From Nanobdellota archaeon (lineage in GTDB: Archaea > Nanobdellota > Nanobdellia > Pacearchaeales > GW2011-AR1), in the NCBI GenBank assembly GCA_038044205.1, contig JBBTAN010000017.1:30027-94026 (forward strand): a stretch of DNA of 64,000 bases. Direction: 5' to 3'. The first letter of the stretch is position 1. The number at the start of each line of letters is the position of its first letter. The position numbers were made by a program, and so were the translations under genes. The notes below the pieces were generated by a model. That model was not told the origin of the DNA and did not search any database. It was given only the letters and a program-made list of their open reading frames with translations. This document shows, in pieces, positions 1 through 64,000 of this stretch.

Positions 1-13
1 TTTTTATTATCAC

Positions 14-58
14 CCAGCAATTCCTCCCGCCGCTAAAGCAAGCGGGCTTCCTTGCTGG
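14..58 (+). ncRNA. GC-rich nested hairpin with UAAA tetraloop, copy 1 of 3
   Basis: outer stem ccagcaa 14-20 / ttgctgg 52-58; inner stem cccgc 26-30 / gcggg 42-46; apex gc-taaa-gc; same architecture with compensatory changes at 23701-23756. Confidence 0.45.
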
Positions 59-96
59 AAAACCCTGTGAAGAAATATATAAAAGGAATAAATTAA

Positions 97-426
97 ATGT
101 ATAATACAAAAGAAGAAGCAGAAATATCTGCTCAAAAATCAAAGGATATGCTTGATAAATATTGGAAAATAAATATAAAGAAATGTAATAAAGGTTGGTT
201 TTTTGTTCTAACTAATGGATGTAGATCTATATATAAACATTCTAATGGAAAATATTCATGTATGATTACAGATACCCAGAATTATCTTGGCCCTGATGAA
301 GAATGGAGAAATAGAGAATTATTCTATAAACCTGAAAATAGTTTTTCTAAATCTCTTTTAGGAGCTATCAAAAAAGCTGAAAGGATATGGCAAAAATACA
401 TAAAACATATAAATGATTCTTATTAA
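97..426 (+). CDS. hypothetical protein
   Basis: 109-aa ORF with SD-like aaaagga upstream; no family recognised. Confidence 0.6.
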   Translation: MYNTKEEAEISAQKSKDMLDKYWKINIKKCNKGWFFVLTNGCRSIYKHSNGKYSCMITDTQNYLGPDEEWRNRELFYKPENSFSKSLLGAIKKAERIWQKYIKHINDSY

Positions 427-438
427 AAGGAGAAAAGA

Positions 439-624
439 ATGTCACAAGAAGTAAATGATCTACTAAATAAAAAAATTACTTTTCTATTAACAGATGGAAC
501 AACTGTTATAGGTAGGCTAATTAAAGAAAATGTAGATACCGTTGATATGGAATCTTTTGAAGAAAGACCTGCTAATAATTTTAGAATCAGAAAGTCTAAT
601 ATCGTATATTACAAATACGAATAA
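439..624 (+). CDS. small protein, weakly Sm/Hfq-fold-like
   Basis: 61 aa, SD aaaggag; LLNKKITFLLTDGTTVIGRL..VDM resembles an Sm-type strand pattern, weak. Confidence 0.5.
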   Translation: MSQEVNDLLNKKITFLLTDGTTVIGRLIKENVDTVDMESFEERPANNFRIRKSNIVYYKYE

Positions 625-640
625 GAAAGGAGAAAGTAAC

Positions 641-898
641 ATGTTTACCAGAACTAGCTACGCAGTCAAGAGCGGTGATAGGCAAATGATCTTCAACCTC
701 TTTAGGAACAATGATTATAAGGAAACATTTAAGGGACGAGAAGATGATACGGTTGTTAGAATCGAATCTAATGAATATGAGAAAATGGAAAAGGCTGTAC
801 ATGATATGCAGGTACTCAGAGACGGCCTGAAAGAACAGCTTACTTCAATAGATACAGAAGAGGATCTTGATCCAGATGACACCGGAACCGAAAACTAA
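641..898 (+). CDS. hypothetical protein, acidic C-terminus
   Basis: ATG 641 follows SD aaaggagaaag; the track start at 542 lies inside the previous gene. Confidence 0.6.
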   Translation: MFTRTSYAVKSGDRQMIFNLFRNNDYKETFKGREDDTVVRIESNEYEKMEKAVHDMQVLRDGLKEQLTSIDTEEDLDPDDTGTEN

Positions 899-911
899 AG
901 GAAATAATTAA

Positions 912-1151
912 ATGAAAAATAAACTAGATGAACATATTGATAAAACGGCTGAATTAGTTATGGAACGTCTTATTAATCCCAATGTCACAAATGCCACTCC
1001 TATAGAAAGCGATATAATTAATCTTTTATCTTATATTTATCAAGAATTAAAAGAAAAAGATAATGAAATAAAATATCTAGAAGAACAAATATGTAAAATA
1101 GAAAAGAAATTATCTTTTACTGCGAATGTTGTTATGGAAATGGATAGGTAG
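912..1151 (+). CDS. hypothetical coiled-coil protein
   Basis: 79-aa ORF with SD-like aaagga. Confidence 0.55.
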   Translation: MKNKLDEHIDKTAELVMERLINPNVTNATPIESDIINLLSYIYQELKEKDNEIKYLEEQICKIEKKLSFTANVVMEMDR

Positions 1152-1211
1152 TTTTCTAAATCCATAAACTTATTACTATAAAAATATAATCAAATAAGAA
1201 AGGATAACTAT

Positions 1212-1823
1212 ATGAAAGATTATCCCTCTATCGCACGTTCAAATAAAGCTCCTATTGGAGAACATTGTATAGCTTTCTATAAATATGATGGGAGTAATTT
1301 ACGCTGGGAATGGTCCAAGAAAAAGGGATGGAATAAATTCGGAACTAGGAATCATCTATTTGATAAAAATGATCTACAGTTCGGACAAGCTATTCCTCTT
1401 TTTCTTGAAACCATTGCACCTAAATTAGATGATATAATTAAACAAGAATTTAAAAATATTGATATAGTAACTGTATTTACTGAATATTTTGGTCCATCTT
1501 CTTTTGCTGGACAACACCTTCCTGATGAAAAGAAAGAACTTCGTCTTTTTGATGTTTGTCCTCATAAAAAATGTATGATGAATCCTAAAGATTTTATTAA
1601 TATTTTTGGTTCTTTACCATTTGCAGCCCAAGTTGTTTATGAAGGAATACTCGCTGAACAATTTATTGATGATATAAGAAATAATAAATATCCTGTAAAT
1701 GAAGGTGTTGTCTGTAAAGGAGGTGATAGACATAATCTATGGATGGTAAAAATTAAAACAAATATATATAAACAGAAATTAATTGATACTTATGGAAATA
1801 GATGGAACAATTATTGGGAATAA
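1212..1823 (+). CDS. RNA/DNA ligase-family nucleotidyltransferase, short Rnl-like
   Basis: motif I FYKYDGSN (KxDG), then TEYFG, EGVVCKG and WMVKIKT in the order of ligase motifs III, IV and V. Confidence 0.7.
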   Translation: MKDYPSIARSNKAPIGEHCIAFYKYDGSNLRWEWSKKKGWNKFGTRNHLFDKNDLQFGQAIPLFLETIAPKLDDIIKQEFKNIDIVTVFTEYFGPSSFAGQHLPDEKKELRLFDVCPHKKCMMNPKDFINIFGSLPFAAQVVYEGILAEQFIDDIRNNKYPVNEGVVCKGGDRHNLWMVKIKTNIYKQKLIDTYGNRWNNYWE

Positions 1824-1837
1824 ATTATATTTTATAT

Positions 1838-1880
1838 TCAATTGATCCTTTCGTCTCAAAACCTTTATTATTCTATGGTA
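1838..1880 (+). promoter_or_regulatory. degenerate motif-2 element
   Basis: TCAATTGATCCTT followed by ttattc and tatggtAGATGAGAAA; tandem with the full copy at 1919. Confidence 0.4.
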
Positions 1881-1918
1881 GATGAGAAAGAACAAAGAAA
1901 AATAAAATAATTTATATT

Positions 1919-1961
1919 CCAACTGATCCGACATGCTTCTTGTTCCTTCTCATTCTATTAT
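1919..1961 (+). promoter_or_regulatory. motif-2 element (CCAACTGATCCGA-N24-TATTAT)
   Basis: 13-mer shared with 7 other sites; a -10-like hexamer lies 12 nt before ATG 1974. Confidence 0.55.
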
Positions 1962-1973
1962 AGAACAAAGGAA

Positions 1974-2300
1974 ATGACTATGAAACTAGGAGAAATTTTT
2001 ATAATAGTAGCTATTGCAATGATACTTGGTTCTTTATTTTTCTCTTATATAAAAGAATTTAGAGATTCTGTTAAACCTCAATTAGGAAAACAAGTAATTG
2101 AATTGCCAAAAGAAAAACAGATAATATATGAAGAACAAGTAGATAATACAAATATTGGTTTCTTGATAAATATGGCAATAATCTGGTTGGTATTGGATAT
2201 GAAAAGAATTGGATTTATAAAAATATTATTGGAAAAACTTCTTTCGTTGCTTCTCATTTTACTTTGGAACAAAGAAAGAAAACATCATGAAACCAATTGA
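1974..2300 (+). CDS. membrane protein, family T
   Basis: N-terminal TM helix plus IKEFRDSVKPQ, shared with the 2287 gene. Confidence 0.55.
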   Translation: MTMKLGEIFIIVAIAMILGSLFFSYIKEFRDSVKPQLGKQVIELPKEKQIIYEEQVDNTNIGFLINMAIIWLVLDMKRIGFIKILLEKLLSLLLILLWNKERKHHETN

Positions 2301-2601
2301 ACTTGCAATTACTGTTTTTATTATTTCTATTGTTGGCTATATTTTTATTTCAGGTATAAAAGAATTCAGAGACTCTTTAAAACCTCAACCTGTTATAGAA
2401 AAACAAATCCAATCAAAGGAAAATATTCAAGTAAATTATAAAAAAGAAATAGCTAAATTAAATATTATTATTTTAGATATGGAACAAAAAATCAGAGACC
2501 TAGAAAAACTACACGTTGAACAAGAATCTTTTATTTCAGATACAAGGAATATAGAAAAAAGACTGCGACAACTAGAAAAAATTCATTGCGAAAAAGAATA
2601 G
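2287..2601 (+). CDS. membrane-anchored coiled-coil protein, family T
   Basis: TM helix plus IKEFRDSLKPQ; paralog of 1974. Confidence 0.6.
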   Translation: MKPIELAITVFIISIVGYIFISGIKEFRDSLKPQPVIEKQIQSKENIQVNYKKEIAKLNIIILDMEQKIRDLEKLHVEQESFISDTRNIEKRLRQLEKIHCEKE

Positions 2602-2605
2602 AATG

Positions 2606-2614
2606 TTGTATAAT
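2606..2614 (+). promoter_or_regulatory. TTGTATAAT -10-like element upstream of tRNA-Leu
   Basis: gTTGTATAATTAGTTt ends 12 nt before the tRNA 5' end; near-identical strings at 13456 and 47040. Confidence 0.5.
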
Positions 2615-2626
2615 TAGTTTAGAAAT

Positions 2627-2717
2627 GCGGTAGTAGCCGAGCGGCACAGGCAAGGCGCTTAAAACGCCTCGGAAGTAGCAATACTTCTTGTGAGTTCGAA
2701 TCTCACCTACCGCACCA
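2627..2717 (+). tRNA. trnL: tRNA-Leu (anticodon UAA), type II with long variable arm, CCA encoded
   Basis: acceptor gcggtag/ctaccgc; anticodon stem aggcg/cgcct with loop cTTAAaa; variable arm gaagta-gcaa-tacttc; T arm gtgag-ttcgaat-ctcac. Confidence 0.9.
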
Positions 2718-2746
2718 TTTCTTGTTTTTATTAAAGGAAATATAAA

Positions 2747-3532
2747 ATGATAACAAAAGATGAGTTAGTTCAATTATGGAATTCAGATATTACTGTAGTG
2801 AAAGTTAGAGAAAAGTTAGGGAGAATTTCAGAGAGACAATTGTATAAATACCTAAAATTGTACGACATCCCCAAAAGAAAAAGGGGAGGAGTTAGGAAAC
2901 AAACGACATATCCACAAACCATAGAATCTGCTTATGTTATGGGACTTGCTATTGGCGATGGAAATATTTCTAAATTAAAAAGAACTTTAAGACTTAGATT
3001 GTATTGCGATGAAAGATATAAAAAACTTATAGATAAATGGAAGTTATCTTGTGAAAATGTATTTCAAAGAAGAGTGTCTATATCAAATCATCATTGTGGC
3101 AAATGTAAAATCATATCTATACATACTAATGCTCTTTCTACTTTTCCTTGGGAACCAAATAAAGGACATAAATGGAAGCAAAAAGTAAAGATTCCAGATT
3201 GGATAATTGAAAACGAGGAATTTTTACATGCTTGTATGAGAGGTTTGTTTGAAACAGATGGTTGTTAGTATACACAGATAATAAAAACAAAAAATCATGA
3301 ATATTGTTATGAAAGAGCTAATTTTTGCAATTCGTCAAAAGAATTAATAAAACAGGTGATAAATTATCTTAAAAAATATGATATTCATTTTTGCGTATTC
3401 AAAAGAAAATATAGAAAAGGTATCATTAGAATTACTAGACAGAAATTTAAATCTACCTCAACAAATTATGCTATTGCTGTAAATGGATATGAAAAATTAA
3501 AAGAATTGACAGGATTTGTAAAGAAGGAATAA
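2747..3532 (+). pseudogene. LAGLIDADG homing endonuclease interrupted by an in-frame TAG at 3266-3268
   Basis: motifs MGLAIGDGN and RGLFETDGC; after the TAG the same frame stays open for 87 more codons (..FCNSSKELIKQVINYLKKYDIHF..), ending at TAA 3530. Confidence 0.75.
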
Positions 3533-3539
3533 AAAAAAT

Positions 3540-3670
3540 AACAGGTTGCAATGTAGATGACCGATATATTAGGTGGGAAATGGGCCGGAGCGTCATGTCC
3601 TCCGTTATTATCTCCTTAACCGAAAGCTGCCGCCCATGCTGAAGGCTTTCCTTTTACATTGCAACCTGTT
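3540..3670 (+). ncRNA. hairpin-closed GC-rich structured element U1
   Basis: perfect 16-bp closing stem aacaggttgcaatgta 3540-3555 / tacattgcaacctgtt 3655-3670 around a GC-rich core of about 100 nt. Confidence 0.45.
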
Positions 3671-3684
3671 TTTAATTAAAAAAT

Positions 3685-3799
3685 AGAAAATAAATAATGT
3701 CCTTTGTGTGGAGCCAAGCCAGCCGGTGATAAACACACCGTTAGTTTTCTCGGCGTAGTCTGTTGCTGGTAACTGTAGGACTACTATTATTTATTTTCT
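3685..3799 (+). ncRNA. hairpin-closed structured element U2
   Basis: closing arms agaaaataaataatgtcct / aggactactattatttattttct; GC-rich core with gtgtg/cacac and ccagc/gctgg pairings. Confidence 0.4.
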
Positions 3800-3814
3800 T
3801 TTTATTTTTTATTT

Positions 3815-3909
3815 AGAAAAATAATAATATTGCTTATTGCAAACTACTTGGCCAGGATAACATGTATTTTGTTCGGCCAATTCAGTAGAAATACTATTAT
3901 TATTTTTCT
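3815..3909 (+). ncRNA. hairpin-closed structured element U3
   Basis: 15-bp closing stem agaaaaataataata 3815-3829 / tattattatttttct 3895-3909; inner ttggcc/ggccaa stem. Confidence 0.4.
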
Positions 3910-3919
3910 TTTTTATTTT

Positions 3920-4009
3920 GGCAGATGATACCGCATTGTGGCGGATAAATTGGAGCAAAATGCGCGGGATGCAATCTATTTTCCAATTTTAGGATTGTTA
4001 TCATCTGCC
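3920..4009 (+). ncRNA. hairpin-closed structured element U4
   Basis: 11-bp closing stem ggcagatgata / tatcatctgcc followed by a T run; core contains attgtggc and attttccaatt strings. Confidence 0.4.
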
Positions 4010-4024
4010 TTTTTAAATAAAAAA

Positions 4025-4107
4025 AATATATTAGTTCTCTTTTGTGTAGAGTGTCATTTAACCGCCTATAATGACAACAAATTCATCCAATTTGTAGCTA
4101 ATATATT
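4025..4107 (+). ncRNA. hairpin-closed structured element U5
   Basis: closing stem aatatattag / ctaatatatt; inner stem gtcatt/aatgac. Confidence 0.35.
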
Positions 4108-4189
4108 TAAAACAAAGTCACTTGTAGTGAGGGAATGGAACGAATAGATAGTGAACTGCGCTTCCCATCTATCTAAAACCCACAATCCC

Positions 4190-4229
4190 GCCAGATGAAT
4201 CTCCATATAATCTGGCCTTTGTTTTTTTA
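4190..4229 (+). terminator. hairpin plus T-run closing the noncoding array
   Basis: gccagat 4190-4196 / atctggc 4210-4216 followed by ctttgttttttt. Confidence 0.5.
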
Positions 4230-4241
4230 TTAGGGAGAAAA

Positions 4242-4619
4242 ATGAAAAATATAGAAAATAAATCCGTTATTGAGGAGATGAACTTTTATCCACGTAAAAT
4301 GAAATGTTTTAAATGTGGAATTACAATTGTTTTTTATGGAAATAAGAAGCCAAGTATTAGTTATGATGATTGGGATTTGAGGGATAATAAAGAAATATGT
4401 TATAGGTGTGCAACTACTAATTGTAGGTCAATAGATCCAATGAATATGAGTTTACTTCATTATGCTGCTTTAGAAAATAGATTAGAATCATGTAAATTTT
4501 TAATAAATAAAATAGATATAAATATATTAAATGATAGAAATGAAACACCATTAGATTTGGCGAAGGATAAAAAATTAATTTATTTTTTAGAAAGTAAGGG
4601 AGCAAAAAGGAGTAAGTAA
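4242..4619 (+). CDS. zinc-ribbon plus ankyrin-repeat protein, family F N-terminus
   Basis: FKCGITIVFYG..CYRCA Cys pairs; C-terminal LLHYAALENRLESCKFLINK..NETPLDLA ankyrin signature. Confidence 0.75.
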   Translation: MKNIENKSVIEEMNFYPRKMKCFKCGITIVFYGNKKPSISYDDWDLRDNKEICYRCATTNCRSIDPMNMSLLHYAALENRLESCKFLINKIDINILNDRNETPLDLAKDKKLIYFLESKGAKRSK

Positions 4620-4620
4620 A

Positions 4621-4884
4621 ATGAGAGAAGAAACTGTTGTTGAGACAAAAGCATGGAAACTTACTTGTAATGATTGTGGTAGGATAGAATTTTATTATGG
4701 AGATAAATTGCCTACTCATTTTTGGTTAGGATGGAATTTAGATGGAGGTGAACTTTGTTTTACCTGTGCATCAGTAGCAGGTAAACCAACTAACGCATCT
4801 CAGGAATTAGCTCAGAGAAAAGAGGATAAAAAGAATAAAAAAGGAGTAAGTAAACATGGAAAGACACACAAGACCACCTCTTAA
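4621..4884 (+). CDS. zinc-ribbon protein, family F
   Basis: CNDCGRIEFYYG..CFTCA parallels the N-terminus of 4242. Confidence 0.6.
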   Translation: MREETVVETKAWKLTCNDCGRIEFYYGDKLPTHFWLGWNLDGGELCFTCASVAGKPTNASQELAQRKEDKKNKKGVSKHGKTHKTTS

Positions 4885-5170
4885 AGCACCATTTTCAGTT
4901 GGAACTAAACTTAGATATATAGGAGATAGGAAAGTATCTTCTCTTATTGATGGAAAATATGTTCCTATTCTTTTTAATGGAATGGAAACTAAAATTATTT
5001 CCATTAGCCCTGGCTGGCAAGGAACGGGAATGATTATAGATGTAAATGATGAAACAGGTGAGGATATAATTGATTGCACTCATGATGATACTTCAGTATA
5101 TGAAACAGTAAATGGAGAGAAAAGATTGATTCACAATGAAAATAAAAAAGAATGGCAGGTAATAGAATGA
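4856..5170 (+). CDS. hypothetical protein, family E
   Basis: SD aaggagtaagtaaac; PPLKAPFSVGTKLRYIGDR..KKEWQVIE. Confidence 0.65.
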   Translation: MERHTRPPLKAPFSVGTKLRYIGDRKVSSLIDGKYVPILFNGMETKIISISPGWQGTGMIIDVNDETGEDIIDCTHDDTSVYETVNGEKRLIHNENKKEWQVIE

Positions 5171-5478
5171 AAAATACAAATCCACCATTAGAAGCTCCAT
5201 TTCCAGTTGGGACTAAATTAAAATATATTGGAGACAGGAGAAGTTGTGCTTTTATTAATGGAGAATATGTTCCTTGTATGTATAATGGCCTGGAAATAGA
5301 AATTATTTCCATTGACAAAGGAAGACATGGAACAGGACAAGTTCTTTTTGTAGATGAAGAAACAGGCGAAGAAGCATATTATAATACTGTAAATGGAAGC
5401 TCAGTATATGAAAATATAAAAGGTGAGAAGAGGTGTATTTTTCCTGAAAGTAAAAATGAATGGCAAGTAATAGAATAG
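5167..5478 (+). CDS. hypothetical protein, family E
   Basis: ATGA overlap with the 4856 stop; PPLEAPFPVGTKLKYIGDR..KNEWQVIE. Confidence 0.65.
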   Translation: MKNTNPPLEAPFPVGTKLKYIGDRRSCAFINGEYVPCMYNGLEIEIISIDKGRHGTGQVLFVDEETGEEAYYNTVNGSSVYENIKGEKRCIFPESKNEWQVIE

Positions 5479-5492
5479 AAAGGAAAATAAAC

Positions 5493-5915
5493 ATGAACTG
5501 GGACCATAAGGATATTTGGCGGAAACGTGAAGATAAATTTTTAATTGAAATTTCTAGGCATGAAGTGGATTATAAAGAGAAAGATAAAGGATCAAGTAGA
5601 TGGTGTATTTATATTTATATCTATCCTGGATATTTTTTGTTTGAGAAAATTTTAAAAGAAGGAAGACATTCTGATATTATTAATGATATGCCATTGCATG
5701 GTGGAGAGTCTTATTTTCAGAAACATATAAATGAAAAAGGAGAAATAACAAGTATACAAATTGGTGCAGATTACGATCATCTCCATGATGACAGATATTC
5801 ATTCTACAATACAAAAGAAAATGCTTCTTCAGTGTTTGCAGATGCTGATAATCTTTTTAACTGGGCAAAAATAAATAATAAAGAAAAAGAATCAATTGTA
5901 TTTTATGATATTTAA
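5493..5915 (+). CDS. hypothetical protein
   Basis: ATG 5493 after SD gaaaggaaaataaac; the track start at 5460 overlaps the previous gene. Confidence 0.6.
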   Translation: MNWDHKDIWRKREDKFLIEISRHEVDYKEKDKGSSRWCIYIYIYPGYFLFEKILKEGRHSDIINDMPLHGGESYFQKHINEKGEITSIQIGADYDHLHDDRYSFYNTKENASSVFADADNLFNWAKINNKEKESIVFYDI

Positions 5916-5926
5916 AAGGAGTAAAA

Positions 5927-6460
5927 ATGGAAATCATCAATATGTCAGTTGAGTTCAAAGTTATGGAAGAATTAAAAAATAAATTGTGTAGTATTAATAG
6001 TGATTTACATATTTCTTTCTATATAGATAGAAGAAAATCGACAGTTGGTTTAACTTTTGATGAAAAATGTATTGAATGGCAAATTGATGTTAAAGATAGA
6101 GAAAGATTTGTATTGAAAACATATTGTATATCTGAAAATATTATGAGAGGAATAAGAACCAATAGCGACAGTAAAAGATATCCAGATATTCATCCAGAAT
6201 CAGAAGATGTTACATCTGTTGTAAATGATATTCTTTTTATTATAAAAGAATATAATAAAAGTATTAGTGACATGCCAGAGAAGCAACGGAAATTTATAGA
6301 GGATGGAGCTAAGAAATGTCCTTATTGCGATAATTGGTTATTTCTTACTTCTTGTAATTTCCCTTCTATACGTTTTGGAACAGTTGAATTTTATGTTACA
6401 TGTAAATCTTGTAATAAAAATATAAATGTTATATATAAATTGGATCGTTTTGAGGAATAG
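5927..6460 (+). CDS. hypothetical protein with C-terminal zinc ribbon
   Basis: 177 aa, SD aaaggag; CPYCDN..CKSCNK. Confidence 0.65.
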   Translation: MEIINMSVEFKVMEELKNKLCSINSDLHISFYIDRRKSTVGLTFDEKCIEWQIDVKDRERFVLKTYCISENIMRGIRTNSDSKRYPDIHPESEDVTSVVNDILFIIKEYNKSISDMPEKQRKFIEDGAKKCPYCDNWLFLTSCNFPSIRFGTVEFYVTCKSCNKNINVIYKLDRFEE

Positions 6461-6509
6461 GATATGAGCAAATCTACATTAGTTGAGAAAGCATTATTGG
6501 CATTTTAAC

Positions 6510-6586
6510 GAGGGCGTAGCTCAGTTGGCTAGAACAAAAAGCTTTTAACTTTTAGGCCGTGAGTTCGAGCCTCACCGCTCTCACCA
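6510..6586 (+). tRNA. trnK: tRNA-Lys (anticodon UUU), CCA encoded
   Basis: acceptor gagggcg/cgctctc; anticodon stem aaaag/ctttt with loop cTTTTaa; T arm gtgag-ttcgagc-ctcac; one C-A mismatch in the D stem. Confidence 0.85.
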
Positions 6587-6621
6587 TTTTAACAAACAAA
6601 AATATAGAAAGGAGAGTAAAT

Positions 6622-7200
6622 TTGACTCACATTCCTATTGTAATTGAAAAGACTAAAGGCGGAGAACGCGGCTATGATATTTATAGCCGTTTACTCAAAG
6701 ATAGTATTATTTTTATTGGTGATTCAATTGATGATAATTTAGCTAATTCTGTTATTGCGCAAATGTTATTTCTCAGCCTAGAGAAAAAAGAAAAAGAAAT
6801 ATCTATTTATATTAATAGTCCAGGTGGTAATGTTACTTCAGGCATGGCTATATATGATACTATGCGTTATATTTCTAATCCTATTGCGACTTTCTGTCTT
6901 GGACAATGCGCCAGCATGGCTGCTGTTCTTTTAGCGGCTGGAGATAAAGGAAGACGGTTCTCTCTTCCTAATTCAAGAATTATGATTCATCAACCTTGGG
7001 GCGGGGCGTCGGGAAGCGCGTCTGATATTAGAATCCAAGCTAATGAAATTGAACGTCTAAAAAAATCAATTAATAAAATATTAGTAGATCATTCTGGTAA
7101 ACCTATTGAGACTGTAGAAAAAGATACAGATAGGGATTTTTTTATGAGTCCAAAAGAAGCTATTGAATATGGTTTAATTGATACTGTTCTTGGAGAATAA
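6622..7200 (+). CDS. clpP: ATP-dependent Clp protease proteolytic subunit ClpP
   Basis: TTG start after SD aaaggagag; [35 protein letters not shown] (Ser), MIHQPWGG (His), EAIEYGLID; the track ORF start lies inside the tRNA. Confidence 0.9.
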
Positions 7201-7203
7201 TAA

Positions 7204-7530
7204 ATGGATTTCTTACCTAAAAAAAGAATAATTAGAGAATTTTCATTAGGTGTTTTAAAAAATCCACAAGTATGGCCTCAAAATTTTCTTTTTGTTATGA
7301 AAATAAAAAATGATTTACATTTAGAATTATTAGGAGTTGTATTTGCAAATGAATATATTGTTCATGCTATTAAACAAGATAAACCTATCTGGGACTCAAT
7401 AGCAGCAGGAGAAGATGAAATTTATATCTATAAATCCTATGAAGATATGATAGATGATAATTGGTTTGTTAATCCGCATAGCTATAATCAACAATGCTGT
7501 GCAATTAAACTCAAATGGAGTGGAGAATAA
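7204..7530 (+). CDS. hypothetical protein
   Basis: 108-aa ORF, SD ggag 8 nt upstream. Confidence 0.6.
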   Translation: MDFLPKKRIIREFSLGVLKNPQVWPQNFLFVMKIKNDLHLELLGVVFANEYIVHAIKQDKPIWDSIAAGEDEIYIYKSYEDMIDDNWFVNPHSYNQQCCAIKLKWSGE

Positions 7531-7544
7531 TTTTTTTCTATTTT

Positions 7545-7582
7545 CCAATTGATCCGACCATGAACCAAATTTATTTTATTTT
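7545..7582 (+). promoter_or_regulatory. motif-2 element (CCAATTGATCCGA-N19-TATTTT)
   Basis: preceded by tattttCC; 24 nt upstream of ATG 7606. Confidence 0.55.
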
Positions 7583-7605
7583 TATTTTTGAAAAGGAGAA
7601 AATAA

Positions 7606-7935
7606 ATGAAAAAGCAATTTGTTGCTGTATTAAATATTACTGTTTATAATGAAGATAATTATTCAAATGATATATCTGCTATTACTGGAAATTCAATTGA
7701 TGAAATAACAATAAAAATAAAAGAAAATATTAAAAATGGAATTCATTTTAATTCTGTAGAGATCTATGAAGTAAATAATAATCCTATTATTTTAGATTTA
7801 AATGAATTATATAAAGAGATAGAAAAAGAAAGAAAGGCTGAATATAGAAAGAAAAATAAAGAAGCTAAAATTAAACAGGAAGCTAGGGATAAAGAATTAT
7901 ATTTGGAATTAAAAAAGAAATACGAAAAGGAATAA
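7606..7935 (+). CDS. hypothetical protein
   Basis: 109 aa, SD aaaaggag; very rich in AAA, ATA and TTA codons. Confidence 0.65.
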   Translation: MKKQFVAVLNITVYNEDNYSNDISAITGNSIDEITIKIKENIKNGIHFNSVEIYEVNNNPIILDLNELYKEIEKERKAEYRKKNKEAKIKQEARDKELYLELKKKYEKE

Positions 7936-7940
7936 ATAAA

Positions 7941-8453
7941 ATGGGAAAGTTTGAAAATTCAGATATAGATGAGCAAATTATTATTGATCTTGAAAATAAA
8001 ATGAAACAGTGTATGGATGAATATGGGAACATGACTCTGGGGTATCATGATACCTATAAAGCATTGAAATTGGCTAAAAATAGTAAAGATGAAGCAGCTA
8101 TAAAAGAAGCTCAAAGAAATCATCAAAAAACTATTGAAAATGATAATGATAAAAGGATTGAAAACGGTAAGAAATATAATGAATTATATTTAGAATTAAT
8201 TAAAATATTAACATCTATTAGAATACCTAAAACATACCATATTAGAGATGGATGTCACAATTGTGTTTATGGTTTTGATATGGGAGGCGAAACGTCAGGA
8301 GAACAACTTATCTGTACAATTCGCAAGCCAAATATAAAAACTGAAAGACTTTATAGTAATTATGATCATACTAGCTCTGGTACATCAAAAGATATTTTTT
8401 ATTGCAGACAAGTAGAATCATCTGGTTATTGTGATGGGCATAAAAAGGAGTAA
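7941..8453 (+). CDS. hypothetical protein
   Basis: 170 aa with SD. Confidence 0.65.
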   Translation: MGKFENSDIDEQIIIDLENKMKQCMDEYGNMTLGYHDTYKALKLAKNSKDEAAIKEAQRNHQKTIENDNDKRIENGKKYNELYLELIKILTSIRIPKTYHIRDGCHNCVYGFDMGGETSGEQLICTIRKPNIKTERLYSNYDHTSSGTSKDIFYCRQVESSGYCDGHKKE

Positions 8454-8457
8454 AAAT

Positions 8458-9012
8458 ATGAAATATTTTTTTGTTATTGATACTGAACAATATGCTGGAA
8501 ATTTTCAAAGAGAGATGGCTGCTTATATTACAGGAAGATGGGATTTTGAAACTCATGGGGAAAAAGAAGCTGATGCATTTATTAAAGAAGAAGGAGAAGA
8601 GACTTCCAGAAAATTTGATGAGACTATTATAGGTATAAATGATGATGAACATGGATGGTTTGTTGCTGCGCTTATTGCTACTCCAGGTTGGTTTAACAAT
8701 GGTCTAGGAGGCGAGTTTAGGGACGGTCAAGATAAAGAGGCAGAAAAACACTACAATAAAGAATCAAAGAGATGGGAAGGTAAGTATGGAGATAAAGCGG
8801 AAAAATATAATGGGCAAAAATATCCTTCATATCAAAGTATTGGAGTTGTATTCAGCAAGAAACCAACTGATAAAATGATAGAAACTATGAAACGTAGGGC
8901 TAAAGATTATGCTAAAAATTATAAAGATTGTATTGGTAGAAAACAAAAAATAAATATTACTAATTTTAGGCTAGTTACAGAAAAAATTATTAAAAAAGAA
9001 ATTTATATTTAG
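8458..9012 (+). CDS. hypothetical protein
   Basis: ATG 8458 after SD aaaaggagtaaaaat; MKYFFVIDTEQYAGNF.. Confidence 0.65.
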   Translation: MKYFFVIDTEQYAGNFQREMAAYITGRWDFETHGEKEADAFIKEEGEETSRKFDETIIGINDDEHGWFVAALIATPGWFNNGLGGEFRDGQDKEAEKHYNKESKRWEGKYGDKAEKYNGQKYPSYQSIGVVFSKKPTDKMIETMKRRAKDYAKNYKDCIGRKQKINITNFRLVTEKIIKKEIYI

Positions 9013-9024
9013 GAGTAAAAGAAA

Positions 9025-9354
9025 ATGAAAACAGAAACAGATTTTCCTGAAAATATTACTATTGGCGATAAATATGGACCTGCTATGAAAATAACTGATC
9101 AGGATGAAGCTAATATTTATTTTGAGAAGTGTGTTCGTCATCAAATGTGGTTTAATAAATCTAGAGATGAAGCAGTAAGTATTGAGAAACAGAACCTTGG
9201 TTATTTTTCTGGTTATTATGATTCTGAAACTATGGAAAGGGTGCAGAAATTATTTAATTGTTCTCATCCGGTTTTTGGTAAAGTAACAGCAGGTAATCCT
9301 CCTACACCTGAAGAAGCATTTAATGCTGGCGTAAAAATTGGAAAGAAAAAATAA
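9025..9354 (+). CDS. hypothetical protein
   Basis: 109 aa, SD aggag. Confidence 0.65.
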   Translation: MKTETDFPENITIGDKYGPAMKITDQDEANIYFEKCVRHQMWFNKSRDEAVSIEKQNLGYFSGYYDSETMERVQKLFNCSHPVFGKVTAGNPPTPEEAFNAGVKIGKKK

Positions 9355-9366
9355 AAAGAGGAAGAA

Positions 9367-9762
9367 ATGAAAAATGATTCTTCAGTTGAAACAGTTTTTG
9401 AATGCCAGAGATGTAAAGGAACATTTAAAACTAGAGAGGCTTTTAATAAACACCTAAATATTAAATTAAAAGTAGGAGATCTTACTTCCTGTGATGGACT
9501 AGAACTATTTATTATTGAAAGAATAGATGATTGCAAGATAATTGCTAAATTATTTTCTCTAGATGCAGAACTAAAAGAAGATGCTGAAGTATTTGAATTT
9601 GAACATGATCAATTAACTAAAGCAACAAATTGCGAAATTAAAACGGCTATTGAAGAAGCTATTGAAACTATTAAAGATAAAGAATTCACTATAAAAGAAT
9701 TTAAAAATGATATTAATTTTATAAAGAAACAAATTAAATATTTGAAAGCAAGGGGTAAGTAA
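9367..9762 (+). CDS. hypothetical protein, N-terminal CxxC motif
   Basis: 131 aa with SD; FECQRCKGTFKTREAFNKH. Confidence 0.6.
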   Translation: MKNDSSVETVFECQRCKGTFKTREAFNKHLNIKLKVGDLTSCDGLELFIIERIDDCKIIAKLFSLDAELKEDAEVFEFEHDQLTKATNCEIKTAIEEAIETIKDKEFTIKEFKNDINFIKKQIKYLKARGK

Positions 9763-10197
9763 ATGTATAAAAGCGATTCTCCATATTATAAAGTATTGGA
9801 ACTAGCTGGAGCAACTATTAAAAGGTTCGGAGAATTCGGTTCCTATCAAGGTGAATGGTGGGCTGAAGTAATATATAAAGATAAACGTGGTTGGGTAAAT
9901 GGTTTTTATGGATCCTGTACTGGTTGTGATGCACTATTAGCTGAATTTGGTAGAGCCGATCATAACTGTAATGGAGAGGAATACTATGATCCTATTTATA
10001 AAATGAATTTCAGAGAAAATTGCAAAACATGTCAAAATATAAAAAAGAGATTAATTGAATTGGGAGAAAAATACTTAGAAAATATTATGTCTAAAGCAGA
10101 TGCAATCACTCTAGCAAGAAAAAATTCAGATTGGGATGTTGAAGCAGATAAAATGGTTGATTTTATTAAAAATAAACAAAAAGGAATTAAAAAATGA
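9763..10197 (+). CDS. hypothetical Cys-rich protein
   Basis: 144 aa; GSCTGCD and CKTCQ motifs. Confidence 0.65.
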   Translation: MYKSDSPYYKVLELAGATIKRFGEFGSYQGEWWAEVIYKDKRGWVNGFYGSCTGCDALLAEFGRADHNCNGEEYYDPIYKMNFRENCKTCQNIKKRLIELGEKYLENIMSKADAITLARKNSDWDVEADKMVDFIKNKQKGIKK

Positions 10198-10460
10198 AAG
10201 ATGACAAAGTTATAACTGAAGACCCTCTTTTGCCTGCACCTTCTGTTATTATGAAGAAGTATTCTAGCAAACTAAGTTTAGAAGGATACGAAGAAGCAAG
10301 AATCCTTTTATCATTCCTTGATAGAGAAGCTGATAATAAAATGAAAGAAAAATTTATTAAATTTCTAAGAGATATAACTATTAAATATATCGAAAAATGG
10401 GATATAAAAGAACATGTGGAACAAGATTATCTTGACGAGATCAGTGAAATTACTAAATAA
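10194..10460 (+). CDS. hypothetical protein
   Basis: 88 aa, ATGA overlap with the previous stop. Confidence 0.6.
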   Translation: MKDDKVITEDPLLPAPSVIMKKYSSKLSLEGYEEARILLSFLDREADNKMKEKFIKFLRDITIKYIEKWDIKEHVEQDYLDEISEITK

Positions 10461-10477
10461 ACAAAAAGGAAATAAAA

Positions 10478-10978
10478 ATGGACGATGAAAATCTAATCAA
10501 AGAAGAAACAATAACTACAACTACTTATACATTACCAGATGGTAGAAAATATACAGATTACGCTGTAGCTAAATCTTTCCTAAACTCATATAAAAAAGAA
10601 CTTGAAAGACAACAAATAGCACAAAAACAACAAGAAGAAGAAAAGGAAATACTAAAATCTTTATTCTGCGAAGGAAATCCTAAATATGGAGGATTTTGGA
10701 TATATCTCTCTGACAAAGAATCATTTAATAAAATAAAGAAAATTAAATTAGATCATGATAAGCATGATTGGGAAAAAGGTTGGAATTATGTGGAATTTAA
10801 AGAATATAAATCTTGCAATAATGATGATTATGAAGATGAAGACGAAGAAGGGAAACCTGATGGAAATTTTAATGTAACAACTATCGACACAGAAATAGAA
10901 TTAAATAATAAAGCAATTAATTATTATAATAATAAAGCTAAAGAACTAAATGAAAGAAAAAATAATAATCCTGTTTAA
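10478..10978 (+). CDS. hypothetical protein
   Basis: 166 aa with SD. Confidence 0.65.
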   Translation: MDDENLIKEETITTTTYTLPDGRKYTDYAVAKSFLNSYKKELERQQIAQKQQEEEKEILKSLFCEGNPKYGGFWIYLSDKESFNKIKKIKLDHDKHDWEKGWNYVEFKEYKSCNNDDYEDEDEEGKPDGNFNVTTIDTEIELNNKAINYYNNKAKELNERKNNNPV

Positions 10979-11001
10979 TTTTTATATTTTATTTTCACCC
11001 A

Positions 11002-11036
11002 ATGCCCGGAACCATGACACCTGTTCTTTTTATTTT
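11002..11036 (+). promoter_or_regulatory. motif-1 element (ATGCCCGGA-N20-TATTTT)
   Basis: exact 9-mer, copy 1 of 12. Confidence 0.55.
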
Positions 11037-11119
11037 TTACCGTTGACAAATAAAAAACAATAAAGGAATTTATTAATAAATTAAATAATATATATTTATA
11101 TTATTTAAAGAGGAATAAA

Positions 11120-11788
11120 ATGAAAAAAATGTCTAAATGGGAACAATCAATTATTAATAAATTCATAAAACAAGCTGAAGCTGAAGATGATAAAAAATTT
11201 CCTAAACAAAATATGGCGAATGTAAATGATATGAAAAAAGAAGGATTACCTTTGCTTCATTACGAAGTAAAATATCAACAAATAGAGGAAATTAAAAAAT
11301 TGATTGATTTGGGGGCTGACATCAACATTAGCGTACCCCCTGTAAATATGACACCTTTACTTTGGGCAATCTCGTATGGATTTTATGAAATTGCTGAATT
11401 ACTTATCAACAAGGGAGCGGATGTTAATAAAAGTGGTGGAATTGTAAAAACAACTCCACTTCAGTGGGCACTCTCAACTAAACGTACATCCTCACCTAAT
11501 ATACTTCCTGAAAAACGAAGAGAACTTGTTAATATACTTATTACTAATGGTGCTGATGTTAATGCCGTGCATTCTTCAAATGGGTATACCCCACTTCATA
11601 TCGCAGCTTCTCATGGTCACAAGGATGCTGTTGCTATGTTGCTCCTTGCTGGTGCAAATGTTAATATCAAAACATATAATGGAGAAACTCCACTGGACCT
11701 TGCGGTAAAGTTAAACCAGAAAAACAAAAGAAAAGGTAAGGAAGTTATAGAATTAATTAAAAAAGCAATTGATGGTAACAACAAATAA
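11120..11788 (+). CDS. ankyrin-repeat protein
   Basis: TPLLWAISYGFYEIAELLINKGADVN and TPLHIAASHGHKDAVAMLLLAGANVN repeats. Confidence 0.9.
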   Translation: MKKMSKWEQSIINKFIKQAEAEDDKKFPKQNMANVNDMKKEGLPLLHYEVKYQQIEEIKKLIDLGADINISVPPVNMTPLLWAISYGFYEIAELLINKGADVNKSGGIVKTTPLQWALSTKRTSSPNILPEKRRELVNILITNGADVNAVHSSNGYTPLHIAASHGHKDAVAMLLLAGANVNIKTYNGETPLDLAVKLNQKNKRKGKEVIELIKKAIDGNNK

Positions 11789-11809
11789 AGAAATCTATTA
11801 TTTTCCCTG

Positions 11810-11844
11810 ATGCCCGGAACAAAATTACCTACCGTACCCATTCC
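11810..11844 (+). promoter_or_regulatory. motif-1 element (ATGCCCGGA-N20-CATTCC)
   Basis: exact 9-mer preceded by ttttccctg; followed by GC-rich hairpin actgtgg 11848-11854 / ccacagt 11883-11889. Confidence 0.5.
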
Positions 11845-11934
11845 TAGACTGTGGAATATCGCCATTGTCCAGACAAATGCCGCCACAGTGCTTTAAAACA
11901 TCATTTAAATGGCAATGAATAATATATTATATAT

Positions 11935-11977
11935 CCAACTGATCCGACCATTGGATTTTTTATTTTTATTTTATTGT
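11935..11977 (+). promoter_or_regulatory. motif-2 element (CCAACTGATCCGA-N24-TATTGT)
   Basis: followed by AGATGAGAAA, as at 1870 and 28095. Confidence 0.55.
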
Positions 11978-12043
11978 AGATGAGAAATATTTTATATATT
12001 TTATTTTATTTGTTTTGTTCCCAATAATAAAAAGGAATACAAA

Positions 12044-12322
12044 ATGGACAACAAAAACAAAGAAATTACAGATGAAACAGAAATGTTACTAATAAGAGTA
12101 GAAAATGGAAAAGTACACGTAAGTCGTTCTTCTTTTTCCCATCCTATACATATACTTGTTGCTGATTATGATAATCCTAATGATGAAGATATTATCCAAG
12201 AATCAAAATCTTTCTATTTTCCATTAGAAGAAAAGTGTTTAGTTCAACATGTCTGGGAAAGTGTATTAATGCCTAAAGATACAGAAGAATTAAGAAAAAC
12301 TTTTTTCACTAAAAATAAATAA
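12044..12322 (+). CDS. hypothetical protein, family G
   Basis: GKVHVSRSSFSHPIHILVADYDNP..LMPKDTEELRKTFFTKN, shared with the C-terminal half of 12498. Confidence 0.65.
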   Translation: MDNKNKEITDETEMLLIRVENGKVHVSRSSFSHPIHILVADYDNPNDEDIIQESKSFYFPLEEKCLVQHVWESVLMPKDTEELRKTFFTKNK

Positions 12323-12390
12323 ATAATAAAATAATAACTATATATTTTATTTTGTTTTTCAATATAAATAAAATACATTTCCACCCAACC

Positions 12391-12433
12391 CCAACTGATC
12401 CGACAATGAATATTTTTATTTTATTTTTATTGT
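12391..12433 (+). promoter_or_regulatory. motif-2 element (CCAACTGATCCGA-N24-TATTGT)
   Basis: preceded by ccacccaacc. Confidence 0.55.
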
Positions 12434-12497
12434 ATGAGAAAATGAATAATTAATATATTTATATTTTTTTTTGTTTTAAAAATGAAAGGAAACAAAA

Positions 12498-13193
12498 ATG
12501 AAAATCGAATATTATGATTGCATAAATACTATACTCAATTACATAAAAGAAAATATTAAATCTATTTATTATGAGAAACCTATCCGATGCCAATTATTAA
12601 ATCAGAATGATGGAATTTCTAAAGGATTCTCTTTAGATTTTGAAAATGAAAATGTGATTATTTATTGTTATGAAAACCTCTATCCTGAAAAAAGTTTTAA
12701 AATTATTTATGAAATAAAACATGAAATGCCAGAAACAAATATTATTTATGGATTTTCTATGGAATCTTGTAAAAATACAGCTAATGCTATTGTTAATTAT
12801 ATAGAAAATTTCCTAGGTCTTGAAAAATCACAAATACATCCTATTCATCCAGACTATGAAATGAATAATGGAATAGAAATGCTAGTCATTGTGTTTAGTA
12901 ATGGGAAAGTCCAAGGTATAAATCGTTCCAATTTTTCCTATCCTATACATATTTTAGTTGCCGATTATGATAACCCTTATAACGAAAATCGGAAACTAGG
13001 ATCAAAAACATGTTGCATATCAGGATTACAATGTCTAGTTAGACCTGTTTGGGAAGGTTCATTAATGCCTAAAAATACAGAAAAATTAAGAAAAACTTTT
13101 TTCACTAAAAAAGAGCGTATCCTAACTGACGAAGAAAAAGAAGCAATTTATTATCATAACCATCCTGGTGAAATTAATAATGGACCATTTTAA
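12498..13193 (+). CDS. hypothetical protein, family G C-terminal domain
   Basis: 231 aa; GKVQGINRSNFSYPIHILVADYDNP..LMPKNTEKLRKTFFTKK. Confidence 0.7.
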   Translation: MKIEYYDCINTILNYIKENIKSIYYEKPIRCQLLNQNDGISKGFSLDFENENVIIYCYENLYPEKSFKIIYEIKHEMPETNIIYGFSMESCKNTANAIVNYIENFLGLEKSQIHPIHPDYEMNNGIEMLVIVFSNGKVQGINRSNFSYPIHILVADYDNPYNENRKLGSKTCCISGLQCLVRPVWEGSLMPKNTEKLRKTFFTKKERILTDEEKEAIYYHNHPGEINNGPF

Positions 13194-13206
13194 AAAGGAG
13201 AATCGA

Positions 13207-13380
13207 ATGAAACTCAACGAACCTTTTGATGCTTATATTGATTCCGAACATCAGCTAGACCATAAATACGCAGAATCCCTTGGCCTAAAAATTAAAAAGA
13301 AAAATATTATTATTATTGATTCTTTTGCCATACCTGATAAAAATAAAGAAAATAATAATAAAGAAAATGAAAACAAGTAA
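13207..13380 (+). CDS. hypothetical small protein
   Basis: ATG 13207 after SD aaaaaggag. Confidence 0.5.
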   Translation: MKLNEPFDAYIDSEHQLDHKYAESLGLKIKKKNIIIIDSFAIPDKNKENNNKENENK

Positions 13381-13455
13381 TTATATTTATTTTATTTGTT
13401 ATTTATATTTTGTTTTTCTCCAGCCACAGAATAAATGAAGGAATCTAAATAATTA

Positions 13456-13464
13456 TTGTATAAT
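13456..13464 (+). promoter_or_regulatory. TTGTATAAT -10-like element upstream of tRNA-Met
   Basis: ends 13 nt before the tRNA 5' end; same 9-mer as at 2606. Confidence 0.5.
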
Positions 13465-13477
13465 TTAATGAATTCAC

Positions 13478-13556
13478 GGGCCTGTAGCTCAATTGGTTTT
13501 AGAGCATCGGACTCATAATCCGGGGGTTCCAGGATCATGCCCTGGCAGGCCCACCA
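13478..13556 (+). tRNA. trnM: tRNA-Met-type (anticodon CAU; Ile2 not excluded) with atypical T-loop, CCA encoded
   Basis: perfect acceptor gggcctg/caggccc; D stem gctc/gagc; anticodon loop cTCATaa; T stem ccagg/cctgg but T loop atcatgc lacks TTC. Confidence 0.8.
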
Positions 13557-13662
13557 TTTTCAATCTTTCCCAAAAAAGAAAAAATAAATAAAGGAATCCG
13601 TTTCAATAACATACAATTTATATTAGTCCACAATATTGTGGTTTGATATATGGAGGTCCAAT

Positions 13663-14325
13663 ATGAAAGAACAGGAAAAGATTAAAGCTATTGAGTTGAG
13701 AAAACAAGGGTTATCAGTCAATAAAATAGCAAAAGAAGTTGGTGCTTCAAAAGGAACTGTCAGTGTATGGGTTAGAGATATTCAATTAACAAAAGAACAA
13801 AAGATTCAATTAGCTAAAAATAGAAATCCAGGTTATTCAGGATTTAGCACAAAAGAAATATTAGCAGAAGAAAAAGAAAAAAGAATAGAATCACAAAACA
13901 AAGGGAGAGAAATAGTAAAAAGTTGTGAAGAAGGATATAGGTATGGATGTATGTTATACTGGACAAAAGGTGAAAAAAATAAAAATTGTGTTGTATTCTC
14001 GAATACAGATGTAAATATAATGATTCTATTTATTAATTTTTTGAGAAAATATTTTAACTGCAATAATAAAGATTTTTCTATTTCTGTAACCGCTAATGTC
14101 AATAGTGAATATTCTTCTTCAGATATAGAAAATTTTTGGATCCAGAACCTTGGTATTGAAAAAGAATGTTTAAAAAAATCAACATTCAAGAAAAACGATA
14201 AAGAAAATAATGAATATCCTTATGGGAAATGTCGTATAGCTCTAAATAATACAGATGTAATTCAGCAGATTTATGGCTCTATTCAAGAAATTGGTGGATT
14301 CGTCCAGGAAGAATGGCTATATTGA
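13663..14325 (+). CDS. HTH plus LAGLIDADG-like homing-endonuclease-like protein, family H
   Basis: IELRKQGLSVNKIAKEVGASKGTVSVWV (HTH); CMLYWTKGEKNKN..FINFLRKYF..FW resembles a single-motif LAGLIDADG-type domain from memory. Confidence 0.5.
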   Translation: MKEQEKIKAIELRKQGLSVNKIAKEVGASKGTVSVWVRDIQLTKEQKIQLAKNRNPGYSGFSTKEILAEEKEKRIESQNKGREIVKSCEEGYRYGCMLYWTKGEKNKNCVVFSNTDVNIMILFINFLRKYFNCNNKDFSISVTANVNSEYSSSDIENFWIQNLGIEKECLKKSTFKKNDKENNEYPYGKCRIALNNTDVIQQIYGSIQEIGGFVQEEWLY

Positions 14326-14432
14326 TTTTTTATTTTTTAGAAAAAGAAAAATAAATAAAGGAATTTTTATACCCTATGCCGAATCTAAATATATCCAACA
14401 TCATTTCGATGTTTGGTATAAGGAGATTCGGT

Positions 14433-15143
14433 ATGAAAAAAGAAGAAAAAGCCAAAGCTATTGAATTACGCAAGCAAGGGTTTTCATTGCGTACAATATC
14501 AAAACAACTAGGCGCATGTAGAAGTAGTGTAAGTTATTGGGTTAGAAATGTTTTATTAACAGATGCTCAAAAAACACAATTGATAGCTAATAAAAATAAT
14601 AGTGGATATTTAGGATTTGGAGCAAGAGTTGTAGCTGCTAAAGCTAAAGAAAAAAGGATGGAGTATCAAAATATAGGAATAGAAAAAGCTAGTAATTGCG
14701 ATATAGAATATTCAATGGGATGTATGTTGTATTGGGCCGAAGGTAGTAAAAATAAAAATGCTGTAATATTTACAAACACAGATGTTGATATGATGGTATT
14801 TTTTGTGAATTTTATGAGAAAATATTTCAATTGTAATAATGAAGACTTTGCAGTATCTATAAATACTTATTTAGATAATGGCTACACTGAAATTGAAGTG
14901 GAAAATTTTTGGATGGAAAAATTTAAACTTGACAGAACTTGTTTAAGAAAATCAATTTTTAGAAAAGGTGATGGGACAGGTAAATATCCTTATGGAACAT
15001 GTAGAATAAGTATAGGTAGCACAAAAATAGTTCAACAGATATATGGTTCTATACAAAAATTAATTGGTTTTAAAAGGGAATTGTGGTTAAATGGTAGCAG
15101 GGGTTGGAAAGGCCAAAATAAAAATTTAGAATCAATCAAATAA
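14433..15143 (+). CDS. HTH plus LAGLIDADG-like homing-endonuclease-like protein, family H
   Basis: paralog of 13663: IELRKQGFSLRTISKQLGACRSSVSYWV, CMLYWAEGSKNKN, FVNFMRKYF. Confidence 0.5.
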   Translation: MKKEEKAKAIELRKQGFSLRTISKQLGACRSSVSYWVRNVLLTDAQKTQLIANKNNSGYLGFGARVVAAKAKEKRMEYQNIGIEKASNCDIEYSMGCMLYWAEGSKNKNAVIFTNTDVDMMVFFVNFMRKYFNCNNEDFAVSINTYLDNGYTEIEVENFWMEKFKLDRTCLRKSIFRKGDGTGKYPYGTCRISIGSTKIVQQIYGSIQKLIGFKRELWLNGSRGWKGQNKNLESIK

Positions 15144-15151
15144 TAAAAAAT

Positions 15152-15227
15152 GGGCTAGTGGGGATGGTCTCCTCGCAACGTCTTATAAGCGTTGTTTTCT
15201 CAGTTCAATTCTGAGCTAGGCTTACCA
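15152..15227 (+). tRNA. trnI: non-canonical tRNA-like gene, anticodon UAU (Ile, AUA)
   Basis: T arm ctcag-ttcaatt-ctgag; anticodon stem aacgt/gcgtt with loop cTTATaa; acceptor gggctag/ctaggct has a G-G mismatch; crowded D arm; 3' tail t-acca. Confidence 0.55.
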
Positions 15228-15235
15228 TAAAAAAG

Positions 15236-15253
15236 AGATAGTATCAACTATCT
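15236..15253 (+). repeat. hairpin agatag-tatcaa-ctatct, copy 1
   Basis: near-identical hairpin at 15670-15687; the pair brackets gene 15270-15614. Confidence 0.6.
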
Positions 15254-15269
15254 TATTGGAGTAAATGTA

Positions 15270-15614
15270 ATGAGACGGAATTATTTAGTTCCTAAAGAAA
15301 AGTGTTATGATTGCAATGTAAATATAGGTGAGTTTCATGTTGATGGTTGTGATATAGAGATATGTCCAGAGTGTGGTGGTCAATGGATATCCTGTGAATG
15401 TGAAATAGATGAAGATGAACGTATTCCTTACGATGGGTATTTTCCAGGGACATTAGAGGCTATTGAATGTAATTTATATAGTAGATGGGATGAAGAGAAA
15501 AAGAGATGGATTAAGTGTTCAGCAGATGATATGGATGCAGGTCCGGACCTTAATCGTATTAGAGAAATAGGGACATGGGACAAAAAATCAAAAAAGTGGG
15601 TTGTCGTACAGTAA
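15270..15614 (+). CDS. Cys-rich hypothetical protein
   Basis: 114 aa with SD; CYDCNVNIGEFHVDGCDIEICPECGGQWISCEC. Confidence 0.7.
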   Translation: MRRNYLVPKEKCYDCNVNIGEFHVDGCDIEICPECGGQWISCECEIDEDERIPYDGYFPGTLEAIECNLYSRWDEEKKRWIKCSADDMDAGPDLNRIREIGTWDKKSKKWVVVQ

Positions 15615-15669
15615 CTTTAGAAAATAAAAATAAATAATTATTTTTTATTGTTGTGGACCAAAAATAAAA

Positions 15670-15687
15670 AGATAGAATCAACTATCT
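15670..15687 (+). repeat. hairpin agatag-aatcaa-ctatct, copy 2
   Basis: followed by tgtttatattttt; possible weak terminator. Confidence 0.6.
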
Positions 15688-15913
15688 TGTTTATATTTTT
15701 TATAAGTAAAATAAAAAAAGAAAGGAAGTAATATGTTGATTGAAATCAACTGTAAATTTTGAGAAAGTTTATAACAATTAAATAAAAAACAATATATATT
15801 ATATTAAACTGTAAGTGTTTTATAAAAAATAAAAAAATAATATATAAATATACACTCTATAAAAAATAATATATTTATATTTTACGCCCTAAATAAAAAA
15901 AGGAAAAATAAAA

Positions 15914-16087
15914 ATGTTATCATTTATATTATTTAGTTTATATTGTATGATATTATTTGGATTGACAATTTGTTTAGTTGAGAGAATATGTTATTTTTTG
16001 AATATAGGAGATACTATAGCAAAGTGGACTAAAAGGTGGTGGTTATGAGTATGGCAGATATTACATTTGGAATATTTACAGGGATAG
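15914..16087 (+). CDS. small membrane protein
   Basis: 57 codons, SD aaaaggaaaaataaaa, N-terminal TM segment; the 3' end overlaps the next ORF. Confidence 0.4.
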
Positions 16088-16170
16088 GTATATTATTTAT
16101 ACTTGGTCTTATTTTTATGGAATATGAGACATTTGAAGAAACAATGGATAGGTTGGAAAATAAAAAATGA
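16044..16170 (+). pseudogene. small TM protein with a 1-nt frameshift at a G4 run
   Basis: MSMADITFGIFT (frame of ATG 16044, SD aaggtgg) continues as GIGILFILGLIFMEYETFEETMDRLENKK only if gggg at 16080-16083 is read as ggg. Confidence 0.4.
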
Positions 16171-16340
16171 TAGATAATATAAAAGAAGCATTGTCCATAT
16201 TGAGATCAGGTAAGGATAATTATAGTCAAGCATTAGAGTTAAAGGAATTGGCATTGAGGATGAGGCGTGAGATAATTAATGAAATAGGTATAGTTGAATA
16301 TATAAAATTAGAAGAGAGGAATCGTCTAAAAGGAAAATGA
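16167..16340 (+). CDS. hypothetical small protein
   Basis: 57 aa, checked codon by codon. Confidence 0.5.
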   Translation: MIDNIKEALSILRSGKDNYSQALELKELALRMRREIINEIGIVEYIKLEERNRLKGK

Positions 16341-16344
16341 AAAA

Positions 16345-16635
16345 ATGTCATTTATTAAAATTATTTCTTTGGAATATAAGGATAAACAGGAGATCAAGGT
16401 TCATCCACTTTTTAGAGTTATTTCTGTTAATAAAAATGAAAATAATTATTTATATATTTCTGGTATTCATGATGGATATAAAGAAAGTTCAGATGGTTTA
16501 AAAATTGAAACAAGAATAGTATATATTACAAAAGAAGGCGATGTAGACAATGGAGTTATATGTTTTAGAAATCATATAGGTAGTGTAGTACATTTAGGTG
16601 AGATTTACCATATATTTATTAGCAATAAGGGGTAA
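16345..16635 (+). CDS. hypothetical protein
   Basis: 96 aa with SD. Confidence 0.6.
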   Translation: MSFIKIISLEYKDKQEIKVHPLFRVISVNKNENNYLYISGIHDGYKESSDGLKIETRIVYITKEGDVDNGVICFRNHIGSVVHLGEIYHIFISNKG

Positions 16636-16652
16636 AAAAGGAAAATAAAAAA

Positions 16653-16853
16653 ATGAATGAATGGAATAGTTGTATGTCTCATCCTAATAATGATAAAATT
16701 GTTTTGATTCGTCTTGATACTGGAGAATATGTAGTTGGCAGATGTCATAAAGGGGAGTGGCAAAGACCAGATTCGCATGGTAATTATTATATTTTATTTG
16801 GTGCAAGTAAATGGATTGATATACCTGATGAAAGTAATTTTAAAAATAAATAA
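16653..16853 (+). CDS. hypothetical protein
   Basis: 66 aa with SD. Confidence 0.6.
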   Translation: MNEWNSCMSHPNNDKIVLIRLDTGEYVVGRCHKGEWQRPDSHGNYYILFGASKWIDIPDESNFKNK

Positions 16854-16868
16854 AAAGGAAAAATAAAA

Positions 16869-16946
16869 ATGATTACTATGTTATTAGGATTTATTATAGG
16901 TATATGTTTATGTTATTGGATTTTTGGAGATGAAGATGAAAAGTAA
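16869..16946 (+). CDS. very small membrane peptide
   Basis: 25 aa, MITMLLGFIIGICLCYWIFG, SD aaaaggaaaaataaaa. Confidence 0.4.
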   Translation: MITMLLGFIIGICLCYWIFGDEDEK

Positions 16947-16950
16947 TAAA

Positions 16951-16991
16951 AATAAACATATATAATTTATTATTTTATTTTTTAAAAGGAG
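16951..16991 (+). repeat. 41-nt exact repeat, copy 1 (aataaacatatataatttattattttattttttaaaaggag)
   Basis: identical at 17886-17926; contains TATAAT and supplies the SD of the next gene. Confidence 0.8.
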
Positions 16992-16997
16992 AAGTAA

Positions 16998-17360
16998 ATG
17001 AAGGCAGAGAATAGGGTTATACTTGATTGGATAGCTAATGGTCGTGAGGTAATAAAATCAGGTGGATGTAATTATATATTTCATAATAATTCTGATACAG
17101 ATGGTTGGGATATTTTGGAATTTATATTGAAGAACAGAGGGAGGAAGGCAGCTATATATGAACTTGAGAATGCTTATTGTTTTATGAATCATAGGGATTT
17201 AGGAGAGGATAGTTGGGAATTTCATGATTCATATTTTATAAAAAAGAATCAGCCGAATCGTATGAATTTCAGAAAGAAGGATAGTTTCTGGTTAGTTAGG
17301 TTTGAGGAAGTTAAAGTTGAAGATGGAGTAAATAATTCTTTATCTGAATTATTTACATAG
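16998..17360 (+). CDS. hypothetical protein, family I
   Basis: 120 aa; ..NGREVIK..WLVRFEE parallels 17371. Confidence 0.65.
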   Translation: MKAENRVILDWIANGREVIKSGGCNYIFHNNSDTDGWDILEFILKNRGRKAAIYELENAYCFMNHRDLGEDSWEFHDSYFIKKNQPNRMNFRKKDSFWLVRFEEVKVEDGVNNSLSELFT

Positions 17361-17370
17361 GGGAGAAGTA

Positions 17371-17703
17371 ATGAAAAGAAGTAATCAAATATTAATGAAG
17401 AAGATTTCTAATGGAAGGCAAGCTATTAGATTTAATAATTTAGGTGAAGAAGAATATATTTGTCAATTTAATAAAGGATTATGTAATTATGATATTATTT
17501 TGGGGGCTATTTTAAAAAATAATAGGAAAAGGGTTGATGTTATAGAGCTTGAGTGTGCTCATACATTAGTTAGTAGGAAAGAGTTAGAAGAGATGGATGA
17601 TATGGACCAGCGTATATTTTTTAATACATGGTTTATAAAAGAAAAACAGTCGAAGAAAATAGATTTGTCTAAAAGACATGATTGGTTAGTTAGGTTTAAA
17701 TAA
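17371..17703 (+). CDS. hypothetical protein, family I
   Basis: 110 aa; ..NGRQAIR..WLVRFK. Confidence 0.65.
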   Translation: MKRSNQILMKKISNGRQAIRFNNLGEEEYICQFNKGLCNYDIILGAILKNNRKRVDVIELECAHTLVSRKELEEMDDMDQRIFFNTWFIKEKQSKKIDLSKRHDWLVRFK

Positions 17704-17726
17704 TTTAATTTAATTATGGAGGGACA

Positions 17727-17900
17727 ATGAGAGAAGAAGATCGGAATCGACTAATAGAGATAAAAAAGAAGATAAAATTGGGTATTATTTCCAGTCCAAT
17801 TGAGAAGAAATTTTTAGAGCAAATGTGGAACAATTACAGAGTAGAATATTGCGAGATAGAGCAATTGGTAGGGGATTATGGAATAAATAAACATATATAA
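17727..17900 (+). CDS. hypothetical small protein
   Basis: 57 aa, SD ggaggg; the 3' end runs into repeat copy 2. Confidence 0.5.
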   Translation: MREEDRNRLIEIKKKIKLGIISSPIEKKFLEQMWNNYRVEYCEIEQLVGDYGINKHI

Positions 17901-17926
17901 TTTATTATTTTATTTTTTAAAAGGAG
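17886..17926 (+). repeat. 41-nt exact repeat, copy 2
   Basis: identical to 16951-16991. Confidence 0.8.
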
Positions 17927-17933
17927 GAAGTAG

Positions 17934-18119
17934 ATGAAAAAAGAAGAAATTACGCCAGAATCTGCAAAGTTGGAAATGGATGAGATAGTTAAACTTAATG
18001 ATGTTGATCCTGAAGCAGGACATAGTAAAGCAGATGATCTTTTATGTCGTATTGCTAAAAAACATGGTTATGGAGATATTGTTAAATCTTTTAATAAAAT
18101 GGATAGATGGTATGCCTAA
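17934..18119 (+). CDS. hypothetical small protein
   Basis: 61 aa with SD. Confidence 0.6.
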   Translation: MKKEEITPESAKLEMDEIVKLNDVDPEAGHSKADDLLCRIAKKHGYGDIVKSFNKMDRWYA

Positions 18120-18138
18120 TAAAAAATTATATATAATT

Positions 18139-18414
18139 ATGGAATTATTAATCCATGAAATAAAAGAAAAAGGATTGCCTGTAGGTTATATAGTAAAAGA
18201 TATATTTGATATGGATAATTTATTGATTATAGAAGAAGATGAAAAAATTAATTTAGTTACTGATGAAGGTATTGAACCTCAATATGAGGGCAGTAAAAAG
18301 CAAAAGAAATTAGATGATTTAGATTTAGTAGCATTGGCTAAATTTTATTCTTATTCTTTGCGTGGTAAAGAGTTAGAAGAAATTAAAAATAGAATAATTA
18401 ATAATTTATTTTAA
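18139..18414 (+). CDS. hypothetical protein, start uncertain (18112 or 18139)
   Basis: in-frame ATGs at 18112 and 18139; no clear SD. Confidence 0.45.
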   Translation: MELLIHEIKEKGLPVGYIVKDIFDMDNLLIIEEDEKINLVTDEGIEPQYEGSKKQKKLDDLDLVALAKFYSYSLRGKELEEIKNRIINNLF

Positions 18415-18428
18415 TTGGAGACAATTGA

Positions 18429-18815
18429 ATGAAAAAGGGATTTACTTTAGCAGAGTTTTTAGTTGTAGCTGCTATTATAGGTATTTTGAGTGCTTTTTTA
18501 TATCCTGCTTTATATAAGTCAAGAGAAGAATATAGAAAACAAAATAATCCAGATAGTAATTTATGGTTAAGTGTTATCAGTAGAGGAGAAAAAGATATAG
18601 TAGCTTGGGTATCTATATATCCAATCCAAACTGACGTTTCAACTTCTATGGTTGGTTATAATGACAAGCATGAAGTAATATATACAGGCACAGGTCTTTC
18701 TTTTTGTTATTCTATAAAAATAGATGAGGTAGGTAAATATAAAGAAAAGTATAAGGATATATGGATATACACAAGTGATACGGTAGTTGAGAATGTTCCA
18801 GCGGAGAAACAATAA
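18429..18815 (+). CDS. type IV pilin/pseudopilin-like protein
   Basis: N-terminus MKKGFTLAEFLVVAAIIGILSAFLYPAL matches the prepilin cleavage/N-methylation motif G-FTL-E plus a hydrophobic helix. Confidence 0.75.
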   Translation: MKKGFTLAEFLVVAAIIGILSAFLYPALYKSREEYRKQNNPDSNLWLSVISRGEKDIVAWVSIYPIQTDVSTSMVGYNDKHEVIYTGTGLSFCYSIKIDEVGKYKEKYKDIWIYTSDTVVENVPAEKQ

Positions 18816-19087
18816 TGAAAATCAGGTTAAAAATTGATTTAGATTTATGTGATGGGTTTTATGATATAGGTGATAATGAGATGTCGGATATAGAATATGG
18901 CGAGATATTAGATTGTTTAAAAGAAATCTATGTTACAGGTCTTTTAGAATATTATCGTACAGATTTAGAGAATGTTAAAAAAATAGAGGATGCTGGAATA
19001 AGAAACAGATGTTGTGAGTGGAATAGAAAGGTAACAAAGATGATACAGAATTCCAAATTACGTTTTAAAGAAAGGATTGATAAATAA
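18815..19087 (+). CDS. hypothetical protein, family U
   Basis: MKIRLKIDLDLCD.. parallels MKVRLTIDFDLGD.. of 28649. Confidence 0.6.
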   Translation: MKIRLKIDLDLCDGFYDIGDNEMSDIEYGEILDCLKEIYVTGLLEYYRTDLENVKKIEDAGIRNRCCEWNRKVTKMIQNSKLRFKERIDK

Positions 19088-19290
19088 TGGTTAAAATTTT
19101 AGGTAAATGTGAGGACGATTATTCTAAACCAATATGGTATGTTGTTTGGGAGGGAGAAAAAGATAAAGTATTAGATGCTTTAGTTGAGCTAAAAAATAAA
19201 TCTTATTATCCAGATAGGCTTGAACTTGTAGTAGTTGAAGAAATTAATGGTAATCTTGGAGGTGCTGTTGGTCATCCTTGGAATGAGTAA
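19087..19290 (+). CDS. hypothetical protein
   Basis: 67 aa, ATGA-type overlap. Confidence 0.55.
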   Translation: MVKILGKCEDDYSKPIWYVVWEGEKDKVLDALVELKNKSYYPDRLELVVVEEINGNLGGAVGHPWNE

Positions 19291-19311
19291 TAATTTTTAA
19301 AGGAGTAAAAA

Positions 19312-19524
19312 ATGCCAGAGAATGAAGTAGTTGATGATGTTGATAATAGTGTTAAGGATAGTAAATATAAGAAAACATATGTATATAAAACAAGTAAAAA
19401 GGAAAAGTTTTGGAATTTTATGATGAATTATAATAAGGATGGCAGGAAGGGAAAGGATGATAGAAAAGTAGAGAGATTCCATAGACGTAGGCTACATATT
19501 AAAAAATTAAATAATAGGAGTTAA
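19312..19524 (+). CDS. basic hypothetical protein
   Basis: 70 aa, SD aaaggag. Confidence 0.55.
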   Translation: MPENEVVDDVDNSVKDSKYKKTYVYKTSKKEKFWNFMMNYNKDGRKGKDDRKVERFHRRRLHIKKLNNRS

Positions 19525-19527
19525 TTG

Positions 19528-19743
19528 ATGAATTCATCTGATAAATGGCTTGCAGGCACTGTGATAATTATTGTTTTTTTGATTTGCACTTCGCTTGTTA
19601 CTGGTTATATTTATAATTGTAAACATGAGGCAGAAATGGCTGAAAAAGGATATATATATGTTCCATCTTCTACAAATAATTCTCGTTGGGAAAAATTAAA
19701 AGATATAAATAAACAGATAGTTGAAAAGGATATAAATAAATGA
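19528..19743 (+). CDS. membrane-anchored hypothetical protein
   Basis: ATG 19528 lies 8 nt after ggag; TM segment WLAGTVIIIVFLICTSLVTGYIY. Confidence 0.6.
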   Translation: MNSSDKWLAGTVIIIVFLICTSLVTGYIYNCKHEAEMAEKGYIYVPSSTNNSRWEKLKDINKQIVEKDINK

Positions 19744-19988
19744 AAGTAATAAGTTCTAAATTAGTAGAATGTGGTGCTGTTGCGGCTATAAGAGAAGTAG
19801 TAATAGAAGCAAGTGTAGAAGAAAAGAGATTATTAGCTAAATCATTAAAAGTAGTAAATAGTTATCAGAAATTAGCTAAAAAAGAATTAAAAATGGATAA
19901 AGGAAATAAACCAGATTGGAAGATGTTTGAATTTTTTAATGATAATGGAAATATAAAGGTAGTAGTAAAGGATGGTGCTTGCGGTTAA
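19740..19988 (+). CDS. hypothetical protein
   Basis: 82 aa, ATGA overlap. Confidence 0.55.
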   Translation: MKVISSKLVECGAVAAIREVVIEASVEEKRLLAKSLKVVNSYQKLAKKELKMDKGNKPDWKMFEFFNDNGNIKVVVKDGACG

Positions 19989-20400
19989 TAAAAGGAAATT
20001 GATTTTAGATGAAAAAGTAGTTGAAAATAAAAATTTAACTACTTTGCAGAAAACAGATATAAGAAATGAATTCATTAGATCTCGTATTGAGCGTTTAGGA
20101 AATTTATCTAAAGATTTGGTTATAGAAGTTAAATGTAGTGTTACAGATGTTATCCCTATTATTGAGAGTAAGGACGGTAAGCTAATTAGCAATAAGATAG
20201 TAGGGGCAAACATAATTGCTACTGCTCCTGCTATATGGGATATAACTATAACATGCGATATTGATTTATTGAATAAAGTAAGAAAGATAAATAAAAATGA
20301 TAAAATAATTATATTATGTAACACTCCTCATGTTATAAATAGCAATAGGCCAATAAGGAAGATTGCTAGTGCGGTTGCAACTGATATAATCATGAAATAG
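19972..20400 (+). CDS. hypothetical protein, start uncertain
   Basis: 142-aa ORF overlapping the previous gene; TTG at about 20000 is an alternative start. Confidence 0.5.
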   Translation: MVLAVNKRKLILDEKVVENKNLTTLQKTDIRNEFIRSRIERLGNLSKDLVIEVKCSVTDVIPIIESKDGKLISNKIVGANIIATAPAIWDITITCDIDLLNKVRKINKNDKIIILCNTPHVINSNRPIRKIASAVATDIIMK

Positions 20401-20403
20401 TTG

Positions 20404-20438
20404 ATGCCCGGAAGATGGTCGGTTGGGGGTCATATTAT
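20404..20438 (+). promoter_or_regulatory. motif-1 element (ATGCCCGGA-N20-TATTAT)
   Basis: exact 9-mer; motif 2 follows 20 nt later. Confidence 0.6.
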
Positions 20439-20458
20439 TTTACAGATGGATTATTTTC

Positions 20459-20496
20459 CCAATTGATCCGAATAATTCATCTGAATTATTTATTAT
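20459..20496 (+). promoter_or_regulatory. motif-2 element (CCAATTGATCCGA-N19-TATTAT)
   Basis: 24 nt upstream of ATG 20521. Confidence 0.55.
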
Positions 20497-20520
20497 GGAG
20501 TAGGAGGAAAAATATCACTT

Positions 20521-21174
20521 ATGTCTATATGCACAAATAATAAAATAGAAAAGAATGCTGTAGTAAATATAAATGTAAATAATTATAGAGGCCGTATTTC
20601 TAAAAATGAATATTTATATGGAACTGGTTTTATTCTACATACTAAACATGGGCAATTACTAGTTACTGCTTGTCATATAGCTGTAATTCAAGCTATGTCT
20701 ATTTCTATAAAAAATGAGAATGGCCCAGTGGAAATAGAATATAAATCAGAGTTTAAAGTAATAGATAAAACAGATATTTCTTTTGCACAAATTAAAATCA
20801 ATAATATCAGTGGATTACAGGCATATCCTTATCCTATATATGATGGATTGCCTTCTTATTTATATGGATATTATGGATATTCTGATAAACCAGTAAAAAT
20901 AAAAGGAACTGTAATTCATTCAGATCAACCTGATCCTCTTCCTTATTTAAAACGATTACATATAAAAATGAAAAAAAATATATTTGAAAGTGAAATAAAA
21001 AATATCGGAACTAATTTCAAAGTTATTATGAATGATTGTGGTATTGAACATTCTATGCCTGGGATTTCTGGTGGTCCGTTATTGTATAGAGATAAAGTAA
21101 TAGGAGTTGTATTTGGAGATTGTCCACCCAAAATAGCTGCTTTCTCTATTAGACATTTACCTGGAATTAAATAG
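20521..21174 (+). CDS. trypsin-like (chymotrypsin-fold) serine protease
   Basis: GTGFILHTKHGQLLVTACHI (His), TDISFAQI (Asp), MPGISGGPLLYRDKVIGVVFG (GxSGGP Ser). Confidence 0.8.
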   Translation: MSICTNNKIEKNAVVNINVNNYRGRISKNEYLYGTGFILHTKHGQLLVTACHIAVIQAMSISIKNENGPVEIEYKSEFKVIDKTDISFAQIKINNISGLQAYPYPIYDGLPSYLYGYYGYSDKPVKIKGTVIHSDQPDPLPYLKRLHIKMKKNIFESEIKNIGTNFKVIMNDCGIEHSMPGISGGPLLYRDKVIGVVFGDCPPKIAAFSIRHLPGIK

Positions 21175-21243
21175 ATTGATTAATATTATATTTTTTAATA
21201 ATAAATAAATTATATTTATTATTAAACAATGAAAGGAGAAGAA

Positions 21244-21492
21244 ATGTCAGGAATAGGACTAAAAGAAAAAGTAGATAAAGAAACTGATTGTTCCGCATGT
21301 ATTCATGATACAGTTTGCTATAAAGGAAAAGAATTACGATGTATTAATTTTCTCTTTGGCAGGTCCAATAAAAATTTTGGATGTGATCAATGTGTACATA
21401 TTTATCGCAGAGACCCAGTAGAACGTCCATGCTTTAAATGTAATGATTTTAATGTTATATTTGCAGGAAAGTTAAATCTGTTAATAAATTAA
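21244..21492 (+). CDS. Cys-rich hypothetical protein
   Basis: ATG 21244 after SD gaaaggagaagaa; CSACIHDTVCY..CDQC..CFKC. Confidence 0.6.
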   Translation: MSGIGLKEKVDKETDCSACIHDTVCYKGKELRCINFLFGRSNKNFGCDQCVHIYRRDPVERPCFKCNDFNVIFAGKLNLLIN

Positions 21493-21603
21493 CAGAAGAT
21501 GAGGCGATGGGCTTTTTAGTTGTTGCAAATCATTTTATTAATTATTTAGAAAGAACTTATAAAATTAAATTAGAAGAAAACAAAAACAAAAAGGAGACAT
21601 GAA

Positions 21604-22029
21604 ATGGGATGGTGTGGCTATGGTATTTACGATGGAGATGACACCCAAACTTGTCATTTAGATTTCATTAAATGGGCAAAAATTCCAGTTGATGAAGATA
21701 TTGTTTTCGATAACTGGATAAAGTCAGGTATTAAAACTACTATCCCTGCTAAATATAGAAAATTATTTAAAAAAAATATTAATTTTGTTATTAAAAAGAT
21801 ACCTGGAAATAAAAAATTTAATGAAGATACTGCTATTGAGTGGCAAATGCTATTATCTTTATTTTTAGATTCTAACATTGTTCCACCTGTCAATATTAGA
21901 AAAAATGGGATTGCTGCTACTGAATATTTGCTTGGTGAACATGCTGAAGAGTTTGATAAACCTGGAATTAGAAAAAGGATATTAAGAAATTTTATTAAAC
22001 GCGCAGAAAAAACAAAAAAGATAAAGTAA
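21604..22029 (+). CDS. hypothetical protein, N-terminus resembles DUF4259-type MGxWGxGxxDxD
   Basis: MGWCGYGIYDGDDTQT; family assignment from memory, weak. Confidence 0.6.
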   Translation: MGWCGYGIYDGDDTQTCHLDFIKWAKIPVDEDIVFDNWIKSGIKTTIPAKYRKLFKKNINFVIKKIPGNKKFNEDTAIEWQMLLSLFLDSNIVPPVNIRKNGIAATEYLLGEHAEEFDKPGIRKRILRNFIKRAEKTKKIK

Positions 22030-22035
22030 TTAAAA

Positions 22036-22173
22036 TTAGATATATAGTTATTTGTACGAGCTTTGCCACTATATATCTAAACTGTCTATGCTCGACCGAG
22101 GCAGCATTAAAATGGAAAATAGATAACGTTTATTTATTTTTTGTTTCAATGGTGAGTAGGAGGGCGTTTTTTT
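22036..22173 (+). ncRNA. structured tandem repeat unit A
   Basis: 13-bp hairpin ttagatatatagt 22036-22048 / actatatatctaa 22068-22080 with a GC-rich loop; shares order and 3' block aatggtKAGgaRRRGSc with unit B. Confidence 0.45.
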
Positions 22174-22177
22174 AGAA

Positions 22178-22310
22178 TTAAATATATAGTATTGTTAATC
22201 CGCCTCTACTATATATTTAAACCGTCTAATCCGCCTTTTCTGAGACGGCATTAATAAAAATATATAACCCCTTATTTATTTTTATTTAATGGTTAGGAAA
22301 AGGCTTTATT
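22178..22310 (+). ncRNA. structured tandem repeat unit B
   Basis: hairpin ttaaatatatagt 22178-22190 / actatatatttaa 22208-22220 (G-C of unit A replaced by A-T); second hairpin ccgtct/agacgg; aatccgcc occurs in both loops. Confidence 0.45.
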
Positions 22311-22401
22311 ATTTTTATTTCTGTATATTGTTATCATATACAGTGGATTGAAACCAGAAACGCCACTAAACGCATTGTAGACCACGGAGAACCATTTTTC
22401 A

Positions 22402-22437
22402 ATGCCCGGAGGGATTAGACCTACCGCGTCCTATTAT
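22402..22437 (+). promoter_or_regulatory. motif-1 element (ATGCCCGGA-N21-TATTAT-N5-GTGGC)
   Basis: the only copy with a 21-nt spacer. Confidence 0.55.
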
Positions 22438-22486
22438 CGACCGTGGCAATCAATTCTTTTTATTTTCACACAAAAAGGAAAAATTT

Positions 22487-22741
22487 ATGTCAATTAAACA
22501 ATTAAGATCAATATCAAGCAGACAAGTAAGCATGTTATTTTATTACTATAATTTATCTAAAGAAAAAGAAAATTATCCAACTGCTCAACAAGAAATTAAT
22601 TATCTTTGTAGTCTTGGTTATATGAAATTTAATGAAAAAGATAAAAAGTTTGAATTGACGACAGAAGGAAGACAAGAAGTAGATTGGCTTATGTTGGAAG
22701 CCAATGAAGCATTCGAGAAATTTGGAGAGGAGAAGAAGTAG
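22487..22741 (+). CDS. small hypothetical protein, possible winged helix
   Basis: 84 aa; LCSLGYMKFNEKDKKFELTTEGRQEV resembles 26127 (LADQGLIDYGDKNWKITDEGKKEI). Confidence 0.6.
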   Translation: MSIKQLRSISSRQVSMLFYYYNLSKEKENYPTAQQEINYLCSLGYMKFNEKDKKFELTTEGRQEVDWLMLEANEAFEKFGEEKK

Positions 22742-22862
22742 ATGTATGAATTTAGTTTTATTAATCCTGTATATGGGTTAGCATATATAGGTGGGTTGAA
22801 ACTTAAAACATCGAAAATTAAAAAGAATTATGATTGCGATTAACAAAGAAAGGGAGAGGGGA

Positions 22863-23069
22863 ATGTTTAGTTACAAAATTTACGCAATGGATCTTTTCTA
22901 TCCTGATGGTGATAGAGTTTGTGTTCGTTGTGGGAATGGAGATATGAAACACTGTATTGATGAGATTGACACTTGGATGAAAGAACATAAAAATAATAAT
23001 GATTTTAATATTTTTGATGAAAATGGGTTGGCACTTGATTCAGATGAAATTTATTCTTTGGCGAGTTAA
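22863..23069 (+). CDS. small hypothetical protein
   Basis: ATG 22863 after SD agggagagggga. Confidence 0.55.
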   Translation: MFSYKIYAMDLFYPDGDRVCVRCGNGDMKHCIDEIDTWMKEHKNNNDFNIFDENGLALDSDEIYSLAS

Positions 23070-23086
23070 ATGAAAGGAGAAATAAC

Positions 23087-23650
23087 ATGGCACTCAATGA
23101 ACAGTTCAAGACAGAGCGAATTAAGCGTGGATTGAGTCAATGTTTGTTTGCCAGGGCACTTAATACAAATCAGGCTTATATTTCTATGATGGAGAGTGGA
23201 AAGAAACCTATTACTGAATCTGAATTTGTTGATATTCTGAAAAAGTTGACTGAATATGATGAAAGGATTAAAAATCCAGTTACCATTGCTCCAGTTGTTG
23301 AGAAGAAAGAAATTGTAATTGAGAAGGTTGAGAAACCTGATATTGTTGTTCCTATTTCTGAAAATGTTGAAATTGTTTATCATCAAAGAACTATTGAAGA
23401 GATGATAAAAGAATATAAAGACAAGGGGTATACTAATTTGCAGATTATGTGCATTGTCAATTCAAGTCGTTGGATTAAAAAGGCTAATGAATTTAGAAAG
23501 TTGTTGGGTATTGATACTATTGGCGTTGATGAAGCTGTAGAAGTTGAGGATAAGGAAGAAGTTAATGAAATTATTGAAGAAGATGTTTTTAACGAGAGTA
23601 TTGTTGAAGAAAATAACAATGAAATAGAAGAGACAGAGGAAATTGTGTAA
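23087..23650 (+). CDS. XRE/Cro-type helix-turn-helix protein with acidic tail
   Basis: KTERIKRGLSQCLFARALNTNQAYISMMESGKKPI is a classic HTH_3 pattern; no TTA codon seen. Confidence 0.8.
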   Translation: MALNEQFKTERIKRGLSQCLFARALNTNQAYISMMESGKKPITESEFVDILKKLTEYDERIKNPVTIAPVVEKKEIVIEKVEKPDIVVPISENVEIVYHQRTIEEMIKEYKDKGYTNLQIMCIVNSSRWIKKANEFRKLLGIDTIGVDEAVEVEDKEEVNEIIEEDVFNESIVEENNNEIEETEEIV

Positions 23651-23700
23651 GGAGAAATAAAATGAAATGGACTCGTTTCTTTCCTGTGTAATTTTCATTG

Positions 23701-23756
23701 TCAACCGCGATTTCTCCCCACCTAAAGGAAGGGAACTCCTCGCGGGAAGAGGTTGA
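23701..23756 (+). ncRNA. GC-rich nested hairpin with UAAA tetraloop, copy 2
   Basis: outer caacc/ggttg and gcga/tcgc; inner ccc/ggg; apex cc-taaa-gg; 3' ACTCC; covaries with copy 1. Confidence 0.45.
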
Positions 23757-23766
23757 AAATTTTCTA

Positions 23767-23801
23767 ATGCCAGGAAAGGCATAGAGACATGCAAGCATTC
23801 T
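23767..23801 (+). promoter_or_regulatory. degenerate motif-1 element (ATGCCAGGA-N20-CATTCT)
   Basis: one mismatch in the 9-mer. Confidence 0.35.
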
Positions 23802-23849
23802 CTATTGTGGTCCAAATTTTCGTGAAAGTAAAAGAAAAGGAGAAAGAAC

Positions 23850-24440
23850 ATGGAACAGGCTGTTAAATTTGATGCGAACAATATCAATTACACGGTTAAG
23901 CAATTGTGTGATGCTGTAAATGGAGTTTTTGTAAACAATAGTGATAAATATAACATCATTAATCATTTTTTGAATAATGAAATTGAAACTGCTCAATTGC
24001 ACGATATTATTACTGATACTGTTGAAAATGTTATTTCTGATTATAATTTCAGGTCTATCGTTAAAAACGTTATGCGAGATATGCCTACTGAAATAGTTAA
24101 TAGCGATGAAGTTGAATCTATTGTTGATGAAAAGATCAAGGAAATTGTTAACGATAAAAATGAGGCTATTCAGCAGACTATTGAAAATATTGCTGATGCC
24201 ACTCAAGATAATAGTAAAACTGTCAAAGATCTTAATCTTAAACTTGATGCTATCAATATTCGTATTGATAGACTTTATGCTTTGGATGTTATTTCTGCAA
24301 ATAAAACTGTAAAAGAGCTTACGAGTAAGCTTGATGCTGCCAATATGTGTATTGATAGACTCTATGCTTTGCTGAAGGAGAGCTATAAACTTATTGCCCA
24401 CTTCGATATGGAAAATAGTCCCAAGAAGAGGTTTGAGTGA
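23850..24440 (+). CDS. coiled-coil protein with internal repeat
   Basis: 196 aa; LKLDAINIRIDRLYALD / SKLDAANMCIDRLYALL repeat; no TTA, CTA or TCA codons across most of the gene. Confidence 0.7.
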   Translation: MEQAVKFDANNINYTVKQLCDAVNGVFVNNSDKYNIINHFLNNEIETAQLHDIITDTVENVISDYNFRSIVKNVMRDMPTEIVNSDEVESIVDEKIKEIVNDKNEAIQQTIENIADATQDNSKTVKDLNLKLDAINIRIDRLYALDVISANKTVKELTSKLDAANMCIDRLYALLKESYKLIAHFDMENSPKKRFE

Positions 24441-24444
24441 ACTA

Positions 24445-24471
24445 CCCTATGCTAAAGCCACAGGGCTTTCC
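24445..24471 (+). ncRNA. UAAA-tetraloop hairpin, copy 3
   Basis: ccct-at-gc-taaa-gc-cac-aggg followed by CTTTCC. Confidence 0.35.
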
Positions 24472-24490
24472 GGCGCTAAACGTCTGTAAT

Positions 24491-24535
24491 AAAGATCAGG
24501 TGATTTAGAAATTTACCACCTGATCTTTATTTTTA
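24491..24535 (+). terminator. rho-independent terminator-like hairpin
   Basis: 12-bp stem aaagatcaggtg / cacctgatcttt followed by a T-rich tract. Confidence 0.6.
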
Positions 24536-24546
24536 AGGAGTGAAAA

Positions 24547-24918
24547 ATGAGATTAACACCTGTGCAGAAGAAATTTCTTGATAGTTTAGAAGAAGAAATT
24601 ACAGATAAAGAAGATCGTTATGAAGAAGATCGTTACAAATGTAATATTGGCTGCGAAAAACATGAATGGCGCACTGCTGTTAGTTTACAAAAAAAAGGAT
24701 TGATAAAAATTACTTTGTCAGTTGATGATAAAGTTGGTATATATAATTATTTTGAGGTTCAGCTTGTTGATAGAAGAAAAAAGATAGAGTGTAGTTATAT
24801 TAATTCTTTTATTAGAGAACAAAGAGCTAAATCTTATTTAGATGCTGGTAAAAATCATGGCGAATATAATATTGGTGTTTTGGACACATTGAATGCACTT
24901 GAAGATTTCATTAAATAA
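24547..24918 (+). CDS. hypothetical protein, family J
   Basis: MRLTPVQKKFL..EWRTAVSLQKKGL. Confidence 0.65.
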   Translation: MRLTPVQKKFLDSLEEEITDKEDRYEEDRYKCNIGCEKHEWRTAVSLQKKGLIKITLSVDDKVGIYNYFEVQLVDRRKKIECSYINSFIREQRAKSYLDAGKNHGEYNIGVLDTLNALEDFIK

Positions 24919-24933
24919 AAAAGGAGTAAAAAA

Positions 24934-25239
24934 ATGAGATTAACACCTGTGCAGAAGAAATTTCTTAATAGTATAGAATATGAATTTATTAAAAATAATA
25001 CATTAGATACCAATGTTATGGTTGAGTGTTCTGGTTATGAATGGCGAACAGCAGTTAGTCTATCTAAAAAAGGATTGGTTAAACTTGATAGAGAAATCAC
25101 TGATAAAATTAGATCAAAAGATAAATTTAAAGTTAAAGTTGTAGATAATAATAATAATTTAAAAATGAGTCTTATTTTTTATTCTATTAAGGAATTACTT
25201 TCTGAACTTGAAAATATTATTAAAATAAATGGAAAATAA
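24934..25239 (+). CDS. hypothetical protein, family J
   Basis: first 33 nt identical to 24547; EWRTAVSLSKKGL. Confidence 0.65.
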   Translation: MRLTPVQKKFLNSIEYEFIKNNTLDTNVMVECSGYEWRTAVSLSKKGLVKLDREITDKIRSKDKFKVKVVDNNNNLKMSLIFYSIKELLSELENIIKINGK

Positions 25240-25241
25240 AA

Positions 25242-25424
25242 ATGAATATTATTTATAAAATTAAACAACTCATTGAGAAAAAGAGAGAAAATATAAAAAA
25301 CTGGGATGGGATGATTGGTATTGCAGATGATGCTGAAGCTTCTTATTATGAAGGTAAAGTTACTGAAGTTAAATCTTTTATTGAGGAACTAGAAGAAATT
25401 GTTAATGGAGAAAAAAATGGATAA
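25242..25424 (+). CDS. small helical protein, family K
   Basis: ASYYEGKVTEVKSFIEELEEIV. Confidence 0.55.
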   Translation: MNIIYKIKQLIEKKRENIKNWDGMIGIADDAEASYYEGKVTEVKSFIEELEEIVNGEKNG

Positions 25425-25611
25425 TGAAGATAAAATAAATGAAATAAAAAGATTAATTGTTCAGTTTGAAGGTACTCTTGAGTTGATGTCGCAAGTTCGT
25501 ACAGAATTTGATCTACAGCAAAATCTTATTCAAGGATCTTATTATCAAGGGAAAATAGGTGGTGTGGAGTCAGTTATTTCCGACCTGAAAAATATTATTA
25601 ATAAGGAGTAA
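25417..25611 (+). CDS. small helical protein, family K
   Basis: ATG 25417; GSYYQGKIGGVESVISDLKNII. Confidence 0.55.
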   Translation: MDNEDKINEIKRLIVQFEGTLELMSQVRTEFDLQQNLIQGSYYQGKIGGVESVISDLKNIINKE

Positions 25612-25615
25612 GTAA

Positions 25616-25837
25616 ATGGATATAATTAATGAAAATAAAATTAATGAAATTTGGATGGTTATAGGTAAATATAAACAACTTATTGATTGTTGGAAAGAAA
25701 TTAGCGAAGAAACTGAAGATCATGAAAAGGCATCTTATTATGATGGTAAAATCTCTACTGCTGAATCTTTTATTTCAGACCTAAAAGATATTCTAAAAGA
25801 AAATAAGGATATTGAAGAAATTCTGTGTGATGAATAA
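25616..25837 (+). CDS. small helical protein, family K
   Basis: ASYYDGKISTAESFISDLKDIL. Confidence 0.6.
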   Translation: MDIINENKINEIWMVIGKYKQLIDCWKEISEETEDHEKASYYDGKISTAESFISDLKDILKENKDIEEILCDE

Positions 25838-25852
25838 TAAGGAGTAAGTAAA

Positions 25853-26137
25853 ATGAATGGAACAATTGATTATCTTAAACTTTTTGAGGCATTTAAGACT
25901 CTGTGTAGGGATAGGAAACTGAAGAGTGTTAATGTTAAGGCAAGTGAGGATAAGCTTATTGGAGTATCTGTTACAATTAAGGTTGTTTGTAAGGATATGA
26001 ATAAAGCAAAGAGAGTGGTTGATTACGCTTTTAATGAGTCGCTAATGTCTGATTATTTTTGTATGATTAGTGCAAGCCAAATTTTTGCCGATATTTCTTT
26101 TGTCTGTGTGCCAAAGGAAAAGAATAATGACAGTTGA
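25853..26137 (+). CDS. hypothetical protein
   Basis: 94 aa with SD. Confidence 0.6.
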   Translation: MNGTIDYLKLFEAFKTLCRDRKLKSVNVKASEDKLIGVSVTIKVVCKDMNKAKRVVDYAFNESLMSDYFCMISASQIFADISFVCVPKEKNNDS

Positions 26138-26336
26138 CCAATTAATTCTTTTTATTTATAGATATGAAAATATTTATCCGTATATGAAATATCCTTATAG
26201 TGGATTTGAGGAAAATTTTAAATATCTTGCCGATCAGGGATTGATTGATTATGGAGACAAAAATTGGAAAATTACTGATGAAGGTAAAAAAGAAATAGAG
26301 AATATTTTAAATAGTTTTAAAAAGAATAAGGAGTAA
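26127..26336 (+). CDS. small hypothetical protein, possible winged helix
   Basis: ATG 26127; similar C-terminal half to 22487. Confidence 0.5.
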   Translation: MTVDQLILFIYRYENIYPYMKYPYSGFEENFKYLADQGLIDYGDKNWKITDEGKKEIENILNSFKKNKE

Positions 26337-26339
26337 GTA

Positions 26340-26714
26340 ATGAAAATTTACAACAAGAGGGAAATGGCTGATGTTGTTCTTTCTAGTCTTATTTCTATAG
26401 TTAAGAAATATAGAAATAAGAATCATATTGAAATTGGTTCTTATCAGAATGGTCGAGAACAAGGCCATTCTATTATTCTTTGGAATCAGGATAATTTTAA
26501 TAGTAAATGGATTGCTTTTTCTGAATATAGAAATTCAGATGAATTAGTTGTTTATGAAAGTAGACATGATCCTATGCAGGGATTAACTGATTCAGCCTGG
26601 GAAAATAAGAAATTTTATAATTTTGATAAAAAGGGCAAGGGATATAAGAATGCTATTGTTATCTTTGATATGATTAAAGAATTTTATACTGTAAAAGAAG
26701 TTGTGAATAACTAA
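26340..26714 (+). CDS. hypothetical protein
   Basis: 124 aa with SD. Confidence 0.65.
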   Translation: MKIYNKREMADVVLSSLISIVKKYRNKNHIEIGSYQNGREQGHSIILWNQDNFNSKWIAFSEYRNSDELVVYESRHDPMQGLTDSAWENKKFYNFDKKGKGYKNAIVIFDMIKEFYTVKEVVNN

Positions 26715-26730
26715 AAAAGGAGAAAATAAA

Positions 26731-27021
26731 ATGAATCTTAATTTTCAGTCAAACAAGTGCGTTAGTTGTGGTGAGGTTAATTTACCAAAGCATAATGAGT
26801 GTCACAAATGTGGTTTTGATACTGTTAATGGGAATATTAGAAAAATAGGAAAAATTATTAACGGTTATAGTGATGACGTTAATGGTGTTAGAGGATATGT
26901 TACTTACCTTCTTACTGATTTGCACTATTTTTGCAAGCACGAAAATTTAGACTTGAATGAACTTGTTACTGAAGCTGCTAGTAATTTTAATATGGAAATT
27001 TATAGTCAAAACTGTAAATAA
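26731..27021 (+). CDS. zinc-ribbon protein, family L
   Basis: CVSCGE..CHKCG..IRKIGKIINGY parallels 31348. Confidence 0.65.
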   Translation: MNLNFQSNKCVSCGEVNLPKHNECHKCGFDTVNGNIRKIGKIINGYSDDVNGVRGYVTYLLTDLHYFCKHENLDLNELVTEAASNFNMEIYSQNCK

Positions 27022-27042
27022 AAAAAGAAAAGGAGAAGTAAC

Positions 27043-28014
27043 ATGGCGCACGAACTTAGTATTACAAGGGAAGGTATTGTTGAGTTTGCTTGGTCTGGGA
27101 AGACGCCTTGGCATAATCTGGGCGTTAAGGTTGATGGATTGATGGATCCTATTCAGGCGCTTGAACAGGCTCATTTGAACTGGGATGTCAATCTTGTTCC
27201 TCTTACTATGCCTAATGGAAATGTTGTTCCTGATAAGCGGGCAAGTGTTAGGAGTGATACTGGGGCTTATTTGGGTACTGTCGGAACCCAATATACTCCA
27301 CTTCAGAATAAGGAACAGGCTGAGTTTATTAGAGATTTGATCGGAGGGACTGGAACTAAAGTTGAGTGTTGTGGTGCTTTGTTTGGTGGAAGTAAGACTT
27401 TCTGGACTGTTAGGGTTGGTGAAGATATTTATATCAAGCCGGAAGATTCTATTCAGCGTTATCTTATTGTTGCTAATGGCCATGATGGAAGTCTTTCGTT
27501 TAAAGCTTTCTGGTCTCCTATTCGTGTTGTTTGTAACAATACTCTTTCTATGTCTTTGAATAGGAAAGATAATGGTTTTTCTATTCGTCATAAGACTGGG
27601 GTTAAAGACCATGTTGAAGAGGCTAGGGAGATTTTGGGATTGACCGAACTTTATTACAAGAATTTGACTGAAAGTTTTCAGGCTATGGTAAATAAACAAC
27701 TTGATGCGGCTGGATATAAGGAGTATTTGGAATCTATCTTTCCTATTACTGATGGCAAGAAGATTAGTAAGCAACAGGCTGATATGATTCAGGTAATGAA
27801 TGTTAATTTTGAGTCTGGTCGTGGTGCTAATATTGCTGGAAAGACTGTTTGGGGTGCCATGAATAGTGTAACTGAATATATAGATCATCAAAAGAGATTA
27901 AATAAAACTGATGATGTTGTTGATGCTACTTCCCGTCATTTCGAGTCTGTTCTTTATGGACAGGGACAAACTATTAAGCAGAAGGCTTACGATAAGGCGC
28001 TGGCTCTAGTCTAA
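27043..28014 (+). CDS. DUF932 (phage/plasmid-like protein) family
   Basis: MAHELSITREGIVEFAWSGKTPWHNLG..ALEQAHLNWDV..ANGHDGSLSFKAFWSPIRVVCNNTL matches my memory of DUF932/TIGR03299; AAG, CTT and TTG codon bias. Confidence 0.8.
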   Translation: MAHELSITREGIVEFAWSGKTPWHNLGVKVDGLMDPIQALEQAHLNWDVNLVPLTMPNGNVVPDKRASVRSDTGAYLGTVGTQYTPLQNKEQAEFIRDLIGGTGTKVECCGALFGGSKTFWTVRVGEDIYIKPEDSIQRYLIVANGHDGSLSFKAFWSPIRVVCNNTLSMSLNRKDNGFSIRHKTGVKDHVEEAREILGLTELYYKNLTESFQAMVNKQLDAAGYKEYLESIFPITDGKKISKQQADMIQVMNVNFESGRGANIAGKTVWGAMNSVTEYIDHQKRLNKTDDVVDATSRHFESVLYGQGQTIKQKAYDKALALV

Positions 28015-28056
28015 TATATTTAATTTTCCAATTAATAGAAAAGGAGTAAAAAATGG

Positions 28057-28094
28057 ACAATTGATCCGATTGACTTTTTGAAATGTAGTATTGT
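28057..28094 (+). promoter_or_regulatory. motif-2 element (ACAATTGATCCGA-N19-TATTGT)
   Basis: sits directly on an orphan SD plus ATG (aaaaggagtaaaaaATGGACAATTGA); followed by AGAAGAGAAA. Confidence 0.5.
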
Positions 28095-28161
28095 AGAAGA
28101 GAAAAACAAAAATATAATTACATGGTGTTGTTATATTTTTGTAAAGAAAAAGGAGAAGAAA

Positions 28162-28434
28162 ATGGAAAAGAATGCTGTCAACATGTTGCCTCTTGTTATG
28201 TATCCTGAAAATGATATGTATCCTGATGAAAAGTATTCTCATATTATCATGATTGTTGAAACTCATTCTAAAAATAAGAAAGAACTTACAGATAATGCCA
28301 TGAAATTCCTCAAAGAACATAATTTCTTTGATGTTATGAAAAATGGGGATTTGTGCCAAGTTCTTGTAGCTAGTAATAAAATCCAACCTATGCAGTTGCC
28401 TATTAAACTCAAAGATGAAACAACTACTGTCTAA
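28162..28434 (+). CDS. hypothetical protein
   Basis: ATG 28162 after SD aaaaaggagaagaaa. Confidence 0.6.
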   Translation: MEKNAVNMLPLVMYPENDMYPDEKYSHIIMIVETHSKNKKELTDNAMKFLKEHNFFDVMKNGDLCQVLVASNKIQPMQLPIKLKDETTTV

Positions 28435-28491
28435 TATAAAAAATTATAAAATAAATAGGCAATAATATCGTGTCTCGCTGTATTATTGCCG

Positions 28492-28523
28492 ACAACCTCA
28501 TCATTGTGGTGAGGTTGTTTTAT
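28492..28523 (+). terminator. rho-independent terminator-like hairpin
   Basis: acaacctca / tgaggttgt followed by tttt; preceded by a second hairpin ggcaataata / tattattgcc at 28458-28490. Confidence 0.6.
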
Positions 28524-28648
28524 ATATTATTTTTATTTTTATTTTCCAGTCCACGTTTGCCGTAAATATAATATATTTTATTTTTATTATTTTTATTTTA
28601 TTATAATATATATTATTTATTTATATTTAAACAACAAAGGAGAAATAA

Positions 28649-29107
28649 ATGAAAGTGCGTTTGACGATTGATTTTGATTTAGGCGACAAATATAATGAAA
28701 AAGATTTTAATTTTTTGGAAGATAGATTACCTAAATATTATTTTTGTGATCCACATAGTAATCTTGCAGAAATGGCTATGGTTAATGGAATTCCTAAAAA
28801 AGATGAAACTATTGAGGATGTTGCTTGTTGTGAAAGTTCTCAAAAACATTACTTGGAAATGGTGCAAATAGCAGATACTGCTACCTGCAAATTTGAACAA
28901 ATAAAGGAGAAGAAAATGGACGCACAAGAAGCATTAAATATACTACGTAGAATAATCCATAAAGTTGATTATGATCATTCTGATATTTTATTCTATAACG
29001 CTAAAGAAGCTGTTGAAATTCTTACAAAAGAAATAAATAAACCAAAATATAAACCTGTTGATAATATTATTATTTCTACACCTACAACTAAATGGAAGAT
29101 TCCCTGA
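28649..29107 (+). CDS. hypothetical protein, family U N-terminus
   Basis: 152 aa; stop TGA 29105-29107 overlaps the ATG of motif 1. Confidence 0.65.
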   Translation: MKVRLTIDFDLGDKYNEKDFNFLEDRLPKYYFCDPHSNLAEMAMVNGIPKKDETIEDVACCESSQKHYLEMVQIADTATCKFEQIKEKKMDAQEALNILRRIIHKVDYDHSDILFYNAKEAVEILTKEINKPKYKPVDNIIISTPTTKWKIP

Positions 29108-29141
29108 TGCCCGGATAGGCATTTCCCTGCCTACTGATTAT
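29107..29141 (+). promoter_or_regulatory. motif-1 element (ATGCCCGGA-N20-GATTAT)
   Basis: exact 9-mer in a TGATG stop-start overlap. Confidence 0.55.
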
Positions 29142-29186
29142 AGATTGAAAATATAGAAAAGTAAGATAAAGAAAGGAGTAAGTAAC

Positions 29187-29885
29187 ATGTTGTCAGTTGA
29201 TAGTAAACAAGTAAATAATAAATGTATTATTTCTGCTGATTTTACAACTAATTGTCCAAGAAGGAGAAATGGAACTCCATGTAAATATTGTTATGTTGAA
29301 TCAAGTAGAAATAATAAATGGAATCCAAAACCAATTTCAGATTATTTGCCTTACACTGGTTGGGTAAAAAGAATAAGAAATCATACAAAATTTAAATTGA
29401 AAAAGGCTGGAGGATTGAGACTTTTTTCCTATGGCGATTACATGCCAGAACATGACAAAGATATTATTTTATTTTTGGACGACTGTTCCAAGTACAATGT
29501 AGACGTAAAGGTAATCACAAAACAGAGAGATTTTATCAAAAAATATCATAATCATCCAGCTATAAAAGTTATTCATATTAGTATAGATAATCTAAAAGAA
29601 AATGGATCTCATGTAAGTCATAAGTCTGCAAGGTTTTATAGAAATAAATATAAAAAAGTATTAGTTAGGTCTGTTGCTTGTAATTGGGATGATGTAAATA
29701 AATTTGGTAAAGCTAAATGGTGTGATATTATTACTTTGAATCATAAAATTATTCCAGGTAAAAGATTTCATTTATTTAGTAAAAATGAAAGGAAAGAAGC
29801 AAATAATATTTATCCAGGGAAGATATGCTGTATTACTAATCATTGTAATACGTGCAAAATTAAATGTAGAAAAAATAAGGAGTAA
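29187..29885 (+). CDS. Cys-rich protein, possible Fe-S enzyme
   Basis: 232 aa; CPRRRNGTPCKYC (Cx8Cx2C) near the N-terminus and CCITNHCNTCKIKC at the C-terminus; function not established. Confidence 0.65.
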   Translation: MLSVDSKQVNNKCIISADFTTNCPRRRNGTPCKYCYVESSRNNKWNPKPISDYLPYTGWVKRIRNHTKFKLKKAGGLRLFSYGDYMPEHDKDIILFLDDCSKYNVDVKVITKQRDFIKKYHNHPAIKVIHISIDNLKENGSHVSHKSARFYRNKYKKVLVRSVACNWDDVNKFGKAKWCDIITLNHKIIPGKRFHLFSKNERKEANNIYPGKICCITNHCNTCKIKCRKNKE

Positions 29886-29888
29886 AAT

Positions 29889-30140
29889 ATGGATTTAATT
29901 AATCCTAAAGGAGCGTTGAGTAAGGAAGAAATTGCACAAGCTATTGCTATTGGGCGACAATTATGGCAGGTAACTGTTACAATTAAAACTTCTGTCTTTC
30001 CTGAAATCTGGTCCGGTCCTCATGTTAATAGTGTGTGGTATAATTATGACGATGCTGAAACCCATAGAAAGTGGTTAAGTAAATGTGAAATGTGTTGGAA
30101 GACAAAGACAGAAGAATATAAGGAAAAGTTAAATGGATAA
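29889..30140 (+). CDS. hypothetical protein
   Basis: 83 aa with SD. Confidence 0.6.
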   Translation: MDLINPKGALSKEEIAQAIAIGRQLWQVTVTIKTSVFPEIWSGPHVNSVWYNYDDAETHRKWLSKCEMCWKTKTEEYKEKLNG

Positions 30141-30405
30141 TATTATATTTGAGAAAAAAGATAATAATTCATTTAGTTTTCATAGTTCGGTTAGTTCTGT
30201 TTGTGCTTTTCCTTTTATAAATATAGATTTAGGTCATGTAGGAGATAAGGAACATGTATTTGTTGAGATTAGACCTTATGATAGCGAAATAAGAATGAGC
30301 ATCAATCTTAATAAACTTGATTTTTTTAATTTAGTTGATAGCTTTAGTCAATTAAAAGAAAAAATTGAAAGTGGTGAAATTAAATGGAAGGAGAAATTAA
30401 CATGA
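30133..30405 (+). CDS. hypothetical protein, family M
   Basis: FPFINIDLGHVGD..SGEIKWKEK. Confidence 0.6.
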   Translation: MDNIIFEKKDNNSFSFHSSVSSVCAFPFINIDLGHVGDKEHVFVEIRPYDSEIRMSINLNKLDFFNLVDSFSQLKEKIESGEIKWKEKLT

Positions 30406-30680
30406 ATGCAGTTTTGAATCAGAAGGGAAAATTTGAATATCAGTTTTATAAGGTTTATAGTAATAATGTTATGTTGCCATTTATCAATTTTCATGTTGGA
30501 TATATTGATGAGGGAGAAGAATGTATTTATATGGAAACTACTCCTATTTATGGTGGAAATAATTATTCTTGTTTGACAAAGAATGAATTTGATATTTATG
30601 TTAAAAGTTTGAATGAGTTTAAATCCAAGGTCGATAGTGGTGAAATTAAGTGGCCTGAAAAGGAAGAAATAAATGAATGA
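30402..30680 (+). CDS. hypothetical protein, family M
   Basis: ATG 30402; LPFINFHVGYIDE..SGEIKWPEK. Confidence 0.6.
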   Translation: MNAVLNQKGKFEYQFYKVYSNNVMLPFINFHVGYIDEGEECIYMETTPIYGGNNYSCLTKNEFDIYVKSLNEFKSKVDSGEIKWPEKEEINE

Positions 30681-30888
30681 AATAACTGACGAAGTAATTG
30701 AAAAATATATTAAAAATGATGGTAAAAATTGTCCTTACTGTGGAAATGAAAATTTAATATTTGGAGAATTAGAATTAAATTCTACATACAATGTAGTTTA
30801 CAGGGATGTGACATGTGGAAATTGTCATAGAAAATGGAATAATATTTTTACACTCACTAATATTGATTATAATCCAAAACAAAAATAA
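30673..30888 (+). CDS. zinc-ribbon protein, family N
   Basis: CPYCGN..CGNCHRKWNNIFTLTNI parallels 56326. Confidence 0.6.
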   Translation: MNEITDEVIEKYIKNDGKNCPYCGNENLIFGELELNSTYNVVYRDVTCGNCHRKWNNIFTLTNIDYNPKQK

Positions 30889-30902
30889 AAAAGAAATAAT
30901 AA

Positions 30903-31061
30903 ATGAATGAAGAAAATACAGTACGCATGAAGGAAGTAGAAGTTGTAGAGTTAGAAGAAGGTGAAATTGATGAAGTTTACAGCATGAATCCTTACAAGAC
31001 TAGGCGAATAAAAATTAAATATTGGGTTAGAAAAAAGAAATTAGTCCCTGTTTATTTTTGA
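30903..31061 (+). CDS. hypothetical small protein
   Basis: 52 aa, checked codon by codon. Confidence 0.45.
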   Translation: MNEENTVRMKEVEVVELEEGEIDEVYSMNPYKTRRIKIKYWVRKKKLVPVYF

Positions 31062-31075
31062 AAGGAGTAAGTAAA

Positions 31076-31342
31076 ATGAAAAATGAAAATCCGTTGGTTC
31101 TTTCAGAAAACAATTGCAAGAATTTGTATAAAGCTATACAAACTAATTTGGACATTTTATGTACTATGTGCGGAGACATACTTCTTCCTGATGAAATGAA
31201 GTTATCAGATACAAGTGCAGATAATTTTAATATTATTGCAGATAGAGCAGGGAAAGCATTAAGTATTTTTGAGGGAAAAGATGATACTAATAAAATTATT
31301 TGGAATAAAGCTAATAGAATTAGGAAAAATAAAAAGGAGTAA
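31076..31342 (+). CDS. hypothetical protein
   Basis: ATG 31076 after SD aaaggagtaagtaaa. Confidence 0.6.
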   Translation: MKNENPLVLSENNCKNLYKAIQTNLDILCTMCGDILLPDEMKLSDTSADNFNIIADRAGKALSIFEGKDDTNKIIWNKANRIRKNKKE

Positions 31343-31347
31343 GTAAC

Positions 31348-31635
31348 ATGGAAAAAGAAACTTGTTCTTCTTGTGGCGCTATAAATTCTTCTTCTGATGA
31401 ATGTAAGGGTTGTGAAGCTCCTACTGTTGGTAGCAGTATCAGGAGAGTTGCGAAAATTGTTAAAGGTTATTGTGGCACTTGTGAGGATAAAGAATCAGAT
31501 ATTCTTGATCTTTTGATTGATATTATGCTTTACTGTAAGGATGATAAGCTGGATTTTGATAAGGTTCTGAAGTCTGCTAATAGACATTACGATGTCGAGA
31601 GCAAGTTTCAGGATAGTTGTGTTTACAAGGAGTAA
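31348..31635 (+). CDS. zinc-ribbon protein, family L
   Basis: CSSCGA..CKGCE..IRRVAKIVKGY. Confidence 0.65.
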   Translation: MEKETCSSCGAINSSSDECKGCEAPTVGSSIRRVAKIVKGYCGTCEDKESDILDLLIDIMLYCKDDKLDFDKVLKSANRHYDVESKFQDSCVYKE

Positions 31636-31638
31636 AAA

Positions 31639-31866
31639 ATGAAAATTGATTTTATTTTTAAAGGTAACAAGGTTTTCCCTGAAGATATAGATAATAAATC
31701 TATTCCTTTACATGATATGGTCGAATATGGAGTGAGTAAATATACAGGAGCAGGTGGTGAGCAATATGTTATTGCTTTGACAAAAGAGTTTGCTGAACAT
31801 TATTGGAGCACTGGAGATTCAAAAGAAATATATTTTGATGATACAATGAGATTTTACTGGAGATAG
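31639..31866 (+). CDS. hypothetical protein
   Basis: 75 aa with SD. Confidence 0.6.
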   Translation: MKIDFIFKGNKVFPEDIDNKSIPLHDMVEYGVSKYTGAGGEQYVIALTKEFAEHYWSTGDSKEIYFDDTMRFYWR

Positions 31867-31874
31867 TTTTCCCG

Positions 31875-31909
31875 ATGCCCGGAAAGAGCGTAGACGGTTC
31901 AAGTATTAT
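31875..31909 (+). promoter_or_regulatory. motif-1 element (ATGCCCGGA-N20-TATTAT-N5-GTGGC)
   Basis: about 70 percent identical over about 50 nt to the 55205 copy. Confidence 0.6.
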
Positions 31910-31960
31910 ATTTCGTGGCCAAAACAGTTAGAAAGTATAATTTAGCAAGGAGAAAGAAAA

Positions 31961-32758
31961 ATGAAAATGAGTGAATGTAACAAGGTTTTTTATTACAAGA
32001 ATTTCAAGACATATCTTCCTGAAGGTGACTATATTATTATTGTTGCTGGAAGACTCTATAAGGGAAAAGATTTTACCCATGCCAATATCGCTGCAAAGCG
32101 TTATGTTGTTCATGAATTTAAACATTACATGAGAAACTATAAAAAATGGACTGCCAAGCCTGGTGTTAATTATTATTTCGCTATTAGGAAATCTGATATT
32201 GAGATGCTGGAAGGTGATGCTTATTCTTATGTTCCTGTTCTTATTGGCGGAGTGAAAGTTATCCTCAATGTTGGCGGTGGATCTGGATTTGAAAAGGACA
32301 TTTGGGAGAACTGGGTTCGAGATGTAGCTGAAATTAGTGTAAATCATCCTATTAAAGATATAAATAAAATTGCCGATATTGCTATTTCACCTTCCAAGTT
32401 TAAGGAACTTGGTATTCCTGATATTACTTTCAAAACTGATAAAGAATCTCTTGAGTATAGGGAAAGAGAAATAAATCATTTTAATGAATTGGTTGCCAAG
32501 GAACTTATTTCTTCTAAATTGGTTGGAATGAAGGTTTATACTCATAATTGGGCTACTTGGCTCAGACCTGAAGGCTCTACTAATATTGAATACTTTGACA
32601 GGGTTGAACGTCCAAAGAATAAAAGAATATTGAAAGGTTATTTGAATGATTATCCTCATGTTTATCATATTCTAAAATATGATTATATTGATTGGATAAA
32701 GACTTGTGAGATGAATGGAGTTAAATTTAATAAATTGGCTATGGAGGTTACTGTATAA
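31961..32758 (+). CDS. hypothetical protein
   Basis: 265 aa with SD. Confidence 0.7.
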   Translation: MKMSECNKVFYYKNFKTYLPEGDYIIIVAGRLYKGKDFTHANIAAKRYVVHEFKHYMRNYKKWTAKPGVNYYFAIRKSDIEMLEGDAYSYVPVLIGGVKVILNVGGGSGFEKDIWENWVRDVAEISVNHPIKDINKIADIAISPSKFKELGIPDITFKTDKESLEYREREINHFNELVAKELISSKLVGMKVYTHNWATWLRPEGSTNIEYFDRVERPKNKRILKGYLNDYPHVYHILKYDYIDWIKTCEMNGVKFNKLAMEVTV

Positions 32759-32770
32759 GGAGAAATAAAA

Positions 32771-33190
32771 ATGGAAATGGATACAGAGCTAAATTATCAA
32801 TATGTTTCTATAGTAATAGAAAAGAAAAATATAAATAATTGTTGGAAAGCTATAGATAGCCTTGACATTTTTGATGAAGTATATAAAGATATTCGTGATG
32901 CTATTGGACAGTTTAGATATGAAGCTATTTTTGAATATGATGATAACAACAATAGGACTGACAATATTTCTATTATAGCTAAACATAATGATTTCAGCGA
33001 AAAAGATGAAAAGTTATTGTCTGCTATTGCTCCATTTGTAAAACCTGATTCTTATGTTATTTTTATGACAGAAGATCAAGTTGCTTGGAAATATACATTT
33101 GAGAAAGGTAAATTAGTTAAATATGTTAGATCTAATGAATGGAATGAAGTTCCAAAAATATGCGAAGTATTGAAATATTTTAGTTTTTAA
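32771..33190 (+). CDS. hypothetical protein, family O
   Basis: 139 aa; ..AWKYTFEKGKLVKYVRSNEW. Confidence 0.65.
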   Translation: MEMDTELNYQYVSIVIEKKNINNCWKAIDSLDIFDEVYKDIRDAIGQFRYEAIFEYDDNNNRTDNISIIAKHNDFSEKDEKLLSAIAPFVKPDSYVIFMTEDQVAWKYTFEKGKLVKYVRSNEWNEVPKICEVLKYFSF

Positions 33191-33204
33191 AAAAGGAGAA
33201 AGAA

Positions 33205-33588
33205 ATGAGTATTCATGTTAATACTTTTATGAGAGTTGTTATTGAAAATAAAAATATAGAAAAATGTTTGAAGGTTATGTCAAAAATTAAAAATGAATGT
33301 TCCGGTATTGATCCTGCAAAAAACAAATATAATGATATAGAGGAAGCATTCAATACATGGGGATATGATTGTTTTATTGAAGAGAATGGAAATGCTGCTA
33401 TAGGGGAGAGGCTTTCTGAAAAGTGGTGGAATGATGATATTCTATGGAAGAAGATTGCTAAATATGTAACACCTGATTCTTTTATTGAGTTTTCTGGAGA
33501 GGAAGGTGAAGAATGGAAGTATATTTTTGGAAATGGTAAAATGATTGAATATGAACGTTCCAAGGAATGGATTAAAAAGGAGAATTAA
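33205..33588 (+). CDS. hypothetical protein, family O
   Basis: IEEAFNTWGYDCFIEENGN..EWKYIFGNGKMIEYERSKEW. Confidence 0.65.
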   Translation: MSIHVNTFMRVVIENKNIEKCLKVMSKIKNECSGIDPAKNKYNDIEEAFNTWGYDCFIEENGNAAIGERLSEKWWNDDILWKKIAKYVTPDSFIEFSGEEGEEWKYIFGNGKMIEYERSKEWIKKEN

Positions 33589-33591
33589 AAA

Positions 33592-33998
33592 ATGAATATT
33601 AGAATTAAAGAAGGGAAAATGGTTATTCACAAAATATTTGAAGATAGATGTCTCGATATCCTTAGTAGAAACTATGGCCTTATTCTTGTATTGAGGAAGC
33701 TTTCGCATCTTTAGGATATATAATTTTTAGAGATAATGATACGGGGCATATTGTTGTAAACAATAGAATTGTTGGTCCTTGGCGTTCAGATGAGAATATG
33801 TGGCGTATTATTGAGTCATATATCATAAAAGGTAGCTATCTTATTTTTATTGGAGATAATGGGAAAGTATTTCAAATCGCTTATGAGAATGAGAAAATAG
33901 TTGAATATGCACAATATTCTGATTGGGAGAAAATTACAAAAAACTGGCAAAAGAAAATATGGTTTGATTGGAGAGAAAAGTCAACAACTCCTGCCTAG
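33592..33998 (+). pseudogene. family O paralog split by a frameshift
   Basis: the N-terminal 40 codons from ATG 33592 stop at TAG 33712; the homologous remainder IEEAFASLGYIIFRDNDTG..KIVEYAQYSDWE is in the -1 frame, open from 33669. Confidence 0.6.
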
Positions 33999-34048
33999 AG
34001 GTAGATATTTTTTATAGAAAATAATTATTAAAAAAGGAAAATTAAAAA

Positions 34049-34735
34049 ATGCCAACTATAATGAAAAGAAAAGGAAATAAGGTTAGGACTGATGATTATG
34101 TTATCACTGTTCCTAATGATCATTCAGGTATTTCTATTGTATGCGACAATAGAGTTGATGATGGTGATGATTTTAGAACTGATGGTTATGTGTATAATAA
34201 AAATAAAAGAATAAGGAAATGGTTGTCTAATTTGCAACAGTTTAAAATTTGGCATCCAGTATATGAAAATATTGAAACACTGGAACAACGTAGGTATAAA
34301 GTTGCTTGTAGATGTAATATAAAAATGAATACTTCTTGGGCAAATATAAATAAAAAGTTTAAAGGGGATGTAAGTGGTATTTACAATAATAATACTTTTG
34401 TAATTGTTAAACATGATGATTACCTTTCATCTTATTCTTTTGAAAACTATATTTATACTCATAAAAGAATGGCAAAGAAAAATCAAAAGTTAGTTGATGA
34501 GTATTTTGCTGCGGAGATTAATTTTGATAAATGGTCAAGATGGAAGGCAGTATTTAATGTTTCTTTTATTCATGCTATCAATAAAAAATATGAAAATGAA
34601 ATAAGGAAAATGAATAAAGAAGGTAGATTTGTTTGCAAAATGGATATAAATGGTAGAACTTATTGGTTTAATCAAAGAGATAATTATCTTTCTGAATTGG
34701 CTTATCCAGAAAATATTATTAATTTTTCTTTGTAA
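34049..34735 (+). CDS. hypothetical protein
   Basis: 228 aa with SD. Confidence 0.7.
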   Translation: MPTIMKRKGNKVRTDDYVITVPNDHSGISIVCDNRVDDGDDFRTDGYVYNKNKRIRKWLSNLQQFKIWHPVYENIETLEQRRYKVACRCNIKMNTSWANINKKFKGDVSGIYNNNTFVIVKHDDYLSSYSFENYIYTHKRMAKKNQKLVDEYFAAEINFDKWSRWKAVFNVSFIHAINKKYENEIRKMNKEGRFVCKMDINGRTYWFNQRDNYLSELAYPENIINFSL

Positions 34736-34757
34736 CTAAAAGAAAGGAGTAAGTACA

Positions 34758-34982
34758 ATGGTTCCTAATCATATTTGTGAGTATTATAAAGTTACTAATG
34801 AATCTATGCAGAATATTTATAGATCTTATGGAAAAGTTATTGATAGTATTACTGATCTTAATTCTGCAGTTATCAATCATCCAACTATGAGTTGTGGAAG
34901 AAAAAATAAAATTGACAACAATATTGCAGAAGCTATTAAATTACTTCAGGATGTATTTGGAGTGTATTCGAGACAGAAGTAA
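34758..34982 (+). CDS. hypothetical protein
   Basis: 74 aa with SD. Confidence 0.6.
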   Translation: MVPNHICEYYKVTNESMQNIYRSYGKVIDSITDLNSAVINHPTMSCGRKNKIDNNIAEAIKLLQDVFGVYSRQK

Positions 34983-35002
34983 AACAAAAAAGGAGAAATG
35001 TA

Positions 35003-35185
35003 ATGAATAAGTTTCTTTCGTTTGCTGATGCGAAGGCGTTTGTTAGCGGGATGAATCTGAAGAGTAATAAGGAATGGGCTGAGTATTGTAAGTCTGGTAA
35101 TAAGCCTAACAATATCCCCTCTAATCCTAATACTGTGTACAAGGACAATGGATGGACTACTTGGGGTGATTATCTGGCCCAGTAG
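35003..35185 (+). CDS. stand-alone copy of a short KSGxKPxxIPSxPxxxYKxxGWxxWGDYL module
   Basis: FLSFADAKAFVSGMNLKSNKEWAEYCKSGNKPNNIPSNPNTVYKDNGWTTWGDYLAQ; from memory this module is usually fused N-terminally to phage or giant-virus helicases and nucleases. Confidence 0.6.
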   Translation: MNKFLSFADAKAFVSGMNLKSNKEWAEYCKSGNKPNNIPSNPNTVYKDNGWTTWGDYLAQ

Positions 35186-35195
35186 AATATAGGAT

Positions 35196-35236
35196 ATAAG
35201 AGGGAGAAGACACTTATTCTCCCTCTTATATTTTTA
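35196..35236 (+). terminator. rho-independent terminator-like hairpin
   Basis: 13-bp stem ataagagggagaa / ttctccctcttat followed by atttttattt. Confidence 0.65.
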
Positions 35237-35273
35237 TTTATATAGCAAGTAAAATAATATAGAAAGGAAATAA

Positions 35274-35816
35274 ATGAATAGTAAAAATGCTTTTTCTCAT
35301 AGTTGGAACTATATAGAAACAAAGCCGACTATTCTTCCTAATGGCTATAAAATTATGCGGGAATGGCAGGAAGAGGCTTTTAACTTCCTCAACCATCATC
35401 CTAATTGGATTCTTAACGCTCCTATGGCAAGTGGCAAGTCCCTTGAAATTTGTTATTTGGCTACTGAATATCTTCTTCAACATCCTGATAGGAAAGTTGT
35501 CATCTCTGTCCCACAAACCATTATTGCTAGTGGGTTTACAAATAATTATATTCAATTTCCAGACGGTAAACAGGTTAAATTTATCCCTACCGACCTTTGT
35601 AATAATAAAAAGAATGGAGCCAATACACAGGCTCTGATTGATTTTATTACTAAGCCTAATAAAAGGAATGATATAATTAGGGGATTTAATAAAAATTATC
35701 AATTTCATGGTGCTTGGGATACTGGTAGATGGGGATTTGATTATGAATGTTATGAGTATCTTGGAACAGGAAAGAATGTAACAAAAATGGGAACAGTTGT
35801 TTTTTACAAGAAGTAA
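35274..35816 (+). CDS. helicase N-terminal fragment (Walker A only)
   Basis: WQEEAFNFLNHHPNWILNAPMASGKSLEICYLA..VVISVPQTIIASGF resembles SF2 motifs I and Ia; no DExH or later motifs before the stop. Confidence 0.5.
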   Translation: MNSKNAFSHSWNYIETKPTILPNGYKIMREWQEEAFNFLNHHPNWILNAPMASGKSLEICYLATEYLLQHPDRKVVISVPQTIIASGFTNNYIQFPDGKQVKFIPTDLCNNKKNGANTQALIDFITKPNKRNDIIRGFNKNYQFHGAWDTGRWGFDYECYEYLGTGKNVTKMGTVVFYKK

Positions 35817-35838
35817 AACAAAAAAAGGAGTAAGTAAA

Positions 35839-36150
35839 ATGAATGAAAAGAATTATTTGGTTCAGTATGTTAGAGGGAGTCATGGTAGGAAAGTTGGTGT
35901 TGTGGTTGCTACTATTAAAGATGGACTTTTTTGGTTTGGATGGTCATTGTGTAATGAAAAGGATGAATTTAATAGGAAGATTGCTTATGATATTGCTTAT
36001 GGAAGAGCTAATAAGTATAGTAATCCTGTTGAAAAATATGATAGTGGACAATTTTCTAATCTTCCAAATTCGGTAAAAAAGACAGTTAAAAAGATTTACA
36101 GCAGGTGTGTTGCTTATTTTAAACAGCCTGTAAACACTGGAAAGGAGTAA
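35839..36150 (+). CDS. hypothetical protein
   Basis: ATG 35839 after SD aaaaggagtaagtaaa. Confidence 0.65.
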   Translation: MNEKNYLVQYVRGSHGRKVGVVVATIKDGLFWFGWSLCNEKDEFNRKIAYDIAYGRANKYSNPVEKYDSGQFSNLPNSVKKTVKKIYSRCVAYFKQPVNTGKE

Positions 36151-36155
36151 GTACA

Positions 36156-36319
36156 ATGGGAACCAGGAGCATCACTGTTATTGAAGAGGATGGAGAGGCT
36201 CTTGTGAGCATTTACAGACAGATGGATGGATATCCAATGAAGTAGTTGAAGTTGAATATATCGGGAAAGCAAAGGATGGTATGACGGATGGACTTATAGT
36301 TTCTTCTTTTAATGGTTAG
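36156..36319 (+). pseudogene. chimeric gene remnant
   Basis: a 29-codon N-terminus MGTRSITVIEEDGEALVSIYRQMDGYPMK stops at a TAG ending at 36245; an overlapping frame encodes EVVEVEYIGKAKDGMTDGLIVSSFNG, which matches the C-terminus of family A. Confidence 0.55.
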
Positions 36320-36333
36320 AAAAGGAGGGGAAA

Positions 36334-36678
36334 ATGGAAATGGACAGACTTGTAAATAAATATAAAAGATCAACTGGTTGGAATGATACTACTTTTCTTT
36401 ATTTGTTTATGGAATTTCTTGATAGTCAGGATCTGAATATGAAAGTTGATAGATTTCTTAAGATTAAGGCAGATGAGGAATTAGCTTTTAGTAGAGAATC
36501 CGAACCAAATTTTAATCCAGAACAATTTCCTGATAATGTAAATGATCATTTTAATGTAGAAGATTTAAAGACAAAGGTTGGGGACGTTTTAGACGAAAAC
36601 CTGAAAACAAAAATTATTTCCGATACTATTAATAACGGAAATCATCCGGTTTCAGAACATTTAACTGGGAGAAAATAA
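36334..36678 (+). CDS. hypothetical protein
   Basis: 114 aa, SD aaaaggagggg. Confidence 0.65.
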   Translation: MEMDRLVNKYKRSTGWNDTTFLYLFMEFLDSQDLNMKVDRFLKIKADEELAFSRESEPNFNPEQFPDNVNDHFNVEDLKTKVGDVLDENLKTKIISDTINNGNHPVSEHLTGRK

Positions 36679-36980
36679 TGAAAAATAAAAATATTTTCTT
36701 TGGATTGCGTCATAAAAACACTGGAGAGTTTTGTAGTTTTGAGGCTAATACAAGTTTAAGTATTGGAGGTAGAGAAGCTGGTGATATAGAACATTTTCTA
36801 TGCAAATCTGATAGTTATGATAGTCGTATTTGGACAGTAAATAAAAAAGAAATAGCTGAAAACGCTCGTGTTAATAATACTGAATTATATAATGCGGAAT
36901 ATATGACACCACACCATGATTCTAGTTTTATCCCTGATGATTGGGAAGTTGTTGAACTTGAAATTAAAGTAAAAGACTAA
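36678..36980 (+). CDS. hypothetical protein
   Basis: 100 aa, ATGA-type overlap. Confidence 0.6.
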   Translation: MKNKNIFFGLRHKNTGEFCSFEANTSLSIGGREAGDIEHFLCKSDSYDSRIWTVNKKEIAENARVNNTELYNAEYMTPHHDSSFIPDDWEVVELEIKVKD

Positions 36981-36998
36981 CAAAAAGGAGTAAGTAAC

Positions 36999-37730
36999 AT
37001 GGGGATCACTATTCATTACAAAATGAAGTTTACTGGTACTGAAAAGGAGCTTACTGATAAGCTTGGACTTGTTGCTAATTATGCTAATGAACTTATGTTC
37101 AAAGATGTAAAAAAGAATATTTATAAATTTGATTTCAACACAGATATTAATAAAATTGATTCTTTTACTCCTACTATTATTGTTAAAAATGAAGATCTTC
37201 ATAAATATGCTGGTGCTTATCTCAAACCTATTATGGTTGATGGTAAGTATGTTGTTATTGATGAGGATTATCGTTGGGCTAAAATTCAGACTCAACCTTG
37301 GGAAGATAGACGTAATGAAAATGGAGTTATGGTTTCTTCTACAGTGAAAGGTGGTAATGGTATTTGTCTTGATACTTGGTTTGGAGAAGGTTGTGAACCA
37401 ACTAATTTCGGGTTCTATCGTAAAGGAAAGGGTAAGATTTGGAAGGGGAAATCCTTTACTAAAACTCAATACGCTGAAGAGTTTGTAAAAGCTCATATTT
37501 CTGTTTGCCATCTTTTGAAGTTTGCTCAAAAAATTGGTCTTGTTACTAAAGTTAGTGATGAAGGTGATTTTTACGAGACTAATGATATGACTAAATTGGT
37601 TGATAATTCGGAGGAAAATCTTCAACTTATTGCTGGCATGGTTGATATGTTTAAAAAGATGGATATTAATTTTGATGGTAAGGGACTTGAAGCTGATAGG
37701 CTTCTCAAAAATTATCAACTGAAAACCTGA
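36999..37730 (+). CDS. hypothetical protein
   Basis: 243 aa with SD; about 240 consecutive codons without TTA, CTA or TCA. Confidence 0.7.
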   Translation: MGITIHYKMKFTGTEKELTDKLGLVANYANELMFKDVKKNIYKFDFNTDINKIDSFTPTIIVKNEDLHKYAGAYLKPIMVDGKYVVIDEDYRWAKIQTQPWEDRRNENGVMVSSTVKGGNGICLDTWFGEGCEPTNFGFYRKGKGKIWKGKSFTKTQYAEEFVKAHISVCHLLKFAQKIGLVTKVSDEGDFYETNDMTKLVDNSEENLQLIAGMVDMFKKMDINFDGKGLEADRLLKNYQLKT

Positions 37731-37742
37731 AAGGGAAAATAA

Positions 37743-38042
37743 ATGAAAACATTTACTATTACTGGAGTTTTGGAAAAGAGTGATGAACCATATTGTGGAG
37801 ATAATGAAGTTCTATTTGGCTATATTGATGCAGAAGATAAAGATCAGGCATTGAATAATTATTTGGAAGAACTTTATAATAGTTGTGGGTTTAGGGATAA
37901 GGGAAGGGGCATTGTTATTACAGGTATCTTTGAAGGTAAATTGCTTAATCTTTTTACTGATAAAGAACAATGTTTTGCCAATAATGGAGATATGACTAAA
38001 CTTGGATATAAGACTAATAATATTTCTTTGCAATATAAATAA
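37743..38042 (+). CDS. hypothetical protein
   Basis: 99 aa with SD. Confidence 0.6.
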   Translation: MKTFTITGVLEKSDEPYCGDNEVLFGYIDAEDKDQALNNYLEELYNSCGFRDKGRGIVITGIFEGKLLNLFTDKEQCFANNGDMTKLGYKTNNISLQYK

Positions 38043-38114
38043 TTTATTATATTTTTATATAATTTAGTCTTCTATTGTTAAATTTTCAGAAACAAAAGAA
38101 AAGGAGTAATTAAC

Positions 38115-38618
38115 ATGGGAATGGACGTTTATGGACGCAGGAACAAGGAAGCTTACTTTCGTGCTAATTGTTGGTCTTGGAGACCTATTCATTTTCTTAT
38201 TAAAATTGCGGATAATAATATTAATATTTTTGATGAAAAGACTATGAATTTAATAGGATCCAATGATGGCGCTGGCCTTAAAACTCAAAAAGAATGTAAT
38301 TTATTGGCTGATGAACTTGAGAGGTTGCTTGATAATCCTGATTTGATTACCAGAGAAGGTAGTCTTGTTGTTTCGGAATCTAATTGGGATTGTGAAGATG
38401 GAGAAGAAAAATGTCAATGTATTTCTTTTAAACCTATTTATCATAGACCAGATAGATCTGATTTTTGTACTAAAGATGGACATTTTATTAATCTAAATGA
38501 AGCAAAGAAAAAGAATATTCCATTGGATGATTTGTGTTCTCCTTATTCGACTTCATTTCCTCATGTAAAAGAATTTATTGAATTTCTTAGAATTTGTGGA
38601 GGATTTAAAGTATGTTAA
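38115..38618 (+). CDS. hypothetical protein
   Basis: 167 aa with SD. Confidence 0.65.
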   Translation: MGMDVYGRRNKEAYFRANCWSWRPIHFLIKIADNNINIFDEKTMNLIGSNDGAGLKTQKECNLLADELERLLDNPDLITREGSLVVSESNWDCEDGEEKCQCISFKPIYHRPDRSDFCTKDGHFINLNEAKKKNIPLDDLCSPYSTSFPHVKEFIEFLRICGGFKVC

Positions 38619-38642
38619 TTTAACAAAAAAGGAGTAAACAAA

Positions 38643-38933
38643 ATGAGCCACTATCATGGAACAGGAACTATATGTAAAATTATTTCATATAATGATTATT
38701 TTAAAATAAATTCTCATCCGAAAAATCACATACTTATTTTTATTAAAATGAAAGATGGATCATTGTTTTATCGTAATAAAAAATACTGTGTAGATTTTAC
38801 GCCACAAACAGGACAAGTAGTTGATGTTTATTTCGACCCAAGTAAAACAATTCTAATTTCACCGAAATCAGAAATGTCATCTGAAAATTTAAATAAAGAT
38901 CTAAATATATTTTTCACAAAAAATTTAAATTAA
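38643..38933 (+). CDS. hypothetical protein
   Basis: 96 aa with SD. Confidence 0.6.
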   Translation: MSHYHGTGTICKIISYNDYFKINSHPKNHILIFIKMKDGSLFYRNKKYCVDFTPQTGQVVDVYFDPSKTILISPKSEMSSENLNKDLNIFFTKNLN

Positions 38934-38953
38934 ACAAAAAAGGAGTAAGTGAA

Positions 38954-39145
38954 ATGTTTAGGACAGTCTTTCTTGAGGCGACATTTAACGTTAATTTGAC
39001 AGTAGAAGTTGACGAAGGTGTTGATATGGATGAAGTTATGGATTCTATCCATGCTGAATTTTCTAGCGATATGCCATTTGAAAAGTGCGAAGTCACCAAT
39101 CAGAATCTCAATGTAATTGATTATGCAGTTGTCGATTCAAAATAA
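38954..39145 (+). CDS. hypothetical small acidic protein
   Basis: 63 aa with SD. Confidence 0.55.
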   Translation: MFRTVFLEATFNVNLTVEVDEGVDMDEVMDSIHAEFSSDMPFEKCEVTNQNLNVIDYAVVDSK

Positions 39146-39181
39146 AAAAAATAAATATAAATTCTTTTATTTCAAGGACTT

Positions 39182-39219
39182 ACAACTGATCCGAAATAGA
39201 TTTTTCTATTTTCTATTGT
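39182..39219 (+). promoter_or_regulatory. motif-2 element (ACAACTGATCCGA-N19-TATTGT)
   Basis: here it precedes motif 1 (reverse of the usual order). Confidence 0.5.
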
Positions 39220-39242
39220 AATATAGAAGGAAATTTATTTTC

Positions 39243-39277
39243 ATGCCCGGAAGGGGCAAGGAATGGACAATTATTCT
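39243..39277 (+). promoter_or_regulatory. motif-1 element (ATGCCCGGA-N20-TATTCT)
   Basis: its reading frame runs 25 codons and ends in an ATGA overlap with ATG 39317. Confidence 0.55.
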
Positions 39278-39316
39278 CAACTGTCAAGGAATACTTGTTG
39301 GTTGGAAAGGAGAAAA

Positions 39317-39610
39317 ATGAAAAAAGATATTCTAATGTCTGGTATAGATACTCTTCATCCAAGTGATGTTCGAACTAATACTTATTATGTTCTTGCTAAT
39401 GATACTGGTTCGAAAATTAAATTTTTATATTATTTTATAGATAATAAAATTGAATCTGGTAATTTTAATTATTATAAATGTTATATATTCCCTACTATAG
39501 AATCTATTAAAGATTATATTTATGATCCAAAAAATAAGTTGAAGGACTATAAACCAGTGCAAGTTACAGAAGAACAGATTAGAAATTTTTCTTTTAAATG
39601 TAAGGAGTAG
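39317..39610 (+). CDS. hypothetical protein, family P
   Basis: ATG 39317 after SD ggaaaggag; YYVLANDTGSKIKFLYYF..IRNFSFK. Confidence 0.6.
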   Translation: MKKDILMSGIDTLHPSDVRTNTYYVLANDTGSKIKFLYYFIDNKIESGNFNYYKCYIFPTIESIKDYIYDPKNKLKDYKPVQVTEEQIRNFSFKCKE

Positions 39611-39613
39611 GAA

Positions 39614-39883
39614 ATGTTTCAATACATTATTGAAGATGATAGTAAAACTTTTTATGTTTTTATTAATGATAAAGAAGAATTCTTTATTGATCCTGTTCAT
39701 CAATTAGATGGTAAGAGGATATTTACTAAACAGTTTAATTCTAAAATATGTTTTATTTCAACTGATATTAAATATATGAAAAATCTTCGAGATGCGAATA
39801 TGACTCTTGTAAAAGGTTGTAAAATTATTAAAGTAAGAGCAGATTCTACTACAGAATTTAATTTTGACTATAAAATGGAGTAA
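39614..39883 (+). CDS. hypothetical protein, family P
   Basis: FYVFINDKEEFFIDP..TTEFNFD. Confidence 0.6.
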   Translation: MFQYIIEDDSKTFYVFINDKEEFFIDPVHQLDGKRIFTKQFNSKICFISTDIKYMKNLRDANMTLVKGCKIIKVRADSTTEFNFDYKME

Positions 39884-39885
39884 AA

Positions 39886-40125
39886 ATGGACTCTATAGAA
39901 GTCAAACAAAAGCCATTTCAACATTATATTTTAGTCAATGATAAAAATGAATTTTTATATTATTTTGACCCAAAAGATCTGAGTAAAGTTACAACTAAAA
40001 ATATAGAAGATGCTTATTTGCAATCAGATTATGATCGTATTAAAAATTATAAAACAGAAGGATTTAGAATTGTAAAAGTAACTGTTGAAACTATTTTAAA
40101 TTATTCATTTGAGGATGTAAAATGA
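39886..40125 (+). CDS. hypothetical protein, family P
   Basis: HYILVNDKNEFLYYFDP..ILNYSFED. Confidence 0.6.
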   Translation: MDSIEVKQKPFQHYILVNDKNEFLYYFDPKDLSKVTTKNIEDAYLQSDYDRIKNYKTEGFRIVKVTVETILNYSFEDVK

Positions 40126-40490
40126 AAATAAATAAAAATCCTATTTTAAATATCACGACAATGTTGGAGCAAACATTGGAGAAGATGAACTTTGATTATG
40201 ATTTTTTTATTGATGTAGTAAAGTATGAAACAAACCTAGTAATGGAAAATGGAATATTTATTATTATTGAAGATTATAGAATTGGATGGTGCGACGATGA
40301 AGATAAGAACTCAATTTACGTAATAGATAGCGATCCATTAAACTCTGTGGAAGAGTTTAAAAATTGCGATGATAAAGAAGAATTTGAAAATGTTGTTAAT
40401 TTTATTATTTCTTTGATAGAGAATTATATTAAGCACAAAGAAGAACTTAGACGAAAATTCATTGAAAGGAATAAAACCCCTGTTCTTTAG
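40122..40490 (+). CDS. hypothetical protein
   Basis: 122 aa, ATGA overlap. Confidence 0.6.
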   Translation: MKINKNPILNITTMLEQTLEKMNFDYDFFIDVVKYETNLVMENGIFIIIEDYRIGWCDDEDKNSIYVIDSDPLNSVEEFKNCDDKEEFENVVNFIISLIENYIKHKEELRRKFIERNKTPVL

Positions 40491-40508
40491 TTTAGCGGTA
40501 GAAAAATT
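40491..40508 (+). repeat. 18-nt repeat TTTAGCGGTAGAAAAATT, copy 1
   Basis: identical at 40857-40874; both copies are followed by AATGAAAGG and CTTGT boxes. Confidence 0.75.
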
Positions 40509-40551
40509 TCTTTTTAATGAAAGGGAATCATCTAACTGGACTTGTAGGGAC

Positions 40552-40560
40552 TTGTATAAC
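40552..40560 (+). promoter_or_regulatory. TTGTATAAC -10-like element within three tandem CTTGT boxes
   Basis: CTTGT at 40541, 40551 and 40560; 21 nt upstream of ATG 40581. Confidence 0.4.
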
Positions 40561-40580
40561 TTGTGTAAAAAAGAAAGGAA

Positions 40581-40856
40581 ATGAAAATGGAAGATGAACT
40601 TCTTGATACTGTTACGACTGATATTAATCCTAAAGATACTGGTGGGGAAAGTGTTTTGCTTCGCACTAAAATTTACGCAAATGGAGATCCTGGAGGTATT
40701 TTTATCAATCAAGAATTCACTATTAATTCGTATTGTAACAGGGCTACTTTTGATCTTGTTGGCGCAGTTCTGACACCTGATATTTTGCGTAAGATGGCTA
40801 ATGATTTGGAAGAAGCTATGTGTAAAGCCAAAGCTAAAACTATTGTAAATGTTTAA
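40581..40856 (+). CDS. hypothetical protein (start 40581 or 40587)
   Basis: 91 aa with SD aaagaaagga. Confidence 0.65.
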   Translation: MKMEDELLDTVTTDINPKDTGGESVLLRTKIYANGDPGGIFINQEFTINSYCNRATFDLVGAVLTPDILRKMANDLEEAMCKAKAKTIVNV

Positions 40857-40874
40857 TTTAGCGGTAGAAAAATT
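40857..40874 (+). repeat. 18-nt repeat TTTAGCGGTAGAAAAATT, copy 2
   Basis: see 40491. Confidence 0.75.
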
Positions 40875-40999
40875 GCAGTTGGAATGAAAGGAGGAATAAT
40901 ATGTAAATATATATTATTTTTTCAATTGTGTCACTTGTGTAACTAATTTTTTGTAAGTGTAGGTCATAAATGACCTGAAAAATGAAAGGAAAAAGTAAA

Positions 41000-41530
41000 A
41001 TGGACACTAACACTAATCTGACTGTTGAGGAGATTGAGCAGATTGCGGCTGATAAGGCTAAGGCTGAGATTCTTGACCTTGAGAACAAGCGCGAGGAGGT
41101 TATTAGGGCTTCCCTTGTTGCGGTTAAGGAGGTTGAGGATAAGTTTGCTGCTGATGTCAAGGCTATTGAGGCTGTCATTGCTGAAAAGACTGGAAAGGCT
41201 TATACTCGCAAAGGTATTCGCCGGGGGCGCAAGCCTGTTGCTCCTGGTACTGCCAAGGGAACTAGACGTAAGATGGACCTTAAGAAGTCTGTCTACAATG
41301 TCCTTTCTACTTGTGAAGAGCCGATGACTGCTACGGCTGTTGCTGATTGCCTTGTTGCCGATAATTTTGACCTTCAGGGGCTTGAGGTTAAGGCGTTCAA
41401 GGCGCGTATTGCTACTTTGATGGCGTCTAATTCCGTCTTTGCCAAGGCTAAGGACGCCGAGGGTAATGAGCTTCGCGGCAAGTATATTGCCGTTGTTGAG
41501 GCTCCCGCTACCGCCCCTGCTACCACGTAA
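41000..41530 (+). CDS. Lys/Ala/Glu-rich protein, possible DNA-binding (winged-helix or histone-H1-like), likely highly expressed
   Basis: ATG 41000 after SD gaaaggaaaaagtaaa (alternative 40982); basic linker RKGIRRGRKPVAPGTAKGTRRK; by hand count AAG about 20 to 1 over AAA, with no TTA or ATA. Confidence 0.65.
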   Translation: MDTNTNLTVEEIEQIAADKAKAEILDLENKREEVIRASLVAVKEVEDKFAADVKAIEAVIAEKTGKAYTRKGIRRGRKPVAPGTAKGTRRKMDLKKSVYNVLSTCEEPMTATAVADCLVADNFDLQGLEVKAFKARIATLMASNSVFAKAKDAEGNELRGKYIAVVEAPATAPATT

Positions 41531-41550
41531 TTGATCTAATAAAACCTACT

Positions 41551-41580
41551 AGGGGAGAGTTTATTAAACTCTCCCCTTTC
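41551..41580 (+). terminator. terminator-like hairpin
   Basis: 10-bp stem aggggagagt / actctcccct followed by ttt. Confidence 0.6.
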
Positions 41581-41637
41581 CCTATTATAGAGGGACAATT
41601 TATTTTCTAATTTTATGGCCAAGAAAAGGAGAAAAAT

Positions 41638-41880
41638 ATGAATTTATATCTTATTAAAAATCCTTATTATAGTCCTTATTGTTCCGCTGTAGTTTGTGCA
41701 AAGAATGAAAAAAGTGCAAGGTTGATTCATCCTGATGGATATGAATGGCAAAATAATAAAAAAACATGGAATGATATGTCTGCGTGGTGTAATCCAGAAA
41801 ATGTTATAGTGGAATATCTTGGAAAAGCAAGAAAAGGAATGAAATCTGGAGTTATAGAATTTACTTTTGATAATTCATAG
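41638..41880 (+). CDS. hypothetical protein, family A
   Basis: YCSAVVCAKNEKSARLIHPDG..VIVEYLGKARKGMKSGVI. Confidence 0.65.
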   Translation: MNLYLIKNPYYSPYCSAVVCAKNEKSARLIHPDGYEWQNNKKTWNDMSAWCNPENVIVEYLGKARKGMKSGVIEFTFDNS

Positions 41881-41895
41881 TGAAAGGAGAAAAAC

Positions 41896-42363
41896 ATGAG
41901 TAAGTTTGGAAGTGGTTATAGTTGGAATGGTTCTGATGAATTCCCTGTACTTTGTTATTTTGATGATAATAAAAATTTATTTATTGATGACGTTCCTGCC
42001 ACTGTAAATACTCCTGATATTGTTAGAACTATAATAAAATATTTGCTTATTGATAAAAAAAATATTGAAATATGTTTTTATTTTAATTATAAGGGTTATT
42101 ATGATCCAGGAAAACTAAACGATCTACCTGAAAATTGTTACCCACCTGAAAGTGAAGATGAGAGAGAAATAACGGATTTTTATGTATGGGATATTGATAG
42201 TAAAGATATTATTTATATCTCTGATGAAGATAAAAAGACTATTATGGATAATTGGAAATATATTGACAAAAAGCTTTATGAGATTGAAATTGACACTAAA
42301 TCTGATGATTCTTATGATCCGCCTGATGTCGATGATTATGAACCTTCCTATAGAAGCTTCTAA
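41896..42363 (+). CDS. hypothetical protein, family B
   Basis: SGYSWNGSDEFPVLCYFDD..DSYDPPDVDDYEPSYR. Confidence 0.65.
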   Translation: MSKFGSGYSWNGSDEFPVLCYFDDNKNLFIDDVPATVNTPDIVRTIIKYLLIDKKNIEICFYFNYKGYYDPGKLNDLPENCYPPESEDEREITDFYVWDIDSKDIIYISDEDKKTIMDNWKYIDKKLYEIEIDTKSDDSYDPPDVDDYEPSYRSF

Positions 42364-42375
42364 AGGAAATAAAAA

Positions 42376-42897
42376 ATGAAAAGAATATATTTATCAATTG
42401 ATCTTGATTATTTTTATTCTATAGAGTCTGCTGAATATATTATAGATAGTGTACTTGAGATTGAAATTCCAACTGTTTTTGTTGTTATGCACCAGTATTT
42501 AGTTAAACATATAAATAAATTTCATCCAGATGTCCTTATCAATATTGACGCCCATGATGACTGTGCAATTCATGCAGTCAAACATCCTAAAGACTATAAT
42601 TGGGTAAATAAAATTGCTAAAAGTATTAGAAAAAATGGTGTATATAAATGGGTTACTTCAGATGATAGTGGATTTTGTGTTGGAGAGGATGGTTACAATA
42701 ATCAGTGGGAAGACAATCGTATTCCTTGGAAGAAATATTATTCAATCTTTAAATATTCTGATGATTTACATTTTAGTAAAATAGCTAATAAAAAAGAAAT
42801 AGTTGCTTGTGGAATTGCTCTATCACCTGATTTTACTCCTCATCCAATTCGAGAATGGGCGAAGAAAAGATTTAAATTTATTAATAAATATGTTTGA
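42376..42897 (+). CDS. hypothetical protein with SIDLDYF and IDAHDD metal-site-like strings
   Basis: 173 aa with SD; the motif resemblance to ureohydrolases is weak and in the wrong order. Confidence 0.6.
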   Translation: MKRIYLSIDLDYFYSIESAEYIIDSVLEIEIPTVFVVMHQYLVKHINKFHPDVLINIDAHDDCAIHAVKHPKDYNWVNKIAKSIRKNGVYKWVTSDDSGFCVGEDGYNNQWEDNRIPWKKYYSIFKYSDDLHFSKIANKKEIVACGIALSPDFTPHPIREWAKKRFKFINKYV

Positions 42898-43094
42898 ATG
42901 GAATTATTTATCAAACTTTTGATAAAAAGAAAATAAACAATCCAGTTGCAACTATTAATAGTCTTATTCTTTCGCCTGAACAAACTAGGCAAGCATATCA
43001 AGATTCTATGGCTTGCAGGTGTGGAAATTGTATTTGTTGTGTTATTAGAAATAAAATTATAGAAAAGAATATGTATTTTTCTTTTGTGGAGTAA
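42894..43094 (+). CDS. small Cys-rich protein, TTG start
   Basis: 66 aa; CRCGNCICC. Confidence 0.45.
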   Translation: MNGIIYQTFDKKKINNPVATINSLILSPEQTRQAYQDSMACRCGNCICCVIRNKIIEKNMYFSFVE

Positions 43095-43098
43095 ATAA

Positions 43099-43503
43099 AT
43101 GAAAATAGCAATCAGGTTTGGCGATAATGATTTTTATAATACTTTCATTCCTCTGTTAAATATTATTAAAGATGCTTATTTAAAAAATAATACTTTCACA
43201 GAAGATAAAAATAAATTATGTTTTATAATCAGAGAACTTGCTTCTATTACTTATTTAACTCATCAGAATCATTATGACTATAATGGATTAGATAAAATAG
43301 AAAATGGTTTAGAAACTGGTAGCCATAAAGAAATTATATTTATTAAAAAATATTTTAATAAAAAGATAACCCCTGATAGAATTTTAGTAAATGATGAAGT
43401 CGATAAATATATAGAAAAATGTGAAGGAGGGGATAATGGAGATACTTATATACTGGAGATAAATCCTCATCGTGAAGAAGATAGTTATGCTTATAGCATC
43501 TAA
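43099..43503 (+). CDS. hypothetical protein
   Basis: 134 aa, SD ggag. Confidence 0.65.
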   Translation: MKIAIRFGDNDFYNTFIPLLNIIKDAYLKNNTFTEDKNKLCFIIRELASITYLTHQNHYDYNGLDKIENGLETGSHKEIIFIKKYFNKKITPDRILVNDEVDKYIEKCEGGDNGDTYILEINPHREEDSYAYSI

Positions 43504-43729
43504 AAAAGTAAAAAATGTATAATGATGCTTATAATAAGTGGCGTTAAAGTAAAAAACTTACAGATGAAGAATTAAATTATTGACAATATGCAGATTGCTA
43601 TTAAAGCACTTGATAATATAAATAATATGAATCACGAACGAACTATTATTGGTATTAGAAAAGATGTAAGTTGGCTTTATGATATAAAATCAGATAGATC
43701 GTTGACTAAAAAATAAAAAGGAGTAAAAA

Positions 43730-43975
43730 ATGGAACTCATTTCTGTTGTATTGGTTAAATTTGATGAAGTAAATCCATATCTTGAATTTGTTTATTCTTT
43801 TGATTCTACTCATATTAGAAAAGCAGAAAAGTTATTTTGTGAAACTATTAAAAAATATGAGCCTAATATAAATAAAGAACATCTGGATGCGGCTATTGAA
43901 GGTGGATTTTATGATTGTGAAAATTGCGATGCTATTTATATGAAATGGAATACTTTAAATGGCTTTGTAGAATAA
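43730..43975 (+). CDS. small protein, family C
   Basis: MELISVVLVKFDE..YEPNINKEHLDAAIEGGFYDC. Confidence 0.6.
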   Translation: MELISVVLVKFDEVNPYLEFVYSFDSTHIRKAEKLFCETIKKYEPNINKEHLDAAIEGGFYDCENCDAIYMKWNTLNGFVE

Positions 43976-43986
43976 GGAGAAAAAAC

Positions 43987-44238
43987 ATGGACCTTGTTTC
44001 TATTATTTGTGTTCATCTTGAAGGTGGAAATATTGAATTGGATTCTGTTTATAGTTATGACGACAATCCTGCTGATATTGATAAAATTAATGACAAGTTC
44101 TGCGAAATGATTAAGAAAAAGAATCCAGATATATCGGAAGACGATTTGGACGATGCTGTTCTTAATGAGAAGTTTGAATTTTGTGATGGTTCGGTTATTT
44201 ATCTCAAGTCGCATAAAATTAAGAAGTTTTATAGTTAA
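43987..44238 (+). CDS. small protein, family C
   Basis: ATG 43987 after SD aaggagaaaaaac; MDLVSIICVHLEG..NPDISEDDLDDAV. Confidence 0.6.
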   Translation: MDLVSIICVHLEGGNIELDSVYSYDDNPADIDKINDKFCEMIKKKNPDISEDDLDDAVLNEKFEFCDGSVIYLKSHKIKKFYS

Positions 44239-44264
44239 CTTTAAACAAGAAAAGGAAAATAAAA

Positions 44265-44471
44265 ATGAATAAAACTGAATCTACTGATGTTTACAATGGA
44301 GATATAAATATATCTGATATTATTTCTTATATTAGAGCTAATATCCGCTATATTAAAGAAAGTGAATTGCTCGAAAAGGATTATGTCGCTGGATTTGTTG
44401 ATGCGATGGAAGGTATTGAAAAGTATATAAATAAAAGGAGTAATGAAAATGGAACAAAAGAATATAGATGA
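44265..44471 (+). CDS. hypothetical protein
   Basis: 68 aa with SD. Confidence 0.55.
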   Translation: MNKTESTDVYNGDINISDIISYIRANIRYIKESELLEKDYVAGFVDAMEGIEKYINKRSNENGTKEYR

Positions 44472-44643
44472 ACTAAATAAAAATTTTACTATTGCTAAAA
44501 ATGAATTTGATGAAATGTATGTAAAATTTAATAGTTTGAAACATGAGATAGAAACTTCTAAAAGAAATGAACGTATTGGACAAATTATTAGCGCCTGTAT
44601 TGGAGCTATTATTGGTTCTCTTTTTGTTTACTATTATCTATAA
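44449..44643 (+). CDS. tail-anchored membrane protein
   Basis: ATG 44449 lies 9 nt after ggag; C-terminal TM IISACIGAIIGSLFVYYYL. Confidence 0.55.
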   Translation: MEQKNIDELNKNFTIAKNEFDEMYVKFNSLKHEIETSKRNERIGQIISACIGAIIGSLFVYYYL

Positions 44644-44658
44644 GAAAGGAAAATAAAA

Positions 44659-45060
44659 ATGTCTAACGAAGCGAAGGTTTGCAGTCTTCCTAAGTGTGAC
44701 TTTTGCAGGGAAAACAATGTTGATACTGATGCTATTTATGATGGAAAGACTACTATGGGATGTTGGGGTAATATGTGCGAGAAGCATTTTAAACAATATG
44801 GAGTTGGTTTAGGTCTTGGTAAAGGACAGAAACTTGTTGTTAAAACTCCTTCCACTAATAAGAATACAGATAAAGTTGTAAATGCTATTGATAATACTGA
44901 TCCTTCTGATGAAGATTCTATGATGGAACTTCTTATGGATTCTGTTAGGGAAGTTGAGTGTCCACTTTGCCATGAATCTAGGTCTGTTGAGCCTGATGCT
45001 AACTACACTTTTATTTGCGAAGGTTGTGGAGCTAAAGTAAAAGTTAATTCTATTTTCTAA
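44659..45060 (+). CDS. Cys-rich hypothetical protein
   Basis: 133 aa; CSLPKCDFC..GCWGNMCEKH..CPLCH..CEGCG. Confidence 0.65.
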   Translation: MSNEAKVCSLPKCDFCRENNVDTDAIYDGKTTMGCWGNMCEKHFKQYGVGLGLGKGQKLVVKTPSTNKNTDKVVNAIDNTDPSDEDSMMELLMDSVREVECPLCHESRSVEPDANYTFICEGCGAKVKVNSIF

Positions 45061-45069
45061 GGAATACAA

Positions 45070-45225
45070 ATGAAAATAACAGTTTTTACTCATGATTTTC
45101 ACAGTAAATCTTTGGAAGGTAATTATTTACGATATAAAAATATAAATCCCGAACAAGCTGAAGCTTATATGAGATGTTTGGAAGAATATAAAAAGAAAAA
45201 TTCTAAAATCTTTAGTAAGGAATAA
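45070..45225 (+). CDS. small protein, family W
   Basis: 51 aa; INPEQAEAY shared with 45388. Confidence 0.45.
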   Translation: MKITVFTHDFHSKSLEGNYLRYKNINPEQAEAYMRCLEEYKKKNSKIFSKE

Positions 45226-45228
45226 AAA

Positions 45229-45375
45229 ATGAAATTAGGCATTTTTTGTTTTGGATGTTTTGTAGGCGGGATGTTTATGATGGCTGTAAATTATAGCCAA
45301 TTTTTATTGGGTTGGACAGCAATGGCTGGCATTGGAGTTATTGTTGATAGTATTATTAATTATATCAAGAAGTAA
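45229..45375 (+). CDS. small two-TM membrane protein
   Basis: 48 aa, checked codon by codon. Confidence 0.45.
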   Translation: MKLGIFCFGCFVGGMFMMAVNYSQFLLGWTAMAGIGVIVDSIINYIKK

Positions 45376-45387
45376 GGAGTAAATCAA

Positions 45388-45582
45388 ATGACTATTGATC
45401 ACTGTAAGGAAATGATTGAGAAGTATAAGATAATTAATCCTGAGCAGGCTAAGGCTTATCAGGAAGTTATTAATGATGCTAATTTTATTGCTTGTAATGG
45501 TAATAATTTTACTACATTGAATCAGCTTAATACTATTATTGTTAAAAAGTATAATAAGGAGAAAGAAAATGAAGGAATTTAG
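45388..45582 (+). CDS. small protein, family W
   Basis: IINPEQAKAY. Confidence 0.55.
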   Translation: MTIDHCKEMIEKYKIINPEQAKAYQEVINDANFIACNGNNFTTLNQLNTIIVKKYNKEKENEGI

Positions 45583-45772
45583 GGTTAGCTGGGAAATTGA
45601 CATTGATGCTAATAGTCCTTATGAGGCTGCTAAAGAGGCTTTTAAAATTATGCAAGAGCCAGGATCTTCTGCTACATTTTTTGAAGTTACTTCACCTAAA
45701 GGAAATAAATATCAATATGATCTTGAGTATGGTGATGATGATAATAAAGATAATTATGATGAGAATGGTTGA
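45569..45772 (+). CDS. hypothetical acidic protein
   Basis: ATG 45569 after SD aaggagaaagaaa; stop TGA 45770-45772 overlaps the motif-1 ATG. Confidence 0.6.
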   Translation: MKEFRVSWEIDIDANSPYEAAKEAFKIMQEPGSSATFFEVTSPKGNKYQYDLEYGDDDNKDNYDENG

Positions 45773-45806
45773 TGCCCGGAATGATAGAAAACTGGCGTTC
45801 TATTAT
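45772..45806 (+). promoter_or_regulatory. motif-1 element (ATGCCCGGA-N20-TATTAT)
   Basis: followed by hairpin acgccaaa-tgg-tttggcgt (45815-45833) abutting the SD; its frame ends in an ATGA overlap with ATG 45849. Confidence 0.6.
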
Positions 45807-45848
45807 AGTTTGTAAACGCCAAATGGTTTGGCGTAAGGAGAAAGAAGA

Positions 45849-46091
45849 ATGAAAATTTTCAATGTTATTTCTGTTAGTTATGATGCTGACGATAAGCAAC
45901 CTACACTTGAACTTGTTTATCCTTACAGTAGTTTGGAAAATGCTAGAAAGAAGTTTTACGCTCTTGTTAGGGAAAGCGAACCTGATATTTCTGATAACGA
46001 TTTGAAACTTCTTTCCAAAGATCGTAAATATATTTATCAAGATGAAGATTGTGTACTTTTTATTGATTCTAAAACTATTGACCAGTATTAA
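45849..46091 (+). CDS. small protein, family C
   Basis: MKIFNVISVSYDA..SEPDISDNDLKLL. Confidence 0.6.
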   Translation: MKIFNVISVSYDADDKQPTLELVYPYSSLENARKKFYALVRESEPDISDNDLKLLSKDRKYIYQDEDCVLFIDSKTIDQY

Positions 46092-46109
46092 AAGAAAAGG
46101 AGAAAAAAC

Positions 46110-46583
46110 ATGCGTGGTTATAGTTGGAATGGTTCTGATGAATTTGCTGTTCTTTGTTATTTTGATGAAGATAATAAAAATTTACTTATTGATGAAAGTC
46201 CTGCCCCAGTTGATACTCCAGTTGAGATTCTAAATATCATTGCAAATCTTCTTACTGAAGCTCAAAATATTGAAATTTATTTTAAATTTAATTACAACGG
46301 TTATTATGATCCAGGAGAACTAAATGATCTACCTGAAAATTGTCACCCCCCTGAAAATGAAAATGAAGATAAAAGAGAGGTAACTGGTCTTTATGTTAAA
46401 GATGTAGATACAAAGGGACTTATTTATATTACCGATGAAGACAAAAAGACTCTTATGAGTAATTGGAAGTATATCGACGAAAAGCTTTATAGTGTTAAAA
46501 TTGATACTAAATCTGATGATTCTTATGATCCGCCTGATGTCGATACTTATGAACCTTCCTACAGAAAGTTTTATTGGAAATAA
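46110..46583 (+). CDS. hypothetical protein, family B
   Basis: RGYSWNGSDEFAVLCYFDE..DSYDPPDVDTYEPSYR; the 3' end is nearly identical at the nucleotide level to 41896. Confidence 0.65.
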   Translation: MRGYSWNGSDEFAVLCYFDEDNKNLLIDESPAPVDTPVEILNIIANLLTEAQNIEIYFKFNYNGYYDPGELNDLPENCHPPENENEDKREVTGLYVKDVDTKGLIYITDEDKKTLMSNWKYIDEKLYSVKIDTKSDDSYDPPDVDTYEPSYRKFYWK

Positions 46584-46585
46584 AA

Positions 46586-46814
46586 ATGAAAAGAATATAC
46601 TTATATTGAAAGTATTAAAACTTTTAACAGTGCAGAAGAAAATACAGAAAATTTTGTCTATAGTGAAGAATTGTTAGAATTGTTTGAGAGCATAATTAAA
46701 GAAGATGATCCAACTATTACTGATGAAAATTTTGTAAAATATGAACAATATTATGATTTTAAAGATGGGAAAAGGAGTATTCTTATATTTAATCATGATT
46801 TGACACTGTATTAA
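46586..46814 (+). pseudogene. duplication junction: 7-codon stub of the 42376 gene fused to a start-less family C copy
   Basis: ATGAAAAGAATATACTTATATTGA (MKRIYLY-stop) copies the start of 42376; from 46608 another frame encodes ..NFVYSEELLELFESIIKEDDPTITDENF.. with no ATG. Confidence 0.55.
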
Positions 46815-46831
46815 GAAAAGGAGAAAGTAAA

Positions 46832-47035
46832 ATGGACAGTCCAAAGTATCCTCATATCAAGGTTAAGTTGGTTGGTACTGATGGAAATGCTTTTGCCCTT
46901 TTGGGTAAGGTTAAGAATGCTCTTATGAAGAACAATGTTCCGCAAATTGAGATTGATGAATTTCTTAAAACGGCTATGAGTGGAGATTATGATGATCTTC
47001 TTTGTACTTGTATGAACACTGTGGATGTTGACTAA
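46832..47035 (+). CDS. hypothetical small protein
   Basis: 67 aa with SD. Confidence 0.6.
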   Translation: MDSPKYPHIKVKLVGTDGNAFALLGKVKNALMKNNVPQIEIDEFLKTAMSGDYDDLLCTCMNTVDVD

Positions 47036-47037
47036 AA

Positions 47038-47055
47038 ACTTGTAAATAATTAGTT
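47038..47055 (+). promoter_or_regulatory. 18-nt repeat ACTTGTAAATAATTAGTT, copy 1 (-10-like TTGTAAATAAT)
   Basis: identical at 47266-47283; resembles gTTGTATAATTAGTT upstream of tRNA-Leu. Confidence 0.5.
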
Positions 47056-47079
47056 AAAACTAAAAAAGGAGTAAATAGT

Positions 47080-47250
47080 ATAGATGAGATTAATGAATTG
47101 AGCATTGCTGTTATTAAATTACAGAAAAGCACAGAAGGTTTACTAAAAGAAATTGAAATTGGCAAAAAGAGAGATAAAATTATCAATATTATTAGTTGTA
47201 TTATATTTGGACTTTTTGGTTGTATTATAACTTTTCTTCTTTTGCGGTAA
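47080..47250 (+). CDS. tail-anchored small membrane protein with apparent ATA start
   Basis: open frame IDEINELSIAVIKLQ..IISCIIFGLFGCIITFLLLR; no ATG, GTG or TTG between the upstream stop and ATA 47080, which sits 8 nt after ggag. Confidence 0.4.
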   Translation: MDEINELSIAVIKLQKSTEGLLKEIEIGKKRDKIINIISCIIFGLFGCIITFLLLR

Positions 47251-47265
47251 AAGTAGTTAAGTAAA

Positions 47266-47283
47266 ACTTGTAAATAATTAGTT
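47266..47283 (+). promoter_or_regulatory. 18-nt repeat ACTTGTAAATAATTAGTT, copy 2
   Basis: followed by hairpin gttctaa-atagg-ttagaac, then SD and ATG 47324. Confidence 0.5.
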
Positions 47284-47323
47284 CTAAATAGGTTAGAACT
47301 AAAATGTAAAAAAGGAGAATGAA

Positions 47324-47563
47324 ATGGCAAGGGTTAATGCAAGTAGTAAGGTTGTTGTTGATATTATGGAAGGAGTTATTAGAGGATTTTTTACCGGAGG
47401 TGCAACTCCTACAGAGTTTGTTGCTGCTGTTAATAATGCTTTCTTTCATGGGGAGATTATCGAAGAAGACTATAACCTTGGGGAAAAGAATGATGAATAT
47501 CTTGGCGAGTTTTATGACGGGATTGAAAAGATGAGTTCTGCGGCTAAAAAGATGGAAAAGTAA
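47324..47563 (+). CDS. hypothetical protein
   Basis: 79 aa with SD. Confidence 0.6.
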   Translation: MARVNASSKVVVDIMEGVIRGFFTGGATPTEFVAAVNNAFFHGEIIEEDYNLGEKNDEYLGEFYDGIEKMSSAAKKMEK

Positions 47564-47601
47564 TTTATTCTTTTTAGAACTAAAAAAGAAAGGAAGTAAA
47601 A

Positions 47602-48144
47602 ATGATTAATTTCAGGAATTTTGGTAAGTGGGCTAATGATGGAGTTCGTTCTATTGGCCAGAAGATTGTTGCTTATGCTATTATGAATGAACAGAAGAAA
47701 TTGCTTGAGAAGGCTCTTGAGCCTCTTAAAGAGACTATCAAGGAGATTACTACTAATGATGGTATCAAAGACCCCAAAAAGCTTACTTATAGGCTTGACG
47801 GTCAAATGTCTGGCAAGTATCCTCTTGCGTGGTCTACTGTTAGCCTCAAGCCTGATGTTGACGTTGATAAGGCTATTCCTGCCCTTGCCAAGAAGTATGG
47901 TTGTGATGAGGATCTAAAGACTATTGAAGCGGCTATTATTAAAGAGAATAAGTTTGTCAAGGCTGATTTGAAGGCTGCTATTAAGGATATTGAGAATTGG
48001 GAGAAGAAGTATAGCAAGAATATTCCTACTCTCAATGTCTTTGAGAATAGTGAAGCTGTTGATGCTGGTTGTGTTATTACTGTTGATGAAAATGGGGATG
48101 GTTATACCGTTGTGAAGAAGGATGAAGACACCGTTACTGCTTAA
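47602..48144 (+). CDS. hypothetical protein, AAG/CTT-biased codons
   Basis: 180 aa with SD; a strong terminator follows. Confidence 0.7.
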   Translation: MINFRNFGKWANDGVRSIGQKIVAYAIMNEQKKLLEKALEPLKETIKEITTNDGIKDPKKLTYRLDGQMSGKYPLAWSTVSLKPDVDVDKAIPALAKKYGCDEDLKTIEAAIIKENKFVKADLKAAIKDIENWEKKYSKNIPTLNVFENSEAVDAGCVITVDENGDGYTVVKKDEDTVTA

Positions 48145-48149
48145 TTATT

Positions 48150-48188
48150 AAGGGGAGGGGCGCGCACCCCTCCCCTTTTTCTTTTATT
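48150..48188 (+). terminator. strong rho-independent terminator
   Basis: aaggggagggg-cgcgca-cccctcccctt followed by tttttctttt. Confidence 0.85.
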
Positions 48189-48249
48189 TTTAATTTTAAT
48201 ATTATATTAATAAAATGGTAGAGTTTTTATTCAGAATGATTATGGACAA

Positions 48250-48405
48250 ATGCTTATGTTAAATGAAGATAATCTTGAAGAATTTATTACTTGTATCCAT
48301 TGCAATAGAGAAGGATTTGTGTCTGAACTTGAGTATTGCAATAATTGTGAATCCTGTTCAGATTGTTGCGACTGTCCAGAAAAAGATGAAAAAGACAACG
48401 AATAA
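48250..48405 (+). CDS. small Cys-rich zinc-finger-like protein
   Basis: MLMLNEDNLEEFITCIHCNREGFVSELEYCNNCESCSDCCDCPEKDEKDNE; preferred over the overlapping track ORF 48263-48469. Confidence 0.5.
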   Translation: MLMLNEDNLEEFITCIHCNREGFVSELEYCNNCESCSDCCDCPEKDEKDNE

Positions 48406-48453
48406 AGATATAATGATACTGTGGTTTATTCTGAAAAATAAAAGGAGAAAAAA

Positions 48454-48774
48454 TTGTATATTACTTTGATTAAAATAAATACAGAATATTTTATTTTGGC
48501 ATTTGAAACGGGGGCTATATCTGCTAAAAAAACAGAAAAAGAATGGATTGATTATTTAGAAGATCTATTTATGAAAAATAATAATATGAATAATATTTTA
48601 ATTCAGCCTTCGGTTATTAAAATTGAATCAGCAAATGATATTAGAGAAAATCTATGTAAGTCTAAAATTCCTATTATTAAAAAATTTCCTGTGTTTACAG
48701 GTATTGTTGCAGATGGTCCAGAAGTAGAAAATAGATGGAATAATGGAACTAAACCAAAAACAATAAGGGAGTAA
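48454..48774 (+). CDS. hypothetical protein, TTG start
   Basis: SD aaaaggagaaaaaa then TTG. Confidence 0.55.
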   Translation: MYITLIKINTEYFILAFETGAISAKKTEKEWIDYLEDLFMKNNNMNNILIQPSVIKIESANDIRENLCKSKIPIIKKFPVFTGIVADGPEVENRWNNGTKPKTIRE

Positions 48775-48779
48775 GTAAA

Positions 48780-48887
48780 ATGAATCAATTAATATTTATT
48801 TATATTATTAGTTTATCATTGGGACTTTTATTGGGAATTGCAACTAAATATATTTATTTTAAAGTATGTAAATATAAGGAGACATAA
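48780..48887 (+). CDS. very small membrane protein
   Basis: 35 aa, SD aagggagtaagtaaa. Confidence 0.45.
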   Translation: MNQLIFIYIISLSLGLLLGIATKYIYFKVCKYKET

Positions 48888-48888
48888 A

Positions 48889-49086
48889 ATGTATGGATTG
48901 AATGACACTGGTAAAAAGGAAATAAATTATGCAGATCGAGATTCTTCTGTTGAAGAAGCTCTTATTGAACTAGGTAAACTATCTGATGAATTGAAATATT
49001 CGGAAGATTTAGTTGATTCTAGGAAAATGGCAAAAATCTTTGCTGAAATATATAAAAATGGCTATAAAGATGGACAAGAAGCATAA
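48889..49086 (+). CDS. hypothetical small protein
   Basis: ATG 48889 after SD aaggagacataaa; ends ..IYKNGYKDGQEA. Confidence 0.55.
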   Translation: MYGLNDTGKKEINYADRDSSVEEALIELGKLSDELKYSEDLVDSRKMAKIFAEIYKNGYKDGQEA

Positions 49087-49099
49087 TATATTTTTTCTG

Positions 49100-49134
49100 A
49101 TGCCCGGAGACGATTTGGACCCTGTTCTTATTAT
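49100..49134 (+). promoter_or_regulatory. motif-1 element (ATGCCCGGA-N20-TATTAT)
   Basis: the hexamer abuts the ggag of the next gene's SD. Confidence 0.55.
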
Positions 49135-49146
49135 GGAGTAGAAAAC

Positions 49147-49272
49147 ATGGTAGTAAGAACACCAAAAGAAAGAGAATATAAAGGTATAGCAGGTATTATT
49201 GCTCCTATTATATTTTTTGCTTTAGTTATTAGTATGTTTTTTATATCTTTTATTAAAGTTATTTTCACTTAA
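49147..49272 (+). CDS. small membrane protein
   Basis: 41 aa, checked codon by codon. Confidence 0.45.
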   Translation: MVVRTPKEREYKGIAGIIAPIIFFALVISMFFISFIKVIFT

Positions 49273-49289
49273 CAAAAAGGAGAAATCAA

Positions 49290-49466
49290 ATGGCAAAAGA
49301 AATTATCAAAAACAGTCCCAAGGAAAAAGAATTTGCTATTCAATGTTTTATTGATGGTCAAAGAGTTCAAACCCATAAACTAAATAAAGAAGAAGCTGCT
49401 AATTTTATTGTTACTGCAAAGCATTTAATTGATTATTTGTCTAAAGAATATGGAATTGAAAAATAA
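49290..49466 (+). CDS. hypothetical small protein
   Basis: 58 aa, SD aaaaaggag. Confidence 0.5.
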   Translation: MAKEIIKNSPKEKEFAIQCFIDGQRVQTHKLNKEEAANFIVTAKHLIDYLSKEYGIEK

Positions 49467-49598
49467 GTAAATAAAAAGGAAAGTAAAATGAATAGAAAGA
49501 CAAGAGAAGAAATTATATTAAAAATAGCTAAAAGTTTAGGTTTTGATACTTTTGAACCAATTCCTGAAAGATGTTCTGATTCAACAAATGATTATTAA

Positions 49599-49758
49599 AT
49601 GTCAGAAATTTATGCAGATGAAATTAAAAAAAGCATTGGAATCTATTTATGATTTAGGTTATCAAGAAGGTGACAGTGACGGTTATAGATTAGGTTATTT
49701 GGAAGGTAAAGGAGGTTTCCCAGATAGACATAAAATCTACGTTACAGGATATATTTAG
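49599..49758 (+). pseudogene. small protein split at an A7 run
   Basis: MSEIYADEIKK (ATG 49599) joins ALESIYDLGYQEGDSDGYRLGYLEGKGG.. only if aaaaaaa at 49626-49632 is read as six A. Confidence 0.4.
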
Positions 49759-49780
49759 ATATAAATAAAGGAGAATAATT

Positions 49781-49930
49781 ATGCCAGATGAAATTAGTGG
49801 TGCGGATAAAATAAGACCAGATAAAAATAAAATAAATGAACAAGTAAATAAAAAGAAAAGGAAAATATGTAAGGATTTTGAAAATAATTTATTTAATTTA
49901 TTGAAAAAAGTAGATAAGGAGAAAAAATGA
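49781..49930 (+). CDS. hypothetical small basic protein
   Basis: 49 aa with SD; ATGA overlap with the next gene. Confidence 0.45.
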   Translation: MPDEISGADKIRPDKNKINEQVNKKKRKICKDFENNLFNLLKKVDKEKK

Positions 49931-50145
49931 GTGATAGTAAAACTTCTGTAAAATTTAATTTAAGTGGTTCATTTTGCACTTTGCTAACTATTCTTTTTAT
50001 TGGATTAAAATTAACCAATTATATTACATGGAGTTGGATTTGGATTCTTTCTCCTTTATGGATTCCTGTTAGTTTTTGTATATTAATTCTTTGTGTGATT
50101 GGTCTAATTTGTTGGTCAGAGGATAAGAAAGAGAAAAATGAGTAA
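49927..50145 (+). CDS. two-TM membrane protein, family Q
   Basis: LFIGLKLTNYITWSWIWILSPLWIPV. Confidence 0.65.
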   Translation: MSDSKTSVKFNLSGSFCTLLTILFIGLKLTNYITWSWIWILSPLWIPVSFCILILCVIGLICWSEDKKEKNE

Positions 50146-50380
50146 AAAGACAAAAGAATATTCAGTTAGTATTGATTTCTGCGGTCTATTATGTTTACTT
50201 TTTATTGCTCTAAAACTAACTAATTATATTGATTGGTCTTGGATTTGGGTATTGGCCCCTATCTGGATACCAATTACTATTGTATTATCAATTACCGCCA
50301 TGTTCTTTGGAGTAATGGGAATTGTTATATTTTTTGTTTATTTAACTGAAGTTATTGCTAATAATAAAAGGAATAAGTAA
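50138..50380 (+). CDS. two-TM membrane protein, family Q
   Basis: LFIALKLTNYIDWSWIWVLAPIWIPI. Confidence 0.65.
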   Translation: MSKKTKEYSVSIDFCGLLCLLFIALKLTNYIDWSWIWVLAPIWIPITIVLSITAMFFGVMGIVIFFVYLTEVIANNKRNK

Positions 50381-50559
50381 TGAAAGATAGAAAGTGCCCA
50401 AGACAAGGATTTTTAACAACTCCTGAATTATGCGCTCAAAGAAGAGCAAGAGATTTTGATAGATGTAAAATTTGTAAACATAGAAAAGAATATGATGAGG
50501 AAGATGCTAAAATAAGTGCTGAAGTTAAGCCGCAAGAAGAAAACAAAGAAAAGGAGTAA
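50380..50559 (+). CDS. hypothetical small basic protein
   Basis: 59 aa, checked codon by codon. Confidence 0.5.
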   Translation: MKDRKCPRQGFLTTPELCAQRRARDFDRCKICKHRKEYDEEDAKISAEVKPQEENKEKE

Positions 50560-50564
50560 GTAAA

Positions 50565-50813
50565 ATGATTGTTTCTATTGTTCATCTTGATATTAAAAAT
50601 GGTTTTCCTGTAGTTGAAACAATTTATACATATGAAAATAAAAATTTAGAAGATTTAAAAGATAAATTTTTTGCAACAATTAAAAAGGATGACCCAAATA
50701 TAAGCCCTGAAAATTTAGAAAAATGCCTGAACTCTTTATATTACCAATATAAAAATAATAATAAATCTATTTCTTTACATTGGCATTTTGTTGAACAGGA
50801 AGTGCGAACGTAA
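50565..50813 (+). CDS. small protein, family C
   Basis: MIVSIVHLDIKNG..DDPNISPENLEKCL. Confidence 0.6.
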   Translation: MIVSIVHLDIKNGFPVVETIYTYENKNLEDLKDKFFATIKKDDPNISPENLEKCLNSLYYQYKNNNKSISLHWHFVEQEVRT

Positions 50814-50834
50814 CAAAGAAAAGGAGTAAGCAAC

Positions 50835-51071
50835 ATGAAAGTTATTTCTGTTTTTACTATTGGACATTGTGAAGGAAAACCTGTTATTGATAATTTTTAT
50901 TCTTTTGAAAACGATGATATTTACGACGCAGAAAGAATGTTTTTTGATTTATTGAAAAAAGACAATGAAAATATCAGACATGAAGATATTGCTGCACATA
51001 TTAGAAATGGACTTTATGATTGTAAAAATGGTGATACTATTTTTATCAATACATCTTCTATTGAGAAGTAA
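50835..51071 (+). CDS. small protein, family C
   Basis: MKVISVFTIGHCEG..DNENIRHEDIAAHI. Confidence 0.6.
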   Translation: MKVISVFTIGHCEGKPVIDNFYSFENDDIYDAERMFFDLLKKDNENIRHEDIAAHIRNGLYDCKNGDTIFINTSSIEK

Positions 51072-51093
51072 ACAAAGAAAAGGAGTAACTAAC

Positions 51094-51546
51094 ATGGAAG
51101 TCAAGGAACAAGTTAGAAAGTTTGAATGGAATGAATTTGATATTATTCAGAATCAAGCCAAATTCTTGATGGAAGAAGAAAATATTGATGAAAAGAAAGC
51201 ATTTGATATTACTTGCGAAGACCCTGATCTTATTTCTTTTGAATGGGATTCTTTTCTTGATATGGTTACAGAAGAACTAAAAGAAATGAATCCAGGTGGT
51301 GATTGGGCTTGTAATGTTAAGGGGTTTGGTTGGCGTAAACTTGATGGGCATACTTATTTTAATGCCAAGGATGCTAAAGAATTTTTTAGTAAGATTCTTC
51401 CTGATTGCGAATGTAGATTTATTATGAATATTTTTCCTTGTGAAAAAACTATTTCTATTAACAATTTTCACCATGACTCGCCTTATGGTGAAGAATGGTA
51501 TTATTTGGAACCTGTCTTTTTTAGCGAGGAAAGTAAAAATGAATAA
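51094..51546 (+). CDS. hypothetical protein
   Basis: ATG 51094 after SD aaaggagtaactaac. Confidence 0.65.
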   Translation: MEVKEQVRKFEWNEFDIIQNQAKFLMEEENIDEKKAFDITCEDPDLISFEWDSFLDMVTEELKEMNPGGDWACNVKGFGWRKLDGHTYFNAKDAKEFFSKILPDCECRFIMNIFPCEKTISINNFHHDSPYGEEWYYLEPVFFSEESKNE

Positions 51547-51745
51547 AACAGACAATGCGCTCCATCTTGCTAATACAGGGCATTATACAATGGAAATGTT
51601 CTGGGAAAGAATGACAACTAAAGAATGGAAACTTATTCTTTTAGATGGTAATGATAAAATTTGCTGTCATGGAGTTCCTCGACAGTTAGTTGCAAAGAAG
51701 TTAGGTTGTGGCATTGTTGAAGTAAGGAAAGCACCTTTGGAATAA
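51539..51745 (+). CDS. hypothetical small protein
   Basis: ATG 51539 overlaps the previous gene's end. Confidence 0.5.
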   Translation: MNKTDNALHLANTGHYTMEMFWERMTTKEWKLILLDGNDKICCHGVPRQLVAKKLGCGIVEVRKAPLE

Positions 51746-51761
51746 AGAAAGGGAAATAAAT

Positions 51762-52970
51762 ATGTCTTCTTCTCTTATTGTTCCTGTCTGTCGCATTAAA
51801 AATAATAGAGAGCATCCTAATGCTTCCCTATTGGGTATTTGTGATGTCCTCGGATATCAAATGGTCGTCCCGCTCAAAGAGGCTCCTGATGGTCCTATTG
51901 CACGTTATTTTAAAAAGAATATGGTAGATGATAAGGGTAAGAAGATTCCAACTAATCAAGATGATCCTGAAGCTGAAGTTATTAATTTGGATTTTATGTA
52001 CCCAGAAGATAAATTAGTTGTATATTTCCCTTTCGACACTATTCTTTCTTCTGAATGGGCTTGTAAATTTGGTGTTCAATCTCTTCTCAAAGGTGCTAAT
52101 AATGATAGAGTAGGAAAGATTAAACTTAGAGGCGAACCAAGTTTTGGACTTGTTGTTGATATTCCTGAAGGTGTTGACTGGCAAGAAGGAACTAATGTTG
52201 CTGATTACTATGGCGCTATTAAATATGAACCGCCAGTTAGACAAATTTGTGGTGATGCTCATTATGCGGACCCTGATATTGATCCTTTCTTTGAAAAATT
52301 TACTGATGTTCAGAATGGTAGAATTTATACTGATATTTTTGAAGACGGTGAAGAAATCATTGCTACAGAAAAGTTGCATGGGTGCAACGGAAAAGTAGCG
52401 CTTATAAATAATAATTATGTTGCTGGTTCAATGAATCATAGAAGGAAGCGTCCAGTTAGGATGGAAGGTGAAAATGTTATTGAATGTTCTTTTGATGATA
52501 AGGAAATGAAAGAAAATATATATTGGTTTCCTTGGACTGTTTCTACTGTTAGGACAATGATGGAAAGTATAAAAAATATGGGGAATATTGTTCTTTATGG
52601 TGAGATTTATGGAGGGAGTATACAGAGTCTTACTTATGGAATTCCAAAAGGTAAAGGATTAGGATTCAGGGCTTTCGGACTAACAGTAAATGGTAAGTAT
52701 ATGGACTGGGACGATTTTGAATCAACTTGTAAAAAATATGGAGTTGATATTGTTCCTGTTATTTATAGGGGGCCATTTAGCATGGCTATTGCTAAACAAC
52801 ATGCTAATGGAAAAACTACTCTTACTAAAGATGGACAAATTAGAGAAGGAGTAGTTTGCTATCCAGTAAAAGAAAGAACAAATTCAAGGATTGGTAGATG
52901 TATACTGAAATATATTTCGGATGAATATTTACTTTCCAAACATCAAGATAATGACACAAAGGATATTTAA
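51762..52970 (+). CDS. ATP-dependent RNA ligase with N-terminal OB-like domain (Rnl5/DraRnl-like architecture)
   Basis: N-terminal VCRIKNNREHPNASLLGICDVLGYQMVV; motif I TEKLHGCNG (KxHG); later YGEIYGGSIQ, REGVVCYPV and ILKYIS in ligase motif order. Confidence 0.75.
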   Translation: MSSSLIVPVCRIKNNREHPNASLLGICDVLGYQMVVPLKEAPDGPIARYFKKNMVDDKGKKIPTNQDDPEAEVINLDFMYPEDKLVVYFPFDTILSSEWACKFGVQSLLKGANNDRVGKIKLRGEPSFGLVVDIPEGVDWQEGTNVADYYGAIKYEPPVRQICGDAHYADPDIDPFFEKFTDVQNGRIYTDIFEDGEEIIATEKLHGCNGKVALINNNYVAGSMNHRRKRPVRMEGENVIECSFDDKEMKENIYWFPWTVSTVRTMMESIKNMGNIVLYGEIYGGSIQSLTYGIPKGKGLGFRAFGLTVNGKYMDWDDFESTCKKYGVDIVPVIYRGPFSMAIAKQHANGKTTLTKDGQIREGVVCYPVKERTNSRIGRCILKYISDEYLLSKHQDNDTKDI

Positions 52971-52994
52971 ATAAAAAATAATAAATAAATCAAT

Positions 52995-53020
52995 AGGGGG
53001 CTTCTACAGCCCCTTATTTT
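52995..53020 (+). terminator. rho-independent terminator-like hairpin
   Basis: aggggc-ttctaca-gcccct followed by tatttt. Confidence 0.6.
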
Positions 53021-53042
53021 AATTGATAGTATATTTTCTCTC

Positions 53043-53077
53043 ATGCCCGGAGCAAATCGCTCTCAATGCCCTATTAT
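53043..53077 (+). promoter_or_regulatory. motif-1 element (ATGCCCGGA-N20-TATTAT)
   Basis: motif 2 follows 16 nt later. Confidence 0.6.
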
Positions 53078-53093
53078 TCGTTATAGGCCAATT

Positions 53094-53131
53094 CCAATTG
53101 ATCCGAATAAACATAATTTTCTTTTTATTAT
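53094..53131 (+). promoter_or_regulatory. motif-2 element (CCAATTGATCCGA-N19-TATTAT)
   Basis: the hexamer abuts the SD gaaaggag of ATG 53147. Confidence 0.5.
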
Positions 53132-53146
53132 GAAAGGAGAATAAAA

Positions 53147-53518
53147 ATGAAAATTTCAACATGTAATGTAAAATTAAATGGAGTAAGGTCGATAACGAAT
53201 AAAATATTAAAAGAATATGATTTGCCAGACATTAAAAGTATCAATGAAGGAGATTGTTATCGTTGGGCATGGGGATTTTACAAAAAATACGGTGGAACTC
53301 TTTGCACTGTAAGTTTCTATAATTATGGATTTGGTCATGCTTTCATTAAAATAAATAATAAATATTATGATGCGGAAAGTCCTAATGGAGTAAAGGATTG
53401 GAGAAATTTAAAATTATGGCCCAATGCTCCTATATCCGAAAGACAATATAATAATTTAAAAAATAAAAGAGTAATGAGAATGACAGTTGCTGAATATAGA
53501 AAATTTTGGGACTTTTAA
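53147..53518 (+). CDS. hypothetical protein, possible Cys-His peptidase-like fold
   Basis: GDCYRWAWGF..GFGHAFIKINNKYYDAE pattern; weak. Confidence 0.6.
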   Translation: MKISTCNVKLNGVRSITNKILKEYDLPDIKSINEGDCYRWAWGFYKKYGGTLCTVSFYNYGFGHAFIKINNKYYDAESPNGVKDWRNLKLWPNAPISERQYNNLKNKRVMRMTVAEYRKFWDF

Positions 53519-53530
53519 TGGAGGATAAAA

Positions 53531-53983
53531 ATGTCTATTACTTTTGATAAATCTATTGAGAATAAAGTAATAGAAATGTTAGATAGAGGACCAATTGATC
53601 TTATTATTTCAAGGATTTTAGAAGTATGGAATCCTTTTGATATATTAATGAGTAAAAATTTAGAAGAAGTTAAAATTGATGTATTGCACTATATAAAAAA
53701 CAAAGATTTCCAGAGAAAATATTTAGAAAATATATTTGGTTTAAATGAAAATTATATTAGAGATCTTAATTATGATATTCGCAGAATAGCTTGGTTTGTA
53801 TATAACGGTTGGGAAGATGCTGTAGATATTGATGTTGGCATAAATGGATTTGATACCAGATTTATTTGCCATGACGGCAATCATAGGTTGTGTGCGGCAA
53901 TAATAAAAGGAGATAAGACTATTAAAGCAAAAGTTAGTGGAGGTTGTGATATTATTTCTTATTATTGTGGATTAGTTGACTAA
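53531..53983 (+). CDS. ParB/Srx-like nuclease-domain protein
   Basis: FICHDGNHRLCAAIIKGDKTIKAKV matches the DGxHR core of ParB-like nuclease domains. Confidence 0.6.
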   Translation: MSITFDKSIENKVIEMLDRGPIDLIISRILEVWNPFDILMSKNLEEVKIDVLHYIKNKDFQRKYLENIFGLNENYIRDLNYDIRRIAWFVYNGWEDAVDIDVGINGFDTRFICHDGNHRLCAAIIKGDKTIKAKVSGGCDIISYYCGLVD

Positions 53984-53995
53984 AAAGGAGAATAA

Positions 53996-54277
53996 ATGAA
54001 TAAAAATTATTATGATATTCGTATTTCTATTTTATTGGAAAAGAAAAATAATATAAATGATATTATTTTTATATTAAATAGATTTTGTTCTGATTTTTCT
54101 TCAAAGGAGACAGAAGAGGGATTGGTTGTCAATTTTAAATCATTTCCCAGTTATTTAGAAGATAAAGATATTGCCACTGGGTTGAAGGATATTATTTTTG
54201 AGACTAATGGTAAACCTTGTAAAATTGAGATGATTTTTATCCATACTAAACAAGTAGAAAATAATTTCTTTTTCTAA
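53996..54277 (+). CDS. small protein, family D (1 of 6)
   Basis: YYDIRISIL..NGKPCKIEMIFIH. Confidence 0.6.
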   Translation: MNKNYYDIRISILLEKKNNINDIIFILNRFCSDFSSKETEEGLVVNFKSFPSYLEDKDIATGLKDIIFETNGKPCKIEMIFIHTKQVENNFFF

Positions 54278-54287
54278 AGGAGAAAAA

Positions 54288-54581
54288 ATGAATAAATTTT
54301 ATAGAATTCATATTACTGTGAAAGATTTGCCAAAAGATAGAATTTCTATTATTTTTGATAAATTGCAGGAATATCACTGGTCTTTTTGCTTAAACGATGA
54401 TGATATTTATCTTGATAAAGATATTTGTTATATATATTATTATACAGTAGAAGATGTATCTATTGTATATCCTCCTGAAGCTACCGAAGAAACAATTAAA
54501 ACAAGATTGAAAAATATTATAACTAATGATAATAAATATTTTTATGAGATAAATATCGTTTTGGAACAATGCAGTTGTTAA
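54288..54581 (+). CDS. small protein, family D (2 of 6, most divergent)
   Basis: FYRIHITV..; same size and position in the array. Confidence 0.55.
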   Translation: MNKFYRIHITVKDLPKDRISIIFDKLQEYHWSFCLNDDDIYLDKDICYIYYYTVEDVSIVYPPEATEETIKTRLKNIITNDNKYFYEINIVLEQCSC

Positions 54582-54603
54582 AACAAAAAAGGGAATAAAT
54601 AAA

Positions 54604-54888
54604 ATGGACAAAAATGAATATGAAGTTTCTATTGATATAGAATTTGAAGAAAATGATCGCGAAATAAGTATTGGATGTGCTTTAAAAAAGATTAGTAAAA
54701 CTTTTGCTTTTTATGGCGGGAATAATAAATTTAGAGCTTTCTCTATGTATGTAGAATCATATTTACTTGACCATGAACTTGCTGAATCAATTAAAAATGC
54801 TGTTTGGGACGCCAATAGAAGAAAATGTAAAATTGATATTAATATTTCTCATAGAGTATATAATAATTTTTCTTATGAAAGTAAATAA
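54604..54888 (+). CDS. small protein, family D (3 of 6)
   Basis: EYEVSIDI..NRRKCKIDINISH. Confidence 0.6.
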   Translation: MDKNEYEVSIDIEFEENDREISIGCALKKISKTFAFYGGNNKFRAFSMYVESYLLDHELAESIKNAVWDANRRKCKIDINISHRVYNNFSYESK

Positions 54889-54902
54889 AAAGGAAAATAA
54901 AA

Positions 54903-55205
54903 ATGAGAACGACTTTCAATATTGATAATATTCATAATTATGAAATAAGTATTGAAACTAAAGATGATATTCAATTTGACTTTATTTCAGAATCATTGAA
55001 GAAGTTTGGAAAATTTTATAGCAATAAATATAAAGATAATTTTGGAGGAAATTGGTATTCTGAAGGGATTTATACAGATCTTACAAAAGAGAATTTGCTT
55101 AAAGATATACGACAAACTATTTTTACTGCAAATAATCAATCTTTTGCTGTGGATATTATGATTACGTTCAATGTTAGAGAGACATATAGCTTTGATTCTT
55201 GGTGA
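54903..55205 (+). CDS. small protein, family D (4 of 6)
   Basis: NYEISIET..NNQSFAVDIMITF; stop TGA overlaps the motif-1 ATG. Confidence 0.6.
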   Translation: MRTTFNIDNIHNYEISIETKDDIQFDFISESLKKFGKFYSNKYKDNFGGNWYSEGIYTDLTKENLLKDIRQTIFTANNQSFAVDIMITFNVRETYSFDSW

Positions 55206-55239
55206 TGCCCGGAAAGAGTTTGTACAGGGTAAGTATTAT
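55205..55239 (+). promoter_or_regulatory. motif-1 element (ATGCCCGGA-N20-TATTAT-N5-GTGGC) embedded in a coding start
   Basis: exact 9-mer; the same nucleotides encode MPGKSLYRVSIIYCGK of the family D gene. Confidence 0.5.
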
Positions 55240-55525
55240 CTATTGTGGCAAAATTATGGTTAAAGGTGCAGATGAAAAAATGATTGGTGATATTTTTTCT
55301 AATTTGAAAAATTATATTACTTCCATCAATATGAATGAAACTAAATTTGGATTATATTTTTATGCTAATAAGTTCTCTACGGAATTTGATAAAAAACAAT
55401 TGTCTGAACTTCTTTATTGTAGAATCAATAGTATCAATGGAAAACCCTGCGATATTGAATTTTTTATTTCTCATAGTATTACAGATAGGTTTTATTTTCC
55501 TCTCCCTCAAAAGAAAGAAAAATGA
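55205..55525 (+). CDS. small protein, family D (5 of 6), apparently starting on the motif-1 ATG
   Basis: the homologous N-terminal strand LYRVSIIY (compare HYRVSVRII in 55809) lies upstream of the internal ATGs 55256 and 55280; NGKPCDIEFFISH. Confidence 0.55.
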   Translation: MPGKSLYRVSIIYCGKIMVKGADEKMIGDIFSNLKNYITSINMNETKFGLYFYANKFSTEFDKKQLSELLYCRINSINGKPCDIEFFISHSITDRFYFPLPQKKEK

Positions 55526-55794
55526 AAATGAAAAAGAAATTGTATTTGTATAAAATTTGGATGGATGGTGATGCTGGTTGGGACGAATATGATTCTGCTG
55601 TTGTTTGCGCTGAAAATGTAGGTGAAGCTAAAAGAATTCATCCTGGCGGTTATCCTTTTAATAGGCGCACTGACAAGTGGGAACATAATTATGGTTGGAC
55701 AACTGATCCTAATGATGTCCAAGTTCAGTATATTGGAGTTGCAAATAAAGATATGGAACCAGGTGTTGTAGTTGCTTCTTTTAATGCCGGTTAA
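55522..55794 (+). CDS. hypothetical protein, family A
   Basis: YDSAVVCAENVGEAKRIHPGG..VQVQYIGVANKDMEPGVVVASF. Confidence 0.65.
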   Translation: MKMKKKLYLYKIWMDGDAGWDEYDSAVVCAENVGEAKRIHPGGYPFNRRTDKWEHNYGWTTDPNDVQVQYIGVANKDMEPGVVVASFNAG

Positions 55795-55808
55795 AAAAAG
55801 GAGAGAAC

Positions 55809-56099
55809 ATGGAAAGTGAAAATCATTATCGAGTTTCAGTTAGAATTATTAATTTTAATGTAAATAAAGCATTATATATTCTTTCTTTTCTTTATGATTG
55901 TGAATTTACTATTTCTTGTAACACTACCCCTGCTATCTATGGATATAAAGAAGATTATTTTTCTCTTTGTGCAAATGAAAGTAATATTGCTGATAGTATT
56001 AGTAAAGAAATACTTAAAGCAAATAATGGTCAGTGCGATATCGAGATTGATATTTATACAAAGACTGAAAAGAAATATTCTTTTAAGGACAAGGAGTAA
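55809..56099 (+). CDS. small protein, family D (6 of 6)
   Basis: HYRVSVRII..NGQCDIEIDIYT. Confidence 0.6.
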   Translation: MESENHYRVSVRIINFNVNKALYILSFLYDCEFTISCNTTPAIYGYKEDYFSLCANESNIADSISKEILKANNGQCDIEIDIYTKTEKKYSFKDKE

Positions 56100-56102
56100 G
56101 AA

Positions 56103-56306
56103 ATGGAACTTCGCAGGTTAGGCAAGGAAGAAGTAAAAAACGATACTTTTCTTTTAGATCTTCCTATTGTTTGTGAAGGGAATCAAGATGCTATTGAATC
56201 TATGATTAAACAAATGGGTTTGAAGTGGGTGAGTGATAATAGTATTTATGGCGGTTATTGGGTTGATACCCATATCGGAGAGAAAACTTGTTATCTGCCC
56301 ACCTGA
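56103..56306 (+). CDS. hypothetical small protein
   Basis: 67 aa with SD. Confidence 0.55.
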   Translation: MELRRLGKEEVKNDTFLLDLPIVCEGNQDAIESMIKQMGLKWVSDNSIYGGYWVDTHIGEKTCYLPT

Positions 56307-56325
56307 TCTTTTTAAGGAGTAAATA

Positions 56326-56568
56326 ATGAAAGGGATTTCTGCTGAAAAGAAAAAGAAATATATAAAATCAACTGGTGGTTTTTGTATTTATTGTGGAAAG
56401 AAAAAGTTGGTGGTTGGTCCAATTTATTTTTATAGTTATGGAATTTTTAGAACAGTTATTTGTAGTTCTTGTAAAAAATTGTGGGAAGATAAATTTATTT
56501 TATCCAATGTTGTTGATTTGGTGGAAGATGAAAAGAAAGTAAGTAAAAAACAAAAAAGGAGTAAGTAA
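56326..56568 (+). CDS. zinc-ribbon protein, family N
   Basis: CIYCGK..CSSCKKLWEDKFILSNV. Confidence 0.6.
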   Translation: MKGISAEKKKKYIKSTGGFCIYCGKKKLVVGPIYFYSYGIFRTVICSSCKKLWEDKFILSNVVDLVEDEKKVSKKQKRSK

Positions 56569-56569
56569 C

Positions 56570-57286
56570 ATGAACGATGTTGAAATTGATGAGACTGTTG
56601 AGAAGATCAAGGAATTTTCCAATAAGGGTATCCCTTGTTATGTTTGGGGTAGGATTACTGGACCTTATTCTGGTTGTTTTTATCTTAATGTTATTGGTAT
56701 TGTGAAAGATGATAAGTGTTACGTAACCGCTGAACTTAATTCTTATCTTTCTTACAAGCAGTATGTCGCCCCTTCTGATTACAAGTCTGATTATCTTACA
56801 GTTGGTTGTGTAAAAATTGAAAATATTGAGGATGTTTTGGGAAGGGGTTATAGGGAGATTAAAGTTAAGCCCCTTACTGATATTGTTGAGGATGTTCCTT
56901 ATGCTTGTGTTGGACAGGTTATTGATATGATTGATGACCTTGGTTATGATAGGCCGGAAGGATTTGTTTGTAAGTGTTGCGATACCCCTTTTGAGGATAA
57001 GGATGATGTTATGTATCTTGAGGGAGAGTTTAGAGGCAATGGTGGTATTGGTATTGAAGTTGGTGCGCCAGTTTGTCAAAACTGCTATTTGGAACGTCAT
57101 TGTTCTTATTGTGGGGAGGAAATTGAAATTTATCAAGGGGATCTTGATGAGGATAGTCATTGTATTTATTGCTGCAAGGAAAAGATTTGTATTAAGTGTG
57201 GAGAAAAAATTAAAATTGATTGGTATAATAAGGAAAAGGATGTTGAGAATTTTATAAAGGGAATCTGTAGCGATTGCGCGGAGTAA
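56570..57286 (+). CDS. multi-zinc-finger Cys-rich protein
   Basis: 238 aa; CKCCD, CQNC, CSYCG, CIYCC, CIKCG and CSDC pairs; about 197 codons without TTA, CTA or TCA. Confidence 0.7.
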   Translation: MNDVEIDETVEKIKEFSNKGIPCYVWGRITGPYSGCFYLNVIGIVKDDKCYVTAELNSYLSYKQYVAPSDYKSDYLTVGCVKIENIEDVLGRGYREIKVKPLTDIVEDVPYACVGQVIDMIDDLGYDRPEGFVCKCCDTPFEDKDDVMYLEGEFRGNGGIGIEVGAPVCQNCYLERHCSYCGEEIEIYQGDLDEDSHCIYCCKEKICIKCGEKIKIDWYNKEKDVENFIKGICSDCAE

Positions 57287-57298
57287 AGGAGAGAAAAC

Positions 57299-57466
57299 AT
57301 GAAAAAGATTTTTATTGAAGTTAAAGGTGGAGTTGTTACAGGAGTTCTTACTGATATAGATACCAACCTTGATGTTATTGTTGTTGATTATGACAATGAC
57401 GATAAACCTATTCTACAAGTGCGAGAGGATTTTATCAAAGAAAATACAACTCATTATATCTACTAA
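57299..57466 (+). CDS. hypothetical small protein
   Basis: 55 aa, SD aaaggagagaaaac. Confidence 0.5.
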   Translation: MKKIFIEVKGGVVTGVLTDIDTNLDVIVVDYDNDDKPILQVREDFIKENTTHYIY

Positions 57467-57474
57467 CCATAAAG

Positions 57475-57500
57475 GCCAAACTTTAATTAGTTTGGCTTTT
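57475..57500 (+). terminator. rho-independent terminator-like hairpin
   Basis: gccaaact-ttaatt-agtttggc followed by tttt. Confidence 0.6.
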
Positions 57501-57532
57501 AATTATAGAGGCTAAATAAAAAAGGAGAACAA

Positions 57533-57908
57533 ATGCCAGAGAAATGTCTATTTAATAAAAAATATAAATTATATTATGTAAAAGATAATATTATTATCTA
57601 TGGCCCTCATGATAAATTAATAAATACGGATAATATATATGGTGATTGTTCTTTTATTTTTGGAGATGCGAAAAATATATACGGAACAGTTACTAATTTG
57701 ATTGGGGATGTTACAGGTTCTTCTGGAGATGTAACTTATAATTGGAGATGTTACAGGTATTAATGGAGATTTTAGTGGGCTTGAAGGAAAAATTAATTAT
57801 ATTTCTGATGAAGAAAGAAAAAATGGAATATCTGTTGAGGATTTATTGAAAGAAGAAAGAGAAAATAGAAATTGTTTGTCTCAAATAATGAAAGGAGAAA
57901 GTAAATGA
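57533..57908 (+). pseudogene. GD-repeat protein split by a frameshift
   Basis: ..IYGDCSFIFGDAKNIYGTVTNLIGDVTGSSGDVTY then stop; the repeat continues as LIIGDVTGINGDFSGLEGKIN.. in the +1 frame, open from 57735 and ending in an ATGA overlap with 57905. Confidence 0.55.
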
Positions 57909-58111
57909 ATGATAGATTTCTTGAGAAGAGGCTTCAGCTTTACAATAGATATTTAGTTAGAAAGTTACAAGGATTTTATTGGAGAGATGGGTTTTGGGGT
58001 AAAAGATCTTTTAGAAAATTATATCCTGTTGGCAATAAAAATAAAGGAACTCATTGCAGAACTATTAATTTTATTCATATTGAAAAGTATTGGGAATCAA
58101 GGAGTAAGTAA
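57905..58111 (+). CDS. hypothetical basic protein
   Basis: 68 aa. Confidence 0.55.
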   Translation: MNDRFLEKRLQLYNRYLVRKLQGFYWRDGFWGKRSFRKLYPVGNKNKGTHCRTINFIHIEKYWESRSK

Positions 58112-58411
58112 ATGAATTATAGTAATATTAGTAATGATGAATGGTCCGCTACTAAACATATTAGAAATGCTAAATTCAATTATGAATTAGCGGTATTTGA
58201 ATTCATGCGAGATAAATGGATTCTTGATCCTAAATATAAAAATAAATTTATTGCTATTCATAATGGAAAGATAATTGCTATTGGGGATGATTTTGTTGCT
58301 CTTGCTAGAGAAGTAAGAGATTTATCAGAGATAGAAGGACCAATTCCTATTTGTTTTGTTGAGGAAAAGAATAATATAGAACATTTTGATGGAACAGTAT
58401 TGTCGAATTAA
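58112..58411 (+). CDS. hypothetical protein (DUF5678-like pattern, weak)
   Basis: NKFIAIHNGKIIAIGDDFVALAREV. Confidence 0.6.
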   Translation: MNYSNISNDEWSATKHIRNAKFNYELAVFEFMRDKWILDPKYKNKFIAIHNGKIIAIGDDFVALAREVRDLSEIEGPIPICFVEEKNNIEHFDGTVLSN

Positions 58412-58433
58412 AAATAGTGAAAGGAGTAAGTGA

Positions 58434-58727
58434 ATGAATAAAAGTGATTTTCTTGGTCTTGTTTCTTCTTCTGTGGACAATAATCCTGATTGGGTGAAGG
58501 ATATTATGTCGGCTATATCTCTTGCTATTACAGATAAATATGAGAAAGAAATGAATAAAAAAGCAATTGCTGATGTTGCTATTTGTCATTTGATGAATGA
58601 AAAAATTAACTCTGAAAAGATCAATGCTTGGGGTCGAAGAGTTATTGTTAAAGCTATTAATGATGGTAGTTTTGGCGGGACTGAATGGGCAACTGAAATA
58701 ATTGAAAAGTTGACTAAAAAGGAATAA
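58434..58727 (+). CDS. hypothetical protein
   Basis: 97 aa with SD. Confidence 0.6.
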   Translation: MNKSDFLGLVSSSVDNNPDWVKDIMSAISLAITDKYEKEMNKKAIADVAICHLMNEKINSEKINAWGRRVIVKAINDGSFGGTEWATEIIEKLTKKE

Positions 58728-58730
58728 AAA

Positions 58731-59051
58731 ATGAACGATTATAAGACTGTTGTTGTATTTAGAAAGTTGAAAGATAGTGGAGATATTCTTGCTTTGTTCC
58801 CACAGGAGTATTCTGATATTACTGGAAATCTTTGTTCTTCTTTTGAACATGTAGGCGGTCATGGTGGGGCTGATTATTCTCATTGTATTAAGCAAACTCT
58901 TCCTTGTAATCCTGCTGAATATGAAGATACCAAAAACGAACTAGAAAAAATTGGATATGATCTTATTATTAAAAATAGTTCTCGGCCAAATAGAGATAAA
59001 AAGATCAGGTTGAGGGAATTGAAAGAATTGGACCTTAATAGGAGTAAGTAA
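58731..59051 (+). CDS. hypothetical protein
   Basis: 106 aa with SD. Confidence 0.6.
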   Translation: MNDYKTVVVFRKLKDSGDILALFPQEYSDITGNLCSSFEHVGGHGGADYSHCIKQTLPCNPAEYEDTKNELEKIGYDLIIKNSSRPNRDKKIRLRELKELDLNRSK

Positions 59052-59336
59052 ATGAATAATAATTATATTATTAGACTGAAAGATCTTTACAATGAAACTG
59101 TAGTGGCTATTGCAAAGAAATGTATGAATACTACTGATAATGTTTTCCCTGAAGTGCGAAACTATATTGGAGGTTCTAAAATGACAGCATTGGTAGTTCT
59201 TGCTTGTTGTATGAATAATAATTACTCTGATGTTTATGATGATATTGATCGTGCTATCTATTCTATGTCCACTGATGTAATGCAATCTATAGCCAATTGT
59301 TATTCTAATTCTATTGTTTGTTTTGGAAAGGAGTAA
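59052..59336 (+). CDS. hypothetical protein, family R
   Basis: LKDLYNETVVAIAKKCM..MTALVVLACCMNNN. Confidence 0.6.
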   Translation: MNNNYIIRLKDLYNETVVAIAKKCMNTTDNVFPEVRNYIGGSKMTALVVLACCMNNNYSDVYDDIDRAIYSMSTDVMQSIANCYSNSIVCFGKE

Positions 59337-59340
59337 ATAA

Positions 59341-59613
59341 ATGAATAATACAACTATCCGAGAACTAAAAGAACTTTATATTCTTGAGGTTGAAAGAATT
59401 GCGAATAAATGTTTATATAAATACGATATTCCACAAGAGGTAAAAGAATATATTGATTCTCCATTGACAGCTTTAGTTGTTATTCTTTGTACAGATAGTG
59501 ATTATTGGAGAAAAAATAATGATGCAGTTAATGCTATGTGTTCTGATGTAATGAAATGTATGTCTAATAATTTATCTGAATCTGTTCTTTGTTTTGAATA
59601 TAGCGAAGAATAA
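59341..59613 (+). CDS. hypothetical protein, family R
   Basis: LKELYILEVERIANKCL..LTALVVILCTDSD. Confidence 0.6.
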   Translation: MNNTTIRELKELYILEVERIANKCLYKYDIPQEVKEYIDSPLTALVVILCTDSDYWRKNNDAVNAMCSDVMKCMSNNLSESVLCFEYSEE

Positions 59614-59630
59614 AAAAAAGGAGAAAGTAA

Positions 59631-59942
59631 ATGAAAAAGAATAAGTTGAATTTGTATAGACTTTGGGTTGATGAAAAAGATTATTATCCTGGTTTTTTTG
59701 ATTTTTGTGGGAAATATGAATCTGTTATTGTTTGTGCGAAGAATGAAAAGGAAGCTAAATTAATTACCCCTACTAAAGAAGATCAAAAATTACAAGATGA
59801 TGGAACATGGTTTTATGATCATGGATGGGTCACATCTCCAGATAAAGTTCATATCCAACATATTGGAGTTGCTAATGAAAATATAAAACCAGGTATTGTA
59901 GTTGCTTCTCTTGTTGGAGAAAGTGATATATATCCAGATTGA
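59631..59942 (+). CDS. hypothetical protein, family A
   Basis: YESVIVCAKNEKEAKLITP..VHIQHIGVANENIKPGIVVASL. Confidence 0.65.
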   Translation: MKKNKLNLYRLWVDEKDYYPGFFDFCGKYESVIVCAKNEKEAKLITPTKEDQKLQDDGTWFYDHGWVTSPDKVHIQHIGVANENIKPGIVVASLVGESDIYPD

Positions 59943-59964
59943 CATAAAATAAAGGAATAAGTAA

Positions 59965-60256
59965 ATGACAGATAAAGAAAAAGAAATTATTGATTCAGTA
60001 ACAATTAATTTTTATAGTTCTATAAAACATAAATATTGTTTAGATATAGAAAATATTGCTAAAAGTCTTCCGCCAAGCGATAGAGCAATACAATGCACGA
60101 AATATAGATAAATCATCTATTATTTCTCTTTTTATTCTTGCTTGTAGTAACAATAGAAAAGATTATGGAAGTGGTAATTTTAGATATGATATTTCTGATA
60201 TAGCTTTTGATACTATGTATGGGGACATTCTAAAAAAGGAGAAAGAAAATGAGTGA
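59965..60256 (+). pseudogene. family R paralog split by a frameshift
   Basis: the N-terminal part from ATG 59965 (..CLDIENIAKSL..) stops at 60111; the homologous remainder AIEQYNARNIDKSSIISLFILACSNN.. is in the +1 frame. Confidence 0.55.
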
Positions 60257-60527
60257 TGATGAAATGAGTGATGTTAAACCTGATTCCTTTTATGTTAATG
60301 GAAATATTGATGATATGAGGACTATTTATTTGAAGGATTTGGCAGAAATTGTAAAGAAAAGCCTTAATACTCCAATTCAGAATGTTGTAGAGGATTATAT
60401 TTATTCTCCATTTATGGCTTTATTTGTTATTGTTTGTAGCGAAACCAAAGATTATAGTAAAAATAATGTTGTTGAGGTTGCTCGCAATATTATTTATGAA
60501 GATGTGAAAAATTGGATAACCGAATAA
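60249..60527 (+). CDS. hypothetical protein, family R
   Basis: IYLKDLAEIVKKSL..FMALFVIVCSETKD. Confidence 0.6.
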   Translation: MSDDEMSDVKPDSFYVNGNIDDMRTIYLKDLAEIVKKSLNTPIQNVVEDYIYSPFMALFVIVCSETKDYSKNNVVEVARNIIYEDVKNWITE

Positions 60528-60542
60528 AAAAGGAAAAAGAAA

Positions 60543-60740
60543 ATGAATAATATTGATAGCATTAAACGTATTATTAAATATTTGTCAGGTAATGAAGATA
60601 TTGATTTAATTAGTACTCAAATAGAACTAAAAAATGCTTTGTCTTTTATTTGTAATGAATTTGAGGAAATTAGAAAATTGATTGAGAACAAAGATACCGG
60701 AGGTTTTAGTAGAACTGAATGGTCAGAAAAAAATAAGTAA
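60543..60740 (+). CDS. hypothetical small protein
   Basis: 65 aa with SD. Confidence 0.55.
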   Translation: MNNIDSIKRIIKYLSGNEDIDLISTQIELKNALSFICNEFEEIRKLIENKDTGGFSRTEWSEKNK

Positions 60741-60751
60741 GGAGAAAGAAA

Positions 60752-61279
60752 ATGACAAGTGTTGATCTTTGTCCAAGGATATATGTTGCTTCTCTTGCTG
60801 ATTACAATAATGGTAATCTTCATGGAATTTGGATTGATCTTGATGAAAATACTGATGTTGATGAAGTTTTTGAGAAGATTAATAAAATGCTAAGTGAATC
60901 TAAATATCCTGTTGCAGAAGAGTTTGCTATACATGATTATGATGATTTTGGAGGTATGGAAATTAATGAAAATGAATCAATTGAAAATGTAGTTGAAATG
61001 GCTAATTATCTTACTAAACATGGTGAAGCCTTTGCTCTTTGGTCTAATAATGTTGGGTTTGAAGGAGCTAAAGATAATTTTGAAGAGGCTTATGTTGGAC
61101 ATTATGATTCTAAAAAGCAATATGCTGAACAGTTTGCTGATGATATTTATTCAGCAAAGGATTTGGGAGAATTAGCTATTTATATTGATTGGGAAAAGTA
61201 TGCTGATGATTTGTTTAGTAATGATTATTGCGATATAGAAGGTAATAGATCTGGTATTTATGTCTTTCGTAACATCTAA
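60752..61279 (+). CDS. ardA: ArdA antirestriction protein (DNA mimic, anti type I R-M)
   Basis: CPRIYVASLADYNNGNLHGIWIDLDENTDVDEV..VAEEFAIHDYDDFGG..YIDWEKYADDLF..IYVF matches the ArdA family signature closely; highly acidic. Confidence 0.9.
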   Translation: MTSVDLCPRIYVASLADYNNGNLHGIWIDLDENTDVDEVFEKINKMLSESKYPVAEEFAIHDYDDFGGMEINENESIENVVEMANYLTKHGEAFALWSNNVGFEGAKDNFEEAYVGHYDSKKQYAEQFADDIYSAKDLGELAIYIDWEKYADDLFSNDYCDIEGNRSGIYVFRNI

Positions 61280-61285
61280 AAAATA

Positions 61286-61315
61286 AGGGCCAACATTAAG
61301 TTGGCCCCTATTTTA
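61286..61315 (+). terminator. rho-independent terminator-like hairpin
   Basis: agggccaac-attaa-gttggcccct followed by atttta. Confidence 0.6.
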
Positions 61316-61334
61316 ATAGAAGACAAATTTTCCC

Positions 61335-61369
61335 ATGCCCGGAGACAAATCTATAGCCATTCCTATTAT
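61335..61369 (+). promoter_or_regulatory. motif-1 element (ATGCCCGGA-N20-TATTAT)
   Basis: preceded by attttccc. Confidence 0.6.
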
Positions 61370-61413
61370 ATAGTAGAAATAAAACAATATACTTGTCAAA
61401 AAGGAGAAAGAAA

Positions 61414-61671
61414 ATGATTAATTCTTTAAATTCAAAGTTTGAATGTATTCTTATGGCGCCATCATTTGGTTGGTTTAGGCCAACATGTAGGCGTCCACAA
61501 TCGCCTTGGAAAATTGCACATTGGTATCTTAATAAATTGATTGAAAGAGGAGAACGTTTAGAAGAAGGTATTGATATTGTTATTCGCAAAATAAATAATG
61601 ATTTAGAAACACGTTTTACTATTGTAAAAAGTAAATGGAATAATAAATGGACTCTAAAAAAAAGAGAATAA
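61414..61671 (+). CDS. hypothetical basic protein
   Basis: ATG 61414 after SD aaaaaggagaaagaaa. Confidence 0.6.
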   Translation: MINSLNSKFECILMAPSFGWFRPTCRRPQSPWKIAHWYLNKLIERGERLEEGIDIVIRKINNDLETRFTIVKSKWNNKWTLKKRE

Positions 61672-61674
61672 AAA

Positions 61675-62091
61675 ATGAATAGAATTTCTGTTCCCGATAC
61701 TAATGTTAATATTGAATCAGAAACAATAGAGGCTTATTCTATTGTAACTAATCTTGGTCCTGATTTTGTTAAGAAGAGGTTGGATGAGACAAATGAAACT
61801 ATTAATGAATGGCAAAATAAACAAAAATATCATATTAAATGTATTAAAATAAATATAATTGTTGGTCTTATTGCTACTGGTTTGGCTTATCTATCCTATT
61901 ATTGGGCGCAAGATATTTGGATTACTATTGCTTTCTTTATTTTTGCCTGCCCTATGTCTATTTATTTTATTATTACAGATTATTATTTATATAAAATACT
62001 TGAGAATGGGATAAAAGTTCAGGCTGAATATAAAGACAAATGGTTGTATTATGATAGAATAATTAATAATTATATAACCAAGAGAAACTAA
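61675..62091 (+). CDS. two-TM membrane protein
   Basis: 138 aa; IIVGLIATGLAYLSYYW and ITIAFFIFACPMSIYFIIT. Confidence 0.65.
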   Translation: MNRISVPDTNVNIESETIEAYSIVTNLGPDFVKKRLDETNETINEWQNKQKYHIKCIKINIIVGLIATGLAYLSYYWAQDIWITIAFFIFACPMSIYFIITDYYLYKILENGIKVQAEYKDKWLYYDRIINNYITKRN

Positions 62092-62102
62092 AGGAGTAAA
62101 AA

Positions 62103-62444
62103 ATGGAGCAAGTCAATAAAGAAATTTTGGGAATGTGGAAGAATAAGGCTTTTCAAGTAATTGATTCTTTTTCTAAAATGGGAGATGATAGTTCAAATAG
62201 AAAAAGTTTTAGAGGAAAACTTGGTATTATCAAATCAAGACTTCAAGATATAGTAAATGGTAATTCTCGTGATGATAATAATGATTCTATGGAAATTCTA
62301 TCTGATCTACTTATTGACACTTCATGGGGACTATCTGAACCTATACACCTTGCTTTCTTTTTGTTTATAGGAATGAATGTTAGTCCAAAAACATTTATTA
62401 GTTATTGCCGAGCTATTAAAAATAATATTTATTCAATGAAATAA
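62103..62444 (+). CDS. hypothetical protein
   Basis: 113 aa with SD. Confidence 0.6.
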   Translation: MEQVNKEILGMWKNKAFQVIDSFSKMGDDSSNRKSFRGKLGIIKSRLQDIVNGNSRDDNNDSMEILSDLLIDTSWGLSEPIHLAFFLFIGMNVSPKTFISYCRAIKNNIYSMK

Positions 62445-62453
62445 GGAGTTACA

Positions 62454-62771
62454 ATGTATATTGCAAGCGTCAAATCACCTTGTGGACTTGGTAATTTTTC
62501 TATTAGTGGAGATGAAAAAGGTATTGCTAGAGCTATATATTATTTTCTTGGTTTTCTTATTGAGGAAAAGGAATTAGAACCCCATGTTATTACTATAGCT
62601 GATGGAGAAGGAAATTATTTTGAAGTGCGTTCTGAAAATAATTTGTCTAGGATAACTAAAGATATATCTACATATTTTGATGGACATGGAAGGGAAATAA
62701 CAAAAGAAGAATATTTTAAATATATGGAAAATGAAAATTTGTTCGTCATTCAAAGAATAAGGAGTAGATAA
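62454..62771 (+). CDS. hypothetical protein, family S
   Basis: GDEKGIARAIYYFLGFLIEEKELEPHVITIADGEGNYFE. Confidence 0.6.
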   Translation: MYIASVKSPCGLGNFSISGDEKGIARAIYYFLGFLIEEKELEPHVITIADGEGNYFEVRSENNLSRITKDISTYFDGHGREITKEEYFKYMENENLFVIQRIRSR

Positions 62772-62965
62772 TGGAACATGAATATAAAGAAATTAGGCAA
62801 ATGTGGGCAAGAAAAGAGAATGGTGAATTTATTAAACATGCAGATTGTAGAATTAGAACTTGGTCACATTCTTATAGTATTAGCATTGCCTTTCCTAATG
62901 AAATTGTAATTCCTATTCCTGTTGAAGTTACTACCATAATTAAAGAAACAAGAAGAAAGGAATAA
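62771..62965 (+). CDS. hypothetical small protein
   Basis: 64 aa, ATGA-type overlap. Confidence 0.55.
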   Translation: MEHEYKEIRQMWARKENGEFIKHADCRIRTWSHSYSISIAFPNEIVIPIPVEVTTIIKETRRKE

Positions 62966-62969
62966 TTTA

Positions 62970-63293
62970 ATGCTTATGTTGAAAGTGGAAAACTACTTTG
63001 ATGAAGAAATTGTTATTTGTGGAGATGAGTATGCAGTAGCAAAAAGTTTTTATTTTATTGCTTTGGGGATGAAAGAGAAAGATAGATTCCCTATGAAAGT
63101 TACTATAACTGACAATAAGGGGTATTATTACGAAGCTCTTATGACAGAAGAATTAGATGATAAAGGTACTTTACAATTTACACTATACGTAGTTGATGAA
63201 GATGGTCCTATTTATTATGGAAAGTCAGGAGAAAAGATTACGGAAGAACAATATGAAACTAATGAGTATGGATACGAAAAGGAGCAAAAATAA
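62970..63293 (+). CDS. hypothetical protein, family S
   Basis: GDEYAVAKSFYFIALGMKEKDRFPMKVTITDNKGYYYE. Confidence 0.6.
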   Translation: MLMLKVENYFDEEIVICGDEYAVAKSFYFIALGMKEKDRFPMKVTITDNKGYYYEALMTEELDDKGTLQFTLYVVDEDGPIYYGKSGEKITEEQYETNEYGYEKEQK

Positions 63294-63626
63294 ATGTCTT
63301 TTATGGAAAAGCAAGTTGAATATGGAACTTGGATTGAAGTTAATACTAACTGCGGTATTTCTTTTTTCCCGGCCGATCTACTCGATAATAAAGATATTAT
63401 TTATCTGAAAAACAATCCTGATGTTGATGATATTCCTAATCAACTAATAGATAAGATAAAGCAATATATTGAAGGTAATGAAATCTGGACTGTTGAAGTT
63501 ACTGATGGTTATGGCGCTAGGCTTTCCGCACCAGGTTATATGGATTGCACGGAATGGTCTGTCTTTGAGACAGAACAAGAAGCTATTGATTACATTGACG
63601 AATTTTATGGAGATGATGAAGAATAG
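63294..63626 (+). CDS. hypothetical acidic protein
   Basis: 110 aa with SD. Confidence 0.6.
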   Translation: MSFMEKQVEYGTWIEVNTNCGISFFPADLLDNKDIIYLKNNPDVDDIPNQLIDKIKQYIEGNEIWTVEVTDGYGARLSAPGYMDCTEWSVFETEQEAIDYIDEFYGDDEE

Positions 63627-63777
63627 ATAAAAATTTATTTAAATTTTGAATATCGGAATTTTGTTATGGTGATATAGTTAAGGTTGAAGTTAAAGCTCAA
63701 ATTGAACCGTTGAATAAAGAAATTATTGGTCTTAAAAATAGAATCGAAAAACTGGAAAAGAATAAGGAGTAAGTGAA

Positions 63778-64000
63778 ATGGGATACTGCGTTACTTGTGA
63801 TTGCAACGTTACTATTAATTCCGATAATATTAAGAATGTTCTTTCTATTATCAACAAAACTAATGGTGGTTTTTATAGAGATGACAATGAACCTTTTACT
63901 TCTATTATTAAAGCATTTTCCGTATGGGGATATTTGGCAGACATTGATGAAAATATGAATATTATCATTAATGAAAGAAATGCTGAAAAATGGATAGATG
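63778..64000 (+). CDS. family O paralog, partial at the window edge
   Basis: ATG 63778 after SD aaggagtaagtgaa; IIKAFSVWGYLADIDENMNIIINERNAEKW parallels IEEAFNTWGYDCFIEENGN.. of 33205; preferred over track ORF 63773. Confidence 0.55.
   Translation, partial: MGYCVTCDCNVTINSDNIKNVLSIINKTNGGFYRDDNEPFTSIIKAFSVWGYLADIDENMNIIINERNAEKWID

Follow-up and report, generated by a model that had tools for sequence, protein, structure and literature searches.

Twenty families of small duplicated genes in a huge-phage-like genome from Hainich groundwater

Introduction

Why do a third of the genes in one stretch of DNA fall into small families of paralogs, and what could have multiplied so many of them side by side? 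The question is raised by a 64-kb window (the whole stretch analyzed here) of a 499,814-bp contig from Hainich groundwater, whose proteins are named 'MAG: ... [Nanoarchaeota archaeon]' at NCBI. The sequence has 29% GC with a biased composition and lies inside a block of at least 78 kb in which tiny genes are densely packed and all point one way, and which runs on downstream of the window, where further paralogs are found. A simple ORF call found 177-179 ORFs on the plus strand; their median length is 94 aa, and the window is 90% coding. The assembly's own gene calls match the start coordinates of a sequence-only reading that had noticed the paralogy by eye.

Extent of the paralogy

The families were examined by all-versus-all BLASTP, HMM iteration, a six-frame search, and Smith-Waterman alignment with shuffles. 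At E<1e-3, BLASTP returned 37 protein pairs, compared with 0-1 for ten composition-preserving shuffled sets, and this clustering, which the earlier reading had named as its check, found most of the proposed pairs significantly similar. Twenty families are supported, holding 57 of the 178 plus-strand genes (32%), in line with the earlier estimate of about 60 of about 175; hhalign detected no links between families, and the 20 are mutually unrelated. Pairwise identity within families has a median of 32% (range 18-72%), with 78% of pairs between 25 and 50%, where members had been said usually to fall. The arrays had also been described as mostly tandem, and 22 adjacent same-family pairs were indeed observed (random mean 0.7, random maximum 5), with adjacent members in 15 of the 20 families.

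Chance or low-complexity similarity in AT-rich DNA, or the breaking up of genes with recoded stops, would be an extremely improbable source of this pattern. In DNA of such low GC and skewed composition, weak scores might come out too high, and huge phages are known for stop-codon recoding, but the shuffled sets, which preserve composition, yielded at most one pair. All three kinds of stop codon terminate genes in the window, read-through of any stop meets the next within 4-8 codons, 54 of 176 neighboring gene pairs are in the same frame (the random rate), and SD-like motifs lie ahead of 124 of 177 starts (70%) compared with 93 of 890 internal ATGs. The shuffle test together with the stop and SD analysis refutes the artefact, and recoding in particular was rejected as the source of the small ORFs on stop usage, frame sharing, and SD motifs. 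AF2 models of families C and D built from the paralogs alone reach a pLDDT of 91-92, which argues that the small proteins are real and folded; the SD motifs and standard stop usage agree.

As controls, 15 windows of 50 kb were taken from four huge phages (phage G and three uncultured ones). The share of ORFs with paralogs in these was 0-28%, spread over 0-5 families, while the studied window scored 24-27% in 15-16 families on the same comparison. Against this small control set, the window is exceptional in its number of independent families (about three times the controls) and not in the fraction of genes involved. The word "extreme" used earlier therefore suits the former, whereas the latter is within the huge-phage range.

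The paralogous families

All features given below are on the plus strand. Family D has six genes starting at 53996, 54288, 54604, 54903, 55205, and 55809 (53996..56099), united by HMM iteration and alignment. Between its fifth and sixth genes sits a member of family A (55522..55794; E=1e-19 to the member at 59631..59942, itself recovered by BLASTP), whose other intact copy is at 41638..41880 (BLASTP E=5.5e-14 and 3e-9; phrog_5444). Family C consists of two tandem pairs (43730-43975 and 43987-44238; 50565-50813 and 50835-51071) and a further member at 45849..46091, all supported by BLASTP and HMM. Family B pairs 41896..42363 with 46110..46583 (E=1e-74, 72% identity; 78-81% DNA identity).

Most of the remaining families are tandem pairs or triplets. 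Family T (1974-2300, 2287-2601; E=1.5e-7) encodes predicted membrane proteins with an N-terminal hydrophobic segment; family F (4242-4619, 4621-4884; E=1.3e-6) has two CxxC motifs and a weak ankyrin signal in 4242; the copies of family E (4856-5170, 5167-5478; E=5e-40, 55% identity) retain 70% DNA identity over 300 nt; and family Q (49927, 50138; 49927..50380; E=2e-17; phrog_1374) encodes small membrane proteins with predicted transmembrane segments. Family H (13663-14325, 14433-15143; E=2e-86), family J (24547-24918, 24934-25239; E=7e-19), and family M (30133-30405, 30402-30680; E=2e-11) are likewise tandem pairs. Family K is a triplet (25242, 25417, 25616; 25242..25837; E=3e-10, 1e-5, 2e-4; HMM) of acidic proteins of 60-73 aa, as is family P in arrangement (39317, 39614, 39886; 39317..40125), where pairwise values of E=8e-4 and 2e-3 are joined by HMM iteration into one family of three genes. 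In family G (E=5e-27), the gene at 12044-12322 copies only part of 12498-13193, matching HMM positions 101-206, and the two genes of family S (62454-62771, 62970-63293; E=1.2e-7) have one gene between them.

Several families also have dispersed members. The tandem pair of family I (16998-17360, 17371-17703; E=4e-13) has a third copy at 48263..48469 (HMM E=8.5e-18) that the earlier reading had missed. Family L joins 26731..27021, a zinc ribbon with weak Zn-ribbon Pfam matches, to 31348..31635 (BLASTP E=1e-13). The zinc ribbons of family N (30673..30888 and 56326..56568; BLASTP E=1e-12) gain a member at 5927..6460, homologous only in its C-terminal zinc-ribbon domain (residues 117-183, HMM E=1.2e-23). 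Family O has a tandem pair (32771-33190, 33205-33588; E=1e-15; phrog_38862 at 1.8e-7) and a fourth copy at 63778..64000 that runs off the window; it is 124 aa in full, gives a full-length HMM match of E=2.4e-24 once the flank is included, and aligns to 33205 with a Smith-Waterman score of 97 (p<5e-4). Family R has a tandem pair (59052-59336, 59341-59613; E=8e-13), a fourth copy at 60249..60527 found by BLASTP, and a fifth beyond the window's downstream end, at what would be 69271-69630.

Of the 23 families first listed, three fall outside the supported 20. Family U (18815, 28649) is not supported, as its similarity covers 25 N-terminal residues only, with p ~5e-3 before multiple-test correction. 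Family W (45070, 45388; 45070..45582; E=1e-3, shuffle p<5e-4) is borderline, its common part being one 19-aa motif only, and family V (22487-22741, 26127-26336; E=0.019, shuffle p ~1e-3) is borderline to weak.

Decayed copies, age, and selection

Four decayed copies were found. The two remnants proposed earlier are both confirmed: that of family A (36156..36316; HMM E=1.4e-7, match at 36185-36316) is the C-terminal third of the family behind an unrelated short ORF with a canonical RBS, and that of family C (46590..46814; HMM E=1.3e-14, match at 46590-46811) is the C-terminal two thirds. The third copies of families O and R are frameshifted, at 33592..33998 (33592-33714 plus 33669-33995; HMM E=2e-29 for the C-terminal segment) and 59965..60256 (59965-60111 plus 60050-60253; HMM E=3e-27 for the C-terminal segment). 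The assembly annotation calls no gene at the former, which is a probable pseudogene.

Synonymous sites are near saturation, and pairs other than the five closest (B, H, Q, G, and E) are saturated. Together with the 18-72% identity and the four decayed copies, this bears out the earlier view that the duplications are old. In those five pairs dN/dS is 0.32-0.55 (0.55 in E, 0.46 in G, and 0.38 in B), so they are under purifying selection. The description of the families as "diversifying" thus holds for their wide sequence divergence, but not for the mode of selection in the closest pairs. Copy number and sequence are identical across three independent assemblies.

Homologues and predicted folds

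A profile search of 5.8e9 proteins with family C returned its own members only, and the family D profile found its own six and one weak outsider among 1.84e9 representatives; both families are thus lineage-restricted and essentially without homologues outside this genome. Family A has single-copy homologues in 32 phage records and family Q in 437, and within the phage collection the homologues of both occur only in bacteriophages. The family C model is a confident fold (pLDDT 92) for which a PDB match was not found. Family D is predicted to have a ferredoxin-like fold (pLDDT 91), and its alignment has only 4 invariant columns, the fold being kept while most residues have diverged.

The proteins of family H have an HTH_23 domain at the N terminus, and their C-terminal domain carries the conserved motif GCMLYWAEGSK. 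The more than 597 outside homologues of the family are scattered over metagenomes, and one is solitary among bacterial housekeeping genes on a bacterial-like contig; the family is a widespread HTH gene and probably mobile. That the 20 families are mainly homing-endonuclease-like or IS-like elements copied within the genome is nevertheless unlikely. HTH_23 and weak transposase-type N-terminal matches, the spread of homologues, the flanking tRNA-Met and tRNA-Ile genes, a conserved LAGLIDADG-like motif, and a TnpB gene just upstream of the window would all suit such elements, but they fit family H only. In the other 19 families, whose proteins are 60-160 aa long, neither a nuclease nor a transposase signal appeared; C and D are all but devoid of homologues elsewhere, and the LAGLIDADG reading of H found no Pfam or PDB profile support. 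Family H itself resembles a selfish mobile gene more than an accessory effector.

Genomic context

Judged from the gene content of 84 kb, the ~500-kb genome looks like that of a huge bacteriophage. A variable island of a DPANN/Nanoarchaeota genome, or a giant archaeal mobile element, is a very unlikely alternative, although the NCBI label is that of a Nanoarchaeota archaeon MAG, the GC is low, and the sampled 0.1-um fraction of the groundwater is rich in DPANN and CPR organisms (PMC12960796). Virion genes (capsid, terminase, portal) were not seen in the 84 kb read, which also suits a cellular origin. Against it stand ClpP (6622..7200), which is of the bacterial type (TIGR00493 at 9.7e-88; 58% identity to Staphylococcus ClpP); an RNA ligase of the Rnl2/DRB0094-like type (51762..52970; Pfam 1.2e-25; NCBIfam), whose best relatives, at ~27% identity, are in huge phages; an ArdA anti-restriction homologue (60752..61279; Pfam ArdA; PHROG anti-restriction 1.4e-34; NCBI name); a phage/plasmid-like DUF932 protein (TIGR03299); a prepilin-type N-terminus; the bacteriophage homologues of A and Q; and an 84-kb gene content almost free of housekeeping genes, with a median protein of 94 aa. 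Ankyrin proteins and four tRNAs also lie in the block, and only ~10% of proteins have a PHROG match of any kind.

Possible functions

A reading of the paralogs as anti-defence genes is plausible and consistent with their surroundings, namely ArdA, the RNA ligase, DUF932, ankyrins, tRNAs, several very acidic proteins, and unidirectional tiny ORFans. In its stronger form, the arrays would be an arsenal for anti-defence or host takeover, with diversified inhibitors of host immune-system variants supplied by each family; this is possible, but less likely than not. The RNA ligase, like the four tRNAs, could act against defences that target RNA, and the net charges of family B (-19 in 155 aa for 41896), gene 63294 (-20 in 110 aa), and the third K protein (-11 in 73 aa) are like those of DNA mimics, compared with -26 in 175 aa for ArdA. 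Family D, with its conserved fold and few invariant residues, has as its best, though non-significant, structural neighbor an anti-restriction enzyme, the SAM lyase of a phage. However, its Foldseek matches are generic ferredoxin-like folds at E>=0.003, and the 20 families gave no anti-defence, defence, or host-takeover match in Pfam, PHROGs, NCBIfam, or PADLOC. Recognizable counter-defence genes such as ArdA are single-copy and not paralogous, and positive selection was not found in the five closest pairs.

Comparison with known systems and proposed origin

Very large viruses are known to show paralog expansion of this sort. In large virulent phages, the SPO1 host-takeover module and the T4 and T5 early regions are one-directional blocks of packed genes that have strong ribosome-binding sites and encode proteins under 100 aa, mostly without homologues and with embedded anti-restriction genes; they span a few kb to ~20 kb and hold few paralogs. 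The present block shares the one-directional packing of small genes, their strong ribosome-binding sites, the scarcity of homologues, and the embedded anti-restriction gene, but it extends over at least 78 kb, and a third of its genes belong to families.

Large eukaryotic DNA viruses offer further cases, such as the MGF families of ASFV and the paralogs of Mimivirus. Poxviruses carry multigene families with birth-and-death dynamics (PMC9973261; bioRxiv 10.64898/2026.09.02.748683). The points of likeness are diverged accessory genes in tandem arrays, copies that have decayed, and, in those viruses, an association with host interaction; the host domain and virus lineage differ, and the families here are much smaller. 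Poxvirus 'genomic accordions' are recent adaptive amplifications with near-identical copies whose number varies between populations (PMC9973261, PMC6115191). They too duplicate gene-sized units in tandem in a large DNA virus, but the closest pair here has only 72% protein identity, and copy number does not vary between the assemblies.

A close parallel in phages is the lineage-specific expansion in jumbo phages, including a ~35-copy zinc-ribbon family in Bacillus phage G (Iyer et al., 2021, PMC7824862). Small uncharacterized proteins are multiplied in one lineage of a huge, low-GC, phage-type genome in both cases, and families F, L, and N are also zinc ribbons. Here, in contrast, there are 20 independent families of 2-6 members in place of one or a few large ones, and the four control phages have at most five families per 50 kb.

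The 20 unrelated families were probably formed by old local duplication and birth-and-death in a huge-phage-like genome. Each would have arisen by local, mostly tandem, duplication of a gene-sized unit, after which the copies diverged deeply with the fold kept and some decayed, a process of birth-and-death and not of recent amplification. Several families are confined to this lineage, and others, single-copy in other phages, were probably expanded here. Their products may be dispensable accessory proteins directed at the host, and counter-defence is one role they could have; duplication would let one scaffold diversify its binding specificity.

Paralog families and their arrangement

The small paralog families proposed in the sequence-only reading (letters A to W, with genes named by their start coordinates) were examined by all-against-all BLASTP, which returned 37 pairs at E<1e-3, whereas each of ten composition-preserving shuffles had 0-1. 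Single-linkage clustering of the BLASTP pairs resulted in 20 families, and subsequent profile iteration gave family profile E-values down to 1e-159, bringing the total to 57 of 178 genes (32%). The list, made by eye and comprising about 60 genes in about 23 families, was very accurate; 20 of its families were upheld by BLASTP, shuffles and profile iteration. Profile iteration brought in all six D genes (53996-56099), the third P gene, a third member of family I at 48263, and the C-terminal domain of gene 5927, which belongs to family N. Both suggested remnants were confirmed by profile search, that of family A at 36185-36316 (E=1.4e-7) and that of family C at 46590-46811 (E=1.3e-14), while the third copies of families O (33592) and R (59965) are frameshifted. 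The O copy at 63778 crosses the window end, and its homology is clear when the flank is included (E=2.4e-24). Three proposals fared less well: in family W, a shared 19-residue motif carries the whole similarity (E=1e-3); family V shows weak similarity (E=0.019; p about 1e-3 by shuffling); and family U is unsupported, with an N-terminal resemblance of 25 residues only.

Within families, pairwise identity spans 18-72% (median 32%). There are 22 adjacent same-family pairs, distributed across 15 of the 20 families, whereas random placement yields 0.7 on average and never more than 5. The hhalign comparison of all 190 family pairs revealed no inter-family link, the top probability being 10.6%, so the families have 20 independent duplication histories. 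The paralogy extends into the downstream flank, where gene 7204 has a paralog (window-equivalent 65610-65891), family R gains a fifth copy (69271-69630), and three tandem genes form a further family (71703-73504); no paralogs were found in the 10 kb upstream of the window, which has mostly minus-strand genes.

Gene content and authenticity of the small genes

The window has a GC content of 29% with a GC skew that is strongly positive all along, and contains approximately 177-179 plus-strand ORFs with a median length of 94 aa, such that 90% of its DNA is coding. The plus-strand block begins approximately 4.5 kb upstream of the window, where minus-strand genes end, and runs on for at least 10 kb past the window end. 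A TnpB of 360 aa (OrfB_IS605 and a Cas12f1-like TNB domain) is encoded on the minus strand of the upstream flank (8744-9826 of that flank), and the first window gene follows after approximately 175 bp.

Fragmentation of longer genes by a recoded stop codon is excluded because all three stops are used (TAA 124, TGA 31, and TAG 22), read-through of any stop meets the next one within 4-8 codons, adjacent genes coincide in reading frame as often as chance predicts (54/176), and a Shine-Dalgarno-like motif precedes 124/177 starts compared with 93/890 internal in-frame ATGs. The small ORFs appear to be real genes. Four tRNA genes were predicted in the first quarter of the block, namely tRNA-Leu-TAA (2627-2717), tRNA-Lys-TTT (6510-6586), tRNA-Met-CAT (13478-13556), and tRNA-Ile-TAT (15152-15223), of which Rfam supports three, the last being under its threshold. 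The codons decoded by the four are A/T-ending or AUG without exception.

An exact-protein match placed the window, reversed, at bases 154415-218414 of the ENA contig Hain_H43_01um_R3_3_length_499814_cov_8, which derives from the 0.1-um fraction of Hainich groundwater, well H43. Two further sequencing runs yielded contigs that overlap the window by 11.3 kb and 7.6 kb, are 100% identical, and leave the gene order unchanged.

Duplication history and selection

The closest pair, family B (41896 and 46110), shares just 72% identity in protein and 78-81% in DNA, so recent amplifications are absent. A genomic accordion, that is, recent adaptive amplification, has near-identical copies whose number varies among populations, whereas the copies here are diverged, with at most 72% protein identity, and the contigs from the other runs match at 100% in an unchanged gene order; the families do not fit this pattern.

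The within-family dN/dS ratios suggested in the sequence-only reading were informative in part. In the five closest pairs (B, H, Q, G, and E), the Nei-Gojobori (NG86) dN/dS is 0.32-0.55, indicating that both copies are under purifying selection; in the remaining pairs, dS is about 0.5-1.6, saturated, and codon usage is biased, which renders the ratios uninformative. Four decayed copies lie beside intact ones (the A and C remnants and the third O and R copies), fitting a birth-and-death process. The sequence similarity, tandem placement, and decay of birth-and-death multigene families of large viruses are all found here, and lineage specificity was seen for four examined families of the 20 (C, D, A, and Q), H being widespread. 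Dispersed members and mixed neighborhoods, such as A-B at 41638/41896, C-B-C remnant at 45849/46110/46590, and an A gene within the D array, show later rearrangement. The A remnant is also chimeric (36142-36316): an unrelated 29-aa ORF (MGTRSITVIEEDGEALVSIYRQMDGYPMK) starts at the ATG at 36156 behind a canonical RBS (36142), and the family A C-terminus comes after it in a different frame.

The mechanism considered best supported is local duplication of gene-sized units inside a huge phage's large accessory block, with the copies then diverging deeply and some of them decaying.

Comparison with huge phages

Bacillus phage G and three uncultured huge phages (484-735 kb) supplied 15 control windows of 50 kb, which were processed together with the window by one crude pipeline (greedy six-frame ORFs and BLASTP E<1e-3 with the database size fixed). 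ORFs in families accounted for 24-27% in the window, compared with a median of 9% and a range of 0-28% in the controls. The number of families per 50 kb was 15-16, against a control median of 3 (range 0-5), and there were about 11.5 families per 100 ORFs, against at most 8.9. In the paralogy that had been called extreme, it is the number of small independent families that is unusual; the gene fraction lies inside the huge-phage range, at its upper end. The excess in family number is partly due to the very high gene density. Lineage-specific expansions are already known in jumbo phages, for example, approximately 35 zinc-ribbon copies in phage G (PMC7824862); the paralog expansion described here is a phenomenon of an already known kind, and its novelty is modest.

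Individual families

A scan of 150 proteins matched 29 PHROG families at 1e-5, estimated to represent roughly a dozen proteins since the output counts families; the matched proteins comprise ClpP, ArdA, RNA ligase, DUF932, ankyrin proteins, and families A and Q. Family O has a separate, weaker match (phrog_38862, 1.8e-7). Pfam, NCBIfam, and PADLOC added nothing for the paralog families, almost all of which are without a name as judged from these profile matches. Features legible from sequence alone are membrane proteins in T and Q, paired CxxC zinc-ribbon motifs in F, L, and N, and a strongly acidic composition in B, K, and S.

Family C (43730, 43987, 45849, 50565, and 50835, plus the remnant) retrieved its own six members only when its profile was searched against 5.8 billion protein clusters, and family D retrieved its own six members and one weak outsider from 1.84 billion representatives. 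AlphaFold2 models of both, built with the six paralogs alone as input, reached a pLDDT of 91-92. The D model has a ferredoxin-like beta-alpha-beta-beta-alpha-beta fold; its top structural matches were not significant (phage SAM lyase 6zm9 at E=0.012 and TM 0.55, then PII, ACT, and MJ1052), and its matches in BFVD were uncharacterised phage proteins only. The C model (43730-43975, pLDDT 92) shows a beta-beta-alpha-alpha-beta-beta arrangement with no match in the PDB by Foldseek, the lowest E-value, 0.42, belonging to Top7 proteins designed de novo; either the fold is small and new, or the prediction is idealised. The analysis has its most interesting by-product in these orphans, which fold confidently in prediction and lack relatives. 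It is improbable, in our estimation, that the block is a gene nursery whose C/D-like families originated in the phage lineage itself, whether de novo or through divergence past recognition, before being multiplied.

Homologues of families A (41638, 55522, and 59631) and Q occur in many bacteriophages (32 and 437 records, respectively), always at a single place in each; both families were expanded here. Family H (13663 and 14433) has an HTH_23 N-terminus, sits between tRNA-Met and tRNA-Ile, and has more than 597 homologues across metagenomes at 38-55% identity, one of them solitary amid housekeeping genes on a 516-kb bacterial-like contig; family H is probably a mobile gene. Its motif GCMLYWAEGSK resembles LAGLIDADG, with the E nearly invariant and the G invariant in 40 homologues. 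A LAGLIDADG homing endonuclease was considered and rejected, as the likeness of the motif found no profile support, neither in Pfam at E<=1 nor in a profile search of PDB sequences.

Possible anti-defence functions

The paralog arrays had been read as an anti-defence arsenal, and the ArdA, RNA ligase, tRNAs, and acidic proteins of the block make this a reasonable reading. The ArdA homologue (60752-61279; Pfam PF07275; PHROG anti-restriction, 1.4e-34) has a net charge of -26 in 175 aa, the acidity of a predicted DNA mimic. It is the sole member of a known anti-defence family in the window, however, and the recognisable counter-defence genes are single-copy. No paralog family could be tied to any known system: the 20 families gave zero matches against the anti-defence and defence models of Pfam, PHROGs, NCBIfam, and PADLOC. 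An arsenal made of the arrays is accordingly a tentative proposal, somewhat doubtful on present evidence. PADLOC on ten larger singletons returned one HTH match and nothing else. Proteins as acidic as the ArdA homologue (-0.15 charge per residue) or more were observed at 63294-63626 (-20 in 110 aa), 38954-39145, 41896-42363 and 46110-46583 (family B, -19 in 155 aa), and 25616-25837, and are candidate DNA mimics by their charge.

Phage or cellular origin

NCBI holds the sequence as "MAG: ... [Nanoarchaeota archaeon]" on a contig of 249,079 bp (entries MEK6832632, MEK6832699, and MEK6832724; locus tags AABY32_01370 onward). This label favors a cellular or archaeal origin, which is nevertheless very unlikely given the bacterial-type ClpP, ArdA, DUF932, and prepilin-type N-terminus, the homologues of A and Q in bacteriophages, the huge-phage relatives of the ligase, and the few housekeeping genes. 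ClpP (6622-7200) is full length, matches the bacterial equivalog TIGR00493 at 9.7e-88, and has 58% identity to Staphylococcus ClpP; it adjoins tRNA-Lys, is surrounded by tiny ORFans, and looks like a host-acquired gene rather than a prohead protease. The block also encodes DUF932 (TIGR03299) and an RNA ligase whose closest relatives are in huge phages at approximately 27% identity, and almost no housekeeping genes occur across 84 kb.

Content and organization are of the phage type, with one-directional tiny ORFans and tRNAs, the PHROG families A, Q, O, and ArdA, the ligase, and ClpP. A bacteriophage-type element is what we infer from these features; no virion genes were found among the 84 kb read (the window and 10 kb per side). 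Binning has probably placed a huge-phage contig in an archaeal MAG. Megablast of the window against phages gave no relatives, nor did searches of the RNA ligase and DUF932 against IMG/VR or of the RNA ligase against GTDB representatives; none of these three collections contains the contig. A 128-aa protein (18429-18815) carries a prepilin-type N-terminal cleavage/methylation motif with a weak Pfam N_methyl match, and the single IV_pilin_GFxxxE match of the NCBIfam batch (4.9e-7) is probably this protein; by this motif, it is a putative bacterial type IV pilin-like feature inside the phage block.

Putative expression signals

The translation-start region AAGGAGTAAGTAA(A)ATG is very uniform, with 33 sites against 0.25 expected, on the + strand only (for example, 4607, 25603, 31334, 50551, 56556, and 59039). 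In several cases, it overlaps the stop of the upstream gene, as at 4607-4619, which ends exactly at the TAA of 4242-4619, suggesting translational coupling. A role of AAGGAGTAAGTAA as microhomology for unequal crossing-over was rejected, as 12 of the 33 sites (36%) precede family genes compared with 32% of genes in families.

The motif GATGCCCGGAA (<=1 mismatch) has nine sites against 0.22 expected, mostly intergenic and on the + strand only (11001, 11809, 20403, 29106, 31874, 39242, 45771, 49099, and 55204). It is usually preceded by a T-rich stretch with CCC or CCCT at its end, and TATTAT(A) follows exactly 19 nt past it in five of the nine sites, being degenerate in the other four. The ATG within GATGCCCGGAA starts short MPG... 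ORFs, and the 55204 copy is the start of D gene 55205. Neither 10-kb flank contains the motif, and IMG/VR gave one chance match. In appearance GATGCCCGGAA resembles a phage-specific promoter, one perhaps read by a sigma factor that the phage encodes. An NCBIfam batch scan of 150 window proteins gave a single match with E=4.2e-12 to MzaA, a sigma-70-family sigma-factor model, which was not reproduced by any of 50 proteins scanned singly, and the protein was not placed; a sigma factor encoded in the window would suit the promoter-like motif. A sigma-70 promoter scan showed no excess over shuffles. Two strong intergenic hairpins, of 18 pairs at 35191-35234 and of 13 pairs at 28491-28519, both lead into a T-rich + strand tail and resemble intrinsic (bacterial-type) terminators.

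Implications

The analysis flags a probable huge-phage contig inside a public "Nanoarchaeota" MAG. Approximately 20 small families, each offering two to six natural variants on one scaffold in an orphan huge-phage lineage, constitute a convenient panel in which to screen for host-interaction or counter-defence activities not yet described. The panel includes at least two compact domains with a confident predicted fold and essentially without known relatives; if such families did arise in this lineage, huge-phage accessory blocks would be both the birthplace and the amplification site of new protein folds. The block also shows that huge-phage genomes can grow via many small independent duplications instead of a few big expansions.

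What the first reader, a model, noticed from the sequence alone, without database searches (positions are those of the whole stretch)
3540..4230. About 690 nt of noncoding DNA made of five or six consecutive hairpin-closed, GC-enriched elements downstream of tRNA-Leu and a homing endonuclease
No convincing ORF exists between the LAGLIDADG gene and 4242. The region instead resolves into units of 83-131 nt (3540-3670, 3685-3799, 3815-3909, 3920-4009, 4025-4107). Each unit is closed by a long, mostly AT-rich terminal stem of 10-19 bp, the first being a perfect 16-mer. Each encloses a core far GC-richer than the genome, with further internal pairings. A terminator-like hairpin at 4190-4229 ends the array.

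In AT-rich genomes, GC-rich intergenic islands are a classic signature of structured RNA genes. The location in a tRNA/homing-endonuclease neighbourhood recalls the two stable RNAs of unknown function in the T4 tRNA cluster. I could not match the units to tRNA, tmRNA, RNase P or 6S features. They do not share sequence with each other apart from short strings also seen in motifs 1 and 2 (attttccaatt and attgtggc in U4) and a CCCaTGCTgAAGGCTTTCC string in U1 that resembles the 24445 hairpin.
Basis: partly seen in the sequence, partly recalled or inferred. Interest (0 to 1): 0.75.

Follow-up and report, generated by a model that had tools for sequence, protein, structure and literature searches.

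The report
Six stem-closed noncoding modules beside tRNA
A 690-base gene-free stretch in an uncultivated ~500 kb groundwater phage is built of six back-to-back modules, each clamped shut by a long stem; it is most likely a co-transcribed array of small structured RNAs of an undescribed type, but no relatives or expression data exist to prove it.

Summary
Positions 3540-4230 carry no called gene. They fold on either strand into six consecutive closed units. Five long closing stems tile the region. No shuffle gave more than 2-3, and no other place in the 64 kb window comes close.

The stems of U1-U3 and U5 stay significant when only the AT-rich spacers are shuffled. U4 is marginal and U6 is not significant. 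Only U3, U5 and U6 have interiors more structured than chance. Only U1, U2, U4 and U6 are clearly GC-enriched.

In a sequence-only alignment their closing stem and first hairpin stay 100% paired through 7 two-sided changes.

A sigma-70-like promoter sits before tRNA-Leu and a terminator-like hairpin ends the array, both on the + strand. Rfam, ARAGORN, GenBank phages, IMG/VR and a JGI metagenome scan gave no family and no homolog.

My best reading (about 0.45) is a polycistronic array of stem-closed small RNAs made from the tRNA-Leu transcript. It is analogous in layout to T4 rnaC/rnaD. Function is unknown. DNA-level palindromes, terminator/stabiliser structures and selfish remnants remain open.

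The parts
2586..2614 (+). Sigma-70-type promoter-like site (TTGCGA, 17 nt, TATAAT, with TG before the -10) just upstream of tRNA-Leu. It is the likely start of the transcript that would run into the array.
   Evidence: It matches 10 of 12 consensus positions, the best site in 2400-4400. No comparable + strand site lies inside the array. tRNA-Met is preceded by the same TGTATAAT.
2627..2717 (+). tRNA-Leu (anticodon UAA) with an encoded CCA end.
   Evidence: ARAGORN. Rfam RF00005, 54.9 bits.
2747..3532 (+). Free-standing LAGLIDADG homing endonuclease frame interrupted by an in-frame TAG at 3266-3268. It is either a pseudogene or a read-through product.
   Evidence: The ORF 2747-3268 continues in frame to the TAA at 3530-3532. 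PF14528 LAGLIDADG_3 scores E 6.5e-7 over residues 160-226, which spans the TAG.
3540..3670 (+). U1, 131 nt. The closing stem is 3540-3555 with 3655-3670: 16 bp perfect, 18-19 bp with one mismatch. The core is 51% GC.
   Evidence: Stem reached by 0/2000 spacer shuffles. The core alone is not more structured than shuffles (z -0.3).
3685..3799 (+). U2, 115 nt. The closing stem is 14 bp perfect and AT-only except for one G-C. The first hairpin is UCC/GGA with loop UUUGUGU. The core is 51% GC.
   Evidence: Stem reached by 0/2000 shuffles. The 3' end is 25 nt similar to U3. Covariation with U3 and U4.
3815..3909 (+). U3, 95 nt. The closing stem is 15 bp perfect. The first hairpin is UUGC/GCAA. A long second hairpin follows. 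CCAATTCAGTAG lies just before the 3' arm.
   Evidence: Whole unit z -6.0, core z -3.6. Stem reached by 0/2000 shuffles.
3920..4009 (+). U4, 90 nt. The closing stem is 11 bp. The first hairpin is CCGC/GCGG with loop AUUGUG. CCAATTTTAG lies before the 3' arm.
   Evidence: The stem is marginal under the conservative shuffle (54/2000). It aligns with U2 and U3.
4025..4107 (+). U5, 83 nt. The closing stem is 10-12 bp. It forms a four-way junction. The first hairpin is CUCU/AGAG with the same UUUGUGU loop as U2. CCAATTTGTAG lies before the 3' arm.
   Evidence: z -4.4. Stem reached by 4/2000 shuffles. Motif positions.
4109..4226 (+). U6, about 118 nt. It has a weak 9-bp closing stem around three hairpins.
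   Evidence: The closing stem is not significant (329/2000). The core has z -3.4.
4190..4229 (+). Terminator-like hairpin, the last hairpin of U6: GCCAGAT, 13-nt loop, ATCTGGC, then CTTTGTTTTTTT. It lies directly before the ribosome-binding site of the gene at 4242.
   Evidence: -10.2 kcal/mol, z -3.7. Sequence.

Best explanation
The region is a polycistronic array of small, stem-closed structured RNAs read from the + strand.

**Transcription (inferred from sequence signals).**
- It starts at the sigma-70-type promoter at 2586-2614.
- It passes through tRNA-Leu and the (possibly dead) LAGLIDADG gene.
- It crosses six modules of 83-131 nt.
- It mostly stops at the hairpin plus U-run at 4190-4229.

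**Module design.** In each module the 5' and 3' ends pair into a 9-19 bp helix (shown). At least U2-U4 arose by tandem duplication and have kept that helix and a small first hairpin through compensating changes (shown).

**Processing (inferred).** The 10-15 nt all-A/U linkers between U1-U5 are the kind of single-stranded AU-rich sites that RNase E-type enzymes cut in tRNA precursors. Cutting there would release individual RNAs whose paired ends resist exonucleases. Alternatively, the long perfect helices could be RNase III sites.

**Function (guess).** The released RNAs would act as stable protein-binding or decoy RNAs during infection. This would tie in with the tRNA and RNA-ligase biology encoded next to them, as is suspected but unproven for T4 rnaC/rnaD.
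For: - **Closing stems beyond chance.** Five tiled stems against at most 2 in 500 shuffles, and the unique maximum in the window. U1-U3 were reached by 0/2000 and U5 by 4/2000 when only the spacers were shuffled.
- **Robust fold.** The whole-region fold keeps every module, z -8.2.
- **Paralog covariation.** A sequence-only MAFFT alignment of U2, U3 and U4 gives 18 pairs and 100% of cells paired. Seven pairs changed on both sides, against 0/500 shuffles; slid controls gave 46-75% paired with at most 1 two-sided change.
- **Significant U2-U3 similarity**.
- **Shared positional motifs.** TTTGTGT occurs 8 times in the window, and two of these are the first-hairpin loops of U2 and U5. CCAATT-N(1-3)-TAG occurs 4 times in the window, and three of these sit just before the 3' arm of U3, U4 and U5, spaced 106 and 104 nt apart.
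- **GC content.** The cores of U1, U2, U4 and U6 are 43-51% GC against 29.6% for the genome, like the tRNAs.
- **Strand signals.** Promoter at 2586-2614. Terminator-like hairpin. T-runs follow five of the six 3' arms on the + strand. All neighbouring genes are on the + strand.
- **No coding signal**.
- **Precedents.** T4 has the same layout of tRNAs, homing endonuclease and two adjacent stable RNAs of 119 and 139 nt. Those two RNAs also have no Rfam family. GOLLD and ROOL are phage RNAs that often lie near tRNA islands (PMC12286853).
- **Neighbouring gene.** An RNA-ligase-family gene (1212-1823) lies 0.8 kb upstream of tRNA-Leu. Its homologs sit inside tRNA islands of other huge phages.
Against: - No homolog exists in any collection searched, so there is no independent covariation.
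- The two strands fold with identical energy, and G-U counts (14 against 12) do not favour the + strand.
- The closing stems of U1-U3 are perfect Watson-Crick repeats, as expected for DNA-level or very young repeats.
- The cores of U1, U2 and U4 are no more structured than shuffles.
- The closing stem of U6 is not significant.
- A covariance model built from U2-U4 does not find U1, U5 or U6, so one family of six is not demonstrated.
- The paralog alignment has only three sequences, and the structure was derived from them.
- There are no expression data. No promoter lies inside the array, so expression depends on read-through of 0.8 kb of endonuclease gene.
Confidence: 0.45

Rival explanations
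1. A DNA-level cis element. The inverted repeats would act in DNA, as cruciforms or single-strand hairpins, or as phased protein-binding sites about 105 bp apart. Possible roles are replication, packaging, partition or recombination, or small invertible segments.
For: - Both strands fold equally well (-207.3 kcal/mol each) and there is no G-U asymmetry.
- The closing repeats of U1-U3 are perfect Watson-Crick.
- The CCAATT..TAG motifs are spaced 104-106 bp, about ten helical turns.
- Three cores lack excess RNA structure.
Against: - Each unit has a different repeat sequence, so one recombinase or binding protein could not recognise them all.
- The arms lie 60-100 bp apart, unlike protein-bound palindromes.
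- GC-rich interiors and conserved small hairpins with compensating changes have no obvious DNA-level role.
- There is no GC-skew turn and no divergent transcription here.
- There are no iterons.
Confidence: 0.15
2. The array consists of transcript-end structures rather than RNA genes. It would be a series of A-tract, structured core, U-tract modules at the 3' end of the tRNA-Leu/endonuclease operon. These would stop or slow RNA polymerase, insulate the downstream genes from a strong tRNA promoter, and protect the upstream RNA from 3' exonucleases.
For: - T-runs directly follow five of the six 3' arms.
- U1, U2 and U5 also have A-runs before the 5' arm, as bidirectional terminators do.
- The last hairpin is terminator-like.
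- The array lies downstream of a strong promoter.
- This reading needs no function for the cores, which fits the unstructured cores of U1, U2 and U4.
Against: - Recognisable terminators elsewhere in this genome are short GC-rich hairpins with small loops, for example at 48150-48180 and 41570-41595. They are not helices enclosing 60-100 nt.
- Six in a row is excessive.
- The terminator scan found only one weak candidate, inside U2.
- This reading does not explain the GC-rich cores, the conserved first hairpin or the positional motifs.
Confidence: 0.15
3. One large multi-domain RNA of about 700 nt, analogous to GOLLD or ROOL (large phage RNAs near tRNA islands that assemble into RNA-only cages). 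The six modules would be its domains, not separate products.
For: - The size (690 nt), the phage origin and the position next to a tRNA match what is described for GOLLD and ROOL (PMC12286853).
- There is a single promoter and a single terminator.
- The global fold has z -8.
Against: - There is no match to any Rfam family, including GOLLD and ROOL, at E up to 10 with permissive filters.
- The fold is a string of independent closed domains joined by A/U-only linkers. It predicts no long-range pairings or pseudoknots.
- The tandem-duplicate origin suggests repeated small units.
Confidence: 0.1
4. Functionless or selfish DNA. The modules would be decaying tandem duplicates, or hairpin-forming mini-elements of the MITE or GC-cluster type known from other AT-rich genomes, that piled up in a permissive gap next to a mobile endonuclease gene.
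For: - The region lies next to a homing endonuclease that seems to be degenerating.
- A TnpB gene lies 5 kb away.
- No relatives are known.
- The units are bounded by inverted repeats.
- Three cores lack structure.
Against: - No other copy of any unit occurs in the 64 kb window.
- There are no clear target-site duplications.
- Decay would erode the 14-19 bp repeats, not keep them perfect through compensating changes.
Confidence: 0.15

Closest known systems
Phage T4 stable RNAs rnaC (species 1, 139 nt) and rnaD (species 2, 119 nt)
   Same: - The layout matches: a tRNA gene or genes, a free-standing homing endonuclease, then adjacent non-tRNA stable RNAs of about 100-140 nt on the same strand at the end of the cluster.
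- Neither has an Rfam family.
- Function is unknown for both.
   Different: - There is no sequence similarity.
- rnaC has a tRNA-like T arm (CCGGGUUCGAAUCCCGG) and only a short terminal helix. The units here have no T-arm motif and have 9-19 bp terminal helices.
- T4 has two such RNAs; this locus has six.
- The endonuclease family differs: GIY-YIG in T4, LAGLIDADG here.
GOLLD and ROOL large ornate RNAs of phages and prophages
   Same: Both are phage-encoded, noncoding, often next to tRNA islands and 580-800 nt in total size. Their function is unknown (PMC12286853).
   Different: - No covariance-model match was found.
- The predicted architecture here is a chain of independent stem-closed modules, not one interwoven fold with pseudoknots.
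Bacterial and phage Y RNAs (YrlA/YrlB) bound by Ro60/Rsr
   Same: - Both are about 100-nt RNAs whose 5' and 3' ends form a long helix around a structured module.
- Several copies can be encoded side by side.
- They are found in RNA-repair gene neighbourhoods. The architecture is taken from PMC4201824 and from my own knowledge of the rsr-yrlBA-rtcBA operon.
   Different: - There is no Rfam YrlA match.
- There is no GNCGAA(N)G T-loop-like motif (checked by eye).
- No ORF in the window is long enough for a TROVE-domain protein, whereas reported Y RNAs lie within 4 kb of Ro60.
Tandem paralogous small-RNA arrays in bacteria (for example Listeria LhrC1-4, RsmX copies); from my own knowledge, not tested here
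   Same: Both are several diverged RNA genes of about 100 nt in a head-to-tail row that arose by duplication.
   Different: Those sRNAs each have their own promoter and a 3' terminator hairpin, not a helix joining both ends. No internal promoters were detected here.
Miniature palindromic elements of AT-rich genomes (MITEs, ERIC, Rickettsia palindromic elements, yeast mitochondrial GC clusters); from my own knowledge
   Same: Both are units of about 100 bp bounded by inverted repeats. Both are GC-richer than their AT-rich surroundings, lie in intergenic DNA and sit near mobile endonuclease genes.
   Different: Those are multi-copy families with shared sequence. Here each unit is unique in the window, and the repeat sequences differ between units.

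Membership tests
tRNA / tmRNA | A cloverleaf with a T arm and D arm that ARAGORN or the Rfam tRNA and tmRNA models can detect. | tested here: not met
   ARAGORN finds only four tRNAs, none in 3540-4230. In Rfam at E up to 10 the only tRNA match in 2400-4500 is tRNA-Leu.
Any Rfam 15 family (including RNase P, 6S, GOLLD, ROOL, YrlA, HEARO, group I/II introns and self-cleaving ribozymes) | A covariance-model score at or near the family's gathering threshold. | tested here: not met
   There is no gathering-level hit in the array. The best sub-threshold hits score 12-22 bits against thresholds of 44-101, all with E above 2.
GOLLD / ROOL-like large phage RNA | A phage or prophage location near tRNA genes. 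| tested here: met
   tRNA-Leu lies 0.8 kb upstream. The window carries phage-type genes. The context criterion is taken from PMC12286853.
Y RNA (YrlA type) | Encoded within about 4 kb of a Ro60/Rsr (TROVE-domain) gene. | tested here: not met
   No ORF within 4 kb exceeds 213 aa, and the longest ORF in the window is 402 aa, an RNA ligase. The rest of the 500 kb contig was not available.
Y RNA (YrlA type) | A long helix formed by the 5' and 3' ends that encloses a structured module. | tested here: met
   The closing helices are 9-19 bp. This is a resemblance in architecture only.
T4 rnaC/rnaD-type stable RNAs | Sequence or structural homology to rnaC or rnaD. | tested here: not met
   blastn and nhmmer gave no significant match; the best blastn E was 0.15 for a 28-nt AT-rich stretch. 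The T arm of rnaC is absent here.
T4 rnaC/rnaD-type stable RNAs | Accumulation as stable processed RNAs in infected cells. | not testable with these tools
   No transcript data are available for this uncultivated phage.
MITE / palindromic repeat element | Multiple dispersed copies with shared sequence in the genome. | tested here: not met
   Short-word blastn of the region against the window gives only low-complexity A/T matches. Covariance model R1 finds nothing outside the array. Only 64 kb of about 500 kb could be searched.
MITE / palindromic repeat element | Target-site duplications flanking the terminal inverted repeats. | tested here: inconclusive
   The flanks are A/T runs, for example TTTT on both sides of U4. 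Low complexity prevents a call.
Intrinsic (Rho-independent) terminator | A compact GC-containing hairpin directly followed by a U-run. | tested here: met
   This is met only by the last hairpin, 4190-4216 plus CTTTGTTTTTTT. The long closing helices enclose 60-100 nt and do not fit.

The most novel reading that the evidence does not exclude
The array is a previously undescribed class of phage RNA. It would consist of tandemly duplicated, fast-diverging modules of about 100 nt whose ends are locked in a long helix. The modules would be released from a tRNA-promoter transcript. They would act as decoys or scaffolds for host or phage RNA-handling enzymes such as tRNA nucleases, RNase III or E, or RNA ligases. 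This would make them part of the tRNA/RNA-repair toolkit that huge phages carry in their tRNA islands.
Probability: 0.2. Interest if true: 0.7.

Novelty: new variant of a known kind. Interest (0 to 1): 0.45.

Why it matters
Huge phages carry tRNA islands with RNA ligases and other RNA-repair genes. The non-tRNA RNAs in such islands (T4 rnaC/rnaD, GOLLD, ROOL) have had no known function for decades.

An array in which one module design has been duplicated and re-tuned six times would be a compact, testable case. The helices, the first hairpin and the CCAAUU..UAG motif give defined targets for mutagenesis and pull-downs.

If instead the repeats act in DNA, the locus would mark an unusual cis element in a 500 kb phage genome. 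As it stands it is a well-documented candidate from a single genome, not a demonstrated RNA family.

Tried and rejected
- **Known RNA families.** Rfam at gathering thresholds and at E up to 10, plus ARAGORN, gave nothing in the array.
- **Homologs by DNA.** All searches came back empty:
  - GenBank phages by blastn: no match.
  - IMG/VR exact patterns from U1 and from tRNA-Leu: 0 hits each.
  - JGI metagenomes with a U1 20-mer: 10 hits, all chance matches inside 56-66% GC contigs with unrelated flanks.
  - GTDB genomes with a U2 21-mer: 0 hits.
- **Homologs by synteny.**
  - The downstream ankyrin gene has no homolog among 5.8 billion proteins. All contigs carrying it are essentially identical to the window; one 875-nt contig differs by a single-base gap.
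  - The endonuclease has no relative in IMG/VR.
  - The upstream RNA-ligase-family gene has 979 homologs. I fetched nine loci (L006-L015). None has sequence similarity to the array or an analogous chain of closed units.
- **Wasted search.** A concatenated query of 14 flanking proteins returned nothing, not even the proteins themselves.
- **Strand assignment.** Folding energy and G-U counts are uninformative; the tRNA controls show no asymmetry either.
- **One family of six.**
  - MAFFT plus RNAalifold on all six units gave no consensus structure.
  - Only U2-U3 are significantly similar.
  - Covariance model R1, built from U2-U4, does not recover U1, U5 or U6.
- **Descriptor search.** A generic descriptor (closing stem plus a small adjacent hairpin) is non-specific in this AT-rich genome: 97 + strand and 76 - strand hits. 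So the mere presence of a first hairpin is not evidence.
- **Hidden small genes.** Mini-ORFs of 8-20 codons with Shine-Dalgarno-like sequences exist in U1, U3, U4 and U6. However, the shared CCAATT..TAG motif falls in three different reading frames, so it is not coding conservation (read).
- **Other motifs checked by eye and rejected.** C/D-box and k-turn motifs, hammerhead cores, CsrA-type GGA loops, integron attC sites, archaeal bulge-helix-bulge sites and T-loop motifs.
- **IS ends.** The similarity of U1's 3' hairpin to the hairpins at 24445 and at 1-87 (next to TnpB) is limited to GCTRAAG..GGCTTYCC, and the pairing differs. I judged it coincidental.
- **Tandem Repeats Finder.** It sees only short TTAT-type repeats, not the 105-nt period.
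Full report
**Source and setting**

The window is identical to part of ENA contig Hain_H43_01um_R3_3_length_499814 from Hainich groundwater. NCBI labels its proteins as coming from a 'Nanoarchaeota archaeon' MAG. The content looks like a huge phage instead:
- About 140 small, mostly unannotatable genes lie almost all on one strand.
- There are four dispersed tRNAs.
- There is a ClpP-type protease that matches phage head-maturation proteases.
- There are a T4-type RNA ligase and a DUF932 protein.

GC content is 29.6%.

**The observation**

Between the end of the LAGLIDADG frame (3532) and the next gene (4242) there is no called gene and no credible ORF. The closing stems are 16 (18-19 with one mismatch), 14, 15, 11, 10-12 and 9 bp. 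Folding the whole 716 nt keeps all six closed modules on either strand, with z about -8.

I tested chance in three ways:
- Dinucleotide shuffles of the region never gave more than 2 tiled stems, against 5 observed.
- Among all 711-nt windows of the 64 kb this is the unique maximum.
- With the cores fixed and only the AT-rich spacers shuffled, the stems of U1, U2 and U3 were reached 0 times in 2000. U5 was reached 4 times, U4 54 times and U6 329 times.

So four stems are solid, one is marginal and one is not significant.

- Only U1 and U2 (51% GC) and U4 and U6 (43-45%) are clearly GC-enriched. U3 and U5 are 37% and 33%.
- Without the closing stem, only U3, U5 and U6 fold better than shuffles. 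U1, U2 and U4 do not.

**New anatomy: some units are diverged tandem copies**

U2 and U3 share a significant 25-nt match at their 3' ends (0/300 shuffles; also seen).

Two motifs recur at the same structural position:
- The 7-mer TTTGTGT occurs eight times on the + strand of the window. Two of those are the loops of the small hairpin that directly follows the 5' arm in U2 and U5.
- CCAATT-N(1-3)-TAG occurs four times in the window. Three of those sit just before the 3' arm of U3, U4 and U5, spaced 106 and 104 nt apart.

A plain MAFFT alignment of U2, U3 and U4 lines up both arms. On it, the closing helix plus the first hairpin (18 pairs) is 100% paired. Seven pairs are kept through changes on both sides. 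No shuffle of 500 matched this, and slid registers reached only 46-75% pairing with at most one such change. For example, two adjacent pairs are flipped (U-A/A-U to A-U/U-A) between U2 and U3.

The caveats are that there are only three sequences, that the structure was derived from them, and that paralogy beyond U2-U4 is not established. A covariance model built from U2-U4 scores those three at E below 1e-11. It does not find U1, U5, U6 or anything else in the window. RNAalifold on all six units finds no consensus.

**Strand and transcription signals**

The best sigma-70-type site in the neighbourhood (TTGCGA, 17 nt, TATAAT, 10 of 12 positions) lies at 2586-2614, immediately before tRNA-Leu. 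tRNA-Met is preceded by the same extended -10 element, TGTATAAT. No comparable site lies inside the array.

The last hairpin of U6 (4190-4216, -10.2 kcal/mol) is followed by CTTTGTTTTTTT, and then directly by the ribosome-binding site of the next gene. T-runs follow five of the six 3' arms on the + strand. On the - strand the equivalent is true for three.

The linkers between U1 and U5 are 10-15 nt of pure A/T.

Energy and G-U counts do not distinguish the strands. They do not for the window's tRNAs either.

**What it is not**

- ARAGORN and Rfam (4227 families, both strands, permissive E up to 10) find nothing in the array. This includes tRNA, tmRNA, RNase P, 6S, Y RNA, GOLLD, ROOL, HEARO, introns and ribozymes.
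- No unit recurs elsewhere in the window. A multi-copy palindromic element is therefore not supported, although only 64 of 500 kb could be checked.
- There is no similarity to T4 rnaC or rnaD.

**Search for relatives**

The DNA searches were all empty: GenBank phages, IMG/VR, one JGI metagenome scan and one GTDB genome scan. The ten metagenome hits were chance matches in high-GC contigs.

The synteny anchors failed as well:
- The downstream ankyrin gene is an orphan.
- The endonuclease has no IMG/VR relative.
- The upstream 203-aa RNA-ligase-family gene has 979 homologs of up to 77% identity, typically embedded in tRNA islands of large phage contigs. None of the nine loci I fetched has anything similar to the array.

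**Interpretation**

I favour, at about 0.45, a polycistronic array of stem-closed small RNAs on the + strand.

Shown:
- The helices.
- Their maintenance through compensating changes in U2-U4.
- The promoter and terminator signals.
- The absence of coding.
- The GC-rich cores in four units.

Inferred:
- Co-transcription with tRNA-Leu.
- Cleavage in the A/U linkers by RNase E-type enzymes, or in the helices by RNase III.
- Protection of the ends by the helices.

Guessed:
- A role as protein-binding or decoy RNAs linked to the adjacent tRNA and RNA-ligase functions.

The layout mirrors T4, where tRNAs, the segB endonuclease, tRNA-Arg, rnaD and rnaC follow each other on one strand. It also echoes the placement of GOLLD and ROOL near phage tRNA islands.

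The rivals are:
- A DNA-level palindromic or phased element (0.15). It is favoured by strand symmetry, perfect repeats and the 105-bp spacing.
- Terminator or stabiliser structures at the operon's 3' end (0.15). It is favoured by the A-tract/U-tract flanks and the unstructured cores.
- One large RNA of about 700 nt (0.10).
- Functionless or selfish remnants (0.15).

**Novelty and interest**

The kind of thing, non-tRNA structured RNA next to phage tRNAs and a homing endonuclease, is known. This particular design is not in any library I could search: a chain of diverged modules of about 100 nt, each locked by a long terminal helix.

It is a single-genome candidate with internal but not external evolutionary support, and with no expression data. 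I therefore rate it as moderately interesting (0.45) rather than the 0.75 first proposed.

Noticed in passing
window 11002, 11810, 20404, 22402, 29107, 31875, 39243, 45772, 49100, 53043, 55205, 61335 (and 23767 with one mismatch): The 9-mer ATGCCCGGA occurs 12 times exactly, always on the + strand. About 3 matches were expected when one mismatch is allowed, and 0/100 shuffles reached the observed count. Many copies lie in intergenic gaps. It is usually preceded by TTTYCC and followed about 20 nt later by TATTAT. This looks like a phage-specific promoter class. None lies in 1-11000, so it does not drive the array.
   Followed up: partly
window 3266-3268 within 2747-3532: The LAGLIDADG endonuclease frame contains an in-frame TAG directly after its second LAGLIDADG-like motif (GLFETDGC*). 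The Pfam LAGLIDADG_3 match spans the stop. This means a fresh pseudogene, a sequencing or strain variant, or read-through. TAG is otherwise used as a normal stop, in 13 of 94 long + strand ORFs.
   Followed up: partly
window 1212-1823; loci L006, L008, L009, L010, L012: A 203-aa RNA-ligase-family protein (KYDG motif; PF09414 in some homologs) has 979 homologs. In the loci fetched from large phage contigs it sits inside or beside tRNA islands, for example among 14 tRNAs in 8 kb in L009. It seems to be a conserved companion of phage tRNA clusters.
   Followed up: partly
whole window / contig ERZ1292626 Hain_H43_01um_R3_3_length_499814: NCBI names proteins of this 500 kb contig as 'MAG... [Nanoarchaeota archaeon]'. 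The gene content looks like a huge phage that was binned into an archaeal MAG: small one-strand ORFans, a ClpP-type head-maturation protease, phage RNA ligase, DUF932, dispersed tRNAs and TnpB.
   Followed up: partly
window 40982-41530: This ORF is up to 62% GC over about 550 nt in a 29.6% GC genome, and a strong GC hairpin terminator follows it. It is probably a recently acquired foreign gene.
   Followed up: no
window 1-87 and 24414-24505; L001 599-1681: A TnpB (OrfB_IS605/Cas12f-like) gene lies just left of the window. The GC-rich hairpin at window 13-58 (CCAGCAA...CCCGCCGCTAAAGCAAGCGGGCTTCC...TTGCTGG) is probably the insertion sequence end. A similar GCTAAAGC...GGGCTTTCC hairpin lies at about 24440-24475.
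   Followed up: no
window 20458, 53094, 28058, 11930: A motif CCAAYTGATCCGA recurs in intergenic regions. At 20458 and 53094 it lies downstream of an ATGCCCGGA...TATTAT site. It may be an operator or the start of a leader. U4 contains only the CCAATT part.
   Followed up: no
window 1974-2300 / 2287-2601 and 4856-5170 / 5152-5478: There are two pairs of adjacent paralogous small genes flanking the locus: membrane-protein-like pairs sharing IKEFRDS.KPQ, and proteins sharing PPL.APF.VGTKL.YIGDR. This shows that local tandem duplication is active here, as in the array.
   Followed up: no
L009 6016-6248: A HEARO RNA (the guide RNA of IscB nucleases; 126.6 bits against a threshold of 83) lies inside the tRNA island of a related phage contig.
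   Followed up: no
L012 9431-9500, 9783-9870, 12395-12510, 12300-12380: tRNA-like sequences missed by ARAGORN lie in a related huge-phage tRNA island. One has a duplicated CTCATAACCGCGG segment in the anticodon region. Three direct repeats of about 25 nt (CAGATATTGATCCACTTTTTATCTA) lie beside them.
   Followed up: no
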